Origin: an uncultured beta proteobacterium
GTDB lineage: Bacteria > Pseudomonadota > Gammaproteobacteria > Burkholderiales > SG8-39
Reading direction: 5' to 3'
Length of the DNA stretch: 64,000 nt
Assembly: GCA_963827595.1 (NCBI GenBank)
Contig: CAWHBT010000016.1
Coordinates: 172,803-236,802 of the forward strand
In this document: positions 1 through 64,000 of the stretch, in pieces
Numbering within the stretch: the first letter of the stretch is position 1
Layout of the letters: each line of letters begins with the position of its first letter
Position numbers and translations under genes: made by a program
The notes under the pieces: model-generated
Told to the model about the DNA's origin: nothing
What the model saw: the letters and a program-made list of their open reading frames with translations, nothing else
Database searches by the model: none

Positions 1-82
1 AAGAGAGCGTCGTGGGCATGCTTGCGCCGAGTATAGCGAAGCGAGTGGCTCATGCGCCGAGCCTGAGTACAATCCCGGCGCG

Positions 83-1687
83 ATGCATTGGACCGACGTT
101 CCGCCGCTCCGCGACGAGACCCACTTCGGGCGCGCGCTGCGCTGTTTCGCGGATCGGCCATTCAACCTCAACGCGATGTTCGCCGATACGGTCGCCCGCT
201 ACGGCGGCCGCGAGGCCCTCGTCGACGGCGAGCAGCGGCTCGACTACGCGCGGCTCGATCGCATCGCCGACCGTCTCGCCGGGCACTTCCACCGCCTCGG
301 CCTCGCGCGCGGCGACCGGATCGCGCTGTACCTCGGGAACGAGCGCGAGTTCGTGCACGCCCTGCTCGCCACCTTGCGGCTCGGCGCCATCGCGGTGCCG
401 GTCAACGTCCGCGAGCAGCGCCCGGAGCTCGCTTTCATCCTCAATCAGTGCGGCGCCAGAGCGATCGCGTTCGACGCGGCCCTCGCCGACCGCATCCCGG
501 CGCCGGGCGATGTCCCTGCGCTCGCGGTTCGCCTGAGCGTCGGCGGCGCGGTGCCCGGCGCGATCGCCTTCGACGAGCTGCTCGAGACGCGCTCGCCAGA
601 CGCGCCGCGCGCGGACCCGGCCGAAGCGGAACCGGCGGTGATCCTGTACACCTCGGGGACCACCGGCCGCCCGAAGGGCGCGGTGCTGACGCACCTCAAC
701 GTGATCCACTCGGTGCTTCACTACCGGGTCTGCATGCGGCTCACCTCGGCCGATCGCTCGTTGCTCGCGGTGCCGGCGAGCCACGTCACCGGGCTCGTGG
801 CCATCACCCTCGCCATGTTCGCGGTCGGCGGCTGCGTGATCATGTTGCGCGAGTTCAAGGCGCGGGCCTTCCTCGAGCTCGCCGCGCGCGAGCGGATGAC
901 GCACACGCTGGTCGTGCCGGCGATCTACAACCTGTGCCTGCGCGACCCCGACTTCGGCCGGTTCGACCTCTCGGCCTGGCGCGTCGGGGGCTTCGGCGGC
1001 GCGCCGATGCCCGAGGGGACGATCCGGTCGCTCGCGGAGCAGCTGCCCGGATTGACGCTGGTGAATGCGTACGGTGCGACCGAGACGACCTCGCCCACCA
1101 CCATCATGCCGATGGGGCTGCAGACCGCGAACCTCGACAGCGTCGGCGTGGCCGTGCCTTGCGCCGCGGTGCGCGTGGTGGACGACGCCGGCCGGGACGT
1201 CGCGCCGGGCGACTCCGGCGAGATCTGGATCGCCGGGCCGATGGTGGTGCCCGGCTACTGGGACAACCCGGAGGCGACCGCCCGCGAGTTCGATGGCGGC
1301 TATTGGAAGTCGGGGGACATCGGCGCGATGGACGCGCGCGGCTTCGTGCGCGTCTTCGACCGCAAGAAGGACCTCATCAACCGGGGCGGCTACAAGGTCT
1401 ACAGCGCGGAGGTCGAAAGCGTCCTCAGCCTCCACGCGGCAGTGGTCGAATCCGCATTGCTCCCCGTCCCCGACCCGGTGCTGGGAGAGAAGACCCGCGC
1501 AATCGTCGTCGCCTCCGACGCGGGCTGCGACGCCGACGCGCTTCGGGCACACTGCGCGCAGCATCTGGCGGACTACAAGGTGCCCGACTTCTTCGTTTTT
1601 CGGTCCGAGCCCCTCCCGCGCAACGCGAACGGCAAGGTGCTGAAGCGCGCGCTGCGCGACGATCGGTCGGGGCAGTCAAGGTCTTGA
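83..1687 (+). CDS. AMP-dependent acyl-CoA synthetase/ligase
   Basis: 534-aa ORF with the adenylate-forming signature YTSGTTGRPKGAVLTH, GYWKSGD and a C-terminal NANGKVLKR motif. Confidence 0.9.
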   Translation: MHWTDVPPLRDETHFGRALRCFADRPFNLNAMFADTVARYGGREALVDGEQRLDYARLDRIADRLAGHFHRLGLARGDRIALYLGNEREFVHALLATLRLGAIAVPVNVREQRPELAFILNQCGARAIAFDAALADRIPAPGDVPALAVRLSVGGAVPGAIAFDELLETRSPDAPRADPAEAEPAVILYTSGTTGRPKGAVLTHLNVIHSVLHYRVCMRLTSADRSLLAVPASHVTGLVAITLAMFAVGGCVIMLREFKARAFLELAARERMTHTLVVPAIYNLCLRDPDFGRFDLSAWRVGGFGGAPMPEGTIRSLAEQLPGLTLVNAYGATETTSPTTIMPMGLQTANLDSVGVAVPCAAVRVVDDAGRDVAPGDSGEIWIAGPMVVPGYWDNPEATAREFDGGYWKSGDIGAMDARGFVRVFDRKKDLINRGGYKVYSAEVESVLSLHAAVVESALLPVPDPVLGEKTRAIVVASDAGCDADALRAHCAQHLADYKVPDFFVFRSEPLPRNANGKVLKRALRDDRSGQSRS

Positions 1688-1796
1688 TCGCGACCGTCCG
1701 CCCGATCACGGGATCCAGCGCCTTGTAGACGCAGCCCATGCCGCCCTCCCCGAGGACGGAGAGGATCTGGTATCGACCGAGCGTGCGGGGGTTCAT
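1677..1796 (-). pseudogene. Ser/Thr protein kinase, N-terminal ~40-aa remnant only
   Basis: ATG at 1796 encodes MNPRTLGRYQILSVLGEGGMGCVYKALDPVIGRTVAIKTL (glycine-rich loop GxGxxG plus VAIK lysine). Kinase similarity stops where the convergent acyl-CoA ligase ends (stop 1685-1687). The rest of the 123-aa ORF is antisense to that gene. Confidence 0.5.
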
Positions 1797-1830
1797 CGAC
1801 TCCCCAGTGTAGCGGTGATCGTTGGGGCGG

Positions 1831-3162
1831 TCAGCCCCCGGCCGGCGCTGCGGCAGCCGCCGCGCCGTCCCCGAGCACCGCCCGCCGCACGAGCGCGATG
1901 TGCTCGCGCAAGATGTACAGCTGGTTCGCGAAGGCGAGCGGCGTCCGGATCCGGTTCACGCGCGCCTCGAGCCGGTCGAGCTCGGCGAGCCACTCGTCCC
2001 GGGGCCGCGCGCCCGGATCGCGAAGCCACGCCTCCTCGAGAAACTTGAGCTGGCCGTACCACTTGTAGATCCGCGAGCGCGAGCGCCACCCGTAGAGCGC
2101 CGGCGCGATCCGCATCAGCGGGATCATGAGCACGAACACCGGAATGAGGAGCACCACGAGCCGGTCGATGAGCGTCGCCACCCAGAACGGCAGGTAGCGC
2201 TGCAGGAAGCGCGTGCCGGACCGGTAGAACCGGTCGGCCTCCGGCGAGAGCGGAAAGTCCACCTGCCGGGGGTTCGGAAACTCGCCGGCGCGCTGGAAAA
2301 GCCCGGGTTGCCCGTGCACCTCGGCGGCGGCCTGGAGCAGGACGTCGATGAGCGCCGGATGAATGGACTCCCGCGCGACGAGCGCTGCTACCGGGGCGAC
2401 GAGCGTCACGTCGCGGCTGGGGATGTCGCGTACGAGATCAATCGCCCCGCGCGGCAGCGTGAGCCTCGAGAGGTACGGCCACCGGCGCACGTAGGCGTCG
2501 GCGAGCGCGAAGCTCATGAGACGGAAGCCCTCGCTGTAGAACGAGGCCCACACCGCGCCCGAGTTTGCGGGCCCGACCAGGAAGATCGCGTCGACCTTGC
2601 CGGCCTTGAGCGCCTCGACCGCCTCCAGGCCGCCGAGCGGCAGGAGGCGGGTCGGCGTTGCGGCGGCACCGCTTGCCTCCAGCAGATCGAGCCCGAGCTT
2701 GCGAGTACCGCTCCCCTCGGCGCCGATCGCGATCCTTTTCCCGCGCAGGTGCACGAGCTGGTCGAGCGGCTCGGGATTGCGGTAGAACACCCAGAGCGGC
2801 TCGTAGTAGATGCTGCCGAGCGAGACCAGACCCGCAGCGTCGCTCCCGAGGCCGAGGCCGCCCTGCACGAACGCGACGTCGACGTCCTCCTCCGCCGCGC
2901 GCAGCAGCGCGAGGTTCTCGACCGCCCCGGCCGTCGTGCGCTCGATGAACGTGATCCCATTCCGCTCGATGAGCGGCTTGTAGAGCGCGGCGAAGCGCTG
3001 GTAGGCCCCACCTTCGCCGCCGGTGGCCATCACCACCCGGTTCGGGGGCGCGGGCTGGATGAACTGCGCCGCGTACCAGAACCCCGCGATGAGGAGCGCC
3101 AGCATCGGGATGCCGACGGCGAGGGCGTCGCGCAGGGCGAGTTCGCGGAGTCCGATCCTCAC
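1831..3162 (-). CDS. TAXI-family TRAP-type solute-binding protein with N- and C-terminal membrane segments
   Basis: C-terminal 424-443 aa of the 1215-aa track ORF. Contains VVMATGGEGGAYQRFA...GKRIAIGAEGSGTR, typical of TAXI/TTT-like receptors. Hydrophobic N-terminus (LALLIAGFWYAAQF) and C-terminal TM pair (LPFWVATLIDRLVVLLIPVFVLMIPL). GTG start at 3162, alternative ATG at 3105. Confidence 0.75.
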   Translation of the reverse strand: MRIGLRELALRDALAVGIPMLALLIAGFWYAAQFIQPAPPNRVVMATGGEGGAYQRFAALYKPLIERNGITFIERTTAGAVENLALLRAAEEDVDVAFVQGGLGLGSDAAGLVSLGSIYYEPLWVFYRNPEPLDQLVHLRGKRIAIGAEGSGTRKLGLDLLEASGAAATPTRLLPLGGLEAVEALKAGKVDAIFLVGPANSGAVWASFYSEGFRLMSFALADAYVRRWPYLSRLTLPRGAIDLVRDIPSRDVTLVAPVAALVARESIHPALIDVLLQAAAEVHGQPGLFQRAGEFPNPRQVDFPLSPEADRFYRSGTRFLQRYLPFWVATLIDRLVVLLIPVFVLMIPLMRIAPALYGWRSRSRIYKWYGQLKFLEEAWLRDPGARPRDEWLAELDRLEARVNRIRTPLAFANQLYILREHIALVRRAVLGDGAAAAAAPAGG

Positions 3163-3191
3163 GTCAGGCCTCGCATCCGCCTGGACTCGGG

Positions 3192-5675
3192 CTACACCTC
3201 GCGCAGCGCGGCGATCGGCGGATGGTTCAGCGCCGCCCGCGCGCCCGCCCAGATGTTCAGCGACACGCACGCGAGCCCGAGCGCCGGCCCGGCGAGCCAG
3301 ACCCAGTGATTCACGCGGTAGCCGAACTGGAACACCTGGGTCGCGATCACGAACCCGATCGCCGTCGCGCCGACCGCCGCGAGCGCGCCCGCAAGGAGCC
3401 CCAGGGCGAGGAACTCGGTGCGCTGCGCGGCGAGCACCTGGGCGCGGCTCGCGCCCAGCGCGCGCATCACCGCGGCCTCGTGCACGCGCTCGTCCTGCGT
3501 CGCGAGCAGCGCCGCGTACAGGACCAGAACGCCAGCTCCGAGCGCGAACAGGAACACGAACTGCACCGCGCGGATCACCTGATTCATCATGCTGTCCACC
3601 TGCCGCAGGATCGCGCTGGTGTCGATGACCGTCAGGGTCGGGAACCGCTGCGACAGCCGGTTGACGAATGCCGCCTGCGAATCGGGAAGGTGGAAGCTCG
3701 TCACGTAGGTGCTGGGGAATCCCTCGAGCAGCTTCGGGGTCGTGATCACGAAGAAATTGACGCGCATCGAGTCCCAGTCGAGCTTGCGCACGTTGGTGAT
3801 CGGCGCTTCGAAGCCCTGCCCCGCGACCTGCCAGCCGAGGCGATCGCCGATCTTCCAGCCCAGCGATTTCGCGATGCCCTCCTCCACCGACAGGCCGCCC
3901 GACTCGAGCTCGCGCGGCCCGAACCAGGCGCCGGAGACGACGTCGTTGTGCGCCGGCCGCACCGCCAGGAACGACAGGTTGAACTCCCGCTCGACGAGCC
4001 GCTTGTCGCGCCCTTCGAACGATTCCGCTTCGATCGGCGCGCCGTTCAGCGCGACGTACCGCCCCCGGATCATAGGGTAGAGGCGCGGCGCGGCGATCTG
4101 GTTCGCGGCGAAGAACGCGGCGAGCGGCTCCCGCTGCTCGGGCTGGATACCGACGATGAACCGGTTCGGCGCGTCGGGCGGCGTCTTCGAGCGCCACGTC
4201 TCGAGGAGGTCGGCACGCGTGAACGTGAGCAGGAGGATCGCCGTCAGCCCGAGGCTGAGCGCGATGATCTGCACCGTGTTCGTGCGCGCGCGCCGGCGCA
4301 GCGACGCCAGCCCGTAGCGCCAGCTCGCGCCCGCAAGTCCCGACGCCCGCGCGGCGGCGTGGAGCGCGCCGAACGCGACGACCGCGAACACCACGAGCCC
4401 GGCAGCGAACCCGCCCAGGACGATGAGGCCGAGCTTGGTGTCCCCGGCCTGCCAGACGAGGAGCGCCGCCATCGCCGCCGCGCCCAGCCCGTAGGCGAGG
4501 ACCACGCTCTGCCGCGGCGCACCCACGTCGCGACGGATCACGCGCAGCGCGGGCACCTGCTTGAGCTGCAGCAGGGGCGGCAGCGCGAAGCCGAGCAGCA
4601 GCGCCATGCCGGTGAGGAAGCCCTGCGCCGCAGGCAGCGGTGTGGGCTGCGGCAGCGCGATGATCACCAGGCTCGCCACCAGCCAGGAGATGACCCCCTG
4701 GGCCGCGTAGCCGGCGAGACAGCCGACCGCGCACGCCACGACCCCGAGCGCGACGAACTCCCAGGCGAAAAGCCGGGTGAGCTGTCCCTGCGTCGCGCCC
4801 AGGCAGCGCATCACCGCGTAGCCGTCGAGGTGGCGCCGGGTGTAGCGGCGCGTCGCGAGCGAGACCGCCACCGCGGCGAGGATCACCGCGAGCAGCGCCG
4901 TCAGACCGATGAACTTCTGCGCGCGCTCGAGCCCGGCGCGGATTTCGGGCCGCGCGTTGGCGAGCGTCTGCACCGACTCGCCGCGAGCGAGCCGCGGCTT
5001 GACCCACGCCTCGAACCGATCGACCGCCTCGCGCTCGCCGGCCGCGAGCAGGTAGTAGCGGACGCGGCTGCCGGGCTGGATCAGGCCGGTTTTCGGGAGA
5101 TCGTCCCGATGCATCACCAGGCGCGGCGCGATGTTGAAGAAGCTCACGCTGCGATCCGGTTCGAGCGTGAGGATCGCCGCGACCCGGAACGTCGCATCGC
5201 CGAGCTCGAGCGCGTCGCCGACGCCGGCGCCGAAGGCGAGCGCGAGCTGCTCGTCGATCCACACGCTTCCCGGCGGAGGTACGCCTTCCGCCGGGGCGTC
5301 GACGACGTTCAGCGCCGGCGCCGTACGGAGCTTGCCGCGCAGCGGGTAGCCCTCGCTCACCGCCTTGACCCCGGCGAGATGCGACGACCCGCGATGGCGC
5401 GCCATGCTGATGAACGTCGTGCTCTCGGCGAGCCTGAGGCCGCGCCGGACGATCTCGTCCCGGACCTCGGAGCGCCAAGCATGGTCGGCGTTCAGCACCA
5501 GGTCCGCGCCGAGGAGCTGGTGCGACTCCTGCACCAGTGCCTGCCGCACGCGGTCGGCGAAGAACGCGACGCTGGTGACGCTCGCCACGGCGACAACCAG
5601 TGCGAGGGCGAGAATGCGGAGTTCCCCCGCACGCCAGTCGCGCCCGAGCATCCGCAGCGGCAGTGCGAGATTCAT
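3192..5675 (-). CDS. ybbP: ABC transporter permease, FtsX-like, YbbP family
   Basis: 827-aa polytopic ORF directly downstream of the ybbA-like ATPase and divergent from tesA, the conserved tesA/ybbA/ybbP arrangement. Confidence 0.8.
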   Translation of the reverse strand: MNLALPLRMLGRDWRAGELRILALALVVAVASVTSVAFFADRVRQALVQESHQLLGADLVLNADHAWRSEVRDEIVRRGLRLAESTTFISMARHRGSSHLAGVKAVSEGYPLRGKLRTAPALNVVDAPAEGVPPPGSVWIDEQLALAFGAGVGDALELGDATFRVAAILTLEPDRSVSFFNIAPRLVMHRDDLPKTGLIQPGSRVRYYLLAAGEREAVDRFEAWVKPRLARGESVQTLANARPEIRAGLERAQKFIGLTALLAVILAAVAVSLATRRYTRRHLDGYAVMRCLGATQGQLTRLFAWEFVALGVVACAVGCLAGYAAQGVISWLVASLVIIALPQPTPLPAAQGFLTGMALLLGFALPPLLQLKQVPALRVIRRDVGAPRQSVVLAYGLGAAAMAALLVWQAGDTKLGLIVLGGFAAGLVVFAVVAFGALHAAARASGLAGASWRYGLASLRRRARTNTVQIIALSLGLTAILLLTFTRADLLETWRSKTPPDAPNRFIVGIQPEQREPLAAFFAANQIAAPRLYPMIRGRYVALNGAPIEAESFEGRDKRLVEREFNLSFLAVRPAHNDVVSGAWFGPRELESGGLSVEEGIAKSLGWKIGDRLGWQVAGQGFEAPITNVRKLDWDSMRVNFFVITTPKLLEGFPSTYVTSFHLPDSQAAFVNRLSQRFPTLTVIDTSAILRQVDSMMNQVIRAVQFVFLFALGAGVLVLYAALLATQDERVHEAAVMRALGASRAQVLAAQRTEFLALGLLAGALAAVGATAIGFVIATQVFQFGYRVNHWVWLAGPALGLACVSLNIWAGARAALNHPPIAALREV

Positions 5676-5679
5676 GGAG

Positions 5680-6372
5680 CTACTGGATCCGGCCCGCAGC
5701 CAGCCGCACCGTGCGGCCGCAGCGCGTCGCGAGCGCCTCGTCGTGCGTGACCATCACCAGGGTGGTGCCCTGCTCGGCGTTGAGCTGGAAGACGAGATCG
5801 ATGATGCCGGCGCCGGTCGCCGCATCGAGGTTCCCGGTCGGCTCGTCGGCGAGCAGCAGCTTCGGTCGCATCACGAACGCGCGCGCGAGGGCCACGCGCT
5901 GCTGCTCGCCGCCGGAAAGGTACTTCGGATAATGCCGCAGCCGCTCGCTCAGGCCCACGCGCTCGAGCATCTCGCGTGCCTTGCGGCTTGCGTCCGGATC
6001 GCCGGACAGCTCGAGCGGCAGCATCACGTTCTCCAGCGCGTTGAGCGGCGCGAGCAGCTGGAACGACTGGAACACGAAGCCGACGAGCCGCTTGCGGAGC
6101 TCCGCCCGGCCGTCCTCGTCGAGCGCGAAGAGCTCGACCCCGTCGAGCGCGACCGAGCCGCGCGTCGGCGTGTCGAGCCCGGCGAGCAGCCCCAGCAGCG
6201 TCGACTTGCCCGAGCCCGAGGCGCCGACCACGGCGACCGCCTCGCCGGACATGACCGCGAGGTCGATATCCTGGAGAATTGCGAGCTCGGAGGCCCCGCC
6301 GTTCGCCACGAGGGGCACGATTTTCGACAGGCCGGTCGCCTTCACGATCGGCTGCTGATTTCCAAGAGCCAT
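5680..6372 (-). CDS. ybbA: ABC transporter ATP-binding protein
   Basis: Walker A GASGSGKSTLL, ABC signature LSGGEQQRVALARA, Walker B LLLADEPTGNLD. Confidence 0.9.
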   Translation of the reverse strand: MALGNQQPIVKATGLSKIVPLVANGGASELAILQDIDLAVMSGEAVAVVGASGSGKSTLLGLLAGLDTPTRGSVALDGVELFALDEDGRAELRKRLVGFVFQSFQLLAPLNALENVMLPLELSGDPDASRKAREMLERVGLSERLRHYPKYLSGGEQQRVALARAFVMRPKLLLADEPTGNLDAATGAGIIDLVFQLNAEQGTTLVMVTHDEALATRCGRTVRLAAGRIQ

Positions 6373-6973
6373 GTTGCGAGGATTGCTCTTTGCGTTGTGC
6401 GCCGCCTGGAGCGCCGCGTCCGCGGCGGCCGGAACCGTTCTCGTCTACGGCGACAGCCTTTCGGCGGCGTACGGGATCAGCCAGAAGGACGGCTGGGTGA
6501 GTCTGCTCGGCGAGCGGCTGAAGCAGCGCGATTATACCGTCGTGAACGCGAGCATCTCCGGCGAGACCACGAGCGGCGGCGCGGCCCGCATCGGCGATGC
6601 GCTGGAGCGGTTCCGGCCCGACATCGTCGTCCTCGCGCTCGGCGGCAACGACGGGCTGCGGGGGCTGCCGGTCGCCGAGATGAAGGCCAATCTGACGAAG
6701 ATCGTTCGCGCCGCGCAGGCGCGCCAGGCGCGGGTGCTCGTCGTCGGCATGCGCGTTCCCCCGAACTACGGGCGGCGGTACACGGAGGAATTCTTCCAGG
6801 CGTTCGCGGAGGTCGCGAAGCAGCAGCAGGCGGCTTATGTGCCGTTCCTGCTCGAGGGCATCGGCGAGCGGCGCGAGCTGTTCCAGCCCGACCAGATCCA
6901 CCCCACCGAAGCCGCGCAGCCGCTGATGCTCGAAACCGTGTGGAAGCCGCTGCAGCCGCTGCTCAGGAAGTAG
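6371..6973 (+). CDS. tesA: SGNH/GDSL arylesterase / acyl-CoA thioesterase I
   Basis: Signal peptide followed by VLVYGDSLSAAYG (GDSL block), GGNDGLRG, and a C-terminal D..HP block. Divergent from ybbA. Confidence 0.85.
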   Translation: MLRGLLFALCAAWSAASAAAGTVLVYGDSLSAAYGISQKDGWVSLLGERLKQRDYTVVNASISGETTSGGAARIGDALERFRPDIVVLALGGNDGLRGLPVAEMKANLTKIVRAAQARQARVLVVGMRVPPNYGRRYTEEFFQAFAEVAKQQQAAYVPFLLEGIGERRELFQPDQIHPTEAAQPLMLETVWKPLQPLLRK

Positions 6974-6988
6974 CGGGTAGAATCGACG

Positions 6989-8092
6989 GTGCGAGTTTCC
7001 GCACCCAGCGCTCCCGTGAAGTTCCCCGAATCGACCAGCGTGCGCGAGATCGACCTCTTCGACGAGGTGATCGACGTCCGCTCGCCCGCGGAGTTCGCCG
7101 AGGACCACGTGCCGGGCGCGGCGAATCATCCGGTGCTCGACGACGCCGAGCGCGCCGAGGTGGGCACGCTGTACAAGCAGGTGTCGCCGTTCGACTCGAA
7201 GAAGCGTGGGGCGGTGATCGTCGCGCGCAACATCGCGCGCCATCTCGAGCAGACGTTCGTCCGGCGCGACCGCAGCTGGCGGCCGCTCGTCTACTGCTGG
7301 CGCGGCGGCGAGCGCTCCGGCGCCATGGTCCACGTGCTCCGCAAGATCGGCTGGCAGGCAACCCAGCTCCAGGGGGGCTACAAGGCCTACCGGCGGGAGG
7401 TGCTCGCGCAGCTCGAACGCCTCCCGCGCGAGTTCCGTTACGTCGTGCTCTGCGGCGAGACCGGCAGCGCGAAGAGCCGGCTGCTCGAGGCGCTCGGCAC
7501 CGCCGGCGCCCAGGTGCTCGATCTCGAGCGGCTGGCAGCCCATCGCGGCTCGGTGCTCGGCAACCTGCCGCACGCGCCGCAGCCGTCGCAGAAGCTGTTC
7601 GAGACGCAGCTGTGGGACGCGCTGCGCAAGCTCGATCCCCGCGCCCTCGTGTTCGTCGAGGCGGAGAGCAAGAAGATCGGTCAGCTGCAGGTGCCCGACG
7701 CGCTGCTCGAGACGATGCGCGCCGGCGAGTGCGTGCGAGTCGAGGCGCCCCTCGCGGCGCGCGTCAAGTTCCTCATTGACGAGTACCGGCACTTCCTCGC
7801 CGATCCGGCGCAGCTCAAGGCGCAGCTCGACTGCCTGATCGGGTTGCACGGGCGCGAGGCGATCGGCGCCTGGCGAGCGCTGGCGGATCGCGGCGAGTGG
7901 GAGCAGCTGGTCGAGGCGCTGCTCGTCGCGCACTACGACCCGGCCTACCGCCGCTCGACGCACAAGAACTACGCCGGGCTCGCGACGGCGCAGGTGCTCC
8001 GGCCCGGTGACCTCTCCCCTGCCGCCATCGCCGGCCTGGCGGAGACGCTGCGCGCGTTCGCCGCGCGTGAACCCGCCGCCGCCCAGGCCTAG
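6989..8092 (+). CDS. selU: tRNA 2-selenouridine synthase
   Basis: N-terminal rhodanese domain (IDVRSPAEFAEDHVPGAANHPVLDDAERAEVGTLYKQ, CWRGGERSG) and P-loop LCGETGSAKS. GTG start. Confidence 0.85.
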   Translation: MRVSAPSAPVKFPESTSVREIDLFDEVIDVRSPAEFAEDHVPGAANHPVLDDAERAEVGTLYKQVSPFDSKKRGAVIVARNIARHLEQTFVRRDRSWRPLVYCWRGGERSGAMVHVLRKIGWQATQLQGGYKAYRREVLAQLERLPREFRYVVLCGETGSAKSRLLEALGTAGAQVLDLERLAAHRGSVLGNLPHAPQPSQKLFETQLWDALRKLDPRALVFVEAESKKIGQLQVPDALLETMRAGECVRVEAPLAARVKFLIDEYRHFLADPAQLKAQLDCLIGLHGREAIGAWRALADRGEWEQLVEALLVAHYDPAYRRSTHKNYAGLATAQVLRPGDLSPAAIAGLAETLRAFAAREPAAAQA

Positions 8093-8111
8093 CGCGACCG
8101 CGGGCCGATCA

Positions 8112-9035
8112 TCAGAAGCCGCCCAGCACCCGCAGGTGCTGGACGACGCTGCGCCCGAGCGCGGACAGCGCGTAGCCCCCTTCGAGGACCGACACGATCC
8201 GTCCGCCCGCGTGGCGATCGGCGATGCGCTTTACCTGCTGCGTGACCCAGGCGTAGTCCTGGTCGACGAGCCGGAGCATCGCCATGTCGTCCTCGACGTG
8301 CGCGTCGAACCCGGCGGAGAAGAGAACGAGCTGGGGCTCGAAGTCGTCGAGCGCCGGCACCCAGCGGCTCTCGACCGCGTCGCGGAAGGCCTGGCTGCCG
8401 GCGCCCGCGGGCAGCGGCACGTTGACCATGTTCGGCGCCGGGTTATCGGTACCGCTGTAGGGATAGAACGGGTGCTGGAAGGTGCTGACCATCAGCGCCC
8501 GCTCGTCGTCGGAGAAAATGTCCTCGGTCCCGTTGCCGTGGTGGACGTCGAAATCGACGATCGCCACGCGCTCGAGCCCGTGGTGCTCCAGCGCGTGCCG
8601 CGCCGCCACCGCCACGTTGTTGAAGATGCAGAACCCCATCGCGCGGGTCCGCGTGGCGTGGTGGCCCGGCGGGCGAACGTTGCAGAACGCGCTCTCCGCC
8701 TCGCCGCCCAGCACCAGGTCGGTCGCGAGGACCGCGGCCCCGGCGGCGCGGAGCGCCGCGTTCCAGGTGCCGGGGCTCATCGCCGTGTCCGGGTCGAGGT
8801 GCACGATGCCCCGCTGCGGTGCCGCCGCGCGGATCGCATCGATGTACTCGCGCGGATGGACCCGCGCGAGCTGCTCGGCCGTGGCGAGCGGCGCCGCGTG
8901 GTGCTGCAGGTACCCGGCGATGCCGGACGCGATCAGCTGGTCGTCGATCGACGACAGCCGCGCCGGGCATTCCGGATGGTAGGCGCCCATGTCGTGCTGC
9001 ATGCAATCGGCATGGCCGATGAACGCGGTTGCCAT
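8112..9035 (-). CDS. histone deacetylase-family amidohydrolase (acetoin utilisation / acetylpolyamine-type)
   Basis: 307 aa with RPPGHHA, DFDVHHGNGT and SAGFDAH motifs of the HDAC/AcuC family. Confidence 0.85.
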   Translation of the reverse strand: MATAFIGHADCMQHDMGAYHPECPARLSSIDDQLIASGIAGYLQHHAAPLATAEQLARVHPREYIDAIRAAAPQRGIVHLDPDTAMSPGTWNAALRAAGAAVLATDLVLGGEAESAFCNVRPPGHHATRTRAMGFCIFNNVAVAARHALEHHGLERVAIVDFDVHHGNGTEDIFSDDERALMVSTFQHPFYPYSGTDNPAPNMVNVPLPAGAGSQAFRDAVESRWVPALDDFEPQLVLFSAGFDAHVEDDMAMLRLVDQDYAWVTQQVKRIADRHAGGRIVSVLEGGYALSALGRSVVQHLRVLGGF

Positions 9036-9101
9036 CGAATATTCCTCACTCCCCGCCGGAACCGATAGAAATCATAGCGCACGCGGGGCTACACTATTGC
9101 T

Positions 9102-10043
9102 TTGCCGCAGCTCCGCAGCTCGCCAATGTCGTCGTCCCTCCAGCGCGTGACCCAGCAGGCCGGCCGGGTGATCCTCGGCAAGGAGCGCCAGATCCGCATG
9201 GCGCTCGCGTGCCTGCTCGCCCGCGGCCACCTCCTGATCGAGGACCTGCCCGGCGTCGGCAAGACCACGCTCGCGCACGTGCTCGCGCGGTCGCTCGGGC
9301 TCGGCTTTCACCGCATCCAGTTCACGAGCGACCTGCTGCCGGCCGACATCCTCGGCGTGTCGATCTACGAGCGCGACTCGGCAACCTTCAAGTTCCACCC
9401 CGGTCCGATCTTCGCCCAGCTGATCCTGGCCGACGAGGTGAACCGCGCGACGCCGAAGACCCAGAGCGCGCTGCTCGAGGCGATGGAAGAGCACCAGGTC
9501 ACCGCCGAAGGCGAGACGCGGCGGCTGCCCGAGCCGTTCTTCGTCGTCGCCACCCAGAATCCATCGCATCAGGTCGGGACGTTCCCGCTGCCGGAGTCGC
9601 AGCTCGACCGCTTCCAGATGCGGATCGAGCTCGGCTATCCCGACCGCGACGCCGAGCGCGCGCTGCTCCAGGGCGTCGAGCGGCGCGACCTGATCGCCAC
9701 GCTCGAGCCGTGCCTCAGCCCGGGCGAGCTGGTCGAGCTGCAAAGCCTCGTGAAGCGGGTGCACATCGCGCCGGCGCTCTTCGACTACATCCAGGCGATC
9801 GTCGAGCACACGCGGCGCTCGCCCGAGTTCGTGACCGGCCTGTCGCCGCGCGCCGCGCTGGCGCTCGCCGCGTGCGCGCGCGCCTGGGCGCTGATCGATG
9901 GCCGCGACCACGTGCTGCCCGAGGACGTCCAGGCGGTGCTGCCCGGCGTCGCCACCCACCGGCTGCATCCCGTGGTGAACGGCGTGCGCCGCACGAGCTC
10001 CGACATCGCCGTCGGGCTCGTCGAGGCGGTGCCCATCCCCTGA
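9102..10043 (+). CDS. MoxR-family AAA+ ATPase
   Basis: Walker A LIEDLPGVGKTTLA, Walker B LILADEVNRATPKTQSALLEAMEE. First gene of a MoxR-DUF58-transglutaminase operon. Confidence 0.9.
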   Translation: MPQLRSSPMSSSLQRVTQQAGRVILGKERQIRMALACLLARGHLLIEDLPGVGKTTLAHVLARSLGLGFHRIQFTSDLLPADILGVSIYERDSATFKFHPGPIFAQLILADEVNRATPKTQSALLEAMEEHQVTAEGETRRLPEPFFVVATQNPSHQVGTFPLPESQLDRFQMRIELGYPDRDAERALLQGVERRDLIATLEPCLSPGELVELQSLVKRVHIAPALFDYIQAIVEHTRRSPEFVTGLSPRAALALAACARAWALIDGRDHVLPEDVQAVLPGVATHRLHPVVNGVRRTSSDIAVGLVEAVPIP

Positions 10044-10075
10044 CGACGGGTCGCGAGAGCAAGCCGTAGGCGGTC

Positions 10076-11056
10076 ATGGACTTCCAGCGGATCCTGCAGC
10101 GCTCCCAGGTCTACCAGTTCTGGCGCTTCTTCTCGGGCCGGGCGGCGCCGGAGCGGGGGACCGTCGTCCTCACGCAGCACCGCGTGTACATCCTCCCGAC
10201 CCGCTATGGGGTGCTCTTCGGCGGGGCGCTCCTGCTCATGCTCATCGGCTCGATCAACTACCAGCTCTCGCTCGGCTACATCCTCACGTTTCTCCTCGCC
10301 AGCATGGGCGTCGTCTCGATCCTGCACACCTACCGCAACCTCGCGCATCTTGCCGTCAGCGCCGGCCGGGTGGAGCCGGCGTTCGCGGGCGGCGCCGTCC
10401 GGTTCCACCTCCACCTCGACAACCCCGGCAAGTTCGACCGCGTGGCCATCACCGCGAGCTTCGCGGCGGCCACCGACACGTTCGACGTGCCGGGACGCTC
10501 GAGCGCCCCGGCGGCGCTGTCGCTGCCGGCGCGGCACCGCGGCTGGCTGCAGCTGCCACGCGTGACGATCGAGACGCGCTATCCGGTCGGGCTGTGCCGG
10601 GCGTGGGGCTACGTCCAGCCGGACATGAAAGCCCTCGTCTACCCGCGGCCCGACGACTCGGCCCTGCCGCCGCTCACGTTCATCCCCGACCACGGCGACG
10701 CGGCGCACGCCGGCACCGGCAGCGACGACTTCGCGGCGCTGCGCCCGTATCAGCGCGGGGACTCGCCGCGGCACATCGCCTGGAAGTCGGCCGCGCGCGA
10801 GCAGGTGCTCCTCACCAAGGTGTTCACCGGGCGCGGCGCCGCGGAACTCTGGCTCGATTTCGCCGCACTGCCGCCGTCGCTCGATCTCGAGGCGCGGTTG
10901 TCCCGCCTCACCCGGCAGGTGCTTCTCGCCGAGGCCGCGGGCGTCTCGTACGGGCTGCGGCTCCCCGGACGCGAGCTCGGCCCCGATCTCGGCGAGAGTC
11001 ACTGCGACGCCTGTCTCAAGGCCCTGGCGCTGTTCGATGTCCGCGACAACGGTTGA
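10076..11056 (+). CDS. DUF58 domain protein
   Basis: Two N-terminal TM helices and the DUF58 core DFAALRPYQRGDSPRHIAWK. Sits between MoxR and TgpA. Confidence 0.8.
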   Translation: MDFQRILQRSQVYQFWRFFSGRAAPERGTVVLTQHRVYILPTRYGVLFGGALLLMLIGSINYQLSLGYILTFLLASMGVVSILHTYRNLAHLAVSAGRVEPAFAGGAVRFHLHLDNPGKFDRVAITASFAAATDTFDVPGRSSAPAALSLPARHRGWLQLPRVTIETRYPVGLCRAWGYVQPDMKALVYPRPDDSALPPLTFIPDHGDAAHAGTGSDDFAALRPYQRGDSPRHIAWKSAAREQVLLTKVFTGRGAAELWLDFAALPPSLDLEARLSRLTRQVLLAEAAGVSYGLRLPGRELGPDLGESHCDACLKALALFDVRDNG

Positions 11057-13049
11057 CGCCCGGGCAGAGCGTGCCGCGCGGTCGCCCGCAAGGGAGCCCC
11101 GAGGGGTCGTCGCTGAGCCGTCGCTGGCGCTGCCGGCGGCGCTGGTGCTCCTGACGGGCGTCGCGCTCGCCGCCGCGCCGCACGCGCTCCGCCTGCCGTG
11201 GTGGGTGACGCTGCTCGCGGCCGGGATGCTCGCGTGGCGCACCTGGGCCGCCTGGCGGAACGAGCGGCTGCCGCGGCGCTGGCTGCTGACGGTGCTGGTC
11301 GTCTGCGGGATGGGCGCCATCTACCTCAACTACCGCACGATCATCGGACGCGACGCCGGGGTCGCGCTGCTGGTGCTGTTCCTGTCGCTCAAGCTGATGG
11401 AGACCAAGACCCGCCGCGACGCGGTGATCGTGACCTTCCTCTGCTACTTCCTCGCGCTGACGAACTTCTTCTACAGCCAGACGGTCGCCACCGCGGCGCT
11501 CACGCTCGCCACCGTGATCGCGCTCACCGCGAGCCTGGTCGCCATCCACGGTCCGCAGCGTCCGCTCCGGGAGGCCACGCGGCTCGCGGCGGTGCTGCTC
11601 GCGCAGGGCGTGCCGGTCATGGTCATCACGTTCTTCCTGTTCCCGCGCGTGCAGGGGCCGATGTGGGGCGTGCCGGTGGATGCATTCGGGGCGACGACCG
11701 GGCTGTCCGACTCGATGACGCCCGGCAATATCAGCCTGCTCTCGCAGTCGGACGCAGTCGCCTTCCGGGCGAGCTTCGACGGCCCGCCGCCGGAGCGCAA
11801 GCGCCTGTACTGGCGCGGGCCGGTGTTCTGGCAGTTCGATGGCCGCACCTGGCGCGCGGGCGACGTTCGCGTTTCCGAGTTCGCGCGGTTCGAGCCGATC
11901 GGCAGCGCGATCTTCTACGCCGTGACGCTCGAGCCGCACGAGCGGCAGTGGCTCTTCGCGCTGGAGATGCCCGCCAGGGTTCCGGCCGAGGCCGGCGCCA
12001 CCGGCGACTTCCAGCTGCTCGCGCGCCGGCCCGTCCGCACCCGGATACGCTACGAGATGAGCTCGTTCCTGGAGTACCGGGCGACCGGCGGCGCGACGCC
12101 GGAGGAGCTCGCCGCGGCGCGCGCGCTCCCCGAAGGTTTCAATCCGCGCGCGGGGGCGCTCGCGCAGAGCTGGCGCCACGGAGCTCAGACTGACGAGCGC
12201 GTCGTCGCCGCCGCCGTCGACTGGTTCCGGCGCGCCGGGCTCGAGTACACGCTCGCGCCGCCGCCGCTCGGCCGCGACTCGATCGACGATTTCCTGTTCC
12301 AGACCAGAAGCGGCTTCTGCGAGCACTTCTCCTCCGCGTTCGCGGTGCTGATGCGCGCGGCCGGCGTGCCGGCGCGGATCGTGACCGGCTATCAGGGCGG
12401 CGAGGTGAACCCGATCGACGGCTACATGATCGTGCGGCAGTCCGACGCGCACGCGTGGGTCGAGGTGTGGCTCGCGGACGCCGGGTGGGTCCGCGTCGAT
12501 CCGACGGCAGCGGCCGTCCCGAGCCGGGTGGAGGCCGGACTCGCTGCGGCGGTGCCGCGCAGCGATCCGCTCCCGTTCCTGGTGCGCCCCGAGCTGTCCT
12601 GGCTGCGCACGCTGCGGTTCAACTGGGAGGCGCTGTCGAATTACTGGAACCAGTGGGTGGTCGGATACAACCTCGAGCGCCAGCGGGAGCTCCTCTCGCG
12701 TCTGGGCATGCCTTCGCCGTCGTGGGAGAAGATGGCGATGGCGCTGTTCTGGCTCGTCGGCCTCCTGGTGGCGGTCCTCTCGCTGTGGATGCTGCGGCGC
12801 TCGCACGACGAGGACCCCGTCGCCAAGGCCTGGCGCAAGTTCTGCGCCAAGCTCGCGCGCCGCGGCACCGAGCGGCGCGCGAGCGAGGGTCCGCGGGTCT
12901 TCGCCGCCCGCGCGGCCGCGGAGCAGCCCCACGCCGCCGGCCCCGTGCGCGAGATCATCGACCTCTACGTGAGCCTCCGCTACGGTCCCGCGCCGGATCC
13001 GGCGCTCGTGGCGACCCTGCAGCAGCGGGTGCGGGAGTTCCGGGCATGA
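11037..13049 (+). CDS. transglutaminase-like membrane protein (TgpA/DUF3488 family)
   Basis: 670 aa with a polytopic N-terminus and the transglutaminase core GFCEHFSSAFAVLMRAAGVPARIVTGY...DAHAWVEVW. Confidence 0.85.
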   Translation: MSATTVDARAERAARSPAREPRGVVAEPSLALPAALVLLTGVALAAAPHALRLPWWVTLLAAGMLAWRTWAAWRNERLPRRWLLTVLVVCGMGAIYLNYRTIIGRDAGVALLVLFLSLKLMETKTRRDAVIVTFLCYFLALTNFFYSQTVATAALTLATVIALTASLVAIHGPQRPLREATRLAAVLLAQGVPVMVITFFLFPRVQGPMWGVPVDAFGATTGLSDSMTPGNISLLSQSDAVAFRASFDGPPPERKRLYWRGPVFWQFDGRTWRAGDVRVSEFARFEPIGSAIFYAVTLEPHERQWLFALEMPARVPAEAGATGDFQLLARRPVRTRIRYEMSSFLEYRATGGATPEELAAARALPEGFNPRAGALAQSWRHGAQTDERVVAAAVDWFRRAGLEYTLAPPPLGRDSIDDFLFQTRSGFCEHFSSAFAVLMRAAGVPARIVTGYQGGEVNPIDGYMIVRQSDAHAWVEVWLADAGWVRVDPTAAAVPSRVEAGLAAAVPRSDPLPFLVRPELSWLRTLRFNWEALSNYWNQWVVGYNLERQRELLSRLGMPSPSWEKMAMALFWLVGLLVAVLSLWMLRRSHDEDPVAKAWRKFCAKLARRGTERRASEGPRVFAARAAAEQPHAAGPVREIIDLYVSLRYGPAPDPALVATLQQRVREFRA

Positions 13050-13164
13050 GCGCGCCGGGCCGCCCCAAGCGCGAATCCCGAGCGCGTTGGCGCGAGGGTA
13101 GTCCAATGAGCGCGCCGGGCCGCCCCAAGCGCGAATCCTTGGCGCGAAGCGACAAGGTAGCCCA
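13046..13164 (+). repeat. two tandem copies of a ~60-bp REP-like intergenic element
   Basis: ATGAGCGCGCCGGGCCGCCCCAAGCGCGAATCC... occurs at 13046 and again at 13106. The internal imperfect hairpin TCCCGAGCGC-n4-GCGCGAGGGT is clear in copy 1 and diverged in copy 2. A third, inverted copy lies at 17386-17452. Confidence 0.7.
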
Positions 13165-14172
13165 ATGAGCCCGATGCGGCGCTTCCTGCGGCTTGCGTCC
13201 GCCGCGGTGCTCGCCGCCGCAGTCGCCGCGCCGGGCGTCGCCCAGACGTACGCCGACCATCCGGAGGCCCGCAAGTTCGTCGCCGAGATGGTCGAGCGGC
13301 ACGGCTTCAAGCAGCGCGACCTCGAGCGGCTGTTCGCCGACGCCCGTTACGTCGACCAGGTGGTGACCCTGATCACGCCGCAGCCCCCCGGCGAGCGCTC
13401 GTGGCAGTCCTACCGGGAGCTGTTCGTGACCCAGCGCCGGATCGAGGGCGGAGCGCAGTTCTGGCGCCGCCATGCCCGCGCGCTCGCGCGGGCCGCCGAA
13501 ACCTACGGCGTGCCGCCGGAGATCGTGGTCGCCATCATCGGTGTGGAGACCCAGTACGGCGCCAATACCGGGAACCACCGCGTGCTCGACGCGCTCGCCA
13601 CGCTGGCGTTCGACTATCCGCGCCGTGCGGCCTACTTCCGCTCGGAGCTCGAGCAGTTCCTGCTGTTCGCCCGCGAGTCGGGCGCCGACGCGACGAGCTT
13701 TCGCGGCTCGTACGCCGGCGCGATCGGGATCCCGCAGTTCATGCCGGGCAGCATTCGGCGGTTCGGGGTCGACTTCGACGGCGACGGCCGGCGCGACCTG
13801 CGGGCGAGCCCTGCCGACGCGATCGGGAGCGTCGCCAACTTCCTGCGCGCCCACGGCTGGGCCGGCGGCGAGCCGATCGCGGTGCCGGCGCGAGTGAGCG
13901 GCGCCGCGCGCGGGCGTCTGCTGATCGGCGGCGGCGTCGATCCCCTGCACCGGGCCGACGAGCTGCGCGAGCTCGAGGTGGAGTTCGCCGACACGATCGA
14001 GCCGGATACGCCAGCGGTGCTGATCGAGCTCGCAACGCCGGGCGCGCCCGCGGAGTATCTCGTCGGCTTCTGGAACTTCTACGTGCTCACGCGTTACAAC
14101 CGTTCGAGCTTCTACGCCGCCGCGGTGCTCGAGCTCGCGCAGGGCGTCAAGGCCGCGCACGGTTCGCCCTGA
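13165..14172 (+). CDS. mltB: lytic murein transglycosylase B
   Basis: Signal peptide, then IIGVETQYG (catalytic Glu block), [11 protein letters not shown] and [12 protein letters not shown] motifs of MltB. Confidence 0.85.
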
Positions 14173-14195
14173 CGGCCGCCGCAGCGCCCCCATCG

Positions 14196-14684
14196 ATGAC
14201 CCTCCCGCTCGAGATCCGGGCCGCGACCCGCGACGACGTCCCGACCCTGCTCGAGCTCGTCCGTGCGCTCGCCGAGTACGAACGGCTGACCCATCTCGTC
14301 GCGGCGGACGAGCGCGGGCTCGCGCGCGAGCTCTTCGGGCCGGCGCGCCACGCCGAGGCGATCCTGGGGTTTGCGAGTGGGACTGCGGTCGGCTTCGCGG
14401 TCTACTTCCACAACTTCTCGACGTTCCTCGGGCGCCCTGGTCTGTACCTCGAGGACCTGTTCGTGCGGCCCGAGCACCGGCGCCACGGCTACGGGCGGGC
14501 GCTGCTGCTGCACGTCGCGCGGCTCGCGCATGCGCGCGGGTGCGGCCGGTTCGAGTGGATGGCGCTCGACTGGAACGCGCCGGCGATCCGGTTCTACAAG
14601 TCGCTCGGCGCGGCCGAGCTGGCCGAGTGGCGCCTGTTCCGGGTCACCGGCGACGCACTCGCCCGGCTGGCGACCATGGAGTAG
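14196..14684 (+). CDS. GNAT-family N-acetyltransferase
   Basis: 162 aa with the acetyl-CoA pocket [10 protein letters not shown] and a C-terminal [13 protein letters not shown] block. Confidence 0.85.
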
Positions 14685-14740
14685 CGCCGACTGGACGCGC
14701 CGCGCGCGCTGGGGCTCGCCCTCGGGGCGGCGCGGCCGGC

Positions 14741-15665
14741 TCAGAGCAGGAGGTCTTTCGAAAACCCGCGCTGCTTGAGCGCCGCGCGCAGGTGCGCCAA
14801 CGCCTCGAGCTGGATCTGCCGCACCCGCTCGCGCGTGAGCTCCGAGCCGATCGGCCAGACTCTCCAGCGTGCAGACCTCGCGGCCCTTCAGCCCGAACCG
14901 GCACTCGATCACCGTCCGCTGCTTGTCGTTGAGCTGGCTGAGCCACTCGTCCACGAGGGTCGCGAGCTCGGTGGAAGCGAGCAGCGCCTCGGGCGTTGCG
15001 CCCGAGTCGTCCGCGATCGACTCGCCGATCGACAGCATCGGATCGACGTCGAGCGGCGCGTCGAGGGAGGCGAGGTGCTCGTTGTGGGCGAGCACCCGGC
15101 GCACCGCCTCCGGGTCCCGCCCGATGAGGTGCGCGATGTCCTCGACCCGCGGCTCGCGCTCGGCCGAGGCCTCGAGGTGGCGGCGCGCGCGGAGCACGAC
15201 GTTGATCTCCTTGATCACGTGCACCGGCAGGCGGATGGTGCGCGACTGGTTCATGATCGCGCGCTCGATGTTCTGCCGGATCCACCACGTCGCGTAGGTC
15301 GAGAACCGGAAGCCGCGCTCGGGATCGAACTTCTCGAGCGCGTGCATCAGCCCGAGGTTGCCCTCCTCGATCAGGTCGAGGAACGGCATTCCGCGGTGCA
15401 GGTACTGCTTCGCGATGTTCACCACCAGCCGCAGGTTGTGCTCGATCATCTTCTGCCGGGCGGCGAACTCTCCCTGGGCCGTCAGGCGCGCGTAGTGCAG
15501 CTCCTCGGCCGGCGTGAAGAGCCGATTCATTCCGATCTGGTGCAGGTAGAGCTGCGTGACGTCGACCGGGAGGTCGGGCTCCTCGGCGCCCGGCGGCGGC
15601 TCCGCGGGCGCCTCGCCCGCGAGCAGCTCCTCGGGAGGGAGCGAGTCCGGGTTGGCGCCGGTCAT
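14741..15665 (-). pseudogene. rpoS: RNA polymerase sigma factor RpoS, interrupted by a 1-nt frameshift in region 4.2
   Basis: N-terminal 274 aa are colinear with RpoS ([67 protein letters not shown]). After ...[10 protein letters not shown] the frame is lost near 14840. The +1 frame then reads [32 protein letters not shown], with the stop at 14741. Confidence 0.85.
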
Positions 15666-15685
15666 GGCCGCGACGGGACCGCCAG

Positions 15686-16729
15686 TTAGTTCGGCCGGGT
15701 CGGCAGATAGGCGAGCGGATCGACCGGCTTGCCGAGGCGGCGGATCTCGAAGTGGAGCTTCGCTTCCTTCGCACCGGTCGCGCCGAGCTCCGCGATCTTC
15801 TGCCCGCGCGCGACGTTCTGCCCTTCCTTCACCAGGATCTGGCTGTTGTGGGCATACGCCGAGAGATAGGTGTTGTTGTGGCGGATGATCACGAGCTTGC
15901 CGTAGGCGGGAATGCCCTCGCCGCTGTAGACCACCCGGCCGGCCGCCGAGGCGAACACCGGATCGCCGACGCGACCGGCGATGTCGACGCCCTTGCTCGC
16001 CGTGCCGTTGAACGTCGCGACGACCTTGCCGGTCGCGGGCCACATCCAGTCGACGCGCTCCCCGGCCGCATCCGGCTCGGGTTTGGGAGCCGCTGCCGGC
16101 GGCTCCGGCTGCGCTGTGGCCGGCGCCTCGGGTTTGGCGGTCGCGGGCGCCTCGGGCTTCGCGGGCGCCGCCGCAGGCGCTTCGGGCCTGGGCGCCGCGC
16201 GCGCCGCCTCGGCGCGCTGCAGAGCCGCGAGGTTGTCGTCGGAATACGGCAGCCTCACGCCCTTCGGCTCGGTTTTCAGGGCACTCGTTCCGGGCGTGAC
16301 GGGCGTCGACGCGGCAGGCGCGCCGGGTGGCGCCGTCGCGGCGGGCACCTCGGCGCCGAGCGGCCGCGTCACGATCGGCTGGCCCGCGTCGATCGGGCTG
16401 ACGACGACGCCTTCGCCTGCCGCAGCCGCCGCCGCGGGCCGCACCCGCAGCACCTGTCCCGTCTGCAGCTTGGTCGGATCCGAGAGCTGATTCAGGGCGG
16501 CGAGCTCGCGCCAGTCGACACCCTGGTCGAGCGCGATGCTGTACAGCGTGTCTCCGCGCTTCACTACATATGTGTCGGGTGGCAGGGCCTGGGGGGCCGG
16601 GGCGGCGGGCTTGACCGCAGCGCGCGGCGCGCTGCGGTCGTCGACCGGCGCCGGCCTGCGCTGGACGCAGCCGAGCAGCGCGAGCGCGGTCGTCGCGGCG
16701 ACGAAGACACGGAGCCATTCAGCTTGCAT
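15686..16729 (-). CDS. nlpD: LysM / M23 peptidase lipoprotein NlpD
   Basis: Lipobox LALLGC, LysM ([14 protein letters not shown]...), an Ala/Pro-rich linker and a C-terminal M23 domain ([19 protein letters not shown]...LHFEIR). Immediately upstream of rpoS. Confidence 0.85.
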
Positions 16730-16732
16730 GCG

Positions 16733-17362
16733 TCATCCTTTGCCGGCCCGCAGCGGCACGAATCGCGCCGCTTCGAGCCGGGTTTCACGGTACCCGCCTG
16801 CGGTGCGCTCGACGACGCGGAGTTCCTGAGCGTCGGTCCCGACGGGGATCACCAGCCGGCCGCCCCGCGCCAGCTGCTCGCGGAGCGCGCGCGGCACCTC
16901 GGGCGCGGCAGCAGCGACCACGATCGCGTCGAACGGCGCGACCTCCGGCAGCCCTCGATAGCCGTCGCCGTGGACGAGGCGGAGGTTCGAGAGGCGCAGG
17001 GGTCGCAGGTTCGCCCGCGCCTTCTCGCCGAGCGCCGCGATCCGCTCGATCGAATACACCTCCTTCGCGAGGCGCGCAAGCACGGCCGCCTGGTACCCGC
17101 AGCCGGTGCCGATCTCGAGCGCGCGCCCCAGCTCGCGGCCGGCGCGCGCCGCCTGGAGCATGCGCGCCACGGCGAACGGGCGCGAGATGGTCTGCTCGAA
17201 ACCGATCGGCAGCGCCGAGTCCTCGTATGCCCGAGTCGCGAGCGCCTCCTCGACGAACGCGTGGCGCGGGGTTTCCACCATCGCCGCGAGTACCGTTTCG
17301 TCCGCGATGCCCTGCGTCCGCAGCCGGGCGACCATGCGGGCCCGGGTGCGAACCGAGGTCAT
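16733..17362 (-). CDS. pcm: protein-L-isoaspartate O-methyltransferase
   Basis: SAM-binding motif [15 protein letters not shown] and conserved [11 protein letters not shown] prefer the ATG at 17362, because the longer start at 17392 lies inside the REP-like element. Confidence 0.9.
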
Positions 17363-17385
17363 GCCGCTGCCGCGCGGCAGCGCGC

Positions 17386-17452
17386 CGCTCATTGGACTTC
17401 CCTCGCGCAGAGCGCTCGGGATTCGCGCTTGGGGCGGCCCGGCGCGCTCATT
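17386..17452 (-). repeat. inverted third copy of the REP-like element
   Basis: The reverse complement reads ATGAGCGCGCCGGGCCGCCCCAAGCGCGAATCCCGAGCGCTCTGCGCGAGGGAAGTCCAATGAGCG, near-identical to 13046-13105. It lies between surE and pcm. Confidence 0.7.
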
Positions 17453-18188
17453 CGAGCCATCCCTTCACCAATGGGATCTGGCTCTGGTGGGTGAGATCCA
17501 TCTGCAGCGGCGTCACCGACACGCGATCGGACGCCACCGCGAAGAAATCCGTCCCGGGCCCGGCGTCCTGCGCCTCGCCGGCGGCGCCGATCCAGTAGAC
17601 GGTCTGGCCGCGCGGGTTCTGGGTCTTCACCACGTCCTCGGCCTTGTGCCGTTTCCCGAGCCGCGTCACTTCCACGCCCTTGAGCGCGTCGAACGGGAGG
17701 TCCGGCACGTTCACGTTGAGCAGCACGGGCTGCGACATCGCCCGGCGCGCGAGCCGCTCGACGAGGTCGCGCGCGATCCGCCCTGCGGTAGCGTAGTGAC
17801 GTCCCTCCTTGCTCGTGAGCGACACCGCCACGGCCGGGATCCCGAGCAAGTAGCCCTCCGTCGCCGCCGCGACGGTCCCGGAGTAGATGGTGTCGTCGCC
17901 CATGTTCGCACCGAGGTTGATGCCCGAGACCACGATGTCCGGGGGCTCGTCGAGGAAGCCGGTGACGGCGAGATGGACGCAATCGGTCGGCGTGCCGTCC
18001 ACGAACAGGAAGCCGTTCGCCGAGCGGCGGACGGCGAGCGGGCGATCGAGCGTGAGCGAGTTGGAGGCGCCGCTCCGGTCGCGCTCGGGCGCGACGACCG
18101 TCACTGTCCCCAGACCGACGAGGGATTCGGCCAGCACCGCCAACCCCGGCGCGAAGTAGCCGTCGTCGTTCGAGAGGAGGATCCGCAT
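17448..18188 (-). CDS. surE: 5'/3'-nucleotidase SurE
   Basis: [16 protein letters not shown]-terminus and [21 protein letters not shown] motif. Conserved surE-pcm-nlpD-rpoS order. Confidence 0.9.
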
Positions 18189-18278
18189 CCGCGCGCGTTA
18201 TCGCTAACGGCCGCCGGGCTGGTTGTCGACTGCTTGACGCTCGCGCATGATGCCGGCCGATTATATGCGAGCGCCCGG

Positions 18279-19646
18279 TCACGAGCCGCCCAGTCGCGCG
18301 AGCGCGCGCCGGAAGCGCTCGAAGATCGCCGTCTCTCCCGCGTGCCGCCCGTCGACGACGACCGGTCGACCGCCGACGTACACGTCGCTGATCGGGTTCG
18401 CGTCCCCGCCGAACACCAGCGCGTCGAGGAGCGCGTCGCCGGTCCGTTCCGCCAGGAAGGGCGCGTCGGGATCGAGCACCACCAGGTCGGCGCGCTGGCC
18501 GAGCGCCACGCCGCCGGCCGGCCGGCCCGACGCGCTCGCGCCGCCGGCGAGCGCCGCCCGGTAGAGCCTCGTGCCCGGCGACGGCGACGACGGCGTCGCA
18601 GCGATATTCCGGCGGCGCGCGGCGAGGCGCTGGCCGTATTCGAGCCAGCGCAGCTCCGCGATCGTCGACACGGACACGTTGCTGTCCGTGCCGATCCCGA
18701 GGCGGCCGCCGCGCTCGAGGTAGCGCGCGAGCGGGAACAGGCCGTCGCCGAGGTTCGCCTCGGTCGTCGGGCAGAGGCCCGCGGTCGCGCCGCTCGCCGC
18801 GAGCGCGTCGGTCTCGACGTCGGTCAGGTGCGTGGCGTGCACCACGCACCAGCGCGGTGAAAGCTCGTGCTCGTGGAGCAGCCACTCGACCGGCCGCCGG
18901 CCGCTCCAGGCGACGCAGTCTGCGACTTCCTTCTCCTGCTCCGCGGCGTGGATGTGGACCGGCGCGGTCGGATCGATCGCATCGAGCGCCTGCGCCGCTG
19001 CGGCGAGCGCAGCGGGCGGAACGGCCCGGAGCGAGTGCGGAGCCAGGCCGAAGCGCACGTCGGGGTGCGCCGCGCGCAACTTCTCGATCATCGGGACGAT
19101 CGAATCCGGCGTCCCGAGAAAGCGGCGCTGGCCCGGCGTCGGCGGCGTATCGCCGAAGTTCGAGGTCATGTAGAGCACCGGCAGGAGCGTCAGCGCGATT
19201 CCGGCGCTCGCGGCCGCGGCGATGATCCGCTCGCTCATCTCGGCCGGATTCGCGTAGGGCCGGCCGTCGGGATCGTGGTGCAGGTAGTGGAACTCGCACA
19301 CCGAGGTGTAGCCACCTTTCAGAAGCTCGACGTAGAGCTGCGCGGCGATCGCCTCGACATCCTCCGGGGCGAGCCGGGCGAGGAATCGGTACATCACCTC
19401 GCGCCAGGTCCAAAACGTATCGGCGTGGCTGGCGACGTGCTCGGTGAGACCGGCCATGGCGCGCTGGAAGGCGTGGGAATGAACGTCGGCGAGGCCCGGC
19501 AGCACCGGCCCGCGGAGCCGCGTGGCGCCCGCCGGCGGCGCGCCCGGCACGACCGCGGCGATCGCCCCCGCGCCGTCCAGCTCGATCCGGACATCGCGCG
19601 CCCAGCCGGAAGGAAGCAGCGCCGCGGGCGCGTGCAGGACGTTCAT
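18279..19646 (-). CDS. hutF: formimidoylglutamate deiminase (amidohydrolase superfamily)
   Basis: 455 aa with LPGLADVHSHAFQRAMAGLTE, FWTWREVMY and YTSVCEFHYLHH, as in HutF-type deiminases. Confidence 0.75.
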   Translation of the reverse strand: MNVLHAPAALLPSGWARDVRIELDGAGAIAAVVPGAPPAGATRLRGPVLPGLADVHSHAFQRAMAGLTEHVASHADTFWTWREVMYRFLARLAPEDVEAIAAQLYVELLKGGYTSVCEFHYLHHDPDGRPYANPAEMSERIIAAAASAGIALTLLPVLYMTSNFGDTPPTPGQRRFLGTPDSIVPMIEKLRAAHPDVRFGLAPHSLRAVPPAALAAAAQALDAIDPTAPVHIHAAEQEKEVADCVAWSGRRPVEWLLHEHELSPRWCVVHATHLTDVETDALAASGATAGLCPTTEANLGDGLFPLARYLERGGRLGIGTDSNVSVSTIAELRWLEYGQRLAARRRNIAATPSSPSPGTRLYRAALAGGASASGRPAGGVALGQRADLVVLDPDAPFLAERTGDALLDALVFGGDANPISDVYVGGRPVVVDGRHAGETAIFERFRRALARLGGS

Positions 19647-19714
19647 GTCGGGATGCTAGCAGGCCCTACAATCGAGACCCAGACCCGCAATCACCCGTCG
19701 AAAGGGGTTGGTCC

Positions 19715-20501
19715 GTGGAGATCTATCCGAATCACGCCAAGCGCCAGCTCGCCGCCGGCGGGCTCGCGATCGGGATGGGCGTGCGCCAGGCGCGCACCAT
19801 CGACATCGCCGCGATCGTGAAGACCTGCGGCTACGACTGGCTCTTCATCGACATGGAGCACAGCGCGCTGGACATCGACACCGCGACCCAGATCGCCGCG
19901 GCCGCGCTGCCGCTCGCGATCACGCCGATCGTGCGGGTTCCCGGCAAGGAGCACTACCACGCGTCCCGCGTCCTCGACTGCGGGGCGCAGGGCGTGGTCG
20001 TGCCGCACGTCGACACCGCGGAAGAGGCCGAGCGCGTCGTCTCTCACTGCCGGTACCCCCCGGTTGGGCGCAGGTCGGTCGCCGGCGGCCAACCACAGTT
20101 CGGTTTCCGGAGCGTGCCCGTCGGCGACATGACGCGCCTCGCCAACGAGGAGACGCTCGTCGTCGTGATGCTCGAGAGTCCCGGCGCAATCGAACGGGCG
20201 GACGCGATCGCCGCCGTGCCCGGCATTGACGCCCTGCTGATCGGCACGAACGATCTCACGACCGAGATGGGGATGCCTGGCCAGCTGGCCGGCCCGCACG
20301 TCGAGGAGGCCTAATCGCACGGTGATCGCCGCCTGCCGCAAGCACGGCAAGGTCCCGGGGATGGGCGGCGTGTACGACCCGAAGCTTCTGGAGCGCTACA
20401 TCGGCCTCGGCATGCGGTTCATCCTCGCCGGGAACGACCTCACCTTTCTGATGGCCGGCGCGCGCGAGCGGGCGAGCTTCGTGCGCGGGCTGACGCGCTG
20501 A
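19715..20501 (+). pseudogene. HpcH/HpaI-family aldolase, interrupted by a 1-nt insertion
   Basis: 199 aa in frame (DWLFIDMEHS, VVPHVDTAEEA, LIGTNDLT) end at TAA 20312-20314. Removing one A restores ...HVEEAYRTVIAACRKHGKVPGMGGVYDPKLLERYIGLGMRFILAGNDLTFLMAGARERASFVRGLTR*, the normal C-terminus. The total span is 3n+1 nt. Confidence 0.8.
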
Positions 20502-20511
20502 GGAGGATTGC

Positions 20512-21216
20512 ATGAGCCTCACCAACCGCACCGTCCTGGTGACCGGCGCGGCCGGAAATCTCGGCCGCGTCCTCGCCAATGCCTTTGCCGAGCGCGGCGC
20601 CAACCTCGTGCTCGTTGGTCTGCGACGCGACAGCCTCGAGCGCACGTTCGGCGCGGGGGACGAGCGGCACCTGCTGGTGCCGGCCAATCTGCTCGACCAG
20701 GCGCAGGTCGACGCCGCCGCGCAGGCGGCGATCCAGCGCTTCAAGCGGATCGACGTGTTGTGCAACATCGCCGGCGGCTTCCGGGCGGGTACGCCGGTCC
20801 ACGAGACGTCGGACGAGACCTGGAATCTCATGTTCGACCTCAACGCCCGCACCGTGCTACACGCCGTCCGGGCGGTGGTGCCGGGGATGATCGCAAACGG
20901 CGGCGGCAAGATCATCAACGTCGGGGCATACGCCGCGCAGCGGGGGGTCGCGCAGATGGGAGCCTACGTCGCCGCGAAGAGCGCGGTGATCCGTTTGACC
21001 GAGACAATGGCTGCGGAGCTGCGGGAGAAGGGCATCAACGTCAACTGCGTGCTGCCGACCGTCATCGATACACCGGAGAACCGCGCCGCGATGCCCAATG
21101 CCGATCCGAGTCGCTGGGTGGCGCCCGCGGATCTCGCGCGGACGATCGTATTCCTCGCGTCGGACGATGCCTGCGCGATCCACGGTGCCGCCGTGCCGGT
21201 GACCGGGCTCAGCTAG
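20512..21216 (+). CDS. SDR-family oxidoreductase
   Basis: TGAAGNLG cofactor motif and YVAAK catalytic motif. SD GAGGAG lies upstream. Confidence 0.85.
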   Translation: MSLTNRTVLVTGAAGNLGRVLANAFAERGANLVLVGLRRDSLERTFGAGDERHLLVPANLLDQAQVDAAAQAAIQRFKRIDVLCNIAGGFRAGTPVHETSDETWNLMFDLNARTVLHAVRAVVPGMIANGGGKIINVGAYAAQRGVAQMGAYVAAKSAVIRLTETMAAELREKGINVNCVLPTVIDTPENRAAMPNADPSRWVAPADLARTIVFLASDDACAIHGAAVPVTGLS

Positions 21217-21227
21217 GGTTGACGCGG

Positions 21228-22376
21228 ATGGGACCGCTCGCCGGCGTGCGCGTGCTGGAATTCGAAGCGATCGGGCCGGGCCCGTTCTGCGGGATGATGC
21301 TCGCGGACATGGGCGCCGACGTACTCCTGGTCGACCGGCCGAGCGACCCGGGTCTCGGCCTCGAGCGGCGCCGTGCGTTCGACGTCATGCTGCGCGGCCG
21401 CCGCTCCGTCACGCTCGACCTCAAGTCGCGGAACGGCGTTGCCGCTGTCCTCCTCCTCGCGCAGAAAGCCGATGCGCTGATCGAAGGCTTCCGCCCCGGG
21501 GTGATGGAACGGCTCGGCCTGGGGCCGGACGTCGTGCTGGCGGCGAACCAAAGGCTCGTCTACGGCCGCATGACCGGGTGGGGCCAGGACGGCCCGCTCG
21601 CGCCGCGCGCCGGACACGACATCAACTACATCGCGTTGTCCGGCGTGCTGAACGCAATCGGGCGGTTCGGCGGTGGGCCGGTGCCACCGCTCAATCTCGT
21701 CGGCGACTTCGGCGGCGGCGGGATGCTGCTCGCGTTCGGCATCGCCTGCGCGCTCGTCGAGTCGCGCCGCACCGGCAAGGGACAAGTCGTGGACGCGGCG
21801 ATGGTGGAAGGGTCCGCGCTCCTCGCCGCGATGTACTCGGGGATGCTGCGCGAAGGGACATGGACCGAGGCTCGCGGCGCGAACGCGCTCGACTCCGGTG
21901 CGCCGTGGTACGACGCCTACGCGACCGCCGACGGGCGGTTCGTCGCGATCGGCGCGATCGAGGCAAAGTTCTACGCCGAGCTGCTCGATCGCCTGGGTCT
22001 CGCGGACGCGCGGCTTCCCGGGCAGCACGACCGCGCGGGCTGGCCCGAGCTGCGGCGACGCTTTGCGGCGGCGTTTCGATCGAAGACCCGCGACGAGTGG
22101 TGCCGCGTGTTCGAAGGGTCGGACGCGTGCTTTGCGCCGGTCCTCAGCTTCTCGGAGGCGCGAGAGCACCCGCACAATCTCGCGCGCGGCGGCTACGTGG
22201 GCGTCGGCGGCGTCGAGCAGCCCGGCCCGGCGCCGCGTTTCTCGCGCACCCCGGGCGCCGTCGAGCGCCCGCCGCCCGAACGCGGTGCGCTGGGGCGCGA
22301 AGCGCTCGCCGATTGGGGGTTCGCGCGCGCCGAGATCGACCGGCTCGCGTCGCTCGGGGTCGGGTTCGCGGAGTAG
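21228..22376 (+). CDS. CaiB/BaiF family III CoA-transferase (alpha-methylacyl-CoA racemase-like)
   Basis: 382 aa: LAGVRVLEFEAIGPGPFCGMMLADMGADVL, GRMTGWGQDGP, HDINYIALSG. Confidence 0.85.
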   Translation: MGPLAGVRVLEFEAIGPGPFCGMMLADMGADVLLVDRPSDPGLGLERRRAFDVMLRGRRSVTLDLKSRNGVAAVLLLAQKADALIEGFRPGVMERLGLGPDVVLAANQRLVYGRMTGWGQDGPLAPRAGHDINYIALSGVLNAIGRFGGGPVPPLNLVGDFGGGGMLLAFGIACALVESRRTGKGQVVDAAMVEGSALLAAMYSGMLREGTWTEARGANALDSGAPWYDAYATADGRFVAIGAIEAKFYAELLDRLGLADARLPGQHDRAGWPELRRRFAAAFRSKTRDEWCRVFEGSDACFAPVLSFSEAREHPHNLARGGYVGVGGVEQPGPAPRFSRTPGAVERPPPERGALGREALADWGFARAEIDRLASLGVGFAE

Positions 22377-22430
22377 CCTGCAGCCGAAGGTCTCGTTCCC
22401 GGTCTTCCAGCGTCCGTCCAGAGGTCGAAC

Positions 22431-23219
22431 ATGGCTGAGCCATCCCGTCCCGCCCGCCTGTGGTATCAGAGCTTCGTCCACCCGATCGAGCAGGCCCCCT
22501 ACATCGAGCGGCTGCAAGCGCTGCTGGACGCGGCCGCCGGCCCCGGCATCCGGTTCGAAGTTCATGGCCTCGAGCCTCCCGACTATCACTTCCACCCGCT
22601 GACGGAATTCCGCTGCGCCGCGCAGACGATCCGCAACGCCCTGGAGGCAGAGCGCGCCGGGTACGACGCCTTCGTCATCGGCCATTTCCAGGAGCCCGGC
22701 CTGCTGGAAATCCGCGGCGCGGTCGATATCCCCGTCGTCGGTCTGGGCGAGGCGAGCCTGCTTGCAGCGTTGAGCATGGGGCGCCGGCTCGGCCTCGTGA
22801 CCATCGATCCGGTCTTCATCGATTGGCACGAGCGGCAGGTGCGAGCGCACGGCCTCGAGCAGCGCGTGGCCGGCGTGCGGGCGATTCACGTGGATCTGCC
22901 CGGCTTCATGCGCGCCTTCACCGACGAAGCGAGCTACGCCCGGGTGCGCGCGGACTTCGTGGAACAGGTTCGTCCGCTGGTCGTTGCGGGGGCGGAGGTC
23001 ATCATCCCGGCGGGCGGCTTGCCGATGCTGCTGTTCGCGCGCGAATGCCCGTTCGTCGTCGACGGTGCGCTGGTGCTGAACGGCATCGCGGTGGTGGCAA
23101 AGACGGCGGAGATGGCGCTCGCTCTTCGCCGGCTCACCGGATCGGTGGTCAGCCGCCGCGGCACCTACGCCAAGGCTTCGGCTGAATGCGTAGCGGAGTA
23201 CCTCTGCGCCCGCTGGTGA
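22431..23219 (+). CDS. Asp/Glu/hydantoin racemase-family protein
   Basis: 262 aa with IPVVGLGEASL and IIPAGGLP blocks resembling the two half-sites of this fold. Assigned from motif memory only. Confidence 0.5.
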   Translation: MAEPSRPARLWYQSFVHPIEQAPYIERLQALLDAAAGPGIRFEVHGLEPPDYHFHPLTEFRCAAQTIRNALEAERAGYDAFVIGHFQEPGLLEIRGAVDIPVVGLGEASLLAALSMGRRLGLVTIDPVFIDWHERQVRAHGLEQRVAGVRAIHVDLPGFMRAFTDEASYARVRADFVEQVRPLVVAGAEVIIPAGGLPMLLFARECPFVVDGALVLNGIAVVAKTAEMALALRRLTGSVVSRRGTYAKASAECVAEYLCARW

Positions 23220-23256
23220 GCGCCGCAAGGCAAGTGACGCGCGAACCGCGCGCCGG

Positions 23257-23979
23257 CTAGCGCGTCGGCGGCAGCACCACCTGCCCCCGCCTGACCTGGT
23301 CGCGGAACTTCACGAGCTCGTCCGCGATGGTCTTGGCCGTGTGCTCCACGTCGCGCCGTGGGGCGCCCTTCTCCAGCACGAACTTCGCGGCGACGACGTA
23401 CGGGTTCCTCGTCACCACCCCGCCCGGCAGCCGGCTCGGGTCGGTGACGGTGCCGAACACGAGAAACGACTCGGTCGGATGGGCCGCACCGAGGTCGCTC
23501 ACGCCGACCTGCACCTCCATGTCGGTCTTGCCGCTGCCGAAGCCGATGATCGCGCGCCGCAGGGTGTTGCCGCTATCGGCCTCGGTGAAGACGCCGCGGA
23601 CGAGCCAGCCTTCTCCAGGCAGGGCGCCTCCGGCCGGCAGCCGCTCCGCGGGAACGCCGGCGGCGTTCAGGTCCTTCACGAGCGCGGCTGCGAGCTCGTC
23701 GACGATCCGCCGCGCGTGCGTCGCCGGGTCCTCGCTCGTCAGCTGCTGAAACAGCCGCGGACGCCCGAGGAGACCCGTCCGCGGCTCGGTCGCCTCGACG
23801 TCGAGCCCGAAGTCCTGCACGTAGACACGCCGTGCGGGCGTCGACGGCAGCGCCGGAGTCGTCGCTTCGCCCTCGACCCGCGTCCCGCCGGTGAGCTTGT
23901 TGCCGGCGGTATCGTGTGTGGCGCACCCGGCCAGAAACCCGACGAGACCGAGTAAAGCGACCGCCGCGCGCCGATTCAT
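23257..23979 (-). CDS. lipoprotein, DUF4410-like
   Basis: ATG at 23979 and lipobox LAGC. Family assignment is tentative (IIGFGSGKTDMEVQV block). The longer track ORF upstream has no support. Confidence 0.45.
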   Translation of the reverse strand: MNRRAAVALLGLVGFLAGCATHDTAGNKLTGGTRVEGEATTPALPSTPARRVYVQDFGLDVEATEPRTGLLGRPRLFQQLTSEDPATHARRIVDELAAALVKDLNAAGVPAERLPAGGALPGEGWLVRGVFTEADSGNTLRRAIIGFGSGKTDMEVQVGVSDLGAAHPTESFLVFGTVTDPSRLPGGVVTRNPYVVAAKFVLEKGAPRRDVEHTAKTIADELVKFRDQVRRGQVVLPPTR

Positions 23980-24158
23980 GTGGGTCTCCCGCAAGTTCGC
24001 GGCAGCCCGCTCGTGGCGCTGCCGTAGCCCTCGGGACACTAACACGCTGGCCAAAGTTGCTACTATCCGGGCGCGCGAGCTTGCGGGACTCGGGGGGCGG
24101 TACACGGGTCCGACGCGTCGGGCGAGCCTCGCGCATCCCGTTCGGAAGGAGGCCTCCC

Positions 24159-24854
24159 ATGCGCTCGTTCGCTTCGGTCGTCGCAGCGGCATTGGTCCTC
24201 GGCGCGTGCGCCCAGCAGCCGCCGGCTCCCGGGAGCCGGGGGGTGCTCCCGGGCTCCGACCTGCAGGTGTCCGGCTTTCTCGGCGACTACAGCGGATTCA
24301 CCCGCGTGCCGGATCAGCCGGACGCGTGGCAGTGGGTCCGGCCCGGGGTGAACTGGCGCCCGTACACCAAGATCCTCATCCCGCCCGTCGAGGTCTGGCT
24401 CAACCCGACCGCCGAGTACCTCGCCATCGAGCCCGACGTCTACAAGCAGATGACCGACACGTTCCGCACGCTGACCGCGCAGGAGTTCCGCGCCGGCGGC
24501 TACGAGGTGGTCGACAAGCCCGGGCCAGGCGTGCTCAAGCTCCGCTATGCGCTCACCGGTGTTACGCCCGAGCGCCCGGGCGTCACGCCCCTCGACCTGC
24601 TGCCGATCAAGATGGCGGTCAACGCGGCGCGCGCCGCGACCGGCACGGACAAGACCGTCATCGTGGTCTCCGGCGAAGTGGAGGCGCGCGACGGCGTGAC
24701 CGACGAGCGCCTCTTCGCGGAGGTCGCGGTGCGCCGCGACTACCACCTCTACCTCGGCAAGCAGCTCACCTGGGACGACCTGCGAAGCGGCGCCACGAAC
24801 TGGGCGAAGCTGAGCCGCGCGCGCCTCGACCGGGCGCGGGGCGTCCAGCGCTGA
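24159..24854 (+). CDS. lipoprotein, DUF3313-like
   Basis: SD GGAAGGAGG, lipobox LGAC and SGFLGDYSGF near the N-terminus. Its stop overlaps the MFP start (TGATG). Confidence 0.5.
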   Translation: MRSFASVVAAALVLGACAQQPPAPGSRGVLPGSDLQVSGFLGDYSGFTRVPDQPDAWQWVRPGVNWRPYTKILIPPVEVWLNPTAEYLAIEPDVYKQMTDTFRTLTAQEFRAGGYEVVDKPGPGVLKLRYALTGVTPERPGVTPLDLLPIKMAVNAARAATGTDKTVIVVSGEVEARDGVTDERLFAEVAVRRDYHLYLGKQLTWDDLRSGATNWAKLSRARLDRARGVQR

Positions 24855-26047
24855 TGCACGTCGCGTCCGCCCTGCTGCCGGCGGTCGCGCTCGCCCTCCC
24901 GTTGCTGGCCGCCTGCGGCAAGCGGGAGGGCCCGCCGATCGCGAAGGGCGGGCCGGTCGAGGTCTCGGTGCTGACCGTCGCGCCGCGCGACGTGCCGGCG
25001 ATCTTCGAGTACGTCGCCCAGACCCAAAGCTCGCGCCAGGTGAACATCCAGGCGCGCGTCAGCGGCTTCCTCGACAAACGCGTCTACACCGAGGGCTCGA
25101 TCGTCAAGGAAGGGCAGGTCCTCTTCCTGATGGACAAGAAGCCGTTCCAGGCGCAGGTGGACGCGGCCAAGGCGCAGCTCTCCAAATCCCAGGCGGCGCT
25201 CGACGTCGCGAAGTCGAATCTCGCGCGGGTCAAGCCGCTCGCGCAAGCCGAGGCGCTGTCGCAGAAGGATCTCGACGACGCGACCGGCAACTTCGAGAGC
25301 GCGTCGGCGTCGGTCGAAGGGGCGAAGGCGCAGCTCGACACCGCGCAGCTCAACCTCTCCTACTGCACCATCACCACGCCGGTGACCGGCATCAGCGGCG
25401 CCGCGGCGCAGGCCGACGGCACCTACCTGAACCAGACCAACAGCCAGCTCACGACCGTGGCGGTGCTCTCACCGATGTGGGTGAACTTCAGCCTGTCCGA
25501 GAACGAGCTGCAGAGCCTCCGCGATCAGGTCGACAAGGGCCGGCTCGCGCGCGCGCCGAACAACCAGTACGTCGTCGAGATCGTGCTCGTCGACGGGCAG
25601 GTGTTCCCGTTCACCGGCAGCATCACGTTCACCGATCCGGCGTTCAACGCGCAGACCGGCACGTTCCTCGTCCGCGCTTCGGTGAACAACCCCGACGGCG
25701 TGCTGCGACCCAACCAGTACGTCCGGGTGCGCGTGAAGGGTGCGACGCGCCCGAACGCGATCCTCGTCCCGCAGCGCGCGGTGCTGCAGGGATCCAGGGG
25801 CCACTTCGTGTGGGTGGCCGACAAGGACAACAAGGCCGAGAACCGCCCGGTCACCGTCGGCGACTGGGCCAGCGACGCGTGGGTGATCACCGAAGGCCTC
25901 CGCGCGGGCGACCGGGTGGTCGTCGACGGCGGGCTCAAGCTCGGGCCGGGTGCGGCGCTCGTACCGAAGGAGATTGCCGCCACCGCACCGGCGACCGCGG
26001 CGGCCAAGGCGCCCTCGCCCAGGCCCGCGACCGCCGCGACGAAGTAG
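24854..26047 (+). CDS. RND efflux periplasmic adaptor (membrane fusion protein)
   Basis: Lipobox LLAAC, a coiled-coil hairpin, and the conserved YCTITTPVTGISG and PNQYVRVRV blocks. Confidence 0.9.
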   Translation: MHVASALLPAVALALPLLAACGKREGPPIAKGGPVEVSVLTVAPRDVPAIFEYVAQTQSSRQVNIQARVSGFLDKRVYTEGSIVKEGQVLFLMDKKPFQAQVDAAKAQLSKSQAALDVAKSNLARVKPLAQAEALSQKDLDDATGNFESASASVEGAKAQLDTAQLNLSYCTITTPVTGISGAAAQADGTYLNQTNSQLTTVAVLSPMWVNFSLSENELQSLRDQVDKGRLARAPNNQYVVEIVLVDGQVFPFTGSITFTDPAFNAQTGTFLVRASVNNPDGVLRPNQYVRVRVKGATRPNAILVPQRAVLQGSRGHFVWVADKDNKAENRPVTVGDWASDAWVITEGLRAGDRVVVDGGLKLGPGAALVPKEIAATAPATAAAKAPSPRPATAATK

Positions 26048-26059
26048 CGGGACCCGCGC

Positions 26060-29000
26060 GTGTTCTCGCGGTTCTTCATCGAGCGGCCGATCTTCGCCGC
26101 GGTCGTCGCAATCCTGCTCACGCTCGCCGGCGCGGTGGCGCTGACCGCGCTTCCGGTGCAGCAGTATCCCGGGATCACCCCGGTGCAGGTCACGGTGCAG
26201 GCGACCTATCCGGGCGCGGACTCGCAGACACTCGCCGACTCGGTCGCCGCGCCCATCGAGGCGCAGATCAACGGCGTCGACAACATGCTCTACATGTCGT
26301 CGACGAGCTCGTCGAGCGGCCAGATGACGCTCACCGTCTTCTTCTCGCTCGACACCAACCCGGACATCGCGCAGGTACAGGTGCAGAACCGCGTCAACCT
26401 GGCGATGCCGCAGCTTCCCGCCGCGGTGACGCAGCTCGGCGTGTCGGTGCAGAAGAAGTCGTCGTCGATCATGATGCTCGTCGCCGTCTACGCGCGGGAC
26501 GGCCGCTACAGCCCCGAGTACGTCGCCAACTACGCGAACGTCTACGTGCTCGACGCGCTGAAGCGCGTGCCGGGCGCTGGCCAGGCGCAGGTCATGGGCG
26601 TCGCCGACCAGGCGATGCGGATCTGGATGAACCCGGACCGCATGGCCTCGCTCCAGATCACCACCACCGACATCCAGAACTCGGTCGCCGCCCAGAACGC
26701 GCTCTTCGGCGCGGGCCAGATCGGCCAGCAGCCGAGCGCGGGGCCGGTCGAGCTGACCTTCCCGGTGGTGACGCAGCGGCCGTTCACCGATCCGAAGCAG
26801 TACGAGCGGATCATCCTGCGTGCGAGCCAGGACGGCAGCGCGATCGTGCGCGTCGGCGACGTCGCGCGCGCCGAGGTGGGGCTGCGCCAGTACATCGTCG
26901 ACAGCCGGCTCAACAACGAGCCGGCGACCTACATCGCCGTCTACCAGCAGGCCGGCGCGAACGGCTTGATCGTCTCCGCGGCGATCCGCCAGACGCTCGA
27001 GCAGATGAAGGATCGCTTCCCCGACGGCATCGACTACGCGATCGCGCTCGACACCAACGACTTCGTCCGGCTCTCGATCGAGGAGGTGATCCACACCCTG
27101 ATCGAGGCGGTGATCCTCGTCGTGCTGGTGGTGTTCCTCTTCCTGCAGAGCATCCGCACCACGCTCATCTGCGCGGTCGCGATCGTGGTGGCGCTCGTCA
27201 GCACCTTCGCCGGCATGCTCGCGCTCGGCTTCTCGATCAACCTGCTCACCCTGTTCGGCCTGGTGCTGGCGATCGGCATGGTCGTCGACGACGCGATCGT
27301 GGTGGTGGAAAACGTCGAGCGAATCATGGTGAAGGAGCACCTGCCGGCCAAGGAGGCCACGCTCAGGAGCATGGGCGAGATCGCGTCGTCGCTCGTGGCG
27401 GTGGTGCTGGTGATGGCGTCGGTATTCATTCCGGCGGCGTTCCTCCCCGGCACCACCGGGCAGCTCTACAAGCAGTTCGCGATCACCATCGTGGTGTCGG
27501 TGACGGTGTCCGGGTTCGTCGCGCTCACCCTGACGCCGGCGATGTGCAGCGTGCTCCTCAAGCACAAGCCGGCGCCGACGCGCGGATTCTTCGCCTGGTT
27601 CAACCGCGAGGTCGACCGGGTGACGCGCGGCTTCGGGCACGCGGTGACGATCATGATCGCGCGGATGGCGATCGCGCTCGTACTGCTCGCCGTCTTTCTC
27701 TACGCGATCTGGCATCTCTTCATGACCCTGCCGACGAGCTTCGTGCCGAACGAGGACCAGGGCTACGGCTTCGCCGTGATCGTCATGCCGGACGCGGCGA
27801 GCCTCGAGCGCACCCAGGTCGTCGCCGAACGGGTGGACGCGATGCTCGCGAAGATCCCCGGCGTCGAGAAGCGCGCCATGGTGACCGGCTACAGCCTGAT
27901 CGACCAGGGGTTCAAGCCGAACGCCGGGACGTTTTTCATCACCTTCCGCGACTTCAAGGAGCGCTACTCGAGCCTCGCGAGCGCGCGCGAACAGAACGCG
28001 CGGGCGATCCTCGTCACGCTCTACCGGGAGGCCCAGGCGATCGAGGGCGCGACGGTGTTCCCGGTGCCGCCGCCGCCGATCCCCGGCATCGGCACCACCG
28101 GCGGCTTCGAGTTCTGGGTCCAGGACACCGGCGCCGGCGACCCGGCGCGGCTCGACGAGCTGACGCAGGAGGTCATCCGGCAGGCGTCCGCGCGGCCCGA
28201 GCTCGCGAGCATTCACACCACCTTCCGCGCGAGCACCCAGCAGCTCCGAGCGGACGTCGACCGCGAGAAGGCGACGCTGCTCGGCGTGCCGGTCGAGGAC
28301 GTCTACAGCGCGATCCAGGCGCAGTTCGGGTCGCTGACGGTGAGCCAGTTCAACCAGTTCAGCCGCGTGTGGTGGGTCATCCTGCAGTCGGACGCGAAGT
28401 ACCGGCAGAGCCCCGAGGACCTCGCCCGCCTCTACACGCGCTCGAGCCAGGGGAAGATGGTGCCGCTCTCGGCGCTCGTGACCACGCGCTGGGTCACCGG
28501 CCCCGACCTCCTGCCGCACTTCAACGGCTTCCCGGCGGCGAAGATCACGGGCAACGCCGCGCCCGGCTACAGCTCCGGCCAGTCAATCGCGGCGATGGAG
28601 GCGGTCGCGCGCGAAGTGCTGCCGCCGGGCTACACGTTCGCCTGGTCGGGGCTAGCGTTCGAGGAGAAGAAAGCGGGCGGCACCTCGATGCTCGCGTTCG
28701 TGTTCGGCCTGATCATCGTCTTCCTGGTGCTCGCCGCTCAGTACGAGTCGTGGACGCTGCCCGGCGCGGTGATGACCGCGGTGCCGTTCGGGGTGCTCGG
28801 CGCGCTCACCGCGATCTGGCTGCGCGGGCTGGAGAACGACGTCTACTTCCAGATCGGCCTGCTCGTCCTGATCGGCCTCGGCGCGAAGAACGCGGTGCTG
28901 CGGGTGACCGCCGCCGTCGAGCTCCGGCACGAGGGCCGCTCGATCATGGAGGCGACGATCGAGGCCGGTGAGCGGCGGCTGCGGCCGATCATCATGACCT

Positions 29001-29248
29001 CGGCCGCGTTCGCGTTCGGCGTGCTCCCGCTCGCGATCGCCGTCGGCGCGGGCGCGAACGCGCGCCACTCGATCGGCACCGGGATCCTCGGCGGCATGAT
29101 CGGCGAGACGACCCTCGCCATGCTGTACGTGCCGCTCTTCTTCTACATCTTCGACCGCATCAACGAGCGCAAGGCGCTGCGCACGCCGGCGGCGGGCGGC
29201 GGAGTGCCCGCGCCGGCCGCGCCGCACGCGCCGCGGGAGGGGGAATGA
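26060..29248 (+). CDS. RND efflux permease (AcrB/MexB family)
   Basis: 1062 aa. MFSRFFIERPIFAAVVAILL N-terminus, 12-TM organisation and VVDDAIVVVENVER motif. Confidence 0.95.
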   Translation: MFSRFFIERPIFAAVVAILLTLAGAVALTALPVQQYPGITPVQVTVQATYPGADSQTLADSVAAPIEAQINGVDNMLYMSSTSSSSGQMTLTVFFSLDTNPDIAQVQVQNRVNLAMPQLPAAVTQLGVSVQKKSSSIMMLVAVYARDGRYSPEYVANYANVYVLDALKRVPGAGQAQVMGVADQAMRIWMNPDRMASLQITTTDIQNSVAAQNALFGAGQIGQQPSAGPVELTFPVVTQRPFTDPKQYERIILRASQDGSAIVRVGDVARAEVGLRQYIVDSRLNNEPATYIAVYQQAGANGLIVSAAIRQTLEQMKDRFPDGIDYAIALDTNDFVRLSIEEVIHTLIEAVILVVLVVFLFLQSIRTTLICAVAIVVALVSTFAGMLALGFSINLLTLFGLVLAIGMVVDDAIVVVENVERIMVKEHLPAKEATLRSMGEIASSLVAVVLVMASVFIPAAFLPGTTGQLYKQFAITIVVSVTVSGFVALTLTPAMCSVLLKHKPAPTRGFFAWFNREVDRVTRGFGHAVTIMIARMAIALVLLAVFLYAIWHLFMTLPTSFVPNEDQGYGFAVIVMPDAASLERTQVVAERVDAMLAKIPGVEKRAMVTGYSLIDQGFKPNAGTFFITFRDFKERYSSLASAREQNARAILVTLYREAQAIEGATVFPVPPPPIPGIGTTGGFEFWVQDTGAGDPARLDELTQEVIRQASARPELASIHTTFRASTQQLRADVDREKATLLGVPVEDVYSAIQAQFGSLTVSQFNQFSRVWWVILQSDAKYRQSPEDLARLYTRSSQGKMVPLSALVTTRWVTGPDLLPHFNGFPAAKITGNAAPGYSSGQSIAAMEAVAREVLPPGYTFAWSGLAFEEKKAGGTSMLAFVFGLIIVFLVLAAQYESWTLPGAVMTAVPFGVLGALTAIWLRGLENDVYFQIGLLVLIGLGAKNAVLRVTAAVELRHEGRSIMEATIEAGERRLRPIIMTSAAFAFGVLPLAIAVGAGANARHSIGTGILGGMIGETTLAMLYVPLFFYIFDRINERKALRTPAAGGGVPAPAAPHAPREGE

Positions 29249-30717
29249 TGCGGAGCGCCGCCTTCGCCGCGCTCGCCATCCTCGGCGGCTGCATGGTGGG
29301 GCCGGACTACCAGCGGCCCGAGGTCCCGATCCCGGCCGCCTACCGCTACGAGCCGCAGGCGGTCGCGCAAACCGCCGATACCGATTGGTGGAAGCAGTTC
29401 GGCGACCCGGTGCTCGACGGCTACATCGCCGAAGCGCTCGCGCACAACAAGAACGTGCAGATCGCCGTCGCCAACGTCGAGCAGGCCGCAGGCGTCCTCA
29501 CCACCACGCGCTCGCCGCTGTTTCCGCAGCTCAACTACCAGGCGGACGCCACGCGGCAGCGCCTCACCGAGAGCGTCCAAGCGCAACGGCTCGCCGCCGC
29601 GCTGGGCGGGAACCCGCAGACGACCTACCAGGTGCTCGCCGGTGCGAGCTGGGAGATCGACCTGTGGGGACGCATCCGCCGCCTCACCGAGTCGGCGCGG
29701 GCGAGCCTGCTCGCCACCGACGAGGCGCGGCGCGGCGTGGTGCTGTCGCTCGTCGCCTCCGTCGCCTCCACCTACCTGCAGCTGCTCGGCCTCGACGAGC
29801 AGCTCGAGATCGCGCAGCGCACGCTCGATACCTACGGCCAGTCGGTCAAGCTGTTCGAGCTGCAGAACAAGTACGGCCAGGTGTCGAAGATGAACGTCGA
29901 GCAGGCGCGCTCGCAGTACGAGACCGCCGCGGCCCAGATCCCGGTGATCAGGAGCCAGATCGTGCAGACCGAGAACGCGCTCGCGGTACTGCTCGGCCGC
30001 AACCCGGGCCCGATCGCCCGCGGGAAGAAGCTCGACGCCCTCGCCCTGCCCACGGTGCCGGCCGGATTGCCGGCCACGCTCCTCGAGCGCCGTCCCGACC
30101 TCCTGCAGGCCGAGCAGACCGCTGATCGCCGCGAACGCGCAGATCGGCGCGGCGAAGGCGCAGTACTTCCCGACCATCTCGCTGACCGGTGCGCTGGGGT
30201 CGGTGAGCCCCGAGCTCCGGAACCTGTTCACCGGGCCGGCCGGCGTATGGAGCTACGGCGGCTCGATCATCGGCCCGATCTTCACCGGCGGGGCGATCGC
30301 GGGCCAGGTCGCCCAGGCCGAGGGGGGCAGAAGGCGGCGCTTGCCTCCTACGAGCTCGCGATCCAGAACGCGTTCGCCGACGTGGAGAACGCGCTCGCCT
30401 CGAACGCGAACCTCGGCGAGCAGCTCGCGGCCCAGGGGCGCCTCGTCACGTCGCTTTCCGAGTACTCGCGTCTCGCGCGGCTCCAGTTCAACGGCGGCTA
30501 CACGTCCTACACCACCGTGCTGCAGGCCGAGCAGCAGCTCTTCCCCTCGGAGCTGAACCTCGCCAGCATCCGCGCGCAGCTCTACGGCTCGCTCGTCAAC
30601 ATCTACAAGGCGCTGGGAGGCGGATGGGTCGACAAGGCCGACGAGCTCTCGCCGCAGCCATCGGCGGCGGCGCTGCCGCCGCGAGCCCCGACCGGCTCGG
30701 CGACGCCGGGGCGCTGA
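29245..30717 (+). CDS. RND outer-membrane factor lipoprotein (NodT family) with an internal out-of-frame stretch
   Basis: Lipobox LGGC-MVGPDYQRP, WW.QF, and a C-terminal ALGGGW. Residues encoded by ~30118-30327 are nonsense in this frame. The neighbouring frame reads LIAANAQIGAAKAQYFPTISLTGALGSVSPELRNLFTGPAGVWSYGGSIIGPIFTGGAIAGQVAQAEG, the expected OMF sequence. Confidence 0.85.
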   Translation: MMRSAAFAALAILGGCMVGPDYQRPEVPIPAAYRYEPQAVAQTADTDWWKQFGDPVLDGYIAEALAHNKNVQIAVANVEQAAGVLTTTRSPLFPQLNYQADATRQRLTESVQAQRLAAALGGNPQTTYQVLAGASWEIDLWGRIRRLTESARASLLATDEARRGVVLSLVASVASTYLQLLGLDEQLEIAQRTLDTYGQSVKLFELQNKYGQVSKMNVEQARSQYETAAAQIPVIRSQIVQTENALAVLLGRNPGPIARGKKLDALALPTVPAGLPATLLERRPDLLQAEQTADRRERADRRGEGAVLPDHLADRCAGVGEPRAPEPVHRAGRRMELRRLDHRPDLHRRGDRGPGRPGRGGQKAALASYELAIQNAFADVENALASNANLGEQLAAQGRLVTSLSEYSRLARLQFNGGYTSYTTVLQAEQQLFPSELNLASIRAQLYGSLVNIYKALGGGWVDKADELSPQPSAAALPPRAPTGSATPGR

Positions 30718-30734
30718 GCGCCGGAAGCTCGCCC

Positions 30735-31700
30735 TCAGTTCGCGGTGATTCCCCGCGCCTTGATGAGCTTCGCGAAGCGCTGCGCCTCGCTCGCGATGAA
30801 CTTTCCCGCTTCCTCGGGCGTGGTGATGAAGGCGTCGAACCCCTGTTCCTGGAACTTGTCCCGCACGTCCTTCGAGTTCAGGGCGTTCCTGAGGGCGGTG
30901 TTCAGCCGGGTCACCACCTCCGGCGGGGTACCCGCAGGGGCGAGCAGCACGAGCCACTGGGTGAACTGGAAATCCTTCACGCCGGCTTCCTGCAGGGTCG
31001 GCACGTCGGCGAGCTGCGCGGATCGCTTCGTGTCGGTGACCGCCAGCGCGCGCAGCGTTCCGGCCTTGACGTGCGGCAGTGCCGCCGACAGCGTCGGAAA
31101 GCTGAAGTCGACCTGCCCCCCGAGCGTGTCCATGAGGGCCGGCCCGCCACCGCGGTAGGGGACGTGCAGGATGAACGTCCCGGTCGCCTCCTTGAACATC
31201 TCCCCGCAGAAGTGGAAGGTCGTGCCGACGCCCGCCGAGGCGTAGCTCAGCTTGCCGGGCTTGGCGCGCGCGAGCCGTACCAGTTCCGCGACCGTGGTCG
31301 CCGGCACCTTGTTGTTGACCACGAGCACGTGCGGTGACGTGGCGACCATGCCGATCGGCGCGAAATCCTTGATCGGGTCCCAGGTGAGCTTGTCGAACAG
31401 GCTCTGGTTGGTGACGAGCGGGATGGTGTTCAGGACGATGATGTAGCCGTCCGGCTTCGCCCGCGCCGCGGCCTCCATCCCGATGTTGCCGGACGCCCCG
31501 CTCCGGTTCTCGATCACGATCCGCGTGCCGAGCTCGCTCGCGAGCGGTTCCGCGATCAGCCGCGCGGTGATGTCGACGCTGCCGCCTGGGGGGAACGGCG
31601 CGATCAGCCGGATCGGCTGACTGGGATAGGTCTGGGCCGCGAGCGGCGCGGCCAAGCCCAGAGCCGACAGCGCGCACAGCCCGCGCAGGATTGCTCGCAT
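30735..31700 (-). CDS. Bug-family (TctC-like) tripartite tricarboxylate transporter substrate-binding protein
   Basis: Signal peptide, then PIRLIAPFPPGGSVDITAR and ENRSGASGNIG motifs. Confidence 0.9.
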   Translation of the reverse strand: MRAILRGLCALSALGLAAPLAAQTYPSQPIRLIAPFPPGGSVDITARLIAEPLASELGTRIVIENRSGASGNIGMEAAARAKPDGYIIVLNTIPLVTNQSLFDKLTWDPIKDFAPIGMVATSPHVLVVNNKVPATTVAELVRLARAKPGKLSYASAGVGTTFHFCGEMFKEATGTFILHVPYRGGGPALMDTLGGQVDFSFPTLSAALPHVKAGTLRALAVTDTKRSAQLADVPTLQEAGVKDFQFTQWLVLLAPAGTPPEVVTRLNTALRNALNSKDVRDKFQEQGFDAFITTPEEAGKFIASEAQRFAKLIKARGITAN

Positions 31701-31710
31701 GATCTCCCCC

Positions 31711-32772
31711 TCACGACAGTCGCTCCAGAACCGCCTGACCGAACGCCTGGGTCCCGAGCGGCCCGCCGAGATCGCGGGTGCGGGTCACGGGCTTGCGCAT
31801 CAGGGCCGCCAGCGCCGCTTCGAGCGCCGCCTGCGCGCGCGCGAAGCTCTCCGCCGCGTGCCGCTCCCCCAGCCAGCCGAGGAGCATGCCCGCTGAGATT
31901 AGCAGAGAGCACGGGTTGGCGAGGTCCTTGCCGGCGATGTCGGGCGCCGAGCCGTGCTGCGCCTGGGCCATGGCGTGGACGTCGCCCGCGTTGAGCGAGC
32001 CGGCGAGGCCGAGGCTGCCCGAGAGCTCGGCGGCCTCGTCCGAGAGAATGTCGCCGTACATGTTGGTCGTCACGACGACGTCGAAGCGGGCTGCGTCGCG
32101 CACCAGCGCCGCCGCCATCGAGTCGACCAGCTGCTCCTCGTAGGCGACGTCGCCGAACTCCGCGGCGACCGCCCGCACCTCGCGCAGGAACAGCCCTTCG
32201 GTCACCTTGAGGACGTTCGACTTGTGCACCGCGGTCACCTTGCGCCGGCGCTGCCGCGCGAGGCGAAATGCGGTCTGGGCGATGCGGCGCGACGCGTGCG
32301 CGCTGATCTTGCGCACCGACAGCGCGAGGTCCGGCGTCGGCATGAACTCCCCGACGCCCTGGTGCATGTTGCGATCGGCGTAGAAGCCCTCGGTGTTCTC
32401 GCGCACGATCACGAGGTCCATCGGCGTGCGGCCCCAGTGGGCGATCCCTTCGTAGGACCGGCTCGGCCGCACGTTGGCGTAGAGGTCGAGCGCGATGCGC
32501 AGCTCACCCGACGGATTGCGCCCGCCCTGCGCGCGCGGCGGATAGTCGAGATGAGAGACCGGACCGAGGATGCAACCCTCGGCGGCGGAGCAGGCCGCGA
32601 GGACCGGCTCGGGAAACGTGCTGCCGCTGCGCTTCAGGCTTGCGAGGCCGACCTCGTGAGTCTCGAAGCGCAGATCGAGCGCGAAGCGCCGGTCGAGCCG
32701 TTCGAGAACCTCGACGGTGACCGCCGTGATCTCTGGACCGATGCCGTCGCCGGGGAGAACGGGGATCTGCAT
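31711..32772 (-). CDS. isocitrate/isopropylmalate dehydrogenase-family oxidative decarboxylase (tartrate/3-IPM DH-like)
   Basis: MQIPVLPGDGIGPEI N-terminus, VRENTEGFY and NMYGDILSDEAAELSGSLGL motifs. Confidence 0.85.
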   Translation of the reverse strand: MQIPVLPGDGIGPEITAVTVEVLERLDRRFALDLRFETHEVGLASLKRSGSTFPEPVLAACSAAEGCILGPVSHLDYPPRAQGGRNPSGELRIALDLYANVRPSRSYEGIAHWGRTPMDLVIVRENTEGFYADRNMHQGVGEFMPTPDLALSVRKISAHASRRIAQTAFRLARQRRRKVTAVHKSNVLKVTEGLFLREVRAVAAEFGDVAYEEQLVDSMAAALVRDAARFDVVVTTNMYGDILSDEAAELSGSLGLAGSLNAGDVHAMAQAQHGSAPDIAGKDLANPCSLLISAGMLLGWLGERHAAESFARAQAALEAALAALMRKPVTRTRDLGGPLGTQAFGQAVLERLS

Positions 32773-32874
32773 GGCGCCTCGCCATGATAGCGGCGATGCA
32801 GTCGCTCGATCGAGCGCACCGCGCGCCGTCCCCGGCGCTCCCGGATCACGCGCCAGGATGGTCGCCCAGAGAAG

Positions 32875-32900
32875 GCTCTGATCCGGGGGATCAGAGCTTT
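32875..32900. terminator. perfect 10-bp hairpin (GCTCTGATCC-GGG-GGATCAGAGC) followed by TTT
   Basis: Seen directly. It lies 19 nt downstream of the small minus-strand ORF 32919-33059 and upstream of the IDH-family gene, so it is a possible (bidirectional) terminator and island boundary. Confidence 0.4.
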
Positions 32901-32918
32901 CCCGTGGGCTGCTGCGCC

Positions 32919-33059
32919 CTACTTGCGGGCGTCAGCCAGGCACTTCTCCTTCTCGGCGCCCGTCAGCTTGTCGCACTTCGCGGGGTCACCTTGCGCGTAC
33001 GCGCCCGCCACGAAACCGGCAAACAGGGTGGCCAACAACGCTTTGAGGAAGATCCGCAT
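32919..33059 (-). CDS. 46-aa secreted Cys-motif peptide
   Basis: Not in the ORF track (<60 aa). SD AAGGAG 7 nt before the ATG. MRIFLKALLATLFAGFVAGAYA|QGDPAKCDKLTGAEKEKCLADARK has a clear signal peptide and the same C-x2-L-[ST]-G-x5-C motif as 50113-50646. Confidence 0.5.
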   Translation of the reverse strand: MRIFLKALLATLFAGFVAGAYAQGDPAKCDKLTGAEKEKCLADARK

Positions 33060-33197
33060 TGCATCACTCCTTTCCCATTCTTACCGCACAATGTAGAACT
33101 TGCTCGGATCGGGGCGCCAACGGCGTCCCGGGTTTGCCCTCGCACCGGCGCTGGCCCTGGAGCGGCGCGCGCACAACCGAGAAGGCCACGGACCTTA

Positions 33198-33213
33198 TGC
33201 AATTGGTATGCCA
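33198..33213 (-). promoter_or_regulatory. putative sigma54 -24/-12 promoter
   Basis: Minus strand 5'-TGGCATACCAATTGCA-3' (GG-N10-GC). The -12 GC lies ~140 nt upstream of ATG 33059. Confidence 0.5.
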
Positions 33214-33302
33214 ACGTCCGTCACCGTGATCTCACCCAAGTAGATCTGATCCACGCGGCGTTTCCTGTCGGGCTGCGGCGACGGTCGCCGCTCGAGCTGC
33301 GC

Positions 33303-35621
<2,319 letters not shown>

Positions 35622-35848
35622 CGTCCGCTGCACCCTGGTGTCGCGCGTCCTCGATCGGCGCCACTGCCGGTGAGTGCGCCCCGCGGGCTCCGCCACAACG
35701 GACCCACGCCGGATGCTACGCCGGGGGAGTCCCCGGTGCAGGCGAGGCAGCGGCGGCAAGGGCGCGTCGACGGCGGTCCTTCTGTGCAACGGCACTTCGC
35801 AGAACGAGGCGCCGACCGAAGCGGTCCCGCCGCCGCCTTTCAACCCGC

Positions 35849-35864
35849 AGCACATCGCGTGCCC
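35849..35864 (-). promoter_or_regulatory. putative sigma54 promoter (long leader to the kinase gene)
   Basis: Minus strand 5'-GGGCACGCGATGTGCT-3'. Divergent from the promoter at 35966. The -12 GC lies ~229 nt upstream of ATG 35621. Confidence 0.4.
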
Positions 35865-35893
35865 TGCCGCGGGTGTTGGACGCTGCCATGCGT

Positions 35894-35924
35894 GCAACTC
35901 TTGCAATCCCAGCGCAACGTTTAC
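35894..35924. promoter_or_regulatory. paired candidate activator sites (UAS)
   Basis: GCAACTCTTGC (35894) and GCAACGTTTAC-CGCG (35914), centres 20 bp apart and 48 and 68 bp upstream of the GG of the 35966 promoter. Confidence 0.45.
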
Positions 35925-35965
35925 CGCGGCACCGCCTTCAGTGCCACCTGCCCCGCCAACGGCGG

Positions 35966-35981
35966 GGGCACGCGCATTGCG
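35966..35981 (+). promoter_or_regulatory. putative sigma54 -24/-12 promoter
   Basis: 5'-GGGCACGCGCATTGCG-3', exact GGCAC-N5-TTGC. The -12 GC is 53 nt before ATG 36033. Confidence 0.65.
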
Positions 35982-36032
35982 TGGCGTCAGGTGCAATGGC
36001 CCTTCGCCAACCTTTGATAGAGGAACCATGCG

Positions 36033-36407
36033 ATGCTGAAGAAGACCCTTATGGCGACGATCGTTAGTGCCGCCCTGGCGAGCGGCTCCGCGCTGGCGCA
36101 GTCGGCCTCGGAGCGCAGCCCGAGCGATGGCCGCAGCGGCGGTACCGGTGTGCCTTCCGCGGTCAGCGGCGCGACGCCTTCAGTCGGCGCGGACGAGCAC
36201 GTTTGGCGTGATTCCTGGCGCTACGACAGTCGGGTGATGCCATACAGCCTCACGGACGGCCGCAGCGGGGGCGCCGGAGTGCCTTCCAGCGTGAACGGCG
36301 CCGTGCCCTCGACGACGCCGACCGAAGACCTCGGCCGGCTGAACGCGGGTAACCACGCCAGCGTGCAGCAGTCCTCGGTGTTCGCCCCGGACCGCTTCGC
36401 GCAATAG
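36033..36407 (+). CDS. secreted hypothetical protein with internal repeat
   Basis: SD GAGGA. Signal peptide MLKKTLMATIVSAALASGSALA|Q. Two copies of DGRSGG[TA]GVPS[AS]V[SN]GA[TV]PS. No family recognised. Confidence 0.6.
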   Translation: MLKKTLMATIVSAALASGSALAQSASERSPSDGRSGGTGVPSAVSGATPSVGADEHVWRDSWRYDSRVMPYSLTDGRSGGAGVPSSVNGAVPSTTPTEDLGRLNAGNHASVQQSSVFAPDRFAQ

Positions 36408-36422
36408 CGTTCGTCTCCAAAA

Positions 36423-36461
36423 GAGCAAAGAGTCTGGCAGCGTCTCGCCAGGCTCTTGCTC
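36423..36461 (+). terminator. long imperfect hairpin downstream of 36033-36407
   Basis: GAGCAAAGAGTCTGGC-agcgtctc-GCCAGGCTCTTGCTC (~15 bp stem, one bulge). Weak T tract (CGTTAT). Confidence 0.45.
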
Positions 36462-36511
36462 GTTATGGGTCGCCCCGGCGCGGGTAGCCGGTAACTCTTA
36501 CGCGCCGGGAC

Positions 36512-36527
36512 CGGGCACGAAGTGTGC
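36512..36527 (+). promoter_or_regulatory. putative sigma54 promoter
   Basis: 5'-GGGCACGAAGTGTGCG-3' (GG-N10-GC, -12 element GTGC). The -12 GC is 41 nt before ATG 36567. A GTAACTCTTACGCG motif sits at 36490-36503. Confidence 0.45.
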
Positions 36528-36566
36528 GCGTGACACGACCGTGCGCCCGGACGCGACGCGGTACGG

Positions 36567-37328
36567 ATGACCCAAAGCCACGGCCAGGTCGGGCCGACGG
36601 TCGTCGCCACGTACAACATCCACCGCGCGATCGGCCGCGACGGTGCTTTCGATCCTGCCCGCGTCGCCGAGGTCCTGGCCGAGATCGATCCCCACGTCAT
36701 CGCGCTCCAGGAGGTCCAGAGCGGGGCCGCGGGCCGCGACCTGATCCAGCTCTGCCGCGAGCGGCTCGGGGCCGAGGCGATCAGCGGGGTCACGATGCTG
36801 CGTAAGGACGCGGAGTACGGCAACGCGATCCTCACGCGCCATCCGGTGCTCGCGGTGGCGCGCCTCGACCTAAGCGTGCCCCCGCACGAGCCGCGCGGTG
36901 CGCTCGACGTGCGGCTCGACTGCGCCGGCCGGCCGCTTCGCGTCGTCGCCACCCATCTCGGTCTCTGGCCCTACGAGCGGCGGTGGCAGGTGCGGCAGCT
37001 GCTCGCGTTGCTCGATGACGGGGACGATCTCCCGACCGTGTTGCTGGGCGATCTCAACGAATGGTGGCTATGGGGGCGGCCCGTACGCTGGCTGCATGCG
37101 CAGTTCCGGCGGACACCGGCGCCGCCGACCTTCCCGTCCCGCCTGCCGGTGTTCGCGCTCGACCGGCTGTGGGTCCGGCCGCGCAGCCTGCTGCAACGAC
37201 TGACGGTGCATAGGAGCCCGCTCGCGCGGATCGCCTCCGACCATCTGCCGCTGGTCGCGACGCTCGACGGCTCAAGCGGCGAGCAGCACCAGAGCGCTCG
37301 CCGCGACGCTCGTGGCGAGACCCCTTAG
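36567..37328 (+). CDS. endonuclease/exonuclease/phosphatase (EEP) family protein
   Basis: VATYNIHRAIG, VIALQEV, GDLNEW and a C-terminal SDHLPLVA, the hallmarks of the EEP fold. Confidence 0.8.
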   Translation: MTQSHGQVGPTVVATYNIHRAIGRDGAFDPARVAEVLAEIDPHVIALQEVQSGAAGRDLIQLCRERLGAEAISGVTMLRKDAEYGNAILTRHPVLAVARLDLSVPPHEPRGALDVRLDCAGRPLRVVATHLGLWPYERRWQVRQLLALLDDGDDLPTVLLGDLNEWWLWGRPVRWLHAQFRRTPAPPTFPSRLPVFALDRLWVRPRSLLQRLTVHRSPLARIASDHLPLVATLDGSSGEQHQSARRDARGETP

Positions 37329-37390
37329 CGCGGCGCGTGCGAGGAGCACCGAGAAGTCCATGATGGTCGAGATACGATCGCGATCAGGGG

Positions 37391-37891
37391 TCATGCGCTC
37401 GCGCGTCGGTCCCGATCCGCGCGCGCCGGTTGTTGCTCCAGGTACTCCTTCAGGGCGGCGAGCATCACCTTCCAGTTCGCCGCGGAATGATCGCGCGCCT
37501 CATCGGTCGGATTGTTGTCTTGCGCAAGCAAGACGCGAGTCTGGTTTCCCTCGCCCCACAATTCGATGGTCACGCTGTGGTAGCTCTCCGGCTTGTCGGG
37601 CAGCCCGGACCTCGGGCTGAAGTGACTGTAGCGAATCGATCTTCCCGGTTCGATCCGCAGGACCACGCCCTTGTCGGCGAATGGCTTGCCCTGCCACTCC
37701 CCTTTCCAGACGATTGGGCTTCCCTCGCGCCAGTCCGTGACGACATCCGTCCCGAACATGTACTGCTTGATCGCTTTGGGATTCACGAGCGCCTCCCAGA
37801 CCCGGTCGCCGGGAGCATTGATCGTGACCGCAGCCCTGGCGATCAGATTGTCCATGCGTCGCTCCTCGGTCGGGGATTTCACGTTTGTCAT
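37391..37891 (-). CDS. SRPBCC / AHSA1 (activator of Hsp90 ATPase-like) domain protein
   Basis: 166 aa from MTNVK. INAPGDRVWEALVNPKAIKQYMFG...SIRYSHF...TIELWGEGNQTRV is typical of the AHSA1/START-like fold. Its start overlaps the upstream stop (ATGA). Confidence 0.7.
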   Translation of the reverse strand: MTNVKSPTEERRMDNLIARAAVTINAPGDRVWEALVNPKAIKQYMFGTDVVTDWREGSPIVWKGEWQGKPFADKGVVLRIEPGRSIRYSHFSPRSGLPDKPESYHSVTIELWGEGNQTRVLLAQDNNPTDEARDHSAANWKVMLAALKEYLEQQPARADRDRRASA

Positions 37892-38520
37892 GACGGCGTC
37901 CGGTCGGGTGAAACATCCTGCAGCGCCTGCTGCACGACGCGGCGCAGGCGCTCCGTCTCGCCGAGCACCTTGCGCGCATAGCGGTTCTCGTCGTCGTCCT
38001 GCCAACCCGCGTAGCGCTGCAGGCCGGCTCGCAGATTTCCCGTCTTGCGCAGGTATTCCTTGAGGATCTGGGTGCCGACGAGCACGTTGACCCGCGGATC
38101 GGCGAGCGCCGCCTCGCCGCCGTGCTCGACGAGCTTCTCGCGGTGAAAGCGCGGCACCACCTGCATCAGTCCGCGCGCGCCGAACCCGCTGCGCGCCGCC
38201 GGATTGAAGCTCGACTCGACAGCCATGACCGCCAGGACGAGCAACGGGTCGAGATCGAACTCGGCCGCAGCGGCGTGCGCCTCGTCGACGAACACCCGTG
38301 TGTCCTCGCGCTCGACCCGATACCGGTCCGAGAGATAGGCGACGAGCGCCGCGCGGCGCGGGTCCGGCGCGGGCGGCAACTCGAGCAACTCGATTGTGAT
38401 CTCCTTGATCGGCGGGCCTTGCAGCGTGAACGTCCGGGCACCGCTGAGCGTGAAGACGGCGATGGCCGCGAGCACGCAGGCGGCAAGCGTCCGGCCGAGG
38501 GTGTCCTCGGTCAGGTTCAT
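37888..38520 (-). CDS. lytic transglycosylase (SLT domain) with N-terminal TM anchor
   Basis: AVMAVESSFNPAARSGFGARGLMQV catalytic block. Start taken at MNLTEDT (38520), but in-frame starts exist up to 38601. Confidence 0.8.
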   Translation of the reverse strand: MNLTEDTLGRTLAACVLAAIAVFTLSGARTFTLQGPPIKEITIELLELPPAPDPRRAALVAYLSDRYRVEREDTRVFVDEAHAAAAEFDLDPLLVLAVMAVESSFNPAARSGFGARGLMQVVPRFHREKLVEHGGEAALADPRVNVLVGTQILKEYLRKTGNLRAGLQRYAGWQDDDENRYARKVLGETERLRRVVQQALQDVSPDRTPS

Positions 38521-38681
38521 GCCTTCAAGCCGCACGCCGCTTGACGGCATAGCTGCCCGGCGCCACATGGTCAGGCTCCTATTGCAGAAATCGCTTCTCA
38601 AAGGGGCTTGTCGTGCCGGCGGTCACTCTCGTTCCCGCTTGCGCGGCAGGCGCCGTACTGCGGTGCTGCTGGCCGGACCAC

Positions 38682-38697
38682 TGCAACTGCCGTACCA
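38682..38697 (-). promoter_or_regulatory. putative sigma54 promoter
   Basis: Minus strand 5'-TGGTACGGCAGTTGCA-3' (GG-N10-GC, perfect TTGCA -12). Upstream of the SLT-SRPBCC operon. Confidence 0.45.
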
Positions 38698-38755
38698 GGC
38701 CGCGCTGCCTTCAGGAATCAAGGGGTTGCTGCGATAGCAGAGAAAATCGCCGCGT

Positions 38756-38788
38756 GTAACGCTTACCGGACACGGGTAAGAGAGGTAC
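38756..38788. promoter_or_regulatory. paired candidate activator sites
   Basis: GTAACGCTTAC-CGG (38756) and GTAAGAGAGGTAC (38776), centres ~21 bp apart and 65 and 86 bp upstream of the 38696 GG. Confidence 0.35.
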
Positions 38789-38838
38789 ATCGGTCGCAGC
38801 GGCCGGCACGCCGGCCCCGGGCCCACGCCCCTTAGGGA

Positions 38839-41800
38839 CTAGTTGCGGGAGTCCGCCCGCGGGATGGATGCCACGGTCCGCCCCGACGGACCGTAGCCGA
38901 TCAGCGCCTGGATCGCGGTGACGAGTCGATCCGCATCAACCGGCTTGCCGACGCGGTCCTGGAACCCGGCCACGCGGAGCCGTTGTCGGTCGACCTGGGT
39001 AAACGCCGTCACCGCGATCGCGGGCACGCGCTCGACGCCGCGCTCGCCCTCCATCGACCGCACGCGCGCAAGAACGGCGAATCCGTCCTCGTCCGGCATC
39101 GCGAGATCGAGCAACAGCACGTCGGGACGGCTCCCGGGAAACAGTTCGTCCAGTCGGGCGAGGAGCGCCTCGCCCGACGCGAAAAGCTCGACGCTCGCAC
39201 CCGCCTGCCGGAGCACGAGTCCGACGGTGTCGCGCGCATCAGGATCGTCGTCCACGAGGAACACGCCGAACCCGGTCAGACGCCCCGGGGCATGCACGCG
39301 CTCGGGCGCTGCCGGCACCCGCTCGGCCTCCACGCCGGGAGGCGGTACCGGCAGGTCGACGCTGAAGGTGGCGCCCCGACCCGGACCCTCGCTTTCGGCG
39401 CGGGCCTCGCCACCGTGCAGCTCGATGATGTTTCGCACCAGCGCGAGACCGATCCCGAGCCCGCCCGCGCGGCGGGTGGTCGAGGTATCGGCCTGCGTGA
39501 ACCGTTCGAAAACGTGCGGCAGGAACTCCGGCGCGATCCCCGCACCGTTGTCGCGCACCGCGAGCCGGATGCGGTCGCCGACGCGCCGCACCGCGGTCTC
39601 GATCATGCCGTCCTGCGGCGTGAACTTGATCGCGTTCGACAGCAGATTCGTGAGCACCTGCTGCAGACGGACCGGGTCGCCGTCGACCGTGATCCGCGGC
39701 TGGCCGAGCGTCGCGCGCAGCTCGATCCGCTTCGCGGCGGCGGCCGGCCGGGCGATCTCGATCGCGGCGTGCACGACGTCGACCAGGTTGATGGCGTGCC
39801 GCTCGAGGGTGAGCTTGCCGCTCATGCTCCGCGAGGTATCCAGGATGTCGTCGATGAGCCGTGCCTGGTGCTCGACGTTGCGCTTGATCGCGGCGGTGGC
39901 GCGCTCGAGGAGGCCCGCCTCGAGCGGCCGGGTGCTCGCGAGCAGGTGGCCCCACCCGCGCAGCGCATTGAGCGGCGAGCGCAGCTCGTGCGAGACGATC
40001 GCGAGAAACTCATCCTTCGCGCGATTGGCGCGTTCGGCTTCCTCCCGCAGCTGCTGCTCCTCGGCGACCAGGATCTCGAGCTCGCGCTCGGCCCGCTTGC
40101 GCTCGGTGATATCGGTGGCCACGCCGACGAGCCCCACGATGCGGCCCTGCTCGTCGCGCAGCGGCGACTTCGTGGTGAGATAGGTCCGCGAGCCGACAGC
40201 ACCAGGGAAGACTTCCTCCACGGTGAGCGATTGGCCCGATTCGATGACGACCCGGTCGTGCTCGGCCTTCGCCCGCCCTGCCTCGAGGTCGGTGGCGAGC
40301 TCGAGGCTGCTCCGGCCGAGAAGCTCGCGCTCTTCCTTGCCGGTGGCGCGCACGTACGCCGCGTTCACCATCAGCAGCCGACCCTCGACGTCCTTGGCAA
40401 AGATGAGCTCCGACGTGCTCGCGGTGATCGTGCCGAGGAGGTGGGTGCGCTCGCGCAGCGCGGCGGTCGCCTGCTCCAGCGCCGCCGTGCGCTCGATCAC
40501 GCGGGCGTCGAGCTCGACGTAGGCGCGGCGCATGGCGCGCTCGGCGACCCGGCGCTGGGACGCGTCGTGAACGATGAGCACCGCGCCGGTGAACTCCCCG
40601 CGCGGATCGCGGATCGGCGCCGCGCTGAGATCGACCGGATGCAACCGCCCTTCCGCGACCCGGAGCGCCGGCTCGCCCTCGCCGAGCGCGATCTCGCCCG
40701 ACTGCAGCGCGCGGTCGAGGGGCGACTCGGTCTCCATCCCGGTGTGCTCGTCGACGACGTGCAGCAGCTCGCCGACGGCGCGTCCGACGGCGGCGGCCTC
40801 GGAGCAGCCAGTCAGTCGTTGCGCAGCGGTGTTCAAGAACCTGACTCGCCCGGAGCGGTCGGTGGCGATCACGCCGTCGCCGATGCTCGCGAGGACGACC
40901 CGGAGCGACTCGCGCTGGGCGCGGGCGTCGTCCTCGGCACGTTGGCGCCGGGTGTTCATGCGATCGACCTCGCGGGCGACCCAGAGCGTGAGCGCCCCGA
41001 GCCCGGCGATCGTCAACAGCACGAGCATGCCCTGGCCCAGCGGCTCGTCCACGGCGCCGTAGTACTGCCCCGCCAGCTGGAGCAGATGCGCGACGATCGG
41101 GACGACGATCGCCGCCGGCAGGAGCCAGCGGCTCATCACCGCGCCCGGCCGCTCGCTCGACAGCAGGTCGAGCAGCCACGCGTCCGGGCGCGCGGCGAGC
41201 AGGCTCGTGCCGAGCAGCAGGAAGGCGATCGCGCTCGGCAGCCCCATCCCGAAGAGCGGCGCGACGCCGTACAGCAGCAGCAGGCGGAAGCTGAGCCCGA
41301 CGAGGGCAAGGCTCGCGATCGCAACGATCGCGCCCGCTATCACGCGGTGCGCCAACTCGACCCGGCGCGCCGCGAGGGGCGAGAGCACGATCCCGGCCGC
41401 AACCAGCAGGAAGGTCGCCGCGGTGACCTCCGGCATCAGCCTGGGGATGTCGGCGTTGCCCCCCAGCCCCAGAAACCCGAGATCCAGTCCGGTCTGGATC
41501 CCCAGGACGTGGCCGGCGAGCATCAGCGCCGCGATCGCGGCTACAACGCCGGCGCCGATCCGCGCCCGACGCTGCGCCGGCTCGGTGCGCCGCCACGCGG
41601 CGGCCAGCGCCCAGCTCGCGATCAGGAACGACAACGCGGTGGACAGCTGCGCCGAAGGGAAGTCGGCGCCGAACGTCCGCAGGAACTCCAAGTCGATCAG
41701 CCAGCCGGCGACGACGCCGAGCATGATCGCCGCGACCAGCGCGTTGCCGACGCGGGCGAGCGTCGCCAGCGCCCGGCGCGTCGCCGCCTCGCGCTCCGTC

Positions 41801-41886
41801 AGCGGCCTTGCCGTCGCGCCGGTGCGATTGGCCGACGACACGGTCTCGGGTGCAGACGCGGGGTCGCTGGGGACGGCGTTCGGCAT
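38839..41886 (-). CDS. membrane-bound hybrid sensor histidine kinase (multi-TM sensor, 3 PAS, HisKA, HATPase_c, receiver)
   Basis: 1015 aa with ~8 predicted TM helices at the N-terminus. H-box FLAIVSHELRSPLNAL, NLLSNAIKFT, DNGAGI, GLGIGLALV, receiver VFLVDDDPDARD...LLLDLAMPDEDG...KP. Confidence 0.85.
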   Translation of the reverse strand: MPNAVPSDPASAPETVSSANRTGATARPLTEREAATRRALATLARVGNALVAAIMLGVVAGWLIDLEFLRTFGADFPSAQLSTALSFLIASWALAAAWRRTEPAQRRARIGAGVVAAIAALMLAGHVLGIQTGLDLGFLGLGGNADIPRLMPEVTAATFLLVAAGIVLSPLAARRVELAHRVIAGAIVAIASLALVGLSFRLLLLYGVAPLFGMGLPSAIAFLLLGTSLLAARPDAWLLDLLSSERPGAVMSRWLLPAAIVVPIVAHLLQLAGQYYGAVDEPLGQGMLVLLTIAGLGALTLWVAREVDRMNTRRQRAEDDARAQRESLRVVLASIGDGVIATDRSGRVRFLNTAAQRLTGCSEAAAVGRAVGELLHVVDEHTGMETESPLDRALQSGEIALGEGEPALRVAEGRLHPVDLSAAPIRDPRGEFTGAVLIVHDASQRRVAERAMRRAYVELDARVIERTAALEQATAALRERTHLLGTITASTSELIFAKDVEGRLLMVNAAYVRATGKEERELLGRSSLELATDLEAGRAKAEHDRVVIESGQSLTVEEVFPGAVGSRTYLTTKSPLRDEQGRIVGLVGVATDITERKRAERELEILVAEEQQLREEAERANRAKDEFLAIVSHELRSPLNALRGWGHLLASTRPLEAGLLERATAAIKRNVEHQARLIDDILDTSRSMSGKLTLERHAINLVDVVHAAIEIARPAAAAKRIELRATLGQPRITVDGDPVRLQQVLTNLLSNAIKFTPQDGMIETAVRRVGDRIRLAVRDNGAGIAPEFLPHVFERFTQADTSTTRRAGGLGIGLALVRNIIELHGGEARAESEGPGRGATFSVDLPVPPPGVEAERVPAAPERVHAPGRLTGFGVFLVDDDPDARDTVGLVLRQAGASVELFASGEALLARLDELFPGSRPDVLLLDLAMPDEDGFAVLARVRSMEGERGVERVPAIAVTAFTQVDRQRLRVAGFQDRVGKPVDADRLVTAIQALIGYGPSGRTVASIPRADSRN

Positions 41887-41910
41887 ACCGGAGTGATTCG
41901 TAAGGTCCTA

Positions 41911-41927
41911 AGCAGGAGTTATACCAG
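41911..41927 (-). promoter_or_regulatory. weak sigma54-like element
   Basis: Minus strand 5'-TGGTATAACTCCTGCT-3'. The -12 GC is only ~26 nt before ATG 41886 and there is no SD, so support is low. Confidence 0.25.
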
Positions 41928-41979
41928 CCTGGGAGGGGCCCACGCGTGCGGCGGAGCACCATGGCCGGCGCGCGGCGAC

Positions 41980-41995
41980 GGGCATGCGGCTTGCG
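41980..41995 (+). promoter_or_regulatory. putative sigma54 promoter
   Basis: 5'-GGGCATGCGGCTTGCG-3', near-identical to the ferritin promoter core at 55980 (GGCACGCGGCTTGC). Caveat: the -12 GC is only 16 nt before the annotated asmA ATG. Confidence 0.4.
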
Positions 41996-42009
41996 GTTCC
42001 GGAGCAGCG

Positions 42010-43953
42010 ATGACCCGCGCCACGAAGACCACGCTCGCGATCATCGGAACGCTCGCCGGCGTCGCGGCGCTCGGCGTCGCGGTCCTCGACTGGAACGCGC
42101 TCAAGGGGCTGATCGAGTGGGGCGTCAGCGCGCGCACCGGTCACCGGTTCGTGATCGCCGGCGAGTTCGGCGTCGAGCTCGGGCGCCGCACGCGCGTGAC
42201 GGCGGACGAGGTCCGGCTCGCGAGCGCGCCCGGCGCCCGCGAGCCGGACGTCTTCACGGCCAGGCGGGTCGCCGCGGTCCTGTCGCTGCCCTCGTTGCTC
42301 GCGGGCAGGCTCGACCTGCACGAGCTCGATCTCGTCGCGCCGCGGCTCGCGCTCGAGCGTCGCGCGGACGCGGCACCCTTCGATCCCGGTGTCGGCGGGG
42401 GCCGCATCAAGGTCCGCCGCCTGCGCATCGACGAGGGCACGGTCGCGTTCGTCGACGCGGGAAGCAAGACCGACCTGGTGCTCCGATTCGCCGCTGCGGG
42501 CACCGACGCTGACGACGACCTGAAAGTGTCGGCGCAGGGCACCTTCCGGGGCGCGCCGCTGAAGGCCAGTGCGCGCGGGCCGGCCGTGCTGACGTTCGCG
42601 GAGCCGGACAAACCCTATCCATTCGTCGCCGAGGTCCGCGCGGGCGCGACCATCGCACAGCTGCGGGGAACCGCCGAAGCGCTCGACGCGCTCGACTTCG
42701 AGTTCGCCGTGCGCGGCGACGATCTCGCGCACCTTGGCCGGCTTACCGGACTCCCCCTTGGAGCGACGCCGCCGTATCAGCTCCGCGGACGCCTGCGCCG
42801 CACCGCACCGGACTGGCGGCTCGACGACCTCGCCGGACGGTTCGGGGAGAGCGACGTGGCGGGGACGCTCGCCTTCACCGCGCGGCCCCGCCGCCGCCTC
42901 GAGATCAACGTCGTATCGAACCGGCTCGACTTCGACGATCTCGGTCCGCTGATCGGTGCGCCGCCGCGCACGGTCGGCGAACGCGCGTCCCCCGAGCAGC
43001 GGCGCCAGGCGCAGCGCATGAAGGAAACCGGAGAGGTGCTGCCGGACAAGCCCTTCGCCACCGAGCGATGGCAGCACATGGACGTCGAGCTGACGCTCGT
43101 GGGCAAGCGCGTGCTGCATCCCCCGGCGCTGCCGATCGAGGCGCTCGATGCTCACGTGCGGATCGCCGACGGCGTGCTGCGGCTCGAGCCGCTGCGCCTG
43201 CGGCTCGCCGGCGGAACGGCGGTCGCGCAGGTCCGCCTCGACGGCCGCGGGGCGCCGCTCCGCGGCACCGCGGACGTCGAGTTCCACGGGCTCGAGCTGC
43301 GGAAGCTCTTTCCGACGGTCGAAGCCATGAAGAAGGCGCGCGGACTCGCCCACGGTCGGGCGCGCCTCGCGGGCACCGGCGAGTCGGTCAAGGAGCTGCT
43401 CGGCAGCGCCGACGGGCGGATCAGCCTCGCGGTCGATCGCGGCATGGTCAGCAACCTCCTCCTGGAGCTCCTCGGGCTCGATGCAGCCGAGTCGCTGCTC
43501 ATCTTCACGACCGGGGATCGCGACATCCCGCTCCGCTGCGCAGTCGCGGATCTGGGCCTCGCGAAGGGCATCGCGACCACCAACGTGCTGGTGCTCGACA
43601 CCCCCGACACCCTGGTGGTCGGACGCGGCGTCGTGGACCTGCGCCGGGAGACCCTCGATCTCACGCTCTACCCCCGTCCCAAGGACACCAGCCTGCTCGC
43701 CGCGCGCGTACCGCTTCACGTCCGCGGCTCGCTCCGCGATCCCCGGGTACGGCCCGACGCTTCCGCGCTCGCGGTGCGCGGGATCGGCGCGGCAGTGCTC
43801 GCCCTCGTCAACCCGCTGCTTGCGCTCGCGCCGTTCATCGAGACCGGTCCGGGCAAGGACAGCGACTGCGCCCGCCTGCTCGAGGCGGCGAACGACTGGT
43901 CCGCACCGCAGGACGGTCGCGACCGTGCGCCGCGGCCCGGAGCGAAACGGTGA
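42010..43953 (+). CDS. AsmA-family outer-membrane biogenesis protein
   Basis: 647 aa. N-terminal TM anchor TTLAIIGTLAGVAALGVAVL followed by long beta-rich repeats, with AsmA-like C-terminal blocks. Confidence 0.75.
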   Translation: MTRATKTTLAIIGTLAGVAALGVAVLDWNALKGLIEWGVSARTGHRFVIAGEFGVELGRRTRVTADEVRLASAPGAREPDVFTARRVAAVLSLPSLLAGRLDLHELDLVAPRLALERRADAAPFDPGVGGGRIKVRRLRIDEGTVAFVDAGSKTDLVLRFAAAGTDADDDLKVSAQGTFRGAPLKASARGPAVLTFAEPDKPYPFVAEVRAGATIAQLRGTAEALDALDFEFAVRGDDLAHLGRLTGLPLGATPPYQLRGRLRRTAPDWRLDDLAGRFGESDVAGTLAFTARPRRRLEINVVSNRLDFDDLGPLIGAPPRTVGERASPEQRRQAQRMKETGEVLPDKPFATERWQHMDVELTLVGKRVLHPPALPIEALDAHVRIADGVLRLEPLRLRLAGGTAVAQVRLDGRGAPLRGTADVEFHGLELRKLFPTVEAMKKARGLAHGRARLAGTGESVKELLGSADGRISLAVDRGMVSNLLLELLGLDAAESLLIFTTGDRDIPLRCAVADLGLAKGIATTNVLVLDTPDTLVVGRGVVDLRRETLDLTLYPRPKDTSLLAARVPLHVRGSLRDPRVRPDASALAVRGIGAAVLALVNPLLALAPFIETGPGKDSDCARLLEAANDWSAPQDGRDRAPRPGAKR

Positions 43954-43957
43954 TGAC

Positions 43958-44314
43958 CTAGTCGGATGGGTGCGAAGGCGGTCGCGGCGCTCCCCGCCCG
44001 GTGGCACCGCGCCAGCCGCGCAACGCGAGCTCGCCGAGGGCCCAAGGCGTTCCGTAACGTGCCCGCAGCAGCGACGCCGTGAGGCCGATCAGCATGCCGC
44101 CGAGCCCCAGCTTCCGGGTCGCCCCGCCCGCTTTCGCGGGACGGAGCGCCTCACCCAGGACGAAGCCGAGCGCCGCGACGCCGAGGAGGCTCTTCCCCGA
44201 GACCACCGCGTCGCGCAGCGTCGCGCACCAGTCGTCGGCGAGCGCGGCGACACCCTCGCGTTCGCGGGCGATGCGGCGCTCGACAATGCGGATCTCGTCG
44301 TCAAGCGGGGTCAT
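43958..44314 (-). CDS. YqjK-like membrane protein
   Basis: 118 aa. N-terminal charged helix (IVERRIAREREG) then two hydrophobic segments. Last gene of a yqjD-yqjE-yqjK-like triplet. Confidence 0.45.
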   Translation of the reverse strand: MTPLDDEIRIVERRIAREREGVAALADDWCATLRDAVVSGKSLLGVAALGFVLGEALRPAKAGGATRKLGLGGMLIGLTASLLRARYGTPWALGELALRGWRGATGRGAPRPPSHPSD

Positions 44315-44720
44315 CGGTGCCGGAGGTCGCGGGCGTGGGCGGCGCCCCCCGCAGCTGGCGGAGGGTGGCCGAGAACGGCAATTCGCGCATCCGGCCTCTC
44401 ATCCACAGCAGCAGCGCAACGGCGCCCAGGACGTTCGCCGCCGCGGCGCCGCCGAGCGCGGCGCCCCAGGAGGTGCCGGTGCCGGTCAGCGCCACGACGA
44501 CCGCGACGATCAACGCGAGCCACGCGGTCGACAGTAGCACCGCCGCGACGAGCCCAGCGGCGACCAGCCAGCCGAACCGGACCGCGGCGCGCCGCGCATC
44601 GAGCACGACGAGCAACGAGTAGTCGGCCGCGAGGCCGCGGATTCGCCGCACCAGTGACTCGGTGAGCGCGGCAAGCCGCGGACCGTCCGGCGCCGCAGCG
44701 CGTTCGGCCGGCGCGTTCAC
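44301..44720 (-). CDS. YqjE-like / phage-holin-family (DUF1469) membrane protein
   Basis: GTG start at 44720, 11 nt after the upstream stop. Amphipathic N-terminus then two long TM helices. Confidence 0.5.
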   Translation of the reverse strand: MNAPAERAAAPDGPRLAALTESLVRRIRGLAADYSLLVVLDARRAAVRFGWLVAAGLVAAVLLSTAWLALIVAVVVALTGTGTSWGAALGGAAAANVLGAVALLLWMRGRMRELPFSATLRQLRGAPPTPATSGTDDPA

Positions 44721-44730
44721 GTGGCGCCCT

Positions 44731-45033
44731 TCAGCGCGACAGCATCCGGCTGAGCAGATAGCCGGCCGCCAGAGCGACACCGAGGGCGGCGAGCGGGTGC
44801 TCACGCACGTAGCCCCGCGTCACGTCCGTCCATTCGTCGCGCGTCGCGAGCAGATCCCGGCTCTTCGCGCCGAGCCGCTCGGCCGCGACGGTGGCCGCGC
44901 CGGCGGCGCGGTCGATGACCTGGTGGGCGCCGGAACTCAGCCGATCGATGCCGCCGTGGGCCTTCTCGCTGAGCGCGTCGGCGCCGGGGCGCACGACGGT
45001 GGAATCGGGGTATGGCGTGGTGGTTTGTGGCAT
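44731..45033 (-). CDS. DUF883 (ElaB/YqjD/YgaM) ribosome-associated membrane-anchored stress protein
   Basis: SD AGGAG. 100 aa with the C-terminus REHPLAALGVALAAGYLLSRMLSR, characteristic of the family. Confidence 0.75.
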   Translation of the reverse strand: MPQTTTPYPDSTVVRPGADALSEKAHGGIDRLSSGAHQVIDRAAGAATVAAERLGAKSRDLLATRDEWTDVTRGYVREHPLAALGVALAAGYLLSRMLSR

Positions 45034-45092
45034 GACAACTCTCCTAGGGATTTGCGCACCGCGGCGACCCGCCGCCGCTGCGCAGTTCACCT

Positions 45093-45108
45093 CGCAACCG
45101 CCGTGCCC
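45093..45108 (-). promoter_or_regulatory. putative sigma54 -24/-12 promoter
   Basis: Minus strand 5'-GGGCACGGCGGTTGCG-3', exact GGCAC-N5-TTGC. The -12 GC is 61 nt before ATG 45033, immediately downstream of the terminator at 45118-45146. Confidence 0.65.
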
Positions 45109-45117
45109 GGGGAGCGC

Positions 45118-45146
45118 AAAAAAAGAACCCGCCGAGGTGGCGGGCG
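45118..45146 (-). terminator. rho-independent terminator
   Basis: Minus strand GCGCCCGCC-ACCTC-GGCGGGTTC followed by TTTTTTT. A second 9-bp hairpin (GTTTCAGCC-n13-GGCTGAAAC) lies at 45152-45182. Confidence 0.7.
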
Positions 45147-45304
45147 CAATTGTTTCAGCCGAGGAGCGGGGGAGGCTGAAACAGGGGAGGGTCAGTCAGT
45201 CGTTCACCCCGAAGGGAACGGTCTTGGCTCAAGCACCCCGCGTGCCACCGCGCGCGGCTGCGATTCTCCTGCCCAATCAGCGGCGCGTCTCCCGAACCCG
45301 TCAC

Positions 45305-45334
45305 GTAACTCTTACGCGATGTGGTAACGGCTAC
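45305..45334. promoter_or_regulatory. paired GTAAC-N2-yTAC motifs
   Basis: GTAACTCTTAC-GCG (45305) and GTAACGGCTAC-GCG (45324), centres 19 bp apart, ~200 bp upstream of the 45107 promoter and overlapping the stop of 45331-45564. Confidence 0.35.
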
Positions 45335-45564
45335 GCGCGGCGTCCCACCCCGCTGACCTCGTCGGCGAGAACGAGCAGCAGCGAGCGCGATAGCCGGACC
45401 TCGTCGAGCAGACGGCTGCAGGAGTGGTCGTAGCCACGGCGACGGCGGCGCTGCTCGAACCGGCGCACCGCGTCGCCAAACTTCAACGCCGTGCCGAGCA
45501 GTGCGCTTTGCAATTCCCGCTGCAGCTTGGCGCTTTCTACAATCGATCGGTCGACATGCCGCAT
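45331..45564 (-). CDS. hypothetical 77-aa protein
   Basis: Strong SD AGGAGG 7 nt before the ATG, with its own sigma54-type promoter. MRHVDRSIVESAKLQRELQS... No family recognised. Confidence 0.5.
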   Translation of the reverse strand: MRHVDRSIVESAKLQRELQSALLGTALKFGDAVRRFEQRRRRRGYDHSCSRLLDEVRLSRSLLLVLADEVSGVGRRA

Positions 45565-45597
45565 CGCGTGCCTCCTGTTGTCTGGTTCCCTTGACCG

Positions 45598-45613
45598 AGC
45601 ATGTTCCATGCCC
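45598..45613 (-). promoter_or_regulatory. putative sigma54 promoter
   Basis: Minus strand 5'-GGGCATGGAACATGCT-3' (GG-N10-GC). The -12 GC is 35 nt before ATG 45564. Confidence 0.5.
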
Positions 45614-45743
45614 GCGGAAGACGTTGCGTGCGGCGGCGTCCGCGACCAAGCGCCGGCGCGCTGCCGAAGCGCGAGCAACGCCGACGGGGGACAGCGCAAG
45701 GCGAGTGTCGCCTCGCGCGCGAAGTGCGACGCGTGCGACGGCG

Positions 45744-47198
45744 CTAGGCGGGGGTGGTGCGCCCGACCGTCGCGGCGCCGGACTTGGCCGTCGCCGGCGG
45801 CGGGCCGACCTCTCCTTCCGCCGCCAACTCCGGCGGCGAAGGGGTGACGCCCTTCTCCGCGGCCGCCTCCGCGCTGTAGGCCGTGAGCTTGTTGTAGAGC
45901 GTCTTCAGGCTGATGCCGAGCATCTCCGCCGCCTTGCGCTTCACGTTGCCGCACTCCGCAAGCGTCGCCTCGATCAGCCGCCGGTTGACCTCCTCGAGCG
46001 TCGTGCCGATCCGCACGGTGAGCAGCGGCGACCGCGTGGGCTCGACGAGTTCCTCGGGCGCGAGCTCCAGGTCGATCACCTTGTCGGCGAGGATGTGCGC
46101 GCGCTGGACGTAGTTCTTCAGCTCGCGCACGTTGCCCGGCCAGCTGTGCGCGTAGAGCGCAGCGATGGCCGCCGGCGCGAACACCTTGCTCGTGCCCTCC
46201 TCCTCGTTCAACCGGTCGAGGAAGTGCTGGGCGAGGATCTCGATATCGGTGCCGCGCTCGCGCAGCAGCGGCATCTGGATCGGGAACACGTTGAGCCGGT
46301 GGAAGAGGTCCTCCCGCAGCTTGCCTTCGGCGACCGCCTTCTCCGGCACGCGGTTGGTCGCGGCGATCATCCGGACGTCGGTCGCGATCGGCGTGTTCAT
46401 CCCGACGCGCATGAAGGTGCCGGTCTCGAGCACGCGCAGGAGCTTGACCTGGAGCTCGTGCGGCATCTCGGTGATCTCGTCGAGGAACAGCGTGCCGCCG
46501 TGGGCACGCTCGAAGAACCCCTTGTGCTGGCGATCGGCGCCGGTAAAGCTGCCCTTTTCGTGGCCGAAGAGCTCGCTCTCGATGAGCTGCGGCGACACCG
46601 CGCCGCAGTTGAGCGGCAGGAACGGCGCGCGCTTGCGCCGGCTGAGCTCGTGGATCGTCTGCGCGGCGAGCTCCTTGCCGGTACCGCTCTCGCCGATGAG
46701 CAGCACGGTGGCGGAGGTCGGCGCGACGCGCCCGAGCTGGTCGTAGAGCTTCTGGATCGGCGGCGACTGGCCGAGGATGTGGCCGAACCGGCCCAGCTTG
46801 CGCAACTCCTGCCGCAGCTCGCCGATCTGCGCGCGCAGCTCGTCCGGACGCGGCACGCGCCGCAGGATCGCCTTCAGCCGCTCGACGTCCGCAGGCTTGA
46901 CGAGATAGTCGGTCGCGCCGGCGCGCAGCGCCTCGATCGCGCTCTCGGTGCTCGCGTAGCCGGTCATGACGACGAACTCGGTCGAATCGCGCCGCTCGAG
47001 GTCGGTGACGAGCTCGATGCCCTGCCCGTCGGGCAGGATGAGGTCGGTCAGCAGCACGTCCGGGGCGAGACGCGTCAGCTGAATGCGCGCGGCGCGCAAC
47101 GAGTCGGCGGTCGCGACCGTGAAGCCCTCCCCTTTGACGAACTCCGCGAGCCAATCGAGCGTTTCCGGGTCGTCATCGACGAGCAGCACGTGCGGCAT
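45744..47198 (-). CDS. sigma54-dependent response regulator (NtrC-family bacterial enhancer-binding protein)
   Basis: Receiver domain (VLLVDDDPE...LLTDLILPDG...KP). AAA+ core with Walker A GESGTGKE, the sigma54-contact loop ELFGHEKGSFTGA (GAFTGA variant), and R-finger/Walker B DEI. C-terminal Fis-type HTH KRKAAEMLGISLKTLYNKL. Confidence 0.9.
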   Translation of the reverse strand: MPHVLLVDDDPETLDWLAEFVKGEGFTVATADSLRAARIQLTRLAPDVLLTDLILPDGQGIELVTDLERRDSTEFVVMTGYASTESAIEALRAGATDYLVKPADVERLKAILRRVPRPDELRAQIGELRQELRKLGRFGHILGQSPPIQKLYDQLGRVAPTSATVLLIGESGTGKELAAQTIHELSRRKRAPFLPLNCGAVSPQLIESELFGHEKGSFTGADRQHKGFFERAHGGTLFLDEITEMPHELQVKLLRVLETGTFMRVGMNTPIATDVRMIAATNRVPEKAVAEGKLREDLFHRLNVFPIQMPLLRERGTDIEILAQHFLDRLNEEEGTSKVFAPAAIAALYAHSWPGNVRELKNYVQRAHILADKVIDLELAPEELVEPTRSPLLTVRIGTTLEEVNRRLIEATLAECGNVKRKAAEMLGISLKTLYNKLTAYSAEAAAEKGVTPSPPELAAEGEVGPPPATAKSGAATVGRTTPA

Positions 47199-47245
47199 GG
47201 CTGGACTCCTTTGCTCGAGTGTTGTTTGTCGTGACTGCGGCGCGG

Positions 47246-47277
47246 GTAACGTTTACCGCGCGGATTGTAATTCTTAC
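47246..47277. promoter_or_regulatory. paired candidate activator sites (best example)
   Basis: GTAACGTTTAC-CGCG (47246-47256) and GTAATTCTTAC (47267-47277). Centres are 21 bp apart, 71 and 50 bp upstream of the 47322 GG and ~50-80 bp upstream of the divergent activator gene. Confidence 0.5.
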
Positions 47278-47320
47278 ACCCTAAACCGTGCTAATGGGGC
47301 ATTCCTGCAGCACATCCCAA

Positions 47321-47336
47321 CGGCACGCAACTTGCG
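47321..47336 (+). promoter_or_regulatory. putative sigma54 -24/-12 promoter
   Basis: 5'-CGGCACGCAACTTGCG-3', exact GGCAC-N5-TTGC. The -12 GC is 32 nt before ATG 47367. Confidence 0.65.
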
Positions 47337-47366
47337 TACCATCCGTGCTCGCACAAGGAGAACGCG

Positions 47367-47573
47367 ATGACGCGCGGACTCACGATCCTCGCCGCGGCGA
47401 CGCTGACTGTCGGGGCGAAACACCTGCTGCGCTACCTGCGCCGGAACGGTACACGGCGTGCGCAGCGCGAGGCGCTGCAGACGTGGGAGGGCGAAGGGGG
47501 TGCGGTGCCGGTCACCCGCTCGACCACTGCCGCGCAGGTTCCCCCTCTGCGCGGCGCCGACCGCGCGCGTTAG
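47367..47573 (+). CDS. hypothetical 68-aa protein with WEGEGG motif
   Basis: SD AAGGAG. N-terminal hydrophobic segment (LTILAAATLTVGA), a basic stretch, then LQTWEGEGGAVP. Divergent from the activator gene. Confidence 0.5.
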   Translation: MTRGLTILAAATLTVGAKHLLRYLRRNGTRRAQREALQTWEGEGGAVPVTRSTTAAQVPPLRGADRAR

Positions 47574-47589
47574 CGCTGACCCGAGCGCC

Positions 47590-47605
47590 GGGCACGCGAG
47601 TTGCC
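47590..47605 (+). promoter_or_regulatory. putative sigma54 promoter with no protein gene downstream
   Basis: 5'-GGGCACGCGAGTTGCC-3', exact GGCAC-N5-TTGC, 17 nt after the stop of 47367-47573. It points into the hairpin at 47657-47691 and antisense to the antiporter pseudogene. Confidence 0.5.
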
Positions 47606-47656
47606 TCGGTGCGAATCGCGTCCGGCGCACTCCCTCCCCTGCGTCCGGTCAGCCGC

Positions 47657-47691
47657 GCCGGGCACCCTCATCTCTCGTGGGGGTGCCCGGC
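47657..47691 (+). other. perfect 11-bp stem-loop (candidate sRNA/leader structure)
   Basis: GCCGGGCACCC-n13-GGGTGCCCGGC, ~40 nt downstream of the predicted start site of the 47590 promoter. No T tract follows. Confidence 0.4.
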
Positions 47692-47753
47692 GGGACGCAC
47701 TCCCCGACCCTGTACCCAACCCTGCACTGGAAGCCCGGCCCCTGGCGCTGCCA

Positions 47754-48372
47754 TCACGCGCCCCGTCGACGGCGAAGATGCCAGTCCATGATCGGCGTGG
47801 CGGAGACCCCGTGCGCGAGCACTGAAGCGCCGATCACCGCCAGCGTCGCCGCCGCGAGCAGCGGTGCGTCGGCGGGCGCGCCGCGATTCAGCGCGAAGGC
47901 GAGCCAGTAGAGGGAGCCGAGCCCGCGCACCCCGAACCATTGGAGCAGCCCCCGCTCCCGCACCGACACCGATCCCCGACCAGCGACACCGCCACCGCGA
48001 CCGGACGGGCAACCAGGAGCACGAAGACGGCGAACCCCGCCGCGACCGCGGCGAGCGCGATCGTCACGACCAACGCCGGACCCGCGAGGCGCAGCGGCAC
48101 CCGCCACGCCGGGTCGGCGAGCCGGACGCCGAGCCGCAAGCCCACGCTGAAGAGCGACAGGACCACGCCGATCGCGGCGGTGCCTTCGACGAGGGGCAGG
48201 TGATCCGCGACATCGATGTCCAGCAGCCCGAGGCCCCGCGGCCGAGAGCGTCGCCGCAAGCGAGATAGAGGATCGCCGCGCTGAACAGCAGTCGCTCGAT
48301 CGCGGCGCCGGCCGGCGCCATGAGCAGCAGCAACGCGCCGGCGGCGAGGAACCATCCGGTGAGAAGACTCAT
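47754..48372 (-). pseudogene. cation:proton antiporter (CPA1-like) remnant with frameshifts and an internal deletion
   Basis: Three consecutive frames give MSLLTGWFLAAGALLLLMAPAGAAIERLLFSAAILYLACGDALG / PRGLGLLDIDVADHLPLVEGTAAIGVVLSLFSVGLRLG...LLVARPVAVAVSLVG / SVSVRERGLLQWFGVRGLGSLYWLAFAL...IMDW. Only ~205 aa in total, whereas the family normally has >400. Confidence 0.6.
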
Positions 48373-48413
48373 GCGTTCGACCCCGCAAGCAAGTCGGACG
48401 CTAACCCGCCCGC

Positions 48414-48445
48414 GTAACTTCTTCAGTACCTCCGGCAAAACCTAC
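48414..48445. promoter_or_regulatory. paired candidate activator sites
   Basis: GTAACTTCTTC (48414) and GCAAAACCTAC (48435). Centres are 21 bp apart, 72 and 51 bp upstream of the 48491 GG. Confidence 0.4.
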
Positions 48446-48489
48446 ACCGCGGGCGCGGGCCAGTCGCTCGTCCGGATCAGCGCCGATGC

Positions 48490-48505
48490 TGGCACGCCCC
48501 ATGCT
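48490..48505 (+). promoter_or_regulatory. putative sigma54 promoter
   Basis: 5'-TGGCACGCCCCATGCT-3' (perfect TGGCAC, -12 element ATGCT). The -12 GC is 60 nt before ATG 48564. Confidence 0.55.
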
Positions 48506-48563
48506 CACCCTCCGTCGCTCGGCGGACGGGCCCGAGCTTTGTTTGCCCGTCGATCGGAGGAGC

Positions 48564-49772
48564 ATGATGTCCCATGCCGCGGTGAACGCGCCGGCTCGCG
48601 ACGCGCTGCAGGAGCCGTCCCGAGGCCCGACAACGCCGGGCGCCGAGGGGCCGACCGAGCCGGCCGCGGCCGAGGCGGCGCAGCGTATCCGCTACCGGCG
48701 CGCCGCTGGCACTGCGGTCGGCGTGATCGCCGCGATCGCGGTGATCGGGCTGCTCCGCTGGGCGGCGGCGTTCTTCATCCCGTTCGTCGCCGGGCTCCTG
48801 ATCGCATACGCGCTGCGGCCGATCGTCGAGGCGCTCGAGCGCCTCCGCCTGCCGCGGACACTGAGCGCGAGCCTGGTGCTCATCCTGGTGGTCGCGGCGC
48901 TGGGCGGCGGGATCTACACCCTCAGCGACGACTTCGAGCGTGCGGTGGCAACGCTCCCCGACGCCGCGCGGAAGATCCGCATCGCGGCCGAGCACAGCGG
49001 GCGCCAGCAGAGCAGCCCGATCGCCCACGTCCAGGAGGCGGCGAAAGAGCTCGAGCAGGCAGCCGCCGCCGACTCGAAGCCGCGGCCAGCGCCCAGGCGC
49101 CCCGCGGCTTCGCTAGGCGAGACCGGGATCGCGCTGCAGCTCCAGCAATACGTGCTCAGGCAGGCGGCGTCGGCGCTCGGGGTGGTCGCGGAGATCGGGC
49201 TCGCGATCCTGCTTGCCTTCTTCGTGCTGCTCGCCGGCGATTCGTTCCGGCGCAAGCTGATGCAGCTCGTCGGTCCGTCGCTCGCCCGCAAGCGGATGAC
49301 GCTCGAGGTCCTCCAGGAGATCGACGTCCAGGTGCAGCGCTACATGTTCGTGACGCTGGTCACCAACGTGACCGTCGCCGTCGCCGTGGCCGCGCTCGCC
49401 GCTGCGGTGGGGCTCGACGAGCCGGCCGCGTGGGGCATCGCCGCCGGGCTGCTCCATCTCGTGCCCTACGCCGGCGCCGTGCTGGCGGCGATCGCGCTCG
49501 CCGTCGGGGGGCTGCTGCAGCTCGGCTCGCTCACTGCGGCGGTGCTTCTCGGTCTGGGGACGCTGCTCGTCGTGGCCACGATCGGCGTGCTGTTCCAGAC
49601 CTGGCTGCAGAGCCGCGCTTCGAGGGTCAATGCGGTCGCGGTGTTCGTCGGGCTGCTGTTCTTCGGCTGGCTCTGGGGCGCCTGGGGGCTGGTCCTGGGC
49701 GCGCCGCTGATCGCGATCGCGAAGACGGTCGCCGACCGCATCGCCGAGCCGGTCGGCACCCTTCTCGGCTGA
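48564..49772 (+). CDS. AI-2E family transporter (PerM/YhhT, UPF0118)
   Basis: SD GGAGG before ATGATG. ~8 TM helices with FIPFVAGLLIAYAL and LHLVPYAGAVLA blocks typical of the family. Confidence 0.8.
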   Translation: MMSHAAVNAPARDALQEPSRGPTTPGAEGPTEPAAAEAAQRIRYRRAAGTAVGVIAAIAVIGLLRWAAAFFIPFVAGLLIAYALRPIVEALERLRLPRTLSASLVLILVVAALGGGIYTLSDDFERAVATLPDAARKIRIAAEHSGRQQSSPIAHVQEAAKELEQAAAADSKPRPAPRRPAASLGETGIALQLQQYVLRQAASALGVVAEIGLAILLAFFVLLAGDSFRRKLMQLVGPSLARKRMTLEVLQEIDVQVQRYMFVTLVTNVTVAVAVAALAAAVGLDEPAAWGIAAGLLHLVPYAGAVLAAIALAVGGLLQLGSLTAAVLLGLGTLLVVATIGVLFQTWLQSRASRVNAVAVFVGLLFFGWLWGAWGLVLGAPLIAIAKTVADRIAEPVGTLLG

Positions 49773-49799
49773 CGGCGCCCGCCGCTGCTCCCCGGTCTC

Positions 49800-49815
49800 G
49801 GGCACGCGCGTTGCA
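49800..49815 (+). promoter_or_regulatory. putative sigma54 -24/-12 promoter
   Basis: 5'-GGGCACGCGCGTTGCA-3', exact GGCAC-N5-TTGCA. The -12 GC is 65 nt before ATG 49879. Confidence 0.65.
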
Positions 49816-49878
49816 GACCCGTCCATGCACTGCGTGCGCGCATTCCGCGGGCACGATCAATCGACGCAAGGAGCAGCC

Positions 49879-50103
49879 ATGAACTGGGATCGGATCGAAG
49901 GCAACTGGAAGCAGGTCAAGGGCAAGGTGAAGGAGCAGTGGGGCAAGCTGACCGACGACGAGCTCGACGTCATCGCCGGCAAGCGCGACCAGCTCATCGG
50001 CAAAGTGCAGGAGCAGTACGGCATCTCCAAGGACGAGGCCGAGCGCCAGGTCCAGACGTTCGAGGAAGGCCTCCGCGACATCGACACCCGCAACCCCTCC
50101 TAG
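49879..50103 (+). CDS. CsbD-family general stress protein
   Basis: SD AAGGAG. MNWDRIEGNWKQVKGKVKEQWGKLTDDELDVIAGKRDQLIGKVQEQYG is a near-textbook CsbD domain. Confidence 0.9.
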   Translation: MNWDRIEGNWKQVKGKVKEQWGKLTDDELDVIAGKRDQLIGKVQEQYGISKDEAERQVQTFEEGLRDIDTRNPS

Positions 50104-50112
50104 GAGACGGCA

Positions 50113-50646
50113 ATGAACCGTAAACCCATCATCGCAGCGCTCGTCGCGCTCGGACTGGCGGCGGCCGGGCCGGCGCTGGCGGAAGACCGGATACCCCGCG
50201 AGGCCTACAAGGCCGAGAAGGACCGGATCGAAGCCGAGTACAAGGCCGCCAAGGAGCGGTGCAACAAGCTGTCCGGGAACGCCGAGGACGTGTGCGAGGC
50301 CCAGGCGAAGGCCGACCAGCGCATCGCCGAAGCCGACCTCGATGCGCGCAACAAGGGCACCGCAAAGGCGCGGGCCGACGCACGGCTGGTGCGCGCCGAC
50401 GCGCAGTACGACGTCGCGAAGGAGAAGTGCGACGACCTCTCCGGCAACGCCAAGGACGTGTGCACCAAGGACGCGAAAGCCGCCCATGCGCGCGCCAAGG
50501 CCGAAGCGAAGGCCGACCGCAGCGCCGACGCGTCGACGGCGACCCGCGAGACCGACTACCGGGCCGCGCTGGCGCGCTGCGACAAGCTGACGGGCGACCC
50601 GCGCGCGACCTGCGTCGCCGAAACCAAGGTCAAGTACGGTCGGTAG
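50113..50646 (+). CDS. secreted Lys/Ala-rich protein with three C-x2-L-[ST]-G-x5-C repeats
   Basis: Signal peptide ...AAAGPALA|E. Repeats are CNKLSGNAEDVC, CDDLSGNAKDVC and CDKLTGDPRATC, each preceded by a Y-x3-K-E/A-[KR]-C context. No family name recalled. Confidence 0.6.
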   Translation: MNRKPIIAALVALGLAAAGPALAEDRIPREAYKAEKDRIEAEYKAAKERCNKLSGNAEDVCEAQAKADQRIAEADLDARNKGTAKARADARLVRADAQYDVAKEKCDDLSGNAKDVCTKDAKAAHARAKAEAKADRSADASTATRETDYRAALARCDKLTGDPRATCVAETKVKYGR

Positions 50647-50680
50647 CCCGTTCGCCAACCATCCTCTTCAGGAGGTACAG

Positions 50681-50845
50681 ATGATCTACTGGGCAGCTGT
50701 CTTTCTCGTGATCGGCCTGATCGCCGCCGTGTTCGGATTCACCGGGCTCGCCGGCACCGCGGTGAACATCGCCTGGATCCTGTTCGTCATCGGTCTGATC
50801 CTCGCCGTCGTCTTCTTCGTCATGGGTCGCCGACCGCCGGTCTAG
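50681..50845 (+). CDS. DUF1328 (UPF0391/YtjA) small membrane protein
   Basis: Not in the track (54 aa). SD AGGAGG. MIYWAAVFLVIGLIAAVFGFTGLAGTAVNIAWILFVIGLILAVVFFVMGRRPPV. Confidence 0.8.
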   Translation: MIYWAAVFLVIGLIAAVFGFTGLAGTAVNIAWILFVIGLILAVVFFVMGRRPPV

Positions 50846-50868
50846 CGGCAACGCCCAATCCGAGGTCC

Positions 50869-50900
50869 CGCCCCGGCCGGGTCCGTCTCCGGCCGGGGCG
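50869..50900. terminator. 12-bp GC hairpin between convergent genes
   Basis: CGCCCCGGCCGG-gtccgtct-CCGGCCGGGGCG. No T tract, so a bidirectional terminator is a possibility only. Confidence 0.4.
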
Positions 50901-50946
50901 AGCGCTTCCGGCGTCGGTCGCGCGCTTCGCGCGCCGGCGCACACCG

Positions 50947-50977
50947 GTAACAGCTACACCAGCGCTGCAGTTCCTAC
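50947..50977. promoter_or_regulatory. orphan pair of GTAAC-N2-yTAC-type motifs
   Basis: GTAACAGCTAC (50947) and GCAGTTCCTAC (50967), centres 20 bp apart. The second 11-mer is identical to 51971-51981 upstream of rpoN. No promoter was found at the usual distance. Confidence 0.3.
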
Positions 50978-51423
50978 AGGGGTTGTACAGCGACCGGGCG
51001 CCGCTGGCGCACCGCGCGATCGCGCGCCGCGCGCAACGTGCCGAGACAAGCGAGCAGGTGCTCGAGCTCGTGGGCGATGACCTGCTGCATCGCGGGCGGC
51101 AGCGGGCGTTCGAGCGCATCGCAGTAGGCATAGAGCACCACCGATTCCCGCCGCTCACTCTGCTCGAGGATCGCCACGTCGTCGGGCGGAGCGACCCGGG
51201 GCCTCGGTTCGGCGTGGGTGCCCCGACCCGGCGCGAGACTCCGTTCGTCGGCGAGCGTGCGCAGCGCCGCGGTCGCCCGGCCGTAGCGCAGGGCGCGATC
51301 GAGCAGCACCACGCGGGCTTCTTCGCCGCGCACCTCGCTGGCGGCGACGTGGAACGCCGCCTCGCCGTCGCTGGTCGCGTCGATCAGGCCGTCGAGGTAG
51401 TCGTCGATCTCGCGGTCGGTCAT
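50974..51423 (-). CDS. DUF2383 / PA2169-family four-helix-bundle (ferritin-like) protein
   Basis: 149 aa from MTDREIDDYLDGLIDATSDGEAAFHVAA. Second-half DDVAILEQSERRES...YCDALERPLP matches the family pattern as I recall it. Confidence 0.55.
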   Translation of the reverse strand: MTDREIDDYLDGLIDATSDGEAAFHVAASEVRGEEARVVLLDRALRYGRATAALRTLADERSLAPGRGTHAEPRPRVAPPDDVAILEQSERRESVVLYAYCDALERPLPPAMQQVIAHELEHLLACLGTLRAARDRAVRQRRPVAVQPL

Positions 51424-51458
51424 GGCACTGCCCACGAAGCGGGAGTTGGTTGTTTCGA

Positions 51459-51474
51459 AGCATCCGACGTGCCC
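51459..51474 (-). promoter_or_regulatory. putative sigma54 promoter
   Basis: Minus strand 5'-GGGCACGTCGGATGCT-3'. The -12 GC is 37 nt before ATG 51423. Confidence 0.5.
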
Positions 51475-51486
51475 ACGCGAAACGTC

Positions 51487-51502
51487 GGGCACACCGTTTG
51501 CC
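51487..51502 (+). promoter_or_regulatory. putative sigma54 promoter, back-to-back with 51459-51474
   Basis: 5'-GGGCACACCGTTTGCC-3', exact GGCAC-N5-TTGC. It points into a CCG-rich tract and the small ORF at 51785. Confidence 0.45.
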
Positions 51503-51784
51503 GCGATCGAATTACCGACCGGCCACTTCATCCCCGTGCACACCGAACCACCCGTTCCGCCGCCGCCGAACCGCGACCCTGAACCGCCGCGCCCGCCGGT
51601 GCCCCCGGACACGCCCTACCCCGGCCGGCCGATCGACGACCCGCCGCCGGATCGCCCGGCCGATCCGCCGCCGCCGATCATCGCCGCGCCAGTAGCGCGT
51701 CTCGTTGGCACAGGCCTTGCTCGAAGTCCTTGGTCGGGCGCCGCGCGTTGGGCGGCTGGCGCCGAGCTGGAAGGCGACTCCGCG

Positions 51785-51958
51785 ATGCGACTTCTCGACC
51801 CCAGATTCCGCTACGTGCCCGCGGCGAAAACCGACGTGCTCGCGACGTGGCGGCGCTTTGGTTTCCGTCCGATCACCGACTCCGAGCGCCGCGCGCGTCA
51901 GCGCGCGGTTGCGCCCGGGGCGAGTATTTCTCCGCGGCGATGGGCGATATCGCCCTGA
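51785..51958 (+). CDS. possible 57-aa protein
   Basis: MRLLDPRFRYVPAAKTDVLATWRRFGFRPITDSERRARQRA... The first ~40 codons have good GC3, but the SD is weak and the gene is uncertain. Confidence 0.3.
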   Translation: MRLLDPRFRYVPAAKTDVLATWRRFGFRPITDSERRARQRAVAPGASISPRRWAISP

Positions 51959-51970
51959 CGGGCCAGGCGC

Positions 51971-52000
51971 GCAGTTCCTACCTCCGTCGGTAAGTTCTTC
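51971..52000. promoter_or_regulatory. paired candidate activator sites upstream of rpoN
   Basis: GCAGTTCCTAC (51971) and GTAAGTTCTTC-GCG (51990). Centres are 19 bp apart, 61 and 42 bp upstream of the 52037 GG. Confidence 0.35.
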
Positions 52001-52035
52001 GCGCGATTCCGACACCACCGGCGTCGCAGCACGAC

Positions 52036-52051
52036 GGGCACGGGCCTTGCA
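52036..52051 (+). promoter_or_regulatory. putative sigma54 -24/-12 promoter in front of rpoN itself
   Basis: 5'-GGGCACGGGCCTTGCA-3', exact GGCAC-N5-TTGCA. The -12 GC is 73 nt before ATG 52123. Confidence 0.6.
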
Positions 52052-52122
52052 GGGTACGTAAGGAACCGCGCCGCCGATGTGCGGCGATGCGCCCTGACGA
52101 CCCGGGCAACAGGAGGACACGG

Positions 52123-53565
52123 ATGGGTCAGACCATGGAGCTGCGGCTGCGGCAGCACCTCACGCTCACGCCACAGCTGCAGCAGGCGCTGCGGCTGCTG
52201 CAGCTCTCCGCGCTCGAGTTCGAGCAGGAGATGCGGGAAGCGCTCGACACCAATCCGTTTCTCGAGGACGAGGAGGACGCAGCCCGCGTCAACGGGTCGG
52301 GCTCCGAACCGGCGACGGCGCCGGCGGAAGCTGCCCCTCCCGATTCGGGCGACGTCGCGCCCGCGCCGTCGGAGGCTCCGGACACGCTGCCCGGGATCGA
52401 CGGCCTGCCGCGGAACGCGAACGCGCACGACGGCGACGACACCGACTGGACCGAGTGGTCGGAGGCGCAGCTCACGCTGCGCGACCATCTCCGCCGGCAG
52501 CTCCTGCTCTCGCCGATGGGCGAGCGGGACCGGGGACTCGCGCACCTGGTGATCGACGCGCTGGACGCCGACGGCTATCTCAAGCTGAGCTTCGACGAGC
52601 TCGCGGCGCTGGTGCCGGCGGAGCACGACGTCGAGCCCGACGATCTCGCCGCCGCGCTGCGGCTGGTGCAGACGCTCGAGCCGACGGGCGTCGGCGCGCG
52701 GTCGCTCCAGGAATGCCTGCTGCTCCAGCTGCAGGCGCTGCCGGAGGGGACGACCGGCCGGCCCATCGCCCTCGCGCTCGTCGGCGAGCACATCGCGCTG
52801 CTCGCGGCGCGCGAGTTCGTGCGCCTGCAACAGCTGCTCGGTTGCAGCGACTCCGATCTGCACGTGGCGCGCAACCTGATCCGCTCGTTGAACCCGAAGC
52901 CGGGAGACCGGTACGGCCCGGACGACACGCGCTACGTCGTGCCGGACGTCATCGTGAGCAAAGTCCGCAACCGCTGGACCGCGACCATCAATCCGGCGGT
53001 CCAGCCGCGGATCCGCATCAACCGCGCCTACGCCGACCTGGTCGGTGCCCGCGCCACCGGCGGCCAGCAAATGTCGCGGCAGCTCCAGGAGGCGCGGTGG
53101 CTGATCCGCAACATGCAGCAGCGGTTCGTCACCATCCAGCGGGTCGCCGATGCGATCGTCGCGAAGCAGCGCAACTTCTTCGAGTACGGCGAAGTGGCGA
53201 TGAAGCCGCTCGGCCTGAAGCACATCGCCGCCCAGCTCGGGCTGCACGAGTCCACGGTCTGCCGGGTCACGAACGGCAAGTACATGGCGACCGCGCGCGG
53301 GCTGTTCGAGTTCAAGCGGTTCTTCTCGCGGCAGCTTGCGACCGACAACGGCGGCGCCTGCTCGGCAACGGCCATCCGTGCGCTGCTCAAGGAGCTGATC
53401 GCCAGCGAGCGGCCGGCGAATCCGCTGTCGGACGCCCAGCTCGCACGCCTGCTCGCCGGCCAGGGACTGCACGTGGCGCGGCGGACGGTGACCAAGTACC
53501 GGACGCTCATGCGGGTGCCGAGCGTCGAGCTGCGGCGCGCGTCGGCGCGCACCGCGGCGGCGTAG
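52123..53565 (+). CDS. rpoN: RNA polymerase sigma-54 factor
   Basis: SD AGGAGG. Region I MELRLRQHLTLTPQLQQALRLLQLSALEF, an acidic linker, a core-binding domain, the HTH HESTVCRVTNGKYM and the RpoN box ARRTVTKYR. Confidence 0.92.
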   Translation: MGQTMELRLRQHLTLTPQLQQALRLLQLSALEFEQEMREALDTNPFLEDEEDAARVNGSGSEPATAPAEAAPPDSGDVAPAPSEAPDTLPGIDGLPRNANAHDGDDTDWTEWSEAQLTLRDHLRRQLLLSPMGERDRGLAHLVIDALDADGYLKLSFDELAALVPAEHDVEPDDLAAALRLVQTLEPTGVGARSLQECLLLQLQALPEGTTGRPIALALVGEHIALLAAREFVRLQQLLGCSDSDLHVARNLIRSLNPKPGDRYGPDDTRYVVPDVIVSKVRNRWTATINPAVQPRIRINRAYADLVGARATGGQQMSRQLQEARWLIRNMQQRFVTIQRVADAIVAKQRNFFEYGEVAMKPLGLKHIAAQLGLHESTVCRVTNGKYMATARGLFEFKRFFSRQLATDNGGACSATAIRALLKELIASERPANPLSDAQLARLLAGQGLHVARRTVTKYRTLMRVPSVELRRASARTAAA

Positions 53566-53587
53566 GGCGCGCCCGACGGAGACGCCG

Positions 53588-54154
53588 ATGGCCAAGCTCG
53601 TGGTGGGACGGTTCGACAACATCGACGACGTGAAGCGCGTCCTCGACGCGCTGCCGCGGGCGGGATTCACGCGCGCGGAGTTCGGCACCTTCTACGCCGC
53701 GCCGCCCGGCCAGCACCAGCTCTATCCGATCGGCGGCGACGCGTACAGCGATGAGGGTGCGCGGGACGCCGGCAAGGGCGCGGCGACCGGCGCCGCGGTG
53801 GGGGGCGCCGCCGGCCTAGCGCTCGGGGCGTTCGCCGCTGCGGCACTGCCCTTCGCGGGGATCGCGGCAGCGCTGGCCGCGGCCGGAATCGGCGCGTACA
53901 CCGGCTCGCTCATGGGCGCGTTGTCCCGGACGCACGCACCGGATGCGCATGCGGCGACGACCGAGCACCCGGTGGAGCAGCCAGGCGGCCCGCGCGTCGC
54001 GGTCAACGTCGACCGGCCCGGGACCGAGCCGGTGGCCATCGACCTGCTCGAGCGGTACGGAGCGAAAGACTTCAGCCGCGCCGAAGGCGAGTGGCACGCG
54101 CGCGCCTGGCTGGACTACGACCCGCGCGTCGACGAGGCCGACGAAACGATCTGA
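53588..54154 (+). CDS. hypothetical membrane protein (YflT/GSP17M-like N-terminal domain plus glycine-zipper helices)
   Basis: MAKLVVGRFDNIDDVKRVLDALPRAGF resembles the general-stress-protein-17M fold opening. The central GAATGAAVGGAAGLALGAFAAAALPFAGIAAALAAAGIGAYTG is TM/glycine-zipper. It starts 22 nt after the rpoN stop. Confidence 0.45.
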   Translation: MAKLVVGRFDNIDDVKRVLDALPRAGFTRAEFGTFYAAPPGQHQLYPIGGDAYSDEGARDAGKGAATGAAVGGAAGLALGAFAAAALPFAGIAAALAAAGIGAYTGSLMGALSRTHAPDAHAATTEHPVEQPGGPRVAVNVDRPGTEPVAIDLLERYGAKDFSRAEGEWHARAWLDYDPRVDEADETI

Positions 54155-54164
54155 GCACCCCTGC

Positions 54165-55208
54165 ATGCCCGCCCCCCTCACGCGTCGACCGCGCCACGCT
54201 CCGCGCTTCTCCAGCACGTACCTCCTCGCCTTGGCGTTCGCGGGCGCTGGCGTAGCGGGGTCGGTGGCGCAAGTACCGGCCCCGCCGCCACGCCCCACTG
54301 ACGCCGAAATCCTGGCTTCGATCGTCGCAGTCGGCGTGCGTGCGGTCGCGCATGCGCGCAACTCGCATGGGCAGGGGCGCGAACGCGAGGGGACCGGCAT
54401 CGTGATCGAGCCGGGCGGTCACGTCCTCACCAGTGCGCTCCTCGTGCAGGAGGCCGATTCGATCGTCGTCACCACGGCGGACGCCCGGAGCGTGCGTGCC
54501 GCCGTTGCAGCCACGGACGAGACGACGGGTGTCGCGATCCTCCGTCCGGCGGAAGGTCTCGGCGTCCGGCCGATGCCGCTCGGCGCGTCGGCCGAGCTCA
54601 AGATCCCCGCGGCGGTCACGGTCGCTGCCGCGGGCCGGGCCCGCCGGATCGCGATCGCCACCGTCGTCGCGCAACGCGAGTTCGCCGGCCACTGGGAGTT
54701 CCTGGTGGACGACGCGCTGTTCACGACCCCGGGCGTGCCGCAGCCGGACGGCGCAGCGCTCGTCGACGGGAGCGGCAAGCTGGTCGGCGTGGGCTGCCTG
54801 CTCCTCGCCGACGTCCGTGGGATCGCCGCGACAGCGACCACGGCCAATCTATTCATCCCGGTGGAGCATTTTCAGTCTGCGCTCGCCAAGCTCACCCCCG
54901 CCGGCGGCAATCGGCTGGCGCGCCGTCCCTGGCTCGGCCTGGTCATGGACAAGTCCGGCGATGAGCTCACCATCACCAAGGTGCCGCCCGGCAGTCCCGC
55001 GGAACGTGCCGGACTACGCATCGGTGACGTGGTGACCGCAGTGAACGGGAACCTCGTCGTTACGCGTGCCGTGCTGTACCGCCGCCTTTGGCGGGAACAC
55101 CCGGGAGCGGACATCGTGCTCACGATCCGTCGCGACGGCGCACCGCACGAGGTGCGGCTGCGCGCGATGGACCAGCAGGACTACCTGATCCACCGCGCGC
55201 AGCTGTAA
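54165..55208 (+). CDS. trypsin-like (S1C/DegP-type) domain plus PDZ protein with a degenerate catalytic triad
   Basis: 347 aa with a signal/TM segment. Fold markers are GTGIVIEPGGHVLTSALLV, DETTGVAILR and FTTPGVPQPDGAALVDGSGKLVGVG, then the PDZ LGLVMD...ITKVPPGSPAERAGLRIGDVVTAVNG. The positions aligning to His (TNAHV) and Ser (GNSGGP) read TSALL and QPDGAA. Confidence 0.7.
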   Translation: MPAPLTRRPRHAPRFSSTYLLALAFAGAGVAGSVAQVPAPPPRPTDAEILASIVAVGVRAVAHARNSHGQGREREGTGIVIEPGGHVLTSALLVQEADSIVVTTADARSVRAAVAATDETTGVAILRPAEGLGVRPMPLGASAELKIPAAVTVAAAGRARRIAIATVVAQREFAGHWEFLVDDALFTTPGVPQPDGAALVDGSGKLVGVGCLLLADVRGIAATATTANLFIPVEHFQSALAKLTPAGGNRLARRPWLGLVMDKSGDELTITKVPPGSPAERAGLRIGDVVTAVNGNLVVTRAVLYRRLWREHPGADIVLTIRRDGAPHEVRLRAMDQQDYLIHRAQL

Positions 55209-55249
55209 GCCGCGCGCGCAGCAGGCGACGGCGGGCGCCGCCGCCCGGC

Positions 55250-55576
55250 CTATTTCGCCGGCGCCGAGTGCGCTTCGGCGCTCTGGTCGCGACCGCCCTG
55301 CGGCGGCGCAGCGCCCGGCGCCTGCTTCACGTTGTTCGGCATGTTGGTATCGCTGACGCGGCCGGCCGACTGTGGGGGCCGCTCGCGGCGATACCGCTCG
55401 GCGACCCGGTCCTGGGCTTGCTCGAGCAGCTCCTTCTGGCGTTGCAGCTGCGCTTCCTCCTGCACGCGCTTCTCCTGCTGCGCGGCAAGTTCCTGCGGCG
55501 TCGGTGGAGGGAGCTTGGCGTCAGCGATCGGCGCGGACAGTGCGGCCGCGACCACGAACAGGCAGGCGAGCTTCAT
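55250..55576 (-). CDS. secreted hypothetical 108-aa protein (Gln/Glu-rich coiled segment)
   Basis: SD GGAGA. Signal peptide MKLACLFVVAAALSAPIADA|K, then PQELAAQQEKRVQEEAQLQRQKELLEQAQDRV. Confidence 0.5.
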   Translation of the reverse strand: MKLACLFVVAAALSAPIADAKLPPPTPQELAAQQEKRVQEEAQLQRQKELLEQAQDRVAERYRRERPPQSAGRVSDTNMPNNVKQAPGAAPPQGGRDQSAEAHSAPAK

Positions 55577-55608
55577 GGGGTTCTCCGGAAGGTCGATACC
55601 GCTTCCGG

Positions 55609-55624
55609 TGCAAGCGGCGTGCCG
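55609..55624 (-). promoter_or_regulatory. putative sigma54 -24/-12 promoter
   Basis: Minus strand 5'-CGGCACGCCGCTTGCA-3', exact GGCAC-N5-TTGCA. The -12 GC is 34 nt before ATG 55576. Confidence 0.65.
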
Positions 55625-55656
55625 GGGGGCCCGCCGTCGTGCGTCGTTGAGACCGC

Positions 55657-55947
55657 CTAGTCCGCGCCCGCGAAGTCCCAGGTGACGCCGCGGCTCGCCG
55701 TGGTGCAGGTGACGACCCGGTTGCCGATCTCGAGCCGAACGACGAAGCCGCTCCCGTCGCTGAGGTAACTGGGTTTGTCGACGCTCACGATGCGGCCGAA
55801 CGCTCGGCCCTCCCGAGCGTCGGGATCCGTCACCCAGACCCGGCGCCCCGGGGTGATTTTGTCGTTGGCCACCGCAGCGCCGCCCCTCCGGCGCACCGGA
55901 CCAGCTGGGTTGTGCCCTCCCTGGGCGCAGCTGGGCCGAGGCACCAT
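55657..55947 (-). CDS. small hypothetical protein (start uncertain; the 71-aa version from GTG 55872 is preferred)
   Basis: VANDKITPGRRVWVTDPDAREGRAFGRIVSVDK...VVRLEIGNRVVTCTTASRGVTWDF. High GC3 and a beta-rich look. SD-like GGAGGGG lies 12 nt before the GTG. No family recognised. Confidence 0.35.
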   Translation of the reverse strand: MVPRPSCAQGGHNPAGPVRRRGGAAVANDKITPGRRVWVTDPDAREGRAFGRIVSVDKPSYLSDGSGFVVRLEIGNRVVTCTTASRGVTWDFAGAD

Positions 55948-55979
55948 AGCCCGGGGGAGGGGTGGGGTCAATAGGCGGT

Positions 55980-55995
55980 AGGCACGCGGCTTGCA
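55980..55995 (+). promoter_or_regulatory. putative sigma54 -24/-12 promoter
   Basis: 5'-AGGCACGCGGCTTGCA-3', exact GGCAC-N5-TTGCA. The -12 GC is 36 nt before ATG 56030. Confidence 0.65.
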
Positions 55996-56029
55996 GGTCG
56001 TTGCGGAACCCCGCCAAGGAGAGCCCGCC

Positions 56030-56581
56030 ATGTCCAAACAGCCGTTCCTGACCGACATCAAAACCATCCGCGCCCGCGCCCGCCGCCACATCGAGGAGGG
56101 CGCAGTGACCGAGAACTACGGTGCCGACAAGCCCACCGTGCTGCGGCTGCTGAACGAGGCGCTCGCCACCGAGATCGTCTGCACGCTGCGCTACAAGCGC
56201 CACTACTTCATGGCGAAGGGCCTCACCTCGGCGGGGGTCGCCGCGGAGTTTCTCGAGCACGCCAAGGAGGAGGAAGGCCACGCCGACCAGTTCGCCGAGC
56301 GGATCGTCCAGCTCGGCGGCGAGCCGAACTTCGACCCCGAGGGGCTCACCACCCGCAGCCACGCGGAGTACATCGAGGGCAAGTCGCTCGTCGACATGAT
56401 CCGCGAGGACCTCGTGGCCGAGCGGGTGGCGATCGAGAGCTACCGCGACATGATCCGCTACGTTGGCGAGGGCGACCCGACGACGCGGCGGCTGCTCGAG
56501 GACGTGCTCGCGGTCGAAGAGGAGCACGCCGAGGACCTGGTCACCCTCATCGAGGGGATCGGCCGGAAGCAGAACGGTTGA
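56030..56581 (+). CDS. ferritin-like / bacterioferritin-family protein
   Basis: SD AAGGAGAG. LLNEALATEIVCTLRYKRHYF, EHAKEEEGHADQFAERI and AVEEEHAEDL are di-iron ligand helices (E, ExxH x2). Confidence 0.85.
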   Translation: MSKQPFLTDIKTIRARARRHIEEGAVTENYGADKPTVLRLLNEALATEIVCTLRYKRHYFMAKGLTSAGVAAEFLEHAKEEEGHADQFAERIVQLGGEPNFDPEGLTTRSHAEYIEGKSLVDMIREDLVAERVAIESYRDMIRYVGEGDPTTRRLLEDVLAVEEEHAEDLVTLIEGIGRKQNG

Positions 56582-56652
56582 GCCGCCGCGCGGCTCAACC
56601 GGAACGTTCCGCGTTCTGCCCCAGCCCGCGACCGCCACGCGCGGCTTGCCCT

Positions 56653-57286
56653 TCAGCGGCGCGCCAGGTTCTCGGACGCGAACTCCCAGTTCAGCAGCTT
56701 CTCGACCACCGCCTTGACGTGCTTGTCCCGCTTGTTCTGGTAGTCGAGGTAGTAGGCGTGCTCCCAGACGTCGACCGTCAGCAGCGGCGTCTTGCCCTGC
56801 ACGACCGGCGTGTGCGCGTCGGGGGTCGTGACGATCTCGAGCGCGCCGCCGTTCGCGACCAGCCACGCCCAGCCGCTGCCGAAGTGCCCGGTGGCCGCGC
56901 GCCGCAAACGCCTTCATGAACGCGTCGTAGCCGCCGAGATCACGGTCGAGTAGGCGGCGCAGCGCCTCGCTCGGTTTCCCGGGCTTCGGCGTCAGGCTCT
57001 CCCAGTAGAACGCGTGGTTCAGCGCCTGACCAGCGTTGTTGAAGACTTCGGCGCGAGCCGGGTCGTCCCGGGTGCGCTTGACGATCTCCAGCAACGGCAG
57101 GCGCTCGAGGTCGGTGCCCGCGACCAGCTCGTTGAGCTTCTCGACGTAGGCGCGATGGTGCTTGCCGTGATGGAGCTCGATCGTGCGCTTCGAGATCACC
57201 GGTTCGAGCGCGTGCCTCGCCCATGGCAGGGCGGGGAGGGTGAAGGGGCCGGGCGCGGTGGCTGCGCGGGGGAGTGGAGCGTTCAT
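56653..57286 (-). pseudogene. sodB: Fe/Mn superoxide dismutase interrupted by a 1-nt insertion
   Basis: The N-terminal frame reads FTLPALPWARHALEPVISKRTIELHHGKHHRAYV...NNAGQALNHAFYW...YDAFMKAFAA. The C-terminal frame reads AATGHFGSGWAWLV...LLTVDVWEHAYYLDYQN. The shift falls in GCGGCG-C-GCGGCC near 56900, and the span is 3n+1 nt. Confidence 0.85.
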
Positions 57287-57326
57287 CGCGGAATCCTTTC
57301 GTCGGGTTGCGTGCAGTGGGTCGGGG

Positions 57327-58649
57327 TCACAGGAAGTACTCCCAGCGGCGCGCGAACCATTCGCGCGCCCGCTCGATCGGGCCACGCCGCGCCCACTCGT
57401 CGCGGGTGAGCTCGTGCGAGGCCGCGACGTCGCGCGCGAACAAGCGCTCCAGATCCCGGGCGAAGGCTTCGCCGAGGACGATGACGTCGGCCTCGTAGTT
57501 GTGGACGAAGCTGCGCCAATCGAGGTTCGTGGAGCCGACGCTGGACCAGACGCCGTCGATGACCGCGGTCTTGGCGTGCAGCAGCGCGTCGCGGCGCTCG
57601 AAGATGCGCACGCCGGCGCCGAGCAGGTCCGCGTAGTGCGAGCGGCCGGCGTAGAGCGGCGCCCAGAAGTCGCTGAACCCCGGCAGCACGAGCCGGACGT
57701 CGACGCCGCGGGCGGCGGCGCCTTTCAGCGCCGCGACTGTCGCCGCATCGGGAACGAAGTAGCCGTACGTGAGCCATACGCGGCGCTCGGACTGCTCGAC
57801 CGCGGACAACAGGGCGACGTACATTTCGCTCGCGCCCAACTCCGGGTCGCTCGTGACGAGGCGCATGGTCCAGTCGCCGCGCTCGGCGGCGCGGGGGAAG
57901 TACGCCGCTCGCGCGGGCGTCTCGCACTGCTGCTGCGCCCACGCGTCGAGGAACACGCGCTGGAACTGGGCGACGATCGGCCCGCGGGTGGCGATATGAG
58001 TGTCGCGCCAGCGGTCGTCGCTCGATGGCGCGGCCCGAGTGCTGCCGAACGACCCCGCCGAGTACACGCCGCTGATGTTGATGCCGCCGGTGAACGCGAC
58101 CTGCCCGTCGACGACCAGGATCTTGCGGTGGTCGCGGTTATTGATCTGCCAGCCCTTGGGGGCCTTCAGCGGATTGACGGGGTTGAACTCGCAGACGGCG
58201 ATGCCGGCGGACCGGAGACCCTCGAAGAACGCCTTCGGCGTCCGCATCGAGCCGACGCCGTCGTACAGGACGTTCACCTGCACGCCCTGGCGACGCTTGC
58301 GGACCAGCAGGTCGGCGAGGCGCTCGCCGACGCCGTCCGCGTCCAGAATGTAGGTCTGCAGGTTGACGTGGTTCCGCGCGCGTCGGATGGCGTCGAACAT
58401 CGCCCGGTGAGTCGCCGGGCCGTCGACGAGCAGCCGCCCTTCGTTGCCTCGCACGAGCGGGGCGTCGAGGGCATGCTCGACCTCCGCCAGATGACGGGCG
58501 AGGAGATCGGAGGTTCCTTCGCGCTCGAGCTCCCGCGCGACCGCGGCCGCCCGTTGCGCCGGCAGCGCGCCGTCCGCGCCGACGACCTGGACCGGTCGTG
58601 CCTCGGGCGCCGGCCGGGCGCCGGCTGGAGCGCCGGCAACCCCGCGCAA
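57327..58649 (-). CDS. phospholipase D-family cardiolipin synthase (ClsB-like, two HKD motifs)
   Basis: HRKILVVDGQVAFTGGINIS and HAKTAVIDGVWSSVGSTNLD. The track start is a TTG. An ATG at 58696 in another frame encodes a lipoprotein-type signal peptide (MRVRHVLVAIGLAAAAC), so a further frameshift near 58600-58650 is possible. Confidence 0.8.
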   Translation of the reverse strand: MRGVAGAPAGARPAPEARPVQVVGADGALPAQRAAAVARELEREGTSDLLARHLAEVEHALDAPLVRGNEGRLLVDGPATHRAMFDAIRRARNHVNLQTYILDADGVGERLADLLVRKRRQGVQVNVLYDGVGSMRTPKAFFEGLRSAGIAVCEFNPVNPLKAPKGWQINNRDHRKILVVDGQVAFTGGINISGVYSAGSFGSTRAAPSSDDRWRDTHIATRGPIVAQFQRVFLDAWAQQQCETPARAAYFPRAAERGDWTMRLVTSDPELGASEMYVALLSAVEQSERRVWLTYGYFVPDAATVAALKGAAARGVDVRLVLPGFSDFWAPLYAGRSHYADLLGAGVRIFERRDALLHAKTAVIDGVWSSVGSTNLDWRSFVHNYEADVIVLGEAFARDLERLFARDVAASHELTRDEWARRGPIERAREWFARRWEYFL

Positions 58650-58728
58650 GCCGCGGCGGCAAGGCCGATGGCGACGAGAACGTGTCGAACGCGCACGGCC
58701 CGCCGCCGCGTGAGTCAGCAGCGTCGCG

Positions 58729-59046
58729 TCAGGACGTCGGCTTGACGTGCATGTCGTTCTTGACGCTCCGGACGCCGGAGACCTTCTCGGCCGCGGTCAC
58801 GGCCTTCTGCGCCATTTCGGTGGAGTCGACGAAGCCGCTCAGCGACACCGTGCCCCGGAACGTCTGGACGTTGATCGCTGTCGACTTGACGCCGGGCTCC
58901 TGGATGAGCGCACTCTTGACGAGGGTCGTCAGCGTCGAGTCGTCTATGACTTCGCCGGTCATCCGGGTCTGGTTCGAGGCGCACCCGGCGCCCGCGAGGA
59001 GCGCGGCGGCGAGGACGGCACCGAGTAGCGAATTGAGCTTGCTCAT
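58729..59046 (-). CDS. BON-domain lipoprotein (OsmY-like)
   Basis: Lipobox LAGAGC. BON core DDSTLTTLVKSALIQEPGVKSTAINVQTFRGTVSLSGFV. Confidence 0.8.
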   Translation of the reverse strand: MSKLNSLLGAVLAAALLAGAGCASNQTRMTGEVIDDSTLTTLVKSALIQEPGVKSTAINVQTFRGTVSLSGFVDSTEMAQKAVTAAEKVSGVRSVKNDMHVKPTS

Positions 59047-59070
59047 GTTCGGTTCCTTTCTGTCAGTTCG

Positions 59071-59451
59071 TCAGCTCGCGCCGACGGTGAGCTTGTTGTC
59101 GACGTCCTTCACGCCCTCGATCCCGCGCGCGACCTGCGTAGCGCGCTGGACCTGGGCCTGGTCGGGCACCTTGCCGCTGAGCGTCACGTTGCCCTGGCTG
59201 GTGTCGACGTTGATGCGCATGCCGTCGACGCCCTTCTCGGCGAGCAGCGCCGCCTTCACCTTGGCGGTGATCCCGGCGTCATCGATGGTCTGGCCGGCGG
59301 TCCGGTCGGCCGCGGGGGGCGTCGGCGTTGCGGGCGCCGTTCGGGGCGACGGGGCAGTGGACACGCGATCGCCTGCGGGACGATCGCAGCCGGCGAGGCC
59401 GGTGAGCATCGCGAGGGCCGCTGCGGCGACAAGAGTGGTGGGAAACTTCAT
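59071..59451 (-). CDS. BON-domain lipoprotein (OsmY-like)
   Basis: SD AAGGAG. Lipobox LTGLAGC, a Pro/Ala linker, and BON core DDAGITAKVKAALLAEKGVDGMRINVDTSQGNVTLSGKV. Confidence 0.8.
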   Translation of the reverse strand: MKFPTTLVAAAALAMLTGLAGCDRPAGDRVSTAPSPRTAPATPTPPAADRTAGQTIDDAGITAKVKAALLAEKGVDGMRINVDTSQGNVTLSGKVPDQAQVQRATQVARGIEGVKDVDNKLTVGAS

Positions 59452-59493
59452 CTGAGGCTCCTTTCGTACGGATGAGTGATGCGACCGGAAAGG

Positions 59494-59509
59494 GGCAATC
59501 GCCATGCCC
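59494..59509 (-). promoter_or_regulatory. putative sigma54 promoter of the BON-BON-cls-sodB gene string
   Basis: Minus strand 5'-GGGCATGGCGATTGCC-3' (GG-N10-GC). The -12 GC is 44 nt before ATG 59451. Confidence 0.55.
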
Positions 59510-59552
59510 GGGTCGGGGCGGAGGGCCTGGAGGCACCGACCGTCCCACCCCG

Positions 59553-59582
59553 GTAACCCTTGCCGTCCGCTGCAGGATTTAC
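59553..59582. promoter_or_regulatory. paired candidate activator sites shared by divergent promoters
   Basis: GTAACCCTTGC (59553) and GCAGGATTTAC-CGCG (59572), centres 19 bp apart. They lie 50 and 69 bp from the 59508 GG (minus) and 95 and 76 bp from the 59653 GG (plus). Confidence 0.45.
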
Positions 59583-59651
59583 CGCGCTGCCGACCGGCTC
59601 TGGAGCGTGCCTTCCATAGTGTGGGCGACGCGGCGGCTCCACTACTGGACC

Positions 59652-59667
59652 GGGAACAGGTGTTGCT
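59652..59667 (+). promoter_or_regulatory. weaker sigma54-like promoter
   Basis: 5'-GGGAACAGGTGTTGCT-3' (GG-N10-GC, GGAAC instead of GGCAC, good TTGCT). The -12 GC is 61 nt before ATG 59727. Confidence 0.35.
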
Positions 59668-59726
59668 CGCGCTCAGCGGTCGCCACCGGCTTCCACGCGG
59701 CGACTTGGACTCCAGGAGGTTCGAAG

Positions 59727-60119
59727 ATGACGATGATCGCAACCAATGCTGCAGCCACGTCGGCGCTGCGCGAGCGCTTGTCGGCGCGCCTCGACGAGCT
59801 GCGAGCGAAGCTCGCCAGCGACCTCATTCCGCCGCCGGAGGCGACACTGGGCGTCATCGGCGGCGAGGTTCGCGACAGCGGGGACGAGTCGGTGGCGATC
59901 GAGCACACCCACGTCCGTACCGCGCTGATGCAGCGCGACGCGCGCGAGCTCGACGCCCTGCATGCGGCGCTGGTACGGCTCGACGGCGGCAGTTACGGGA
60001 TGTGCGACGAGTGCGGCCTGGAAATCGAGGCGGCCCGCCTGCGCGCGCTGCCGACGGCGCAGCGCTGCAGCGCCTGCCAGGAAGCGTTCGAGCACCGTTC
60101 GGCCCTCACGGGCCGTTAG
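59727..60119 (+). CDS. DksA/TraR-family C4 zinc-finger protein
   Basis: SD AGGAGG. C-terminal CDECGLEIEAARLRALPTAQRCSAC (CxxC-N17-CxxC) after a coiled-coil region. Confidence 0.8.
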   Translation: MTMIATNAAATSALRERLSARLDELRAKLASDLIPPPEATLGVIGGEVRDSGDESVAIEHTHVRTALMQRDARELDALHAALVRLDGGSYGMCDECGLEIEAARLRALPTAQRCSACQEAFEHRSALTGR

Positions 60120-60129
60120 CGGAACGGCG

Positions 60130-61179
60130 ATGGCGACGCGCTCCCTGAAGCCCCCCCACGGTGCAGGCGACAGCGGAGCGGCGCTCGCGCCGCGCGCAGC
60201 GACCGGTTTCGTCGCGCGCCTCGTGATCGTGGTCGCCGTCGCCGCGGCGGCGCTCGCGGTCTGGAAAGCGGCGGACGTGCTGCTCATGGCGTTCGGCGGT
60301 GTGCTGCTCGCGGTCGCGCTGCGGGCGCTCGCCGACCTGCTCGCGCGCCATACGCTCCTCCGGCCTCCCCTCGCGCTGCCGGCCGCCGTCGCGTTGGTCC
60401 TGCTCGTGCTCGGCGGACTGGGCTGGTGGATCGGCGACACGCTGGCGAGCCAGTTCGATCAGCTCCTGCGCCAGCTGCCGGCGGCCCTGGCAGGGCTGCG
60501 TGACTGGCTCGCCAAAACCGGACTCGGCCGCGCCCTACTCGGCTCGCTCGGCACGATCGATGCCGCGTCGGTGGCAAAGCTTTTCGGCGCGGCCCTCACG
60601 ACGCTCGGCGCGGTCGCAAACGTGCTCCTGATGCTTGTCCTCGGGATCTACCTCGCGGCGGACCCGGGGCTCTATCACCGCGGCTTCCTCCGGCTGCTGC
60701 CCGCGCGGCTCCGCCCCGAGGCGAGCGCCGCGATGTCGAGCGCGGCCGTGGCGCTGCGGAACTGGGTCGGCGGACAGCTTGCGGCGATGCTCGTGGTCGG
60801 CGTCGTCACCGGTGTCGGTCTGGCGCTGCTCGACGTGCCCCTCGCGCTCTCGCTCGCCACGATCGCCGGCCTGCTCGAGTTCATCCCGTTCTTCGGGCCG
60901 ATCCTCGCGGCGGTCCCGGCGATCCTCATCGCCTTCGGGCATGAGCCCGCGACCGCGTTGTACGTCGCACTCCTGTACCTGGGGATCCAGCACCTCGAGG
61001 GCTATGTGTTGATGCCGCTCGTGCAGCGCTGGGCGGTCGCGCTGCCGCCGGCGCTCGGGGCGTTGTCGGTGGTCGTGTTCGGCGTCCTGTTCGGCCTGCC
61101 GGGCGTGCTCTTCGGCGTGCCGCTCACGATCGTCGGAATGGTGCTGGTGCGCGAGTTGGCGCTCGAGCGCGAGCGCTGA
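60130..61179 (+). CDS. AI-2E family transporter (second copy)
   Basis: 349 aa, polytopic. LEFIPFFGPILAAVPAILIAF and LGIQHLEGYVLMPLV blocks are typical of UPF0118. Confidence 0.8.
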   Translation: MATRSLKPPHGAGDSGAALAPRAATGFVARLVIVVAVAAAALAVWKAADVLLMAFGGVLLAVALRALADLLARHTLLRPPLALPAAVALVLLVLGGLGWWIGDTLASQFDQLLRQLPAALAGLRDWLAKTGLGRALLGSLGTIDAASVAKLFGAALTTLGAVANVLLMLVLGIYLAADPGLYHRGFLRLLPARLRPEASAAMSSAAVALRNWVGGQLAAMLVVGVVTGVGLALLDVPLALSLATIAGLLEFIPFFGPILAAVPAILIAFGHEPATALYVALLYLGIQHLEGYVLMPLVQRWAVALPPALGALSVVVFGVLFGLPGVLFGVPLTIVGMVLVRELALERER

Positions 61180-61223
61180 GCGCCGCCCGCGGGCGCCAGA
61201 TGAGGGCCCGGATCGCGTCGCCC

Positions 61224-61239
61224 GGGCATGAAACCTGCG
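61224..61239 (+). promoter_or_regulatory. weaker sigma54-like promoter
   Basis: 5'-GGGCATGAAACCTGCG-3' (GG-N10-GC, -12 element CTGC). The -12 GC is 51 nt before ATG 61289. Confidence 0.35.
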
Positions 61240-61288
61240 GTTGGACGGACATCGCGGCGAGATCGCCGCCGGCCTTAAGGAGCGCACG

Positions 61289-62194
61289 ATGTCGCCCGAT
61301 GTCATGCTGCTGATCGTTCTGCTGCTGGTCCTCGCCGCCGCCCTGGACGTGGCGCGACGGCGCGAGCCGGTGCGCCTTGGGCTGCCCGCTGGCCCGCGGC
61401 TTGCCGCGATCGGCGCGGTGACGCTCGCGGTCGGCTGCGCGAGCGTCGAGACTACCGAGTCGGGCGTCGTCGGCGTGGACCGGACCCAGTCGATGTCGCC
61501 GCTGGTCAGCGAGGCCGAGTTCAACAAGGGCGCCGCGCAAGCCTATGCCCAGGTGCTGGCCGACGCCCGCGCCAAAGGCGTGCTCAACCGGGACCCGGCG
61601 CAGGTCGCGCGCGTCCGGACGATCGCACAGCGCATCATCCCCCAGACGAAGGTGTTCCGGCCCGACGCGCAGCAGTGGGCGTGGGAAGTGAATGTCCTCC
61701 AGGCGAAGGAAGTGAACGCCTGGTGCATGCCGGGCGGAAAGATCGCCGTCTACTCTGGGATCATCGAGCAGCTCCAGCTCACCGACGCCGAGCTGGCGGC
61801 AATCATGGGGCACGAGATCGCGCACGCGCTGCGCGAGCACGGCCGCGAGCGCGCCTCGCGCGCCGTGACCCAGGGCGTCGCGCTCAGCGTGATCGGCGCC
61901 GTGACCGGCGTCGGCCAGGGGACCGTCGACCTCGCGCAGGTCGCGCTCGAGGTCACGCTCAACCTCCCCAATTCGCGCGAGCACGAGGTCGAGGCCGACC
62001 GGATCGGCGTCGAGCTCGCCGCACGCGCCGGCTACGACCCGCGGGCGGCGGTGACGCTCTGGCAGAAGATGGACAAGCTCGCCGCCGGCGGTCCGCCGGC
62101 CTTTCTGTCGACGCACCCCTCGAGCGAGTCCCGCCAGCGGGATCTCGCGATCTACGCCGAGAAGGTGATGCCCCTCTACCAATCCAAGCGCTGA
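61289..62194 (+). CDS. M48-family zinc metalloprotease lipoprotein (YcaL/LoiP-like)
   Basis: SD AAGGAG. Lipobox LAVGC. HEIAH zinc motif (AAIMGHEIAHALREH), a downstream EHEVEADRIG, and STHPS near the C-terminus. Confidence 0.85.
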   Translation: MSPDVMLLIVLLLVLAAALDVARRREPVRLGLPAGPRLAAIGAVTLAVGCASVETTESGVVGVDRTQSMSPLVSEAEFNKGAAQAYAQVLADARAKGVLNRDPAQVARVRTIAQRIIPQTKVFRPDAQQWAWEVNVLQAKEVNAWCMPGGKIAVYSGIIEQLQLTDAELAAIMGHEIAHALREHGRERASRAVTQGVALSVIGAVTGVGQGTVDLAQVALEVTLNLPNSREHEVEADRIGVELAARAGYDPRAAVTLWQKMDKLAAGGPPAFLSTHPSSESRQRDLAIYAEKVMPLYQSKR

Positions 62195-62206
62195 CAGGAG
62201 ACCCCG

Positions 62207-62410
62207 ATGGCTAGGTATGGCCGGAAAGCGGCCGAGAAGGTCAGGCGGGCGATGCGCGAGCGCAAGCGCGGGACGCTCCGGAGCGGGCGCTCCGGCAAGC
62301 GGGTGACAAGCCGCAAGCAGGCGATCGCGATCGGCCTGTCGCAAGCACGGCGCGCGGGGGCCAAGGTGCCCCGCCAGCGGGCCGCGGCCGGGCGATCGCA
62401 GAGCCGCTGA
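62207..62410 (+). CDS. small basic protein, DUF6496-like
   Basis: SD AGGAG. 67 aa with the SRKQAIAIGLSQARRAGAKVP block characteristic of that family as I recall it. Confidence 0.55.
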   Translation: MARYGRKAAEKVRRAMRERKRGTLRSGRSGKRVTSRKQAIAIGLSQARRAGAKVPRQRAAAGRSQSR

Positions 62411-62458
62411 AGGAAGACCCGCCGCCAGGCGGGCCAACACTCTAAGGGAGCAGCAGAA

Positions 62459-62686
62459 ATGACACGACTGACAACGCTCGACCGCATCGCGCTCATCTTG
62501 CTGATCGTCGGTGGCATCAACTGGGGACTCGTCGGCGCCTTCGACGTCAATCTCGTCACCTTGCTCTTCGGCCCGCGTTCGCCACTCAGCCGGTTCATCT
62601 ACATCGCGGTCGGCGCCGCGGCGCTCTATGCGATCTACCGGCTAGCCCGGCCGGCGTCGCGGCGCTCGATGCGATCTACAAGCTAG
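62459..62686 (+). CDS. DUF378 membrane protein
   Basis: SD AAGGGAG. LDRIALILLIVGGINWGLVGAFDVNLV is the family signature. The C-terminus is altered by the 41-bp tandem duplication. Confidence 0.75.
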   Translation: MTRLTTLDRIALILLIVGGINWGLVGAFDVNLVTLLFGPRSPLSRFIYIAVGAAALYAIYRLARPASRRSMRSTS

Positions 62687-62699
62687 TCCGGCCGGCGCC
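62618..62699 (+). repeat. 41-bp tandem direct duplication
   Basis: GCGGCGCTCTATGCGATCTACCGGCTAGCCCGGCCGGCGTC (62618) is followed by GCGGCGCTCGATGCGATCTACAAGCTAGTCCGGCCGGCGCC (62659), with 5 mismatches. The period is not a multiple of 3, and the gene's stop lies in copy 2. Confidence 0.75.
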
Positions 62700-62714
62700 A
62701 CGGTCGGTTCGCGG

Positions 62715-63179
62715 TCAGCTCGACCGGAGCGGCTGCGCCGGAGCCAGCGGACCGGCCAGGCCGGCCACCACGGCGAGCAGGCGATCCGGATCGACCGGCT
62801 TCGCGAGATGCGCTTGATAGCCGGCGCGGAGGACGCGCGCGAGGTCGTCCGCCGTCGTACGCCCCGTCACCGCCGCGGCGGGGAGCTGCTGCGCGGTACC
62901 GCGCGGCATGCTCCGGATCGCCTGGATCAGCGCGTAGCCGTCGCCGCCCTGCATGCCGATGTCCGACAGCAGCACGGTGGGCCACCACCACGCCACGGTC
63001 GCCAGCGCCTCGGCCGTACTCGAGGCGGAGCGTACGTCGGCCGCGGCCGCGGCGAGGAGTGCCACGAGGAACTCGCGCTCGTCGGCCTCGTCTTCGACCA
63101 CAAGCACGCGAACCCCGCGCAGCTCGGTCCGGGGCCAGCGCTGGTCGGTCGGCGGTCGGGTAAGGTGGGTCGTTTTCAT
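62715..63179 (-). CDS. single-domain response regulator (CheY-like receiver)
   Basis: VRVLVVEDEADEREFL...VLLSDIGMQGGDG...HLAKP: acidic pocket, phospho-Asp and conserved Lys are all present. Confidence 0.8.
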   Translation of the reverse strand: MKTTHLTRPPTDQRWPRTELRGVRVLVVEDEADEREFLVALLAAAAADVRSASSTAEALATVAWWWPTVLLSDIGMQGGDGYALIQAIRSMPRGTAQQLPAAAVTGRTTADDLARVLRAGYQAHLAKPVDPDRLLAVVAGLAGPLAPAQPLRSS

Positions 63180-63210
63180 CGCTACGACGCCGAGTTCCTA
63201 ACCGTCTGCT

Positions 63211-63226
63211 AGCACTTGGCGTGCCC
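63211..63226 (-). promoter_or_regulatory. putative sigma54 promoter
   Basis: Minus strand 5'-GGGCACGCCAAGTGCT-3' (GG-N10-GC). The -12 GC is 33 nt before ATG 63179. Confidence 0.45.
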
Positions 63227-63328
63227 GGCCGCTGCGCGGTGAACCCGACCACGGGGCACGTAAATTCGCGCATGCGGGGAGGACGCGCAAAGTCGGCTAG
63301 ACTTTCCTCCGGCTGATAGGGGTAGCGG

Positions 63329-64000
63329 GTGCCGGACCAGTTGGGCGCAGGCGGCGGGCTGGAGGCGGTGGCGGCGCACTTCGCCGCCCGTCGCGAGGCG
63401 CTGCTGATGAGGTGGCGCGAAGCGGCGGATGCCGATCCGGAGTCGACCACCGCGTCGGTGCTGTCGCGCGCCCAGTTCTACGACCACATTCCAGAGGTTC
63501 TCGACGCATTCGTGCGCCGGCTGCGCGCGCGGCACTCGGGCGAGCGCAGCGCGGCCGCCGCCGAGCGGCGCGACGGCGCCGCGGGCCACGGCATGCACCG
63601 CTGGCAGCAGGGCTACCAGCAGCGCGAGGTCATGCGCGAATGGCGGCACCTGCAGCTCGCCCTCGTCGACGAGCTCGAGCGGTTCGCCCTCGCCCACCAC
63701 GAAGCCGACCGGGAGGCGCTGGCGTTGGCGCGCCGCGAGCTCGCCGAACTGTGCGCCGAGGGCGTGTGTGAGAGCGCCGACCAGTACGCGCGGCTGCAGC
63801 GGACGGAAGCGGCCGGACGGGTGCGGGACCTCGAGGGCGCGCTCGCGGATCTCGGCACCCTCGAGACGCGTCGCGCCGAGGCGTGGCGGGAGGCCGCGCA
63901 CGACCTCCGCGGCAGCTTCGGCGTCGTGAAAAACGCCGCGGCGGCGCTGAACCACACCAGCGCGAGCGAGGGCACCCGCGCGCACTCGCTTGCGACCCTG
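63329..64000 (+). CDS. sensor histidine kinase, 5' partial (RsbRD-N-like sensor domain plus HisKA; runs off the window)
   Basis: Not in the ORF track because there is no stop in the window. GTG 63329 is the first start after three in-frame stops. The frame reads ...LLMRWREAADADPESTTASVLSRAQFYDHIPEVLDAFVRRL...WRHLQL..., a coiled coil, then the H-box WREAAHDLRGSFGVV. Confidence 0.65.
   Translation, partial: MPDQLGAGGGLEAVAAHFAARREALLMRWREAADADPESTTASVLSRAQFYDHIPEVLDAFVRRLRARHSGERSAAAAERRDGAAGHGMHRWQQGYQQREVMREWRHLQLALVDELERFALAHHEADREALALARRELAELCAEGVCESADQYARLQRTEAAGRVRDLEGALADLGTLETRRAEAWREAAHDLRGSFGVVKNAAAALNHTSASEGTRAHSLATL

Follow-up and report, generated by a model that had tools for sequence, protein, structure and literature searches.

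A surplus base in rpoS of an uncultured Burkholderiales bacterium is probably one of several consensus indels in its contig

Introduction

The RpoS proteins of Proteobacteria, such as those of Pseudomonas aeruginosa (7vf9 chain F) and Escherichia coli (5ipl chain F), comprise sigma regions 1.2 to 4 and are encoded downstream of nlpD. Null alleles of rpoS, in the form of frameshifts, stops and truncations, occur in stocks of E. coli and Salmonella and in starved cultures. A productive use of frame changes is found in prfB, the gene of release factor 2, in which a +1 shift is needed to read through. Frame breaks in deposited genomes can also have a technical origin: long-read assemblies and low-coverage bins are documented to contain false frameshifts that stem from uncorrected consensus indels (PMC9262707, PMC12007338), and nanopore consensus errors are mainly homopolymer indels (PMC9262707).

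The rpoS gene described here comes from a 64,000-nucleotide stretch of contig CAWHBT010000016.1 (hereafter the window) and shares features with each of these precedents. After the removal of one base it encodes an RpoS with regions 1.2 to 4, downstream of nlpD, whereas the deposited frame breaks after residue 275 and leaves region 4.2 without its recognition helix. Like natural and laboratory null alleles, it has a frameshift of one base by which sigma-S function would be lost; those alleles, however, were verified in isolates, while this one is seen in a deposited sequence alone, in which two other conserved genes nearby are broken likewise and whose source is probably a metagenome-assembled genome. 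As in prfB, read-through would depend on a +1 shift, but the rpoS site is unconserved, lacks both a slippery codon and an in-frame stop, and has orthologues that are read in a single frame. The false frameshifts of long-read or unpolished assemblies resemble the situation in the window in consisting of isolated 1-nt indels that hit otherwise perfectly conserved genes several times per 100 kb (PMC9262707, PMC12007338), and in their effect on gene calls, which here are fragmented, over-long (517 instead of 307 residues) or internally garbled; unlike nanopore-type errors (PMC9262707), three of the four indels in the window lie outside homopolymers.

Results

The rpoS reading frame breaks within region 4.2

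The gene lies on the minus strand, starts with an ATG at 15665-15663 and reads normally through Gly275 (GGA, 14843-14841), the last residue of the segment ...ESLADRLG. These 275 codons (14841..15665), delimited by translation, Pfam and tblastn, encode sigma regions 1.2, 2, 3 and 4.1 together with the first helix of the helix-turn-helix motif in region 4.2. Further downstream, the start frame yields nonsense and encounters its first stop only at 14112, giving an open reading frame of 517 residues (14112..15665, minus strand), 275 of them native and 242 out of frame, which runs antisense through the convergent gene of a GNAT acetyltransferase and into an SLT_2 gene. The missing C-terminus is found in the +1 frame, which opens only at 14887 and carries the last 31 codons and the stop (14741..14836, minus strand; TGA at 14743-14741), comprising the recognition helix of region 4.2 and the C-terminal tail (TRERVRQIQ...KDLLL), as assigned by translation, codon-position G+C, tblastn and alignment to 7vf9_F. 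At the junction, DNA and protein alignments with relatives locate one extra base in the quartet GCTC (14837..14840, minus strand). It shifts the last 31 codons into the +1 frame, and the deposited sequence therefore holds no uninterrupted rpoS frame.

The initial annotation of this DNA had reported rpoS at 14741-15665, broken by one base too many within region 4.2, and translation of both frames confirms the break, its place and these coordinates, while the DNA alignments with relatives bear out the single surplus base. More precisely, the frame changes after the first helix of the region 4.2 motif and before the second, at the cost of the recognition helix (TRERVRQ); the two helices were assigned from the established structure of the sigma-70 family. 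In tblastn, the RpoS of a relative matched the window in two pieces and two frames, the first covering 277 residues with 92% identity (E 2e-170) and the second 32 residues with 87.5% identity (E 1e-11), a result far beyond chance. The codon-position signal, a strong third-position G+C, persists in the displaced tail. The exact 517-residue product is already present in a public protein collection.

Removal of one base yields an RpoS of 307 residues with complete Pfam regions 1.2, 2, 3 and 4. In the protein as encoded, Sigma70_r1_2, Sigma70_r2 and Sigma70_r3 match fully, while Sigma70_r4 is matched at profile positions 1-31 of 50 only and stays under its cut-off. The repaired protein also passes both RpoS equivalog models of NCBIfam, with 448.1 bits against a cut-off of 394 for NF004207 (profile positions 52-328 of 329) and 426.6 bits against 378.7 for TIGR02394; the as-encoded product, at 396.5 bits with an alignment ending at profile position 296 of 329 and at 378.3 bits, respectively, scores at or just below these cut-offs. 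With Pseudomonas RpoS (7vf9_F), the repaired protein aligns end to end and gapless through the junction (E 7e-95). The equivalog models and this alignment thus agree with the gene identity proposed initially.

The gene sits in a conserved cluster

Immediately upstream of rpoS lies nlpD (15686..16729, minus strand), whose product combines LysM and Peptidase_M23 domains and which was recognized as an open reading frame and by synteny with Pfam-annotated genes of relatives. It is preceded by pcm (16733-17392, minus strand) and surE (17448-18188, minus strand), each 95% identical in tblastn to the corresponding gene of relatives (PCMT and SurE, respectively); the exact products of both occur in the public protein collection. 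On the other side, the GNAT acetyltransferase gene (14196..14684, plus strand), 92% identical in tblastn to an Acetyltransf_1 gene of relatives, converges with rpoS. The order surE-pcm-nlpD-rpoS-GNAT-SLT is the same in three relatives with Pfam-annotated neighbours (L001-L003). This is the canonical surE-pcm-nlpD-rpoS cluster, with an otherwise intact rpoS, in a Burkholderiales genome of 71% G+C. From its identity, the protein is predicted to direct the stationary-phase or general stress regulon in this organism.

The spacer between rpoS and the GNAT gene (14684-14740) has about 43 extra G+C-rich bases compared to L004, L006 and L008. Its predicted fold was no better than that of shuffled sequences (z = 0.66), and a search of this spacer for a terminator-like site found none.

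The insertion is confined to the window

For comparison at the DNA level, we aligned the window to six loci of relatives (L001, L003-L006 and L008), which represent five distinct rpoS genes (L004 and L006 being the same) and share 83-91% nucleotide identity over the locus. Where these relatives read CTCGGNG-TCACG, the window has CTCGGAGCTCACG, with exactly one extra base, and this is the only coding indel within 12-17.4 kb of the alignments whose length is not divisible by three. The relatives carry GTC (Val) at the site, and by that comparison it is the C at 14839 that is surplus and makes GTC into GCTC. Dropping the G instead, as in the initial annotation, restores the frame equally well and yields the Leu that is found in E. 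coli and Pseudomonas RpoS, but the sequence itself places the surplus base no more closely than within GCTC (14840-14837).

At the protein level, the junction reads RLGVTRERV in 15 of the 16 relatives aligned and LELTRERV in the remaining one. A protein search returned intact RpoS only, the best cluster representative being 92% identical. The nearest relatives, from the same 90% protein cluster, are 95% identical to the repaired protein and exactly 307 residues long; the 15 listed members of this cluster measure 303-311 residues, except for a fragment of 215 residues and the 517-residue product of the window itself. We also scanned GTDB genomes and JGI metagenomes with a degenerate pattern over the site that allowed either the 69-nt or the 70-nt form, and obtained five matches, all of the intact 69-nt length, with 83-91% identity across the locus; there was no same-species comparator among these matches. 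The 70-nt form with the extra base was absent from the six loci, the 16 aligned proteins and the five pattern matches. A comparison with related rpoS genes had been proposed along with the initial annotation, and its outcome is twofold: the extra base is there in the window, but it is specific to the window, all of the approximately 20 relatives examined at the junction being intact. Among other genomes, uncultured Burkholderiales MAGs come nearest, at about 90% nucleotide identity, and the close relatives were recovered from environmental metagenomes and MAGs, one set of the latter being from soil.

Between the repaired rpoS and those of relatives, dN/dS amounts to 0.13-0.22, while the relatives among themselves give 0.16-0.36, and only two residues of the repaired protein are unique to the window. 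The gene shows no relaxed selection. Since this is so, and since the displaced tail keeps its coding signal, the shift must be either very recent or not real. A long-standing rpoS pseudogene is rejected by the same dN/dS values.

Two further genes carry single-base indels

A model of codon-position G+C flagged places in the window at which the coding phase switches although no stop intervenes, two of which were confirmed as frame-breaking indels. One of them lies in the gene of an Fe/Mn superoxide dismutase, sodB (56653..57286, minus strand), which carries a +1 insertion, as seen from its frames, from DNA alignment to L010 and L011 and from a two-frame tblastn match: an extra G at about 56900 turns the GCGGC-CGCGG of the nearest relative into GCGGC[G]CGCGG. 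The repaired enzyme has 210 residues, aligns without gaps to solved superoxide dismutases and is 90% identical to a relative of the same length.

The other is the gene of a NodT/OprM-type efflux outer-membrane protein (29245..30717, plus strand), located downstream of MFP and AcrB genes, in which a match to the OEP domain in an alternative frame, the frames themselves and DNA alignment to L009 reveal two indels, one of +1 and one of -1. The former, a surplus G at 30121, and the latter, a missing C between 30324 and 30325, lie 204 nt apart; they leave the reading frame open but garble 67 residues, whose native sequence (LIAANAQIGAAKAQYFPTISLTG...) is found in the other frame. The corrected protein is 93% identical to those of relatives, compared to 86% for the window's own as-encoded product (P0132), a garbled but normal-looking protein of 490 residues that is present in public protein collections. 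As for rpoS, the indels in sodB and in the efflux gene are absent from the nearest relatives, and the native frames are perfectly conserved.

Among the 36 genes of the window that have orthologues in the relatives fetched, three thus have a broken frame, in every case through 1-nt indels and never through a premature stop. By tblastn, 33 of the 36 are collinear in one frame; only rpoS and sodB are split in two frames, the efflux gene showing depressed identity rather than a split. Pfam domains were complete in the remaining genes scanned. In total, four indels fall into three conserved genes within about 33 kb of comparable sequence. Three of the four are +1 events in which the inserted base differs from both of its neighbours, and they lie outside homopolymers; only the -1 indel, which turns GGGCGGG into GGGGGG, has a near-homopolymer context, and the homopolymer or other known error-prone context by which an artefact might be recognized is not shared by the set. 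Inspection of the four sites by eye revealed no common sequence motif, such as a methylation site.

Two other loci in the window are incomplete. A Na+/H+ exchanger (PF00999) at 47754-48372 (minus strand) is reduced to about 110 N-terminal and about 65 C-terminal residues spread over three frames, the middle of the profile (roughly positions 95-290 of 375) being missing; judged by this pattern, it looks like a genuine decayed gene. At approximately 1670-1799 (minus strand), a protein kinase stub matches only the first 38 positions of its domain (MNPRTLGRYQILSVLGEGGMGCVYKALDP...) and is cut off where a convergent gene of the acyl-CoA synthetase type (AMP-binding) ends, at 1687.

The window contains a stress island with sigma-54 promoter-like sites

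A neighbouring island of stress genes wired to sigma-54 had also been proposed, and the content of the window fits this description. General-stress genes accumulate between about 33000 and 63000, along with rpoN (52129-53565) and the gene of an NtrC-type sigma-54 activator (45744-47252, minus strand). They include genes for two PAS hybrid histidine kinases, CsbD, DUF1328, two BON-domain proteins, DksA/TraR, a Dps/ferritin-like protein and the superoxide dismutase, as well as for a PLD-type (cardiolipin-synthase-like) protein, an M48 peptidase, DUF883 and two AI-2E transporters. Across the window we counted 18 sigma-54 promoter-like sites (TGGCAC-N5-TTGC, at most one mismatch), compared to 3.06 expected, and none of 100 shuffles reached this number; 17 of the 18 are located within 33-62 kb, several of them just upstream of island genes, for example at 49800 before CsbD and at 55980 before the ferritin-like gene. 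Beyond its HTH_8 domain, the NtrC-type activator has a reading frame that runs on for some 34-43 codons (45744-45846, minus strand); the coding signal there is weak, and this extension could be a natural tail or the product of another small indel at the 3' end.

Discussion

Two readings of the frame break had been put forward at the outset, a real loss of sigma-S and an assembly indel. Because the insertion is unique to this record, the gene shows no decay and isolated indels occur in two other conserved genes, technical error is favoured, and we consider it probable that the extra base in rpoS is a consensus indel, introduced in sequencing or assembly and one of several in the contig. The deposited sequence would then hold one surplus base in codon 276, while the organism itself would make a normal RpoS of 307 residues, and all four indels would be technical errors rather than mutations. 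If 1% of genes were truly frameshifted, we calculate a probability of about 0.005 for finding at least three broken genes among 36. Natural indels in bacteria are of the slippage type and biased towards deletions, and the insertion of a base that differs from its neighbours is atypical for them. Some observations speak against an artefact: the contexts are mostly non-homopolymeric, so that the signature is not the classic nanopore one; two of the indels are just 204 nt apart, as independent random errors would rarely be; the apparently genuine gene remnants in the window point to some real decay in the lineage; and rpoS null alleles arise both naturally and in culture. The last of these leads to the main alternative, that the insertion is a real and very recent loss of function, a strain-level null allele selected under nutrient limitation or in culture. 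The extra base does stand in the deposited record, from which a 517-residue product was called, the integrity of the rest of the gene is as compatible with a very recent event as with an artefact, the loss of the -35 recognition helix would make this a true null, and such alleles are well known in enterobacteria. Yet the same explanation requires that rpoS, sodB and the efflux gene, three of 36, were freshly broken together, all by 1-nt indels and mostly by insertions that do not resemble slippage; moreover, the source would fit a long-contig metagenome-assembled genome, representing the consensus of an environmental population rather than a passaged isolate, the insertion is shared by no relative examined, and no second assembly of the strain was found. 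We therefore regard a real null allele as rather unlikely.

The indels could also be real at the level of the population, in that those in rpoS, sodB and the efflux gene became fixed in an environmental Burkholderiales population which recently lost sigma-S and Fe-SOD and whose stress genes (CsbD, BON, Dps-like, DUF883, DksA/TraR and others) are run by the adjacent sigma-54/NtrC-type system, the promoter-like sites of which are strongly enriched in the window. This scenario appears very unlikely. Very unlikely, too, is that the lineage is in real genome decay, with these three as members of a larger set of true pseudogenes. Several broken genes within 64 kb, together with the exchanger remnant, with its internal deletion and its two changes of frame, and the 38-residue kinase stub, are what such a process might leave behind, but rpoS, sodB and the efflux gene have acquired no extra substitutions, stops or deletions, coding density and G+C content (71%) are high, neither IS elements nor nonsense mutations were seen in the window, where 33 of 36 orthologues remain collinear in one frame, and the close relatives stem from environmental metagenomes and MAGs, the soil set among them. 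For a programmed +1 ribosomal frameshift, or another form of recoding that regulates RpoS synthesis, the sole point in favour is that a +1 shift at the junction would restore the full-length protein. The relatives examined all encode rpoS in one frame, so that the shift site is unconserved; the sequence CUC GGA GCU C offers neither a slippery stretch nor a zero-frame stop, the zero frame staying open for 242 more codons; and unrelated indels occur in the same window. With intact orthologues and no slippery site, programmed frameshifting is effectively refuted, and its probability is negligible.

A consensus indel being the preferred explanation, the proposal of a crippled sigma-S response in this bacterium finds no support, although it keeps a low probability: the insertion is confined to one record, rpoS is undecayed, and two other conserved genes are indel-broken as well. 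For the choice between the two initial readings, these other indels, the uniqueness of the insertion and the lack of relaxed selection weigh towards the assembly indel and leave real loss of sigma-S the less supported of the two. A real extra base would give a product of RpoS residues 1-275 followed by 242 nonsense residues, without the -35 recognition helix; retaining regions 1.2 to 4.1, it could probably still bind core polymerase, but as a sigma factor it would almost certainly be severely defective or null.

In practical terms, the contig calls for caution, as it yields a fused RpoS of 517 residues, a split superoxide dismutase and an efflux protein in which 67 residues are garbled. At least the corrupted RpoS and efflux products have already entered public protein collections: 11 of the 16 window proteins that we looked up, the 517-residue RpoS included, occur there exactly, each from one assembly only. 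Inferring a loss of sigma-S from the deposited contig would probably mislead. Should reads confirm the base, it would represent an ordinary strain-level rpoS null allele, of interest only if it were fixed in a natural population beside a stress island driven by sigma-54. Most probably, however, nothing here departs from known biology, the organism having an ordinary RpoS and the anomaly being technical.

Follow-up and report, generated by a model that had tools for sequence, protein, structure and literature searches.

Which protein recognizes the paired GTAA-N3-TTAC palindromes that recur between the genes of an rpoN-bearing island, and do they act as enhancers of its sigma-54 promoters? The 64-kb window analysed here (the whole stretch of DNA) contains an island in which a bEBP is linked to an rpoN paralogue and to PAS hybrid kinases (Table 1), and a first-pass annotation had listed 17 intergenic sites there as candidate enhancers. 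This bEBP is the only one in the window, and a search of the island for DNA-binding regulators found none besides it. Its loop reads GSFTGA, and its scores did not reach the cut-off of any named NCBIfam equivalog (388 vs 714 bits for AtoC, 378 vs 559 for NtrC).

The sequences of all 17 sites were found in the window, but two entries needed correction: the single site given as 36490 starts at 36491, and the partner at 38776, GTAAGAGAGGTAC, has a 5-nt spacer and does not fit the 11-mer G(T/C)A(A/G)N3(T/C)T(A/G/T)C by which the sites had been defined, so that the site at 38756, itself strong, counts as single and its partner as degenerate. While the sites are real, the 11-mer is too loose, having 72 matches on both strands of the 64-kb window (21.6 expected), many of them GCAG...CTGC within coding DNA; the count of 17 is thus a selection from a permissive pattern. 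The core GTAANNNTTAC, with up to one mismatch, occurs nine times in the window as compared with 0.93 +/- 0.89 in shuffles, each time at a site already listed, and GTAACNNYTAC occurs six times, always within the island. Using a 13-column matrix trained exclusively on other genomes, we detected seven pairs of at least 20 bits (35894, 45305, 47246, 48414, 50947, 51971 and 59553), representing seven of the eight pairs originally listed, while 100 dinucleotide shuffles yielded on average 0.0-0.02 such pairs and the region outside the island (1-33000) none. The sites follow the consensus (G/T)GTAA-n-W-n-TTAC(C/A) and form 11-bp palindromes whose centres are 18-21 bp apart. No partner was present 18-22 bp to either side of the single site at 36491, which lies merely ~18 bp from a weak -24/-12 match, 36513(+), and therefore does not have enhancer geometry.

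Table 1. Paired sites, sigma-54 promoter candidates with their predicted targets, and the bEBP and rpoN genes of the island.
Feature	Position	Strand	Sequence	Score	Context
Sigma-54 promoter candidate	35849..35864	-	GGGCACGCGATGTGCT		hybrid histidine kinase
Site pair	35894..35924		GCAACTCTTGC-N9-GCAACGTTTAC	23.0 bits	between divergent sigma-54 promoters; centres 48/68 bp to GG of 35966(+), 36/56 bp to GG of 35864(-)
Sigma-54 promoter candidate	35966..35981	+	GGGCACGCGCATTGCG		ORF 36033-36407
Single strong site	36491..36501		GTAACTCTTAC	17.1 bits	
Sigma-54 promoter candidate	38682..38697	-	TGGTACGGCAGTTGCA		SLT transglycosylase gene
Strong site + degenerate partner	38756..38788		GTAACGCTTAC + GTAAGAGAGGTAC	16.4 and 1.8 bits	
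Sigma-54 promoter candidate	45232..45247	-	TGGCACGCGGGGTGCT	14	short structured transcript, then DUF883 operon
Site pair	45305..45334		GTAACTCTTAC-N8-GTAACGGCTAC	25.4 bits	sites kept in L001-L003
bEBP gene	45744..47198	-			NtrC-family response regulator: REC, AAA+ sigma-54-interaction domain, HTH_8 (Pfam)
Best site pair	47246..47277		GTAACGTTTAC-N10-GTAATTCTTAC	37.9 bits	between bEBP gene and divergent small gene; centres 71/50 bp upstream of 47321(+), midpoint 78.5 bp downstream of bEBP-directed 47341(-)
Palindromic -24/-12 element	47321..47341	both	CGGCACGCAACTTGCGTACCA	13.5 per strand	+ strand, 68-aa ORF 47367-47573; - strand, bEBP gene
Site pair	48414..48445		GTAACTTCTTC-N10-GCAAAACCTAC	25.7 bits	upstream of AI-2E transporter/CsbD operon; centres 72/51 bp from GG of 48490(+)
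Sigma-54 promoter	48490..48505	+	TGGCACGCCCCATGCT		AI-2E transporter, CsbD, genes beyond
Orphan site pair	50947..50977		GTAACAGCTAC-N9-GCAGTTCCTAC	26.2 bits	between convergent gene ends
Site pair	51971..52000		GCAGTTCCTAC-N8-GTAAGTTCTTC	20.1 bits	upstream of rpoN paralogue
Sigma-54 promoter	52036..52051	+	GGGCACGGGCCTTGCA		rpoN paralogue
rpoN paralogue (sigma-54)	52087..53565	+			Pfam and NCBIfam
Sigma-54 promoter candidate	59494..59509	-	GGGCATGGCGATTGCC		BON-domain lipoprotein genes, PLD/cardiolipin-synthase-like gene
Site pair	59553..59582		GTAACCCTTGC-N8-GCAGGATTTAC	24.9 bits	between divergent promoters; centres 50/69 bp from 59509(-), 95/76 bp from 59652(+)
Weaker sigma-54 promoter candidate	59652..59667	+	GGGAACAGGTGTTGCT		DksA/TraR-like gene, second AI-2E transporter, M48 peptidase

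The pairs keep a recurrent distance from -24/-12 elements. At 35966, 47321, 48490 and 59509, the centre of the proximal site lies 48, 50, 51 and 50 bp, respectively, from the -24 GG, in agreement with the geometry first described; re-measuring the deviating distances placed the 38756 site and its partner 65/85 bp upstream of 38697(-), and the 51971 pair 61/42 bp from the GG of 52036(+). The pair at 45305 had been assigned to a promoter ~200 bp away, but a strong -24/-12 match absent from the first-pass annotation, 45247(-), is nearer, at 64/83 bp, reproducing the geometry of 38756 relative to 38697(-). A terminator-like hairpin is found downstream of this promoter candidate, at 45145-45127. 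Within 250 bp of the orphan pair at 50947 there were zero credible -24/-12 elements. The candidate promoters 49800, 55624 and 55980 of the first-pass annotation were confirmed to have no pair, and the same is true of further good -24/-12 matches at 33213, 45108 and 63226; a search of all these unpaired promoters for another common motif found none.

We then asked whether the pattern extends to other genomes, using 80 loci that carry orthologues of the island bEBP and 1.41 Mb of related loci. Of the 41 betaproteobacterial loci inspected, about 30 have the paired motif next to the orthologue's gene. Across the 1.41 Mb, 66 pairs were spaced by 18-21 bp and only 0-2 by each other spacing between 11 and 44 bp, and composition-matched control palindromes gave 0-9 pairs as compared with 55 for the motif. 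Three peaks stood out among the 51 promoter-pair distances within 130 bp (pair midpoint to GG): 17 cases at +70 to +76, with a mode of 72, 6 at +60 to +66 and 12 at -78 to -81. Positive values denote pairs upstream of the promoter, and the negative class consists of pairs downstream of the bEBP gene's own promoter. In alignments of orthologous spacers (A2 and A3), conservation was confined to the site pair, the -24/-12 element and the ribosome-binding site; the 47246 pair stands out in A2 as a phylogenetic footprint. One orthologous spacer carries, between sites and promoter, an indel of 10 bp, equal to one helical turn: the 48414 sites and their promoter are kept in L001-L003 with this indel, and TGGCACGCCCCATGCT is the same in L001 and L002 and differs by one base in L003. 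A pair with a promoter is also found at the rpoN orthologues of L003, L009, L018, L029 and L038, and an rpoN gene occurs near the bEBP orthologue in 39 of 81 loci (up to 10 kb of DNA examined per side).

Burkholderiales and Rhodocyclaceae retain the pair beside the bEBP gene, and Steroidobacteraceae have a variant of it with a spacing of 18 bp; in the loci of the last two groups it often has no promoter at the usual distance at the threshold used. All 80 orthologues of the genome scan and the Ralstonia orthologue have the same recognition helix, G(I/V)SLKTLYNRL (...YNKL in the window), leaving no HTH variation to covary with the sites; this invariance is in keeping with the GTA-N5-TAC core that the sites have in common. 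In a reverse test that started from the exact pair and covered metagenome contigs with a GC content of 50% or more, 9 of 19 pairs had a sigma-54-like promoter in the correct orientation at a distance of 40-130 bp (0.63 expected), and one match, L151, also encodes a 64%-identical GSFTGA orthologue. The motif is thus non-random, paired, fixed in its spacing and kept at orthologous positions; it holds a constant distance to conserved -24/-12 elements and shows genetic linkage to this bEBP and to rpoN.

The spacing peak, the fixed promoter distance, the footprints, the reverse test and the presence of a sole regulator in the island support the enhancer reading originally put forward, and the paired palindromes are probably the UAS of the island's own NtrC-family regulator (45744-47198). 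According to this model, the regulator, presumably phosphorylated by the linked PAS hybrid kinases, would fill both sites, which are separated by about two helical turns, with two dimers; these would nucleate the AAA+ ring and touch the sigma-54 holoenzyme at a -24/-12 promoter whose GG is located ~50-85 bp from the pair midpoint. Predicted regulatory targets in the window are the regulator's own gene, the rpoN paralogue and one hybrid kinase, and predicted stress-type targets include two AI-2E transporters, CsbD, two BON lipoproteins, DUF883/holin-X-like genes, PLD/cardiolipin-synthase-like and SLT genes, a DksA-like protein and an M48 peptidase. A bEBP driving both itself and rpoN2 would constitute a self-amplifying circuit. 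Autoregulation, proposed earlier from the position of the best pair, gains support with a twist: relative to the conserved promoter directed at the bEBP gene, the pair lies downstream, within the leader. This promoter is palindromic, and its opposite strand is used by the divergent small gene. L001-L004 share the element TGGTACGCAAGTTGC without change, with one base changed in L025. A pair downstream of the bEBP start site could mediate repression (a roadblock) instead of activation. The good -24/-12 matches without a pair, the promoterless pair at 50947 and the single site at 36491 likewise speak against the enhancer reading.

That leader position is also the classic place for an operator, and it is by linkage alone that the bEBP is assigned as the binder. 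It is accordingly conceivable, if rather unlikely, that the pairs are genuine regulatory sites of another protein: an unlinked transcription factor, a repressor or anti-activator, or a REC-less bEBP paralogue. In Ralstonia two EBPs lie side by side, and since the second, REC-less one sits beside the orthologue, two proteins could share the sites in some genomes. In addition, another bEBP family, 35% identical and with an HTH that differs, has a superficially similar pair, TAGGTAAAsTTTACCTA twice, so the core by itself does not identify the binder. Against another binder, the window and island offer no second candidate, the motif tracks this bEBP through two proteobacterial classes, and a fixed distance upstream of -24/-12 promoters is the geometry of an enhancer.

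We consider it improbable that the sites are architectural, with IHF or Fis bending the DNA between a farther enhancer and the promoter. The inner YA-W-TR of the sites does resemble the Fis core, itself degenerate. The sites are also AT-rich, and the stretch they occupy, -70 to -110, is a frequent place of IHF action at sigma-54 promoters (see also PMC6296734). However, the IHF consensus WATCAANNNNTTR is asymmetric and differently spaced, whereas these are 11-bp palindromes that come in twos, 18-21 bp apart, with a third site never seen; no further upstream motif was detected, and the 33 kb outside the island contain no pairs, unlike what a global nucleoid protein would produce. More doubtful still is the reading of a pair as an alternative promoter of ECF/EcfG type, in which GTAAC would be the -35 and the second site the -10, an idea invited by a gene set reminiscent of general-stress regulons (CsbD, Dps, BON, DUF883) and by the similarity of GTAAC to the GGAAC of EcfG promoters. 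The gap between the GTAA elements is not constant, ranging in the window from 14 to 16 nt, one palindrome makes up both elements, their orientation is independent of gene direction, and the pairs keep a fixed distance from conserved -24/-12 elements. Finally, an origin by chance, from composition or as remnants of a repeated mobile element, for which one could cite only the permissive 11-mer with its matches in coding DNA, was refuted by the shuffle controls, the spacing peak and the site conservation in A2. Sites but not flanks are kept across genomes, and no extended repeat surrounds them.

No description of a GTAA-N3-TTAC pair was found in the literature searched, yet the arrangement has relatives. 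As with NtrC (glnAp2), DctD, ZraR and AtoC, two dyad-symmetric sites occur upstream of a -24/-12 promoter, the presumed binder is a REC-AAA+-HTH_8 protein, the activator gene is, or in the island would be, autoregulated, and promoter and enhancer are conserved together. The NtrC-type recognition sequence spans 17 bp (TGCACC-N5-GGTGCA), whereas the island sites are compact 11-bp palindromes, 18-21 bp apart and near the promoter (midpoint about -85 to -100); the island protein, in contrast to NtrC-type regulators, misses all NCBIfam equivalog cut-offs, has GSFTGA in place of GAFTGA and is linked to a dedicated rpoN paralogue. The half-site GTAAC/GTTAC is shared with Pseudomonas CbrB (subsites TGTTAC / GTAACA), an NtrC-family bEBP that acts at sigma-54 promoters, including those of small RNAs (PMC6296734). 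CbrB differs in that it recognizes hexamer subsites, one forward and two reverse, under relaxed rules and in an IHF-dependent manner, rather than paired 11-bp palindromes; CbrAB is described as exclusive to Pseudomonads (PMC6296734), and the island kinases are PAS hybrid kinases, not CbrA-like. A second sigma-54 genetically coupled to its own activator is known from Cereibacter sphaeroides (RpoN3/AprX and RpoN2/FleQ), where an RpoN paralogue and its cognate bEBP serve a small private regulon (PMC11999139), although this alphaproteobacterial case involves another activator and other targets (xrpA, flagella).

The orthologous locus of Ralstonia solanacearum GMI1000 encodes the EBPs RSp1667/RSp1668, with a 63%-identical bEBP, and RpoN2 (RSp1671). 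The role of rpoN2 there has been called "enigmatic", with no enhancer, regulon or phenotype reported (PMC4371752, PMC4676750); the paired sites would supply a testable regulon for this poorly understood second sigma-54 of Burkholderiales. Both loci have a GSFTGA-class loop and, next to the bEBP, an rpoN paralogue under a sigma-54 promoter of its own, the Ralstonia rpoN2 promoter being analogous to 52036(+) and rpoN2 expression requiring rpoN1 (PMC4371752). Ralstonia differs in having two adjacent EBPs and one clear pair in the 29 kb examined, a GTAA-N3-TTAC pair that precedes the published sigma-54 promoter of RSp1674 by ~128 bp.

The core of the paired palindromes is strongly non-random in the window: GTAANNNTTAC with at most one mismatch occurs nine times against 0.93 expected, and all nine occurrences (9/9) belong to the sites listed in the first-pass annotation, which had read the pairs as candidate enhancers from the sequence alone. 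The site sequences it listed are present, except that the single site starts at 36491 and that the site placed at 38776 is GTAAGAGAGGTAC, outside the degenerate 11-mer with which the list was described. That 11-mer proved too permissive to serve as a specific pattern, with 72 matches against 21.6 expected, many of them GCAG...CTGC in coding DNA. When the window was rescanned with a 13-column matrix trained only on other genomes, 7 of the 8 proposed pairs were recovered at 20 bits or more, and the same matrix found a mean of 0.0-0.02 pairs in 100 dinucleotide shuffles. Pairs were confined to the island, with 7-8 inside it and none in the 33 kb outside it (window 1-33000), a comparison that covers 64 kb of this genome. 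A search beside each pair for a third site found none (best score -0.7 bits).

Most sites in the window (13/16) read GTAAC..CTTAC on the forward strand, with C rather than G at the spacer positions, regardless of the direction of the adjacent gene. This asymmetry is absent in related genomes (27 negative, 23 zero and 15 positive) and has no link to promoter orientation; it is probably local noise or compositional skew. A weak extra pair of 15.6 bits, CCCATTCTTAC-N8-GTAGAACTTGC, lies at 33074-33103, ~120 bp downstream of promoter candidate 33213(-), which precedes dehydrogenase and Bug/TctC-type genes.

Comparison with other genomes centred on the NtrC-family response regulator of the island (hereafter bEBP), orthologues of which, at ~80% identity, occur throughout uncultured Burkholderiales. 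A genome scan for this protein yielded 80 loci from Burkholderiales, Rhodocyclaceae (Aromatoleum, Azoarcus, Methyloversatilis) and Steroidobacteraceae, and the same pair was present just upstream of the bEBP gene in ~30 of the 41 betaproteobacterial loci inspected, as in locus L004 (GTAAGAATTAC-N8-GTAAGAGTTGC). Across 1.41 Mb, near-consensus pairs numbered 11, 23, 27 and 5 at spacings of 18, 19, 20 and 21 bp, respectively, and 0-2 at each of the remaining spacings from 11 to 44 bp. The real core formed 55 pairs at 19-21 bp, as compared with 0-9 for eight control cores (six composition-matched palindromes and two spacer variants). In Steroidobacteraceae the pair takes a variant form, GTAAAAnGTAC-N7-GCAAAAAGTAC, with an 18-bp spacing and the GTA-N5-TAC core in common. 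The 80 orthologues of the genome scan and the Ralstonia one all have the recognition helix G(I/V)SLKTLYNRL, the window protein carrying K for R at one position. Since the helix does not vary between the beta and gamma clades, it offers no test of covariation between HTH and motif; its invariance fits the core that the clades share.

In alignments of two orthologous intergenic spacers, one adjoining the bEBP gene and the other containing the 48414 pair and promoter 48490(+), conservation is limited to the two sites, the -24/-12 element and the ribosome-binding site. In the second of these the window is exactly 10 bp shorter between sites and promoter than two related loci (L001 and L002). The indel amounts to one helical turn and keeps the phase, which is what a requirement for one face of the helix would predict.

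The pairs also keep set positions relative to promoters. In related loci, distances from the pair midpoint to the -24 GG of the closest good sigma-54 promoter form sharp peaks, with 17 cases at +70 to +76 (mode 72), 6 at +60 to +66 and 12 at -78 to -81. Seven pairs in the window stand 42-85 bp from the GG of a -24 GG/-12 GC promoter (Table). One of them is the 45305 pair, previously set apart by a distance of ~200 bp, an exception that promoter 45247(-), overlooked at the time, removes. We found no promoter for the 50947 pair, as already noted, and the promoter candidates 49800, 55624 and 55980 indeed have no pair; the same applies to 33213, 45108 and 63226. A search for a shared motif upstream of eight pair-less candidates (these six, 47590 and 51706) returned generic GC-rich words only. 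The six candidates named first may respond to distant sites or to a different activator.

Table. Coordinates of island features, with distances of the two site centres from the -24 GG where a promoter has a pair
Feature	Position	Strand	Site centres to GG (bp)	Source or remark
PAS hybrid histidine kinase	33303-about 35800	-		Pfam
Second PAS hybrid histidine kinase	38839-41886	-		Pfam
bEBP (REC, AAA+ sigma-54-interaction, HTH_8)	45744-47198	-		Pfam
rpoN paralogue	52087-53565
Fe/Mn superoxide dismutase gene	56653-57286	-		Frameshifted; break near 56905-56915
REC-only protein	62715-63179
Promoter	35966	+	48 / 68
Promoter	38697	-	65 / 85
Promoter	45247	-	64 / 83
Promoter	47321	+	50 / 71
Promoter	48490	+	51 / 72
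Promoter	52036	+	42 / 61
Promoter	59509	-	50 / 69
Palindromic -24/-12 element	47321-47341	both
Hairpin stretch	45115-45224	-		Small-RNA candidate
Intrinsic terminator (plus a T-run)	45145-45127	-		End of hairpin stretch

The -78 to -81 class corresponds to the promoter of the bEBP gene itself. There a conserved TGGC-N7-TTGC element faces the gene, with the pair downstream of this element, in the leader. In the window and its closest relatives the element is a palindrome, CGGCACGCAACTTGCGTACCA, with a good sigma-54 promoter score on both strands, one directed toward the bEBP gene and the other toward a divergent 68-aa ORF, which has the bEBP-gene pair upstream, at +60. The sequence TGGTACGCAAGTTGC is invariant in four related loci (L001-L004) and differs by one base in a fifth (L025). 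If both orientations fire, the element is a bidirectional sigma-54 promoter with one common binding site. No sigma-70-type promoter overlaps the sites near the bEBP gene.

We also ran the comparison in reverse, scanning metagenome contigs for the exact pair. Most matches were AT-rich chance matches or tandem repeats, and we assessed the contigs of at least 50% GC (n = 19). A correctly oriented sigma-54-like promoter lay 40-130 bp from the pair in 9/19 of these, against 0.63 predicted from how densely promoters occur in them. Four contigs of 42-49% GC (L117, L171, L083 and L143) encode a different bEBP, with 35% identity and a different HTH (...AAELLQISYKSFCEKLKEY), and carry two copies of a 17-bp palindrome, TAGGTAAAsTTTACCTA. 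The copies stand 70-91 bp upstream of a sigma-54 promoter, directly after the bEBP gene in L117 and L171. This independent system shares the architecture and has a similar core, so the binder cannot be told from the core by itself.

By codon-position GC and Pfam scans, 33-63 kb of the window, whose GC content is ~70%, is a regulatory and stress island. In addition to the genes in the Table, it encodes two AI-2E transporters, CsbD, a Dps/ferritin-like protein, two BON lipoproteins, DUF883, a holin-X-like protein, a PLD/cardiolipin-synthase-like enzyme, and SLT, HtrA-like, M48, AHSA1-like and DksA/TraR-like proteins. The superoxide dismutase gene has its N- and C-terminal domains in different frames, a frameshift that makes it either a pseudogene or a sequence error. 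With a simple -24/-12 score, ~20 strong sigma-54 promoter matches fall in 33-64 kb as opposed to 2 in the first 33 kb.

Dyad-symmetric, helix-phased paired sites at a reproducible distance from sigma-54 promoters, together with a nearby gene for an AAA+ sigma-54-interaction/HTH activator (Sigma54_activat, 2.9e-68; HTH_8, 2.2e-13; Pfam), support the original enhancer reading. The bEBP is the only one in the window, and no other DNA-binding regulator was found in the island. For this reason we assign the pairs to it as their putative and likely binder; binding, the sign of the effect from the leader and the signal are all inferred. The protein could not be equated with a named NtrC-family equivalog (AtoC, NtrC, ZraR, NtrX, GlrR, PEP-CTERM RR and others), scoring below every curated NCBIfam cut-off (AtoC, 388 bits vs 714; NtrC, 378 vs 559; PEP_resp_reg, 348 vs 503).

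In 39/81 loci an rpoN gene occurs in the stretch of up to 10 kb on either side of the bEBP orthologue, and hybrid kinases and a REC-only protein are linked to the orthologue much as rpoN is, which defines a module of bEBP, rpoN paralogue and kinases. Second rpoN copies are widespread in Burkholderiales. The sigma-54-contacting loop of the bEBP (residues 216-221) is GSFTGA rather than GAFTGA, as it is in the one other orthologue examined, a 64%-identical protein encoded by the metagenome match L151. This loop and the tight rpoN linkage might reflect a private activator-sigma pairing.

Taking the downstream genes that have a pair and a promoter in the window or its relatives, the predicted regulon comprises the bEBP itself, rpoN (in the window and in L003, L009, L018, L029 and L038), the AI-2E transporter operon with CsbD, a hybrid kinase, DUF883, BON proteins and a conserved exported protein. 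A broader and decidedly tentative proposal places the pairs in an orthogonal sigma-54 system as its enhancer: the GSFTGA bEBP would prefer the linked RpoN paralogue, and the same enhancer would switch on both (double positive feedback). The two proteins would jointly drive an RpoS-like general-stress/dormancy regulon (BON/OsmY-like, CsbD, Dps-neighbourhood, DUF883, cardiolipin-synthase-like) in Burkholderiales, Rhodocyclales and Steroidobacteraceae. The palindromic -24/-12 element would be served by one enhancer and fire both ways, with that enhancer lying upstream in the case of the divergent gene and within the leader in that of the bEBP gene.

Promoter 45247(-) is followed by a ~105-nt stretch with three hairpins (-37 kcal/mol, z = -2.8), which ends in an intrinsic terminator and contains C-rich, anti-Shine-Dalgarno-like CCUCCCC stretches. 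Conservation in L001-L003 extends to the final two hairpins (nhmmer E 2e-6 to 2e-4), which are displaced there to about 1.1-1.4 kb from the pair, beyond an extra gene. An Rfam scan of 33000-64000 at E up to 1 gave no matches, to this stretch or elsewhere. The stretch may represent a small RNA or else part of a 3' UTR, and as a sigma-54-dependent small-RNA candidate it is conserved only in part.

The half-site described here resembles the CbrB subsites TGTTAC/GTAACA, which have the F1/R1/R2 hexamer arrangement TGTTAC ... GTAACA (PMC6296734). We rejected this identification, as the present sites consist of 11-bp palindromes spaced by 18-21 bp, accompanied by PAS hybrid kinases in a betaproteobacterial lineage, as opposed to a CbrA-type kinase in Pseudomonadaceae. 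ECF/EcfG-type promoters combine a -35 GGAAC and a -10 CGTT across a fixed spacer of 16-17 nt, oriented with the gene; here the gap ranges over 14-16 nt, the two elements are one and the same palindrome, and their orientation does not follow that of the gene. IHF sites, with the asymmetric consensus WATCAANNNNTTR and one copy between enhancer and promoter, are dismissed by a site matrix that is palindromic with a 3-nt spacer and by GTAA-N3-TTAC sites that are always, and strictly, paired at 18-21 bp.

What is gained is a conserved putative enhancer motif with its scoring matrix, a fixed promoter geometry and a predicted stress-type envelope/protection regulon, and the motif can be used to annotate that regulon in hundreds of genomes of soil Betaproteobacteria and Steroidobacteraceae. 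Its value is moderate and lies in opening the role of RpoN2-type paralogues to experiment, namely which stress switches on the linked hybrid kinases, whether these promoters specifically depend on RpoN2 and whether the circuit amplifies itself.

A literature search for the motif, a characterised orthologue or a bEBP regulon returned only papers on Ralstonia rpoN2 and unrelated systems. The orthologous locus of Ralstonia solanacearum GMI1000 differs in having two uncharacterised EBPs, RSp1667 and RSp1668, beside rpoN2 (RSp1671), and the Ralstonia rpoN2 work lists both among EBPs with variant loops. Ralstonia rpoN2 has its own, rpoN1-dependent sigma-54 promoter, and its knock-outs showed no phenotype in two studies, one of which terms its role 'enigmatic' (PMC4371752, PMC4676750). 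A plasmid database search placed a bEBP orthologue on the Ralstonia megaplasmid, in an unannotated record. In the megaplasmid of a sister strain, the published RSp1674 promoter sequence has one pair upstream of it. The architecture of the pairs is that of NtrC-family enhancers; the principle is not new, and the pairs are probably a typical bEBP enhancer of an uncharacterised family.

Follow-up and report, generated by a model that had tools for sequence, protein, structure and literature searches.

The window analysed here, a stretch of 64,000 nucleotides from an uncultured beta proteobacterium, contains a full-length rpoN2-type sigma-54 gene that is embedded in the following features:

50974-51423, minus strand: divergent gene for a PA2169/DUF2383-like four-helix-bundle protein
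51706-51721, plus strand: second, perfect sigma-54 site, TGGCACAGGCCTTGCT, with the small ORF starting 64 nt downstream
51785-51958, plus strand: small conserved ORF of 57 aa, MRLLDPRFRYVPAA.TDV..TWRRFGFRPTTESERRARQ
51979-51999: conserved block of non-coding sequence, TACC-N6-GGTAAGTTCTTC, some 40-58 nt ahead of the -24 element
52037-52051, with a G at 52036, plus strand: predicted -24/-12 sigma-54 promoter of rpoN2, GGCACGGGCCTTGCA (GGCAC-N5-TTGCA), recognized by motif match
52123-53565, plus strand: rpoN2, 480 aa, assigned by Pfam domains, NCBIfam models and identity to Azoarcus RpoN2
53588-54154, plus strand: gene for a 188-aa glycine-zipper membrane protein, 22 nt after rpoN2
54165-55208, plus strand: gene for a periplasmic HtrA-like pseudoprotease with PDZ domain, 347 aa, 10 nt after the glycine-zipper gene

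The ATG start codon of rpoN2 is preceded by AGGAGG at a distance of 6 nt. Its product belongs to the sigma-54 (RpoN) family, with region I, core-binding and DNA-binding domains recognized by Pfam (Sigma54_AID, PF00309; Sigma54_CBD, PF04963; Sigma54_DBD, PF04552; E-values of 3e-15 to 4e-58), and it passes the NCBIfam sigma-54 equivalog models, scoring 589 bits with NF009118 against a cut-off of 396. The original prediction described an rpoN with intact region I, HTH and RpoN box outside the lptB-rpoN-hpf-ptsN arrangement. Alignment confirms the three motifs (RpoN box ARRTVTKYR), and the domains together with the annotated neighbours bear out the full length and the unusual position. The annotated part of the window yielded no lptB, hpf or ptsN and thus lacks the organization of the housekeeping locus; the PA2169-like gene and the small ORF lie upstream, and the glycine-zipper and pseudoprotease genes downstream. 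The canonical lptC-lptA-lptB-rpoN-hpf-ptsN-hprK context is present in two comparison loci (L006 and L030). Housekeeping RpoNs share the protein family, the domain set and presumably the recognized promoter consensus with the rpoN2 product, but differ in their lptB/hpf/ptsN context and in sequence, those from the canonical context being 44-50% identical to it.

The closest named relative is RpoN2 of Azoarcus (azo1790) with 63% identity, and RpoNs of Rhodocyclales (Azoarcus, Aromatoleum) that lie in an rpoN / glycine-zipper / ferritin context are 63-66% identical. RpoN2 of Ralstonia and Burkholderia (51%) is barely closer than the canonical RpoN of Thiobacillus (49%). A scan of genome representatives with peptide words taken from the query only yielded five related islands and mostly Thiobacillus canonical loci. 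The original prediction had proposed a phylogeny of RpoN paralogues as a check, and in a neighbour-joining tree, from which canonical RpoNs of Rhodocyclales and Burkholderiaceae are absent, the canonical-context proteins branch apart from the group of the rpoN2 product. Clade-specific substitutions in the HTH and RpoN box likewise separate it from canonical RpoNs. In sequence and context the gene is hence nearer to second copies than to canonical RpoNs, and genes of its type have been described before in Ralstonia and Azoarcus.

The predicted promoter of rpoN2 lies in sense orientation, with 72 nt between the -12 element and the ATG, and provides the upstream -24/-12 site that is expected of an RpoN2-type gene. 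It is kept in 11 of 12 related loci, the exception being the short contig L003, where the sole site lies about 500 nt upstream of rpoN; the distance between the orthologous site and the rpoN ATG is 66-117 nt in L001, L002, L004, L005, L036, L037, L039, L041 and L043. The perfect site further upstream, TGGCACAGGCCTTGCT, may also read through into rpoN2 and has distal equivalents in L001 (at 9471), L002 (9553) and L003 (927). Both the exact GGCAC-N5-TTGCA before rpoN and the accompanying motif pair of the original prediction are thereby accounted for, the latter probably by this second site. The conserved TACC-N6-GGTA block is not repeated at other island promoters. The small ORF shows third-codon-position variation in a six-locus alignment, and its peptide, which has no Pfam family, is kept in L001-L005, L042 and L043. 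The divergent four-helix-bundle gene keeps its position in L001, L002, L004 and L005. It scores just below the cut-offs of DUF2383 (28.5 bits, cut-off 30.8, E = 1.8e-6) and of the PA2169 family TIGR02284 (42.5 bits, cut-off 44.8), so that of the predicted DUF2383 gene and small ORF both are present, while the family name of the former falls slightly short.

Could this be the only rpoN of the genome, a housekeeping gene that moved from its lptB-hpf surroundings into the island? The protein is of full length, retains all functional motifs and passes the general sigma-54 equivalog models, and its identity of about 49% to canonical RpoNs is not much lower than the 51% that it shares with Ralstonia RpoN2. 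A sole sigma-54 gene would, however, face a bootstrapping problem because its recognizable promoters are all sigma-54-dependent. The nearest characterized orthologue, azo1790, is moreover explicitly a second copy that coexists with rpoN1 in Azoarcus sp. BH72 / A. olearius (PMC3916325), the related Ralstonia module contains a second copy as well (PMC4371752), and the HTH and RpoN box substitutions set the protein apart from canonical ones. We therefore regard a displaced housekeeping gene as quite unlikely. That rpoN2 is a dedicated paralogue under sigma-54 control, either by autoregulation or in a cascade from the primary RpoN, as originally predicted, is supported by identity, context, the conserved promoter and the Ralstonia data, that is, by homology, which makes it probable but not proven here.

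The glycine-zipper gene follows rpoN2 in L001-L005, L036, L037, L041, L042 and L043. Its product represents a small family without a Pfam domain that has weak matches to glycine-zipper families, and no fold in the PDB matches it significantly. An AlphaFold2 model (pLDDT 79) suggests a split beta-alpha-beta cytoplasmic domain into which a two-helix hairpin is inserted. The pseudoprotease combines a trypsin-like fold with a C-terminal PDZ domain (Trypsin_2, E = 4.5e-14; PDZ_2, E = 3.9e-13). Alignment with HhoA shows that the catalytic His, Asp and Ser are replaced by Leu, Gly and Asp, so that the triad of HtrA/DegP (S1C) proteases is lost; all 120 homologues are without the His, and 118 of them also lack the Asp. 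The gene occupies the same position in L042 and L043, where the order rpoN2 / glycine-zipper / pseudoprotease recurs, and is absent from L001-L005. No terminator-like site was found between the three genes. Given the gaps, the missing terminators and the shared order, they probably form an operon. The predicted glycine-zipper and DegP-like/PDZ pseudo-protease genes, at gaps of 22 and 10 nt, are thus as described, but the label YflT-like is without Pfam support: PF11181 does not match the 188-aa protein, and of 33 members of its family just 3 hit this model, with E-values of 0.17 or worse.

The rpoN2 promoter is one of many of its kind in the window, and the surrounding genes include candidate regulators:

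33199-41994: left part of the island, with four sigma-54-type sites at 33199 (minus strand), 35967 (plus), 38683 (minus) and 41981 (plus), which precede genes for a 46-aa peptide, a 124-aa secreted protein, an SLT-domain protein and AsmA
33303-36029 and 38839-41886, both minus strand: genes for two hybrid PAS histidine kinases, candidate inputs
45094-45107, minus strand: sigma-54-type site 60 nt before a DUF883 (ElaB/YqjD-like) gene, which is followed by holin-like and 118-aa genes
45744-47198, minus strand: response-regulator-type sigma-54 activator (receiver, AAA+ with GSFTGA, HTH_8; by Pfam)
47327-47340, minus strand: predicted sigma-54 promoter of the activator gene, TGGTACGCAAGTTGCG, overlapping an opposite site (47322-47335) before a 68-aa ORF
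49801-49815, plus strand: predicted sigma-54 promoter of a CsbD / 177-aa / DUF1328 gene string (49879-50845), kept in L001, L002, L004 and L005
55609-55623, minus strand: predicted sigma-54 promoter of the gene for a 108-aa secreted protein (55250-55576, minus strand), with orthologous sites in L001, L002, L004, L005 and L043
55981-55995, plus strand: predicted sigma-54 promoter of a ferritin/Dps-like gene (56030-56581), conserved as far as Azoarcus (L036)
59495-59508, minus strand: sigma-54-type site of a BON / BON / PLD / SOD string (59451 down to 56653, minus strand)

The motif GGCAC-N5-TTGCW occurs five times in the window versus 0.11 expected, a number that none of 100 shuffles reaches, and GGYAYR-N4-TTGC occurs 15 times versus 0.71 expected, always within 33,199-59,508. 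Of the 16 sites examined, 13 are followed at 15-140 nt by a start codon on the same strand, in most cases with a Shine-Dalgarno sequence. Related islands contain 9-11 sites per 21 kb (0.14-0.28 expected), and orthologous island promoters are conserved while their flanks have diverged. Most sites precede stress-type genes (CsbD, DUF1328, DUF883, BON, ferritin-like) and the activator gene. About 13 transcription units carry a -24/-12 site, among them the activator gene, the small ORF and the putative rpoN2 / glycine-zipper / pseudoprotease operon. The stress island is therefore more than a neighbourhood; it is dense in predicted sigma-54 promoters and has an activator gene of its own.

The window also contains rpoS, so that the stress genes may be under additional control. 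Rfam and tRNA scans of the window returned nothing, and its G+C content is even (0.67-0.73). The idea of a mobile island was rejected in view of the even G+C content, the lack of tRNA genes and the synteny conserved in relatives. Remnants of a Na+/H+ antiporter, suspected at 47754-48438 from translations only, had no Pfam match and were likewise dismissed.

The activator has the receiver, AAA+ and Fis-type HTH domains of NtrC-type enhancer-binding proteins, with GSFTGA as a variant of the GAFTGA loop. It is 63% identical to the activator adjoining Ralstonia rpoN2, which has the same unusual loop, and the kinase encoded at 38839 is 35% identical to a kinase of the Ralstonia rpoN2 locus. A site identical to TGGTACGCAAGTTGCG is found 133 nt before the activator gene of L001. 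Dyad enumeration over 59 upstream regions gave no common activator-binding site upstream of the island promoters, all recurrences being driven by orthology. The activator may serve all island promoters, as their clustering suggests.

The island promoters fit the general sigma-54 consensus. They look ordinary in sequence, and their reader may be RpoN1 as well as RpoN2. RpoN2 might accordingly be redundant, adding only to the sigma-54 pool at promoters that either protein reads, or it might be a drifting duplicate; the lack of a phenotype of Ralstonia rpoN2 mutants in the tests done (PMC4371752) is in line with this. On the other hand, rpoN2 is kept across orders together with its promoter and the partner gene, with 63-86% protein identity, and the linked activators share the non-standard GSFTGA loop, which suggests that RpoN2 and its activator are a matched pair. 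We consider redundancy possible, though not probable.

A related case is that of Ralstonia solanacearum, where rpoN2 (RSp1671; activators RSp1667/RSp1668) is also a second sigma-54 gene outside lptB-hpf with a -24/-12 promoter upstream, next to an activator (63%, GSFTGA), near a hybrid PAS kinase and near DUF883 and DUF1328 genes behind sigma-54-like sites. Its expression is lost when rpoN1 is mutated (PMC4371752), and the role of rpoN2, whose mutants are inconspicuous, has been called enigmatic (PMC4371752; PMC4676750). Unlike the window, with which it shares only 51% identity in RpoN2, the stretch of the Ralstonia locus examined is without glycine-zipper partner, pseudoprotease, ferritin, BON, PLD and SOD genes, encodes a second, receiver-less activator and has 4 sigma-54 sites in 17 kb versus 15 in 26 kb. 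In Azoarcus, rpoN2 is reported to be induced under nitrogen fixation, together with other sigma-54 targets (PMC3916325). The identity of azo1790 was confirmed by comparing the published sigma-54 motif (PMC3916325, supplement) with its upstream sequence, where all but one base match. Azoarcus has the rpoN / glycine-zipper pair, a ferritin-like gene behind a sigma-54 promoter of its own, a PLD gene and a sigma-54 motif before rpoN2 in common with the window, but no activator, CsbD, DUF1328 or BON genes and only 2 sigma-54 sites in the 13 kb seen. Further copies are cited for Rhizobium etli (rpoN2) and Rhodobacter sphaeroides (four rpoN genes) (PMC3916325). These are also specialized paralogues beside their target genes that are paired with particular activators, but they are alphaproteobacterial, related at the family level, and their regulons concern nitrogen fixation or flagella.

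The site before rpoN2 may also be read differently. Some rpoN genes are subject to negative autoregulation through binding of sigma-54. If rpoN2, as a true paralogue, were regulated in this way, the holoenzyme would dampen an unrecognized sigma-70 promoter and there would be no positive cascade. Negative autoregulation is cited for rpoN1 of Rhizobium etli (PMC3916325), and although no sigma-70 promoter was recognized before rpoN2, this is weak evidence because such promoters are hard to recognize at 71% G+C. Against a negative site stand its sense orientation and normal distance to the start codon, as at other island promoters, the silence of the Ralstonia homologue without rpoN1 (PMC4371752), the induction of Azoarcus rpoN2 alongside other sigma-54 targets (PMC3916325), and the same kind of site before the activator gene, which is kept in L001. 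Taken together, this makes a negative role very unlikely.

We favour as probable that rpoN2 is an RpoN2-type paralogue and acts as central regulator in a self-contained sigma-54 module by which the stress-protein island is driven. In such a module, the PAS kinases would sense a stress or energy signal and phosphorylate the activator, which would then open the closed complexes of sigma-54 at the promoters of the island. Since both rpoN2 and the activator gene appear sigma-54-dependent themselves, their first expression would need a pre-existing sigma-54, most likely the housekeeping RpoN1 as in Ralstonia. Once started, the module would amplify itself by cascade and positive feedback. Its output would be small protective proteins of the envelope and cytoplasm (CsbD, DUF1328, DUF883, BON, a ferritin/Dps-like protein, SOD and a PLD-type lipid enzyme), a set that would resemble a general-stress or stationary-phase regulon. 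All statements on expression are transferred from other species. A further-reaching version, which we hold to be rather unlikely, is that RpoN2, the GSFTGA activator and the PAS kinases constitute an autonomous general stress circuit, a counterpart of the RpoS regulon with RpoN2-specific pairing of promoters and activator, in which the glycine-zipper protein, by a PII-like split domain, and the periplasmic pseudoprotease would couple envelope status to RpoN2 activity. These two proteins would then be the first membrane-linked modulators that are dedicated to a sigma-54.

Second sigma-54 genes occur widely among Betaproteobacteria, and their purpose is enigmatic. The 26-kb stress-gene neighbourhood suggests what that of rpoN2 may be. 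Together with its relatives, the window offers a concrete and testable answer, namely a paralogue and its matched activator amid about 13 units for small stress and envelope proteins with sigma-54 promoters, in comparison with 40 candidate sites counted in the whole Ralstonia genome. Sigma-54 is commonly associated with nitrogen, motility and a few responses of the envelope. If our reading is true, it would also run a broad protective programme in soil Betaproteobacteria, by a circuit with cascade and feedback built in.

The window has a G+C content of ~71% throughout and carries the sigma-54 gene rpoN2, which had been noted to lie outside the canonical lptB-rpoN-hpf-ptsN context. The features of the rpoN2 locus are as follows:

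50974-51423, minus strand: PA2169/DUF2383-like four-helix-bundle gene, divergent, upstream of rpoN2
51706-51721, plus strand: perfect TGGCAC-N5-TTGCT, ahead of the small ORF
51785-51958, plus strand: small ORF upstream of rpoN2, 57 aa
51979-51999, no strand: palindromic non-coding block TACC-N6-GGTAAGTTCTTC, after the small ORF and ahead of the rpoN promoter
52037-52051, plus strand: -24/-12 site GGCACGGGCCTTGCA, 72 nt ahead of the rpoN2 ATG
52123-53565, plus strand: rpoN2, 480 aa, all three sigma-54 Pfam domains
53588-54154, plus strand: glycine-rich (Gly-zipper) protein gene, 188 aa, 22 nt after rpoN2
54165-55208, plus strand: Trypsin_2+PDZ protein gene, 10 nt after the 188-aa gene

The rpoN2 protein passes the NCBIfam sigma-54 models and, in a multiple alignment, keeps region I, the HTH and the RpoN box (ARRTVTKYR) intact. 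The start codon, an ATG, comes 6 nt after AGGAGG. The flanking genes are those described in the original prediction, and annotation, in the parts of the window it covered, turned up no lptB, hpf or ptsN. ORF coordinates confirm the gaps to the Gly-zipper and DegP-like/PDZ genes. The upstream DUF2383 gene was identified in part: the divergent four-helix-bundle gene is present, but its PA2169 and DUF2383 scores are both slightly below the curated cut-offs. The locus had therefore been described accurately.

An identical RpoN2 protein is encoded in an NCBI/ENA metagenome-assembled genome. The genomes closest to rpoN2 are from uncultured soil Betaproteobacteria/Burkholderiales (loci L001-L005, 78-86% identity), where the surrounding stress-gene island is syntenic. 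The closest named proteins (63-66% identity) belong to Azoarcus olearius, Aromatoleum and relatives, whose rpoN genes likewise lie outside the lptB context and share with the window the rpoN / Gly-zipper pair as well as a ferritin-like and a PLD gene. The A. olearius gene is azo1790, and the printed sigma-54 motif agrees with its upstream sequence in all but one base. It has been named rpoN2 in an organism that also carries rpoN1, azo0504 (PMC3916325). In Thiobacillus and another soil betaproteobacterium, rpoN is found within lptC-lptA-lptB-rpoN-hpf-ptsN-hprK. Such canonical-context RpoNs share only 44-50% identity with the window protein and form a separate branch in a neighbour-joining tree built without canonical RpoNs of the same orders (none from Rhodocyclales or Burkholderiaceae). 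A housekeeping rpoN is presumably located elsewhere in this genome.

The predicted exact GGCAC-N5-TTGCA in the 5' region of rpoN was recovered at 52037-52051. GGCAC-N5-TTGCW has five matches across the 64 kb (0.11 expected), a count reached by no shuffle. All five sites are intergenic, in sense orientation and 33-72 nt from start codons within 49.8-56.0 kb, ahead of csbD, the small ORF, rpoN, a gene for a 108-aa secreted protein and a ferritin/Dps-like gene. The recurrence of this promoter motif is not due to chance. Having its own sigma-54 promoter, the small ORF contributes the first site of a tandem pair ahead of rpoN (51706-51721 and 52037-52051). A -24/-12 site is located 66-117 nt from the rpoN ATG in L001, L002, L004, L005 and the related loci L036 (Azoarcus), L037, L039, L041 and L043, and it was kept while the DNA around it diverged; L003 has the distal site only. 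The palindromic block, which precedes the -24 element by about 40-58 nt, is kept in 6/6 aligned loci and is absent from the other island promoters. The small ORF is protein-coding according to its substitution pattern and conserved in its N-terminal 40 residues (MRLLDPRFRYVPAA.TDV..TWRRFGFRPTTESERRARQ). It matches no known Pfam family and is restricted to the MAG lineage, being missing in Rhodocyclales and Ralstonia.

A 67-aa ORF (55657-55860, minus strand; 75% identity in L001) sits between the divergent promoters of the 108-aa protein and ferritin genes. Ahead of this ORF, which carries no family assignment, lies a sigma-70-like consensus (55971-55943), the only one in the 7-kb stretch searched.

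Sigma-54-type sites also extend across the island. The pattern GGYAYR-N4-TTGC was observed 15 times in the window, compared to 0.71 expected and a maximum of 3 across 100 shuffles, with 15/15 matches within 33,199-59,508. Together with a near-match at 48491, 16 sites were inspected for downstream genes, and 13 of them are 15-140 nt ahead of a same-strand start codon, mostly with a Shine-Dalgarno sequence. The genes behind the sites encode a 46-aa peptide, a 124-aa secreted protein, an SLT-domain protein and AsmA; a DUF883 (ElaB/YqjD-like) protein, a 68-aa ORF, the activator and an AI-2E transporter; CsbD followed by a 177-aa and a DUF1328 protein; the small ORF and RpoN; and the 108-aa secreted protein, the ferritin-like protein and a BON / BON / PLD / SOD string. 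Sites are equally dense in related islands (9-11 per 21 kb vs 0.14-0.28 expected), and orthologous sites are kept, such as an identical TGGTACGCAAGTTGCG ahead of the L001 activator gene. At 47322-47340, the 19 bp GGCACGCAACTTGCGTACC are common to two sites on opposite strands, one directed toward the activator gene and the other toward the 68-aa ORF; near-overlapping divergent pairs were also seen in L001 (15396/15399) and L043 (10575/10589).

In E. coli, osmY, yjbJ, ytjA, elaB/yqjD and dps are sigma-S-dependent, and we take the island gene content to parallel this set. The island is no stand-in for a missing rpoS, since the window carries surE-pcm-nlpD-rpoS (14741-18188, minus strand). The rpoS frame slips by one base at ~14840, shortly ahead of region 4.2, and with both frames joined the product aligns with RpoS structures from end to end (E 3e-95); the slip reflects an assembly indel or else marks a pseudogene. 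Similarly, an Fe/Mn superoxide dismutase (56653-57286, minus strand) has its N- and C-terminal domains split between frames, and the frames meet at ~56907-56915 within a GC-rich run; L001, L002 and L005 carry in-frame orthologues. As split genes also occur in related long-read contigs (L042), assembly indel errors are indicated. Between the activator and AI-2E genes (47754-48438, minus strand), three overlapping membrane-protein-like ORFs in different frames had no Pfam match and by translation resemble pieces of a cation/proton antiporter; the region may represent a gene that has decayed or been mis-assembled. At the right edge (62459-64000), a DUF378 gene is accompanied by a single-domain response regulator (62715-63179, minus strand) and by an RsbRD_N-domain protein running past the window end; these may add further signalling components to the island. 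Outside it, the window contains ordinary neighbours: a MoxR ATPase / TgpA transglutaminase cluster (9102-13049) and, at 26060-30717, an RND efflux pump with an AcrB-type component and an outer-membrane factor.

The 188-aa Gly-zipper protein is one of a small family (164 matches) that has no Pfam domain and is named only "hypothetical" or "glycine zipper" in the sources. Its earlier YflT-like label found no support in Pfam searches of the window protein and its relatives. The gene follows rpoN2 in L001-L005, L036, L037, L041, L042 and L043. The AlphaFold model (pLDDT 79) shows beta-alpha-beta, a two-helix glycine-zipper hairpin and beta-alpha-beta-beta; a fold search yielded nothing significant, the top matches being ActD of alternative complex III and PII-like proteins. 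The HtrA-like protein is indeed a pseudoprotease, with Leu/Gly/Asp at the catalytic His/Asp/Ser positions. Loss of catalytic residues is a trait of its family: His is missing in 120/120 homologues (P0255-P0374) and Asp in 118/120, and close homologues also lack Ser. The gene is absent from L001-L005; in L042 and L043 (other assemblies) it occupies the same slot after rpoN2 and the Gly-zipper gene, with its own sigma-54 site. Distant homologues retain Ser. HtrA/PDZ proteins without catalytic His and Asp are widespread, into Alphaproteobacteria (Skermanella, Rhodoplanes), where the sources label them S1C serine proteases.

The Ralstonia megaplasmid rpoN2 is 51% identical to the window RpoN2, which alone is not decisive. 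The two loci are nevertheless clearly related: the Ralstonia activator beside rpoN2 is 63% identical to the window activator (45744-47198, minus strand), activators of the window and all compared loci have GSFTGA in place of GAFTGA, and both loci contain a similar hybrid PAS kinase as well as DUF883 and DUF1328 genes behind sigma-54-like sites. Ralstonia rpoN2 is silent once rpoN1 is mutated (PMC4371752). For scale, the Ralstonia study put the candidate sigma-54 sites of the whole genome at 40. Apart from the label of its partner, the proposed sigma-54-controlled second rpoN is thus supported by the Azoarcus and Ralstonia homology and the conserved promoter. This interpretation is largely right. 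Sigma-54 paralogues under sigma-54 control were already known, in the betaproteobacterial RpoN2 group, which the window gene joins.

A cascade with feedback is the best-supported reading; the analysis established which genes are present, how frequent and conserved their promoters are, the synteny and the homology to loci studied by experiment. Pre-existing sigma-54 and the phosphorylated GSFTGA activator, fed by a presumed signal, would switch on rpoN2 along with the activator gene and the stress genes. No common upstream activator site was found at the island promoters, and any pairing of activators with promoters is putative; RpoN2 may also have a specificity of its own. For a sigma-54 paralogue not yet characterised, the neighbourhood offers a specific function that can be tested.

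Follow-up and report, generated by a model that had tools for sequence, protein, structure and literature searches.

An HtrA homologue that lacks the catalytic triad is encoded with an rpoN copy in a sigma-54 stress island

The control of a sigma factor by PDZ-containing proteases is established for DegS and RseP, which act with sigma-E. Within DegS, R178 pairs with D320 of the PDZ domain, and D122 and R256 form a salt bridge between the two domains. DegP in which the catalytic serine has been mutated retains chaperone activity, and DegP-type chaperone cages need two PDZ domains. The allosteric activation cluster of DegS, as reviewed, comprises R178, P161, Y162, L164, T167, Q191, F220 and I232 (PMC11642142). 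Pseudoproteases of the HtrA family form a known category, to which MamO belongs together with DEG7 and further inactive Deg paralogues of plants. MamO, itself non-catalytic, activates proteolysis that depends on MamE, and structural work has shown that its oxyanion hole cannot form because residue 193 (chymotrypsin numbering) is not a glycine (PMC4794232). In DEG7, the degenerate protease domain has a role in oligomerisation (PMC3194040).

Here we describe a protein of the HtrA fold, called pseudo-HtrA below, whose gene (54165–55208, + strand, 347 aa plus stop) lies in the window, that is, the whole 64-kb stretch of DNA that was analysed. Our literature search found no description of the HtrA pseudoprotease family to which it belongs, MamO and the plant Deg cases being the only ones retrieved.

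Fold and catalytic positions of pseudo-HtrA

The ATG of pseudo-HtrA lies 10 nt past the stop codon of the upstream gene. The ORF has a GC3 of 0.85, like that of the neighbouring genes, and a codon usage typical of the genome. A longer ORF starting at 53943 was rejected, as it would overlap the upstream glycine-zipper gene by about 210 nt and sequence comparison shows that the start at 54165 is common to homologues. Residues 1-36 (54165–54272, + strand), delimited by eye and with a hydropathy scan, contain an Arg-rich n-region, the hydrophobic stretch YLLALAFAGAGVAGSVA and a site between SVA and QV; equivalent hydrophobic N-termini are present in homologues, and residues 1-29 have a pLDDT below 50 in the AlphaFold2 model. 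By its sequence, this segment would be a Sec-type signal peptide, with putative cleavage, or an anchor, and the body of pseudo-HtrA would therefore face the periplasm.

The remainder of the protein has two recognisable domains. Pfam detects a degenerate chymotrypsin-fold domain (Trypsin_2, PF13365) at residues 76-209 (54390–54791, + strand; E = 4.5e-14, 53.8 bits against a cutoff of 27.6), inside a structured protease-like domain that spans approximately residues 46-241 in the AlphaFold2 model. A PDZ domain follows at residues 256-331 (54930–55157, + strand; PDZ_2/PDZ_6, E = 4e-13), and it too appears in the model; PDZ_2, PDZ_6 and PDZ all score above their Pfam cutoffs. The model has a pLDDT of 87.8 and a pTM of 0.83, and its top 50 Foldseek matches in the PDB are all HtrA proteins (DegP, DegQ, Deg1, DegS, AlgW and MucD; E-values of 5e-21 to 1e-17). 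The S1C fold reported in an initial annotation of this DNA is thus recovered by Pfam, hhalign and Foldseek, and the clear PDZ domain by Pfam.

The catalytic triad was mapped in three ways: by phmmer against HhoA in the PDB, by MAFFT with E. coli DegP, DegQ and DegS, and by hhalign of a 121-sequence family profile against DegS, DegP and DegQ of E. coli K-12 (probability 99.65%). The three methods agree in placing L92 (codon 54438–54440, + strand) at the position of the catalytic histidine (DegS H96, DegP H105), G122 (54528–54530, + strand) at that of the aspartate (DegS D126, DegP D135) and D195 at that of the serine (DegS S201, DegP S210), and all three triad residues are therefore lost. D195 is part of the L1-loop remnant Q193-P194-D195 (54741–54749, + strand), in which Q193 aligns to the oxyanion-hole glycine (DegS G199, chymotrypsin position 193). 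The initial annotation had deduced the loss of His and Ser from two strings, HVLTSALLV and QPDGAALV; both are present, at residues 86-94 and 193-200, and alignment to the references places neither a His nor a Ser at the catalytic positions, so that this deduction stands. Its statement that only the Asp block is conserved was half right: the block DETTGVAILR is there, but the conserved aspartate in it is D118, which is non-catalytic and equivalent to DegS D122, and the catalytic position itself is a glycine. We consider it almost certain that pseudo-HtrA is not a protease, and it retains its S1C fold membership only as a non-peptidase homologue.

The substitutions extend to the family as a whole. 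A word-indexed protein search returned 865 proteins at E <= 1e-5, and the triad columns were scored in the best 120 of these 865. Not one has a histidine in the His column (Y in 84, L in 22, F in 9, S and T in 2 each, A in 1), the Asp column is a glycine in 118 and an aspartate in 2, and the Ser column has S in 74, A in 43 and D, V and G in one each. When 1.84 billion cluster representatives were searched exhaustively, 148 matched at E <= 1e-30, the family comprising at least about 148 clusters (50% identity) in alpha- and betaproteobacteria; H-D-S occurs in 1 of about 125 diverse full-length representatives, the common states being Y-G-S, Y-G-G and Y-G-A. The residue at the nucleophile position varies (S, A, G, D, V, P, N and others), and position 193 in chymotrypsin numbering is non-glycine family-wide (D/E/A/Q). 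The family forms two clades, a large alphaproteobacterial "Y-G-S" clade, with named matches that include Skermanella aerolata and Rhodoplanes, and a betaproteobacterial "L/F-G-A" clade with at least about 50% identity to the query; in the window's clade the nucleophile position is Ala or Asp. These comparisons indicate that triad loss is a family trait and not decay, and with the substitutions family-wide and the fold retained, the earlier description of the protein as a non-catalytic pseudo-protease is borne out.

It is very unlikely that pseudo-HtrA is still an enzyme with non-canonical residues, or a decaying pseudogene. The Asp195 that occupies the nucleophile position in the window's protein, and the Ser that the alphaproteobacterial clade retains together with Tyr at the His position, would fit a cryptic enzyme; they are countered by the variability of the nucleophile column, by the non-glycine at position 193 and by the list of 17 invariant columns across 121 family sequences, which contains no His, Ser, Cys or Lys lining the cleft. 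The alphaproteobacterial clade itself might conceivably, to judge by these residues, have an unconventional activity. Decay would be in keeping with the frameshift in the nearby sodB, but the ORF is intact and full-length in all homologues among the matches listed, the fold is predicted with confidence, and the invariant columns and the GC3 value also speak against it. The dN/dS ratio against a 96%-identical homologue, a further sign of selection, is 0.44, an estimate with only 26 substitutions behind it.

All the database names recovered for the family are "S1C family serine protease" or "serine protease Do", and no NCBIfam model scores at or above its cutoff with pseudo-HtrA. A family without catalytic machinery thus carries the name "serine protease", so that the annotation of some 148 clusters or more (50% identity) is affected.

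Several elements associated with peptide binding and with communication between the domains of DegS have counterparts in pseudo-HtrA. The PDZ carboxylate-binding loop R254-P-W-L-G-L259 (54924–54941, + strand) aligns to R256-G-Y-I-G-I of DegS, W256 and G258 being invariant in the family, and the PDZ helix residues Y305, R306 and W309 are kept in the family. R254 and D118, at the positions of DegS R256 and D122, are both conserved. The motif equivalent to the L3 loop, R171-E-F-A-G-H-W-E178 (54675–54698, + strand), is strongly conserved in the family as REFAGxWE, with E178 invariant, and would face the PDZ helix. The activation cluster of DegS, on the other hand, is replaced at every position (R178 by F173, P161 by A156, Y162 by G157, L164 by A159, T167 by I162, Q191 by F186, F220 by L214 and I232 by A227). 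The positions of the DegS pair R178 and D320 are taken by F173 and an invariant R306, and the L3 motif has the invariant E178; the contact between L3 and PDZ would accordingly appear rewired relative to DegS.

The rpoN unit, its promoters and related loci

Pseudo-HtrA is encoded downstream of a copy of rpoN (52123–53565, + strand), the gene of sigma-54, which carries the Pfam domains Sigma54_AID, Sigma54_CBD and Sigma54_DBD and is located outside the canonical lptB-rpoN-hpf-ptsN context. The rpoN ORF reaches back to 52087, the likely start being the ATG at 52123, which is preceded by an AGGAGG Shine-Dalgarno sequence; its product is 100% identical to a database protein of 480 aa (P0398). Between the two genes lies one for a glycine-zipper membrane protein of 188 aa (53588–54154, + strand) that matches no Pfam family. 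Pseudo-HtrA is therefore the second gene downstream of rpoN and comes third in what looks like an rpoN operon; the "third gene after rpoN" of the initial annotation is accurate only when rpoN itself is counted. A promoter-like element of the sigma-54 -24/-12 type, GGGCACGGGCCTTGCA, is found upstream of rpoN (52036–52051, + strand), and neither a sigma-70-like promoter nor an intrinsic terminator was found in 51400-55700. Because of the element at 52036 and of the lack of any such promoter or terminator between them, rpoN, the glycine-zipper gene and pseudo-HtrA look like one sigma-54-dependent transcription unit, whose promoter is likely to be this element. We also considered a sigma-54 promoter belonging to the window's pseudo-HtrA gene alone; the candidate TGGCACGCGCGCGCC, about 60 nt upstream and inside the glycine-zipper gene, was rejected as it has no -12 GC.

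The unit is part of a stress island that extends over roughly 33-64 kb of the window according to Pfam annotation. A motif scan with TGGCAC-N5-TTGC, allowing at most one mismatch, gave 18 -24/-12 motifs where 3.06 were expected, a number reached in none of 100 shuffles, and nearly all of them lie 25-130 nt upstream of a gene start on the same strand. The island encodes an NtrC-type bEBP, two PAS hybrid kinases and a REC protein as regulators, and its stress genes include those for CsbD, DUF2383, a ferritin-like protein, Fe/Mn SOD, PLD, BON proteins and an M48 peptidase (61241-62194); two AI-2E transporters, an SLT protein and an Exo_endo_phos protein are also encoded there. By hydropathy, the kinase HK1 has a multi-pass membrane domain of about seven helices and HK2 looks cytoplasmic, neither having a sizeable periplasmic domain. 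The sodB gene nearby is frameshifted, which means that the assembly or genome does contain damaged genes. Our literature search found no description of a sigma-54 general-stress island with its own rpoN, and this island may be the more novel feature of the region.

At least four relevant loci were recovered by a profile scan of genome contigs. The order rpoN, glycine-zipper gene, pseudo-HtrA, then ferritin, SOD, PLD and BON recurs in MAG contigs of Burkholderiales or betaproteobacteria (L003/L016, L004, L013 and L014/L015), and a further contig (L005) starts at the pseudo-HtrA gene, so that its downstream part alone is visible. In the window, L003/L016, L014/L015, L020 and L021, this rpoN copy has the glycine-zipper gene as its partner; in L004 and L013 that gene is missing or truncated and pseudo-HtrA is kept. 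A canonical -24/-12 element stands directly upstream of pseudo-HtrA in four of five related loci (L013, L016, L004 and L005, with L003/L016 counted as one contig), the element upstream of the gene in L014 being palindromic and ambiguous. The presence of this promoter in 4/5 loci makes pseudo-HtrA look like a target, or output, of sigma-54. Two other islands retain rpoN and the glycine-zipper gene without pseudo-HtrA, namely L021, the nearest to the island of the window (80-89% identity in rpoN and 78% in PLD), and L020 from Aromatoleum anaerobium. Since it is dispensable in these closely related islands, the role of pseudo-HtrA is an accessory one.

The linkage to rpoN is restricted to one betaproteobacterial sub-clade, and most members of the family are not near rpoN. 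No rpoN was found near the pseudo-HtrA homologue in any of the five alphaproteobacterial loci examined (0/5); two of the five adjoin rlpA-dacC-tmk-holB and the other contexts are unrelated. A partner shared with the alphaproteobacterial clade was also considered, and was rejected in view of its small upstream ORFs, which are unrelated to anything in the window.

Proposed function of pseudo-HtrA

The reading that we favour, with reasonable though far from complete confidence, is that pseudo-HtrA is a stress-induced, non-catalytic periplasmic factor of the holdase or adaptor class that binds peptides or proteins. The gene would be transcribed with the second rpoN copy, or in relatives just after it, in the sigma-54 stress island. 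The PDZ domain of pseudo-HtrA would capture exposed C-termini, and its dead cleft could accommodate stretches of envelope proteins in extended form. Induced by stress, pseudo-HtrA would in this way serve as holdase or adaptor, or else be the partner of an active protease. A role as sensor or adaptor by way of putative peptide binding at the PDZ domain is likewise conceivable. No candidate for a PDZ ligand emerged among the island proteins, because the C-termini of the neighbours are neither hydrophobic nor conserved.

The initial annotation had gone further and seen in the protein a regulator of RpoN by analogy with DegS and RseP. In its fullest form, this would be a DegS-like periplasmic sensor whose PDZ domain binds a C-terminus exposed by stress and which passes a non-proteolytic signal to the membrane histidine kinase, the bEBP or the glycine-zipper protein, so controlling the adjacent RpoN. 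Pseudo-HtrA does have the architecture for it, with a length close to that of DegS (347 versus 355 aa), and the conservation of D118 and R254, together with the invariant residues of the L3-like loop and the PDZ helix, fits a switch that couples two domains. Its place in the group directly following rpoN is kept in the window and in L003/L016, L004, L013 and L014/L015, and HK1 with its multi-pass membrane domain could be the receiver. We nevertheless regard such a sensor as unlikely. The protein is in all probability periplasmic and sigma-54 is cytoplasmic, and we know of no anti-sigma or regulated-proteolysis pathway for sigma-54. The ORFs annotated between about 29 kb and the window's end include no rpoE, rseA, rseP or anti-sigma factor gene, which leaves no RseA- or RseP-like gene among the annotated surroundings, and both histidine kinases lack a periplasmic domain of appreciable size to receive a signal. 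L020 and L021 have rpoN, the glycine-zipper gene and the same stress genes without pseudo-HtrA, the bulk of the family is unlinked to rpoN, the sigma-54 promoter in front of the gene in 4/5 related loci suggests an output, and the residues of the DegS activation cluster are all replaced. Regulation of RpoN in the manner of DegS and RseP is thus not borne out. 

It is possible to imagine a still wider arrangement, which we hold to be a long shot, in which pseudo-HtrA provides, from the periplasm, the input or the feedback for an undescribed general-stress system of Burkholderiales and Rhodocyclales, run by a dedicated second sigma-54 together with a bEBP and hybrid kinases of its own. If true, sigma-54 would have an equivalent of the DegS to sigma-E pathway that does without proteolysis and signals solely by binding the exposed C-termini of damaged envelope proteins.

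Pseudo-HtrA could also modulate an active protease, either by forming mixed oligomers with an active HtrA, or with a different protease of the periplasm, for example the island's M48 peptidase, or by presenting substrates to one of these. MamO with MamE (PMC4794232) and the degenerate domain of DEG7 (PMC3194040) are precedents, the fold and the PDZ domain are retained, and the M48 gene lies in the same island. Such modulation is improbable, however, given that the ORFs annotated in roughly the final 35 kb of the window include no active HtrA gene, that none was seen in the flanks of the related loci, and that no pattern of co-occurrence with a specific protease was found.

Beyond annotation, the protein matters in two respects. 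A conserved, free-standing periplasmic HtrA pseudoenzyme with a PDZ domain would be a clean natural system in which to study the non-proteolytic roles of HtrA proteins as holdase, adaptor or allosteric partner. In addition, the pseudo-HtrA gene marks a sigma-54 stress island with its own rpoN, related islands being present in cultured relatives such as Aromatoleum anaerobium, there without pseudo-HtrA.

Comparison with described HtrA proteins

DegS shares with pseudo-HtrA a hydrophobic N-terminal segment, a single chymotrypsin-fold domain, a single PDZ domain and a similar size; the PDZ loop R-x-aromatic-Φ-G-Φ and the Asp equivalent to DegS D122 are kept, and the top fold matches of the model include DegS. 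The two differ in that the His, Asp, Ser and oxyanion Gly of the active site and the whole activation cluster are replaced in pseudo-HtrA, which scores far below the cutoffs of the DegS models (65.7 bits versus 422.95 for TIGR02038 and 54.9 versus 408 for NF008147). Its gene is located in a sigma-54 island and not in a sigma-E/RseA/RseP context.

The best structural and sequence matches of pseudo-HtrA are to DegP and DegQ (Foldseek E of about 5e-21, phmmer E of about 1e-12). Its triad is absent by evolution and not by mutation, and its scores are again well under the cutoffs (85 versus 416.2 bits for TIGR02037, 37.4 versus 720 for NF008189 and 51.9 versus 756 for NF007526). As pseudo-HtrA has one PDZ domain and not two, 12/24-mer cages of the DegP type are not expected.

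MamO, like pseudo-HtrA, is a bacterial member of the HtrA family whose active site is degenerate and whose residue 193 is not a glycine; the function of MamO is a non-catalytic one (PMC4794232). The L1 loop of MamO has a bulky Trp at 192 (PMC4794232); the alphaproteobacterial clade has a Trp nearby, at 194, and pseudo-HtrA has a Pro in L1. MamO keeps the His and Asp of the triad, with Thr in place of Ser, whereas pseudo-HtrA has lost all three. MamO is specific to magnetosome islands and has a C-terminal TauE transporter domain and a di-His metal-binding site; pseudo-HtrA keeps a PDZ domain, has no TauE domain by Pfam and reaches 16.5 bits with the MamO model NF040961, against a cutoff of 800.

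Plant DEG7 and the inactive plant Deg paralogues resemble pseudo-HtrA in that an HtrA domain devoid of catalysis has been kept for protein-protein interaction (PMC3194040, PMC3473262). The domain of DEG7 is an internal duplicate within an active enzyme of a eukaryote, whereas pseudo-HtrA would be a free-standing periplasmic protein of bacteria. The membership tests place pseudo-HtrA outside DegS, DegP/DegQ and MamO; among these known systems it resembles DegS most in its architecture and MamO most as a pseudoenzyme.

An apparent sigma-54 stress island with its own rpoN

Between about 33000 and 64000, the window carries a large stress island, apparently a sigma-54 regulon with its own copy of rpoN. 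The same type of island is also found at related betaproteobacterial loci (L013, L014/L015, L016, L004 and L005), in the closest island, L021, and in that of Aromatoleum anaerobium, L020. The regulatory genes of the window's island besides rpoN encode a bEBP (45744-47198, minus strand), two PAS hybrid kinases and a REC protein; its other products include CsbD, DUF2383, a ferritin-like protein, superoxide dismutase (SOD), PLD, BON proteins, an M48 peptidase and AI-2E transporters, a gene content that resembles the RpoS and EcfG general-stress regulons. The -24/-12 motif (GGGCACG-N4-TTGC) occurs 18 times versus 3.06 expected, nearly always 25-130 nt upstream of a gene on the same strand, and both rpoN and the bEBP gene are preceded in this way. 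Our literature search found no paper describing a sigma-54 stress island of this type.

The listed rpoN open reading frame begins at 52087. The database protein P0398, identical to the rpoN product, is 480 amino acids long, and the real start is therefore probably the ATG at 52123, which has an AGGAGG Shine-Dalgarno sequence 6 nt upstream. The Fe/Mn SOD gene (56653-57286, minus strand) is broken near 56900-56910, so that its Sod_Fe_N and C-terminal parts lie in different frames, which reflects a frameshift or else an error in sequencing; its orthologues in L013, L016 and L021 are single unbroken reading frames of 210-213 amino acids.

A glycine-zipper protein paired with rpoN

Immediately downstream of the island rpoN lies a gene (53588-54154, plus strand) for a 188-amino acid protein that matched no Pfam family. 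In this protein, an N-terminal domain of about 50 residues is followed by a hydrophobic glycine-zipper hairpin (residues ~68-104) and then by a C-terminal domain that is conserved. The gene occupies the same position in L003/L016, L014/L015, L021 (9001-9591) and L020 (9001-9576), and is absent or truncated in L004 and L013. Since two of the islands that pair it with rpoN lack the pseudo-HtrA gene (54165-55208 in the window), the glycine-zipper protein is no weaker a candidate than pseudo-HtrA for an rpoN-linked function.

The alphaproteobacterial pseudo-HtrA clade

The pseudo-HtrA homologue directly precedes rlpA-dacC (PBP5)-tmk-holB in two Bradyrhizobiaceae-like contigs. About 25 nt separate it from an upstream reading frame for a small, secreted, Cys-containing protein of 126 amino acids (L018, 6596-6976; L024, 5594-5974). 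This neighbourhood hints at a cell wall or envelope link for the alphaproteobacterial clade. The context differs at three further alphaproteobacterial loci. In our family alignment (A4), 83/84 alphaproteobacterial proteins have Trp at the position of DegS N200, adjoining the retained Ser. Their C-terminus reads ...LKSTF, whereas that of the window's clade reads ...DYLIHRA(QL). Binding of this tail to a PDZ, in the same or another molecule, is conceivable, because the outer-membrane proteins bound by HtrA PDZ domains carry an aromatic C-terminal signature similar to ...LKSTF.
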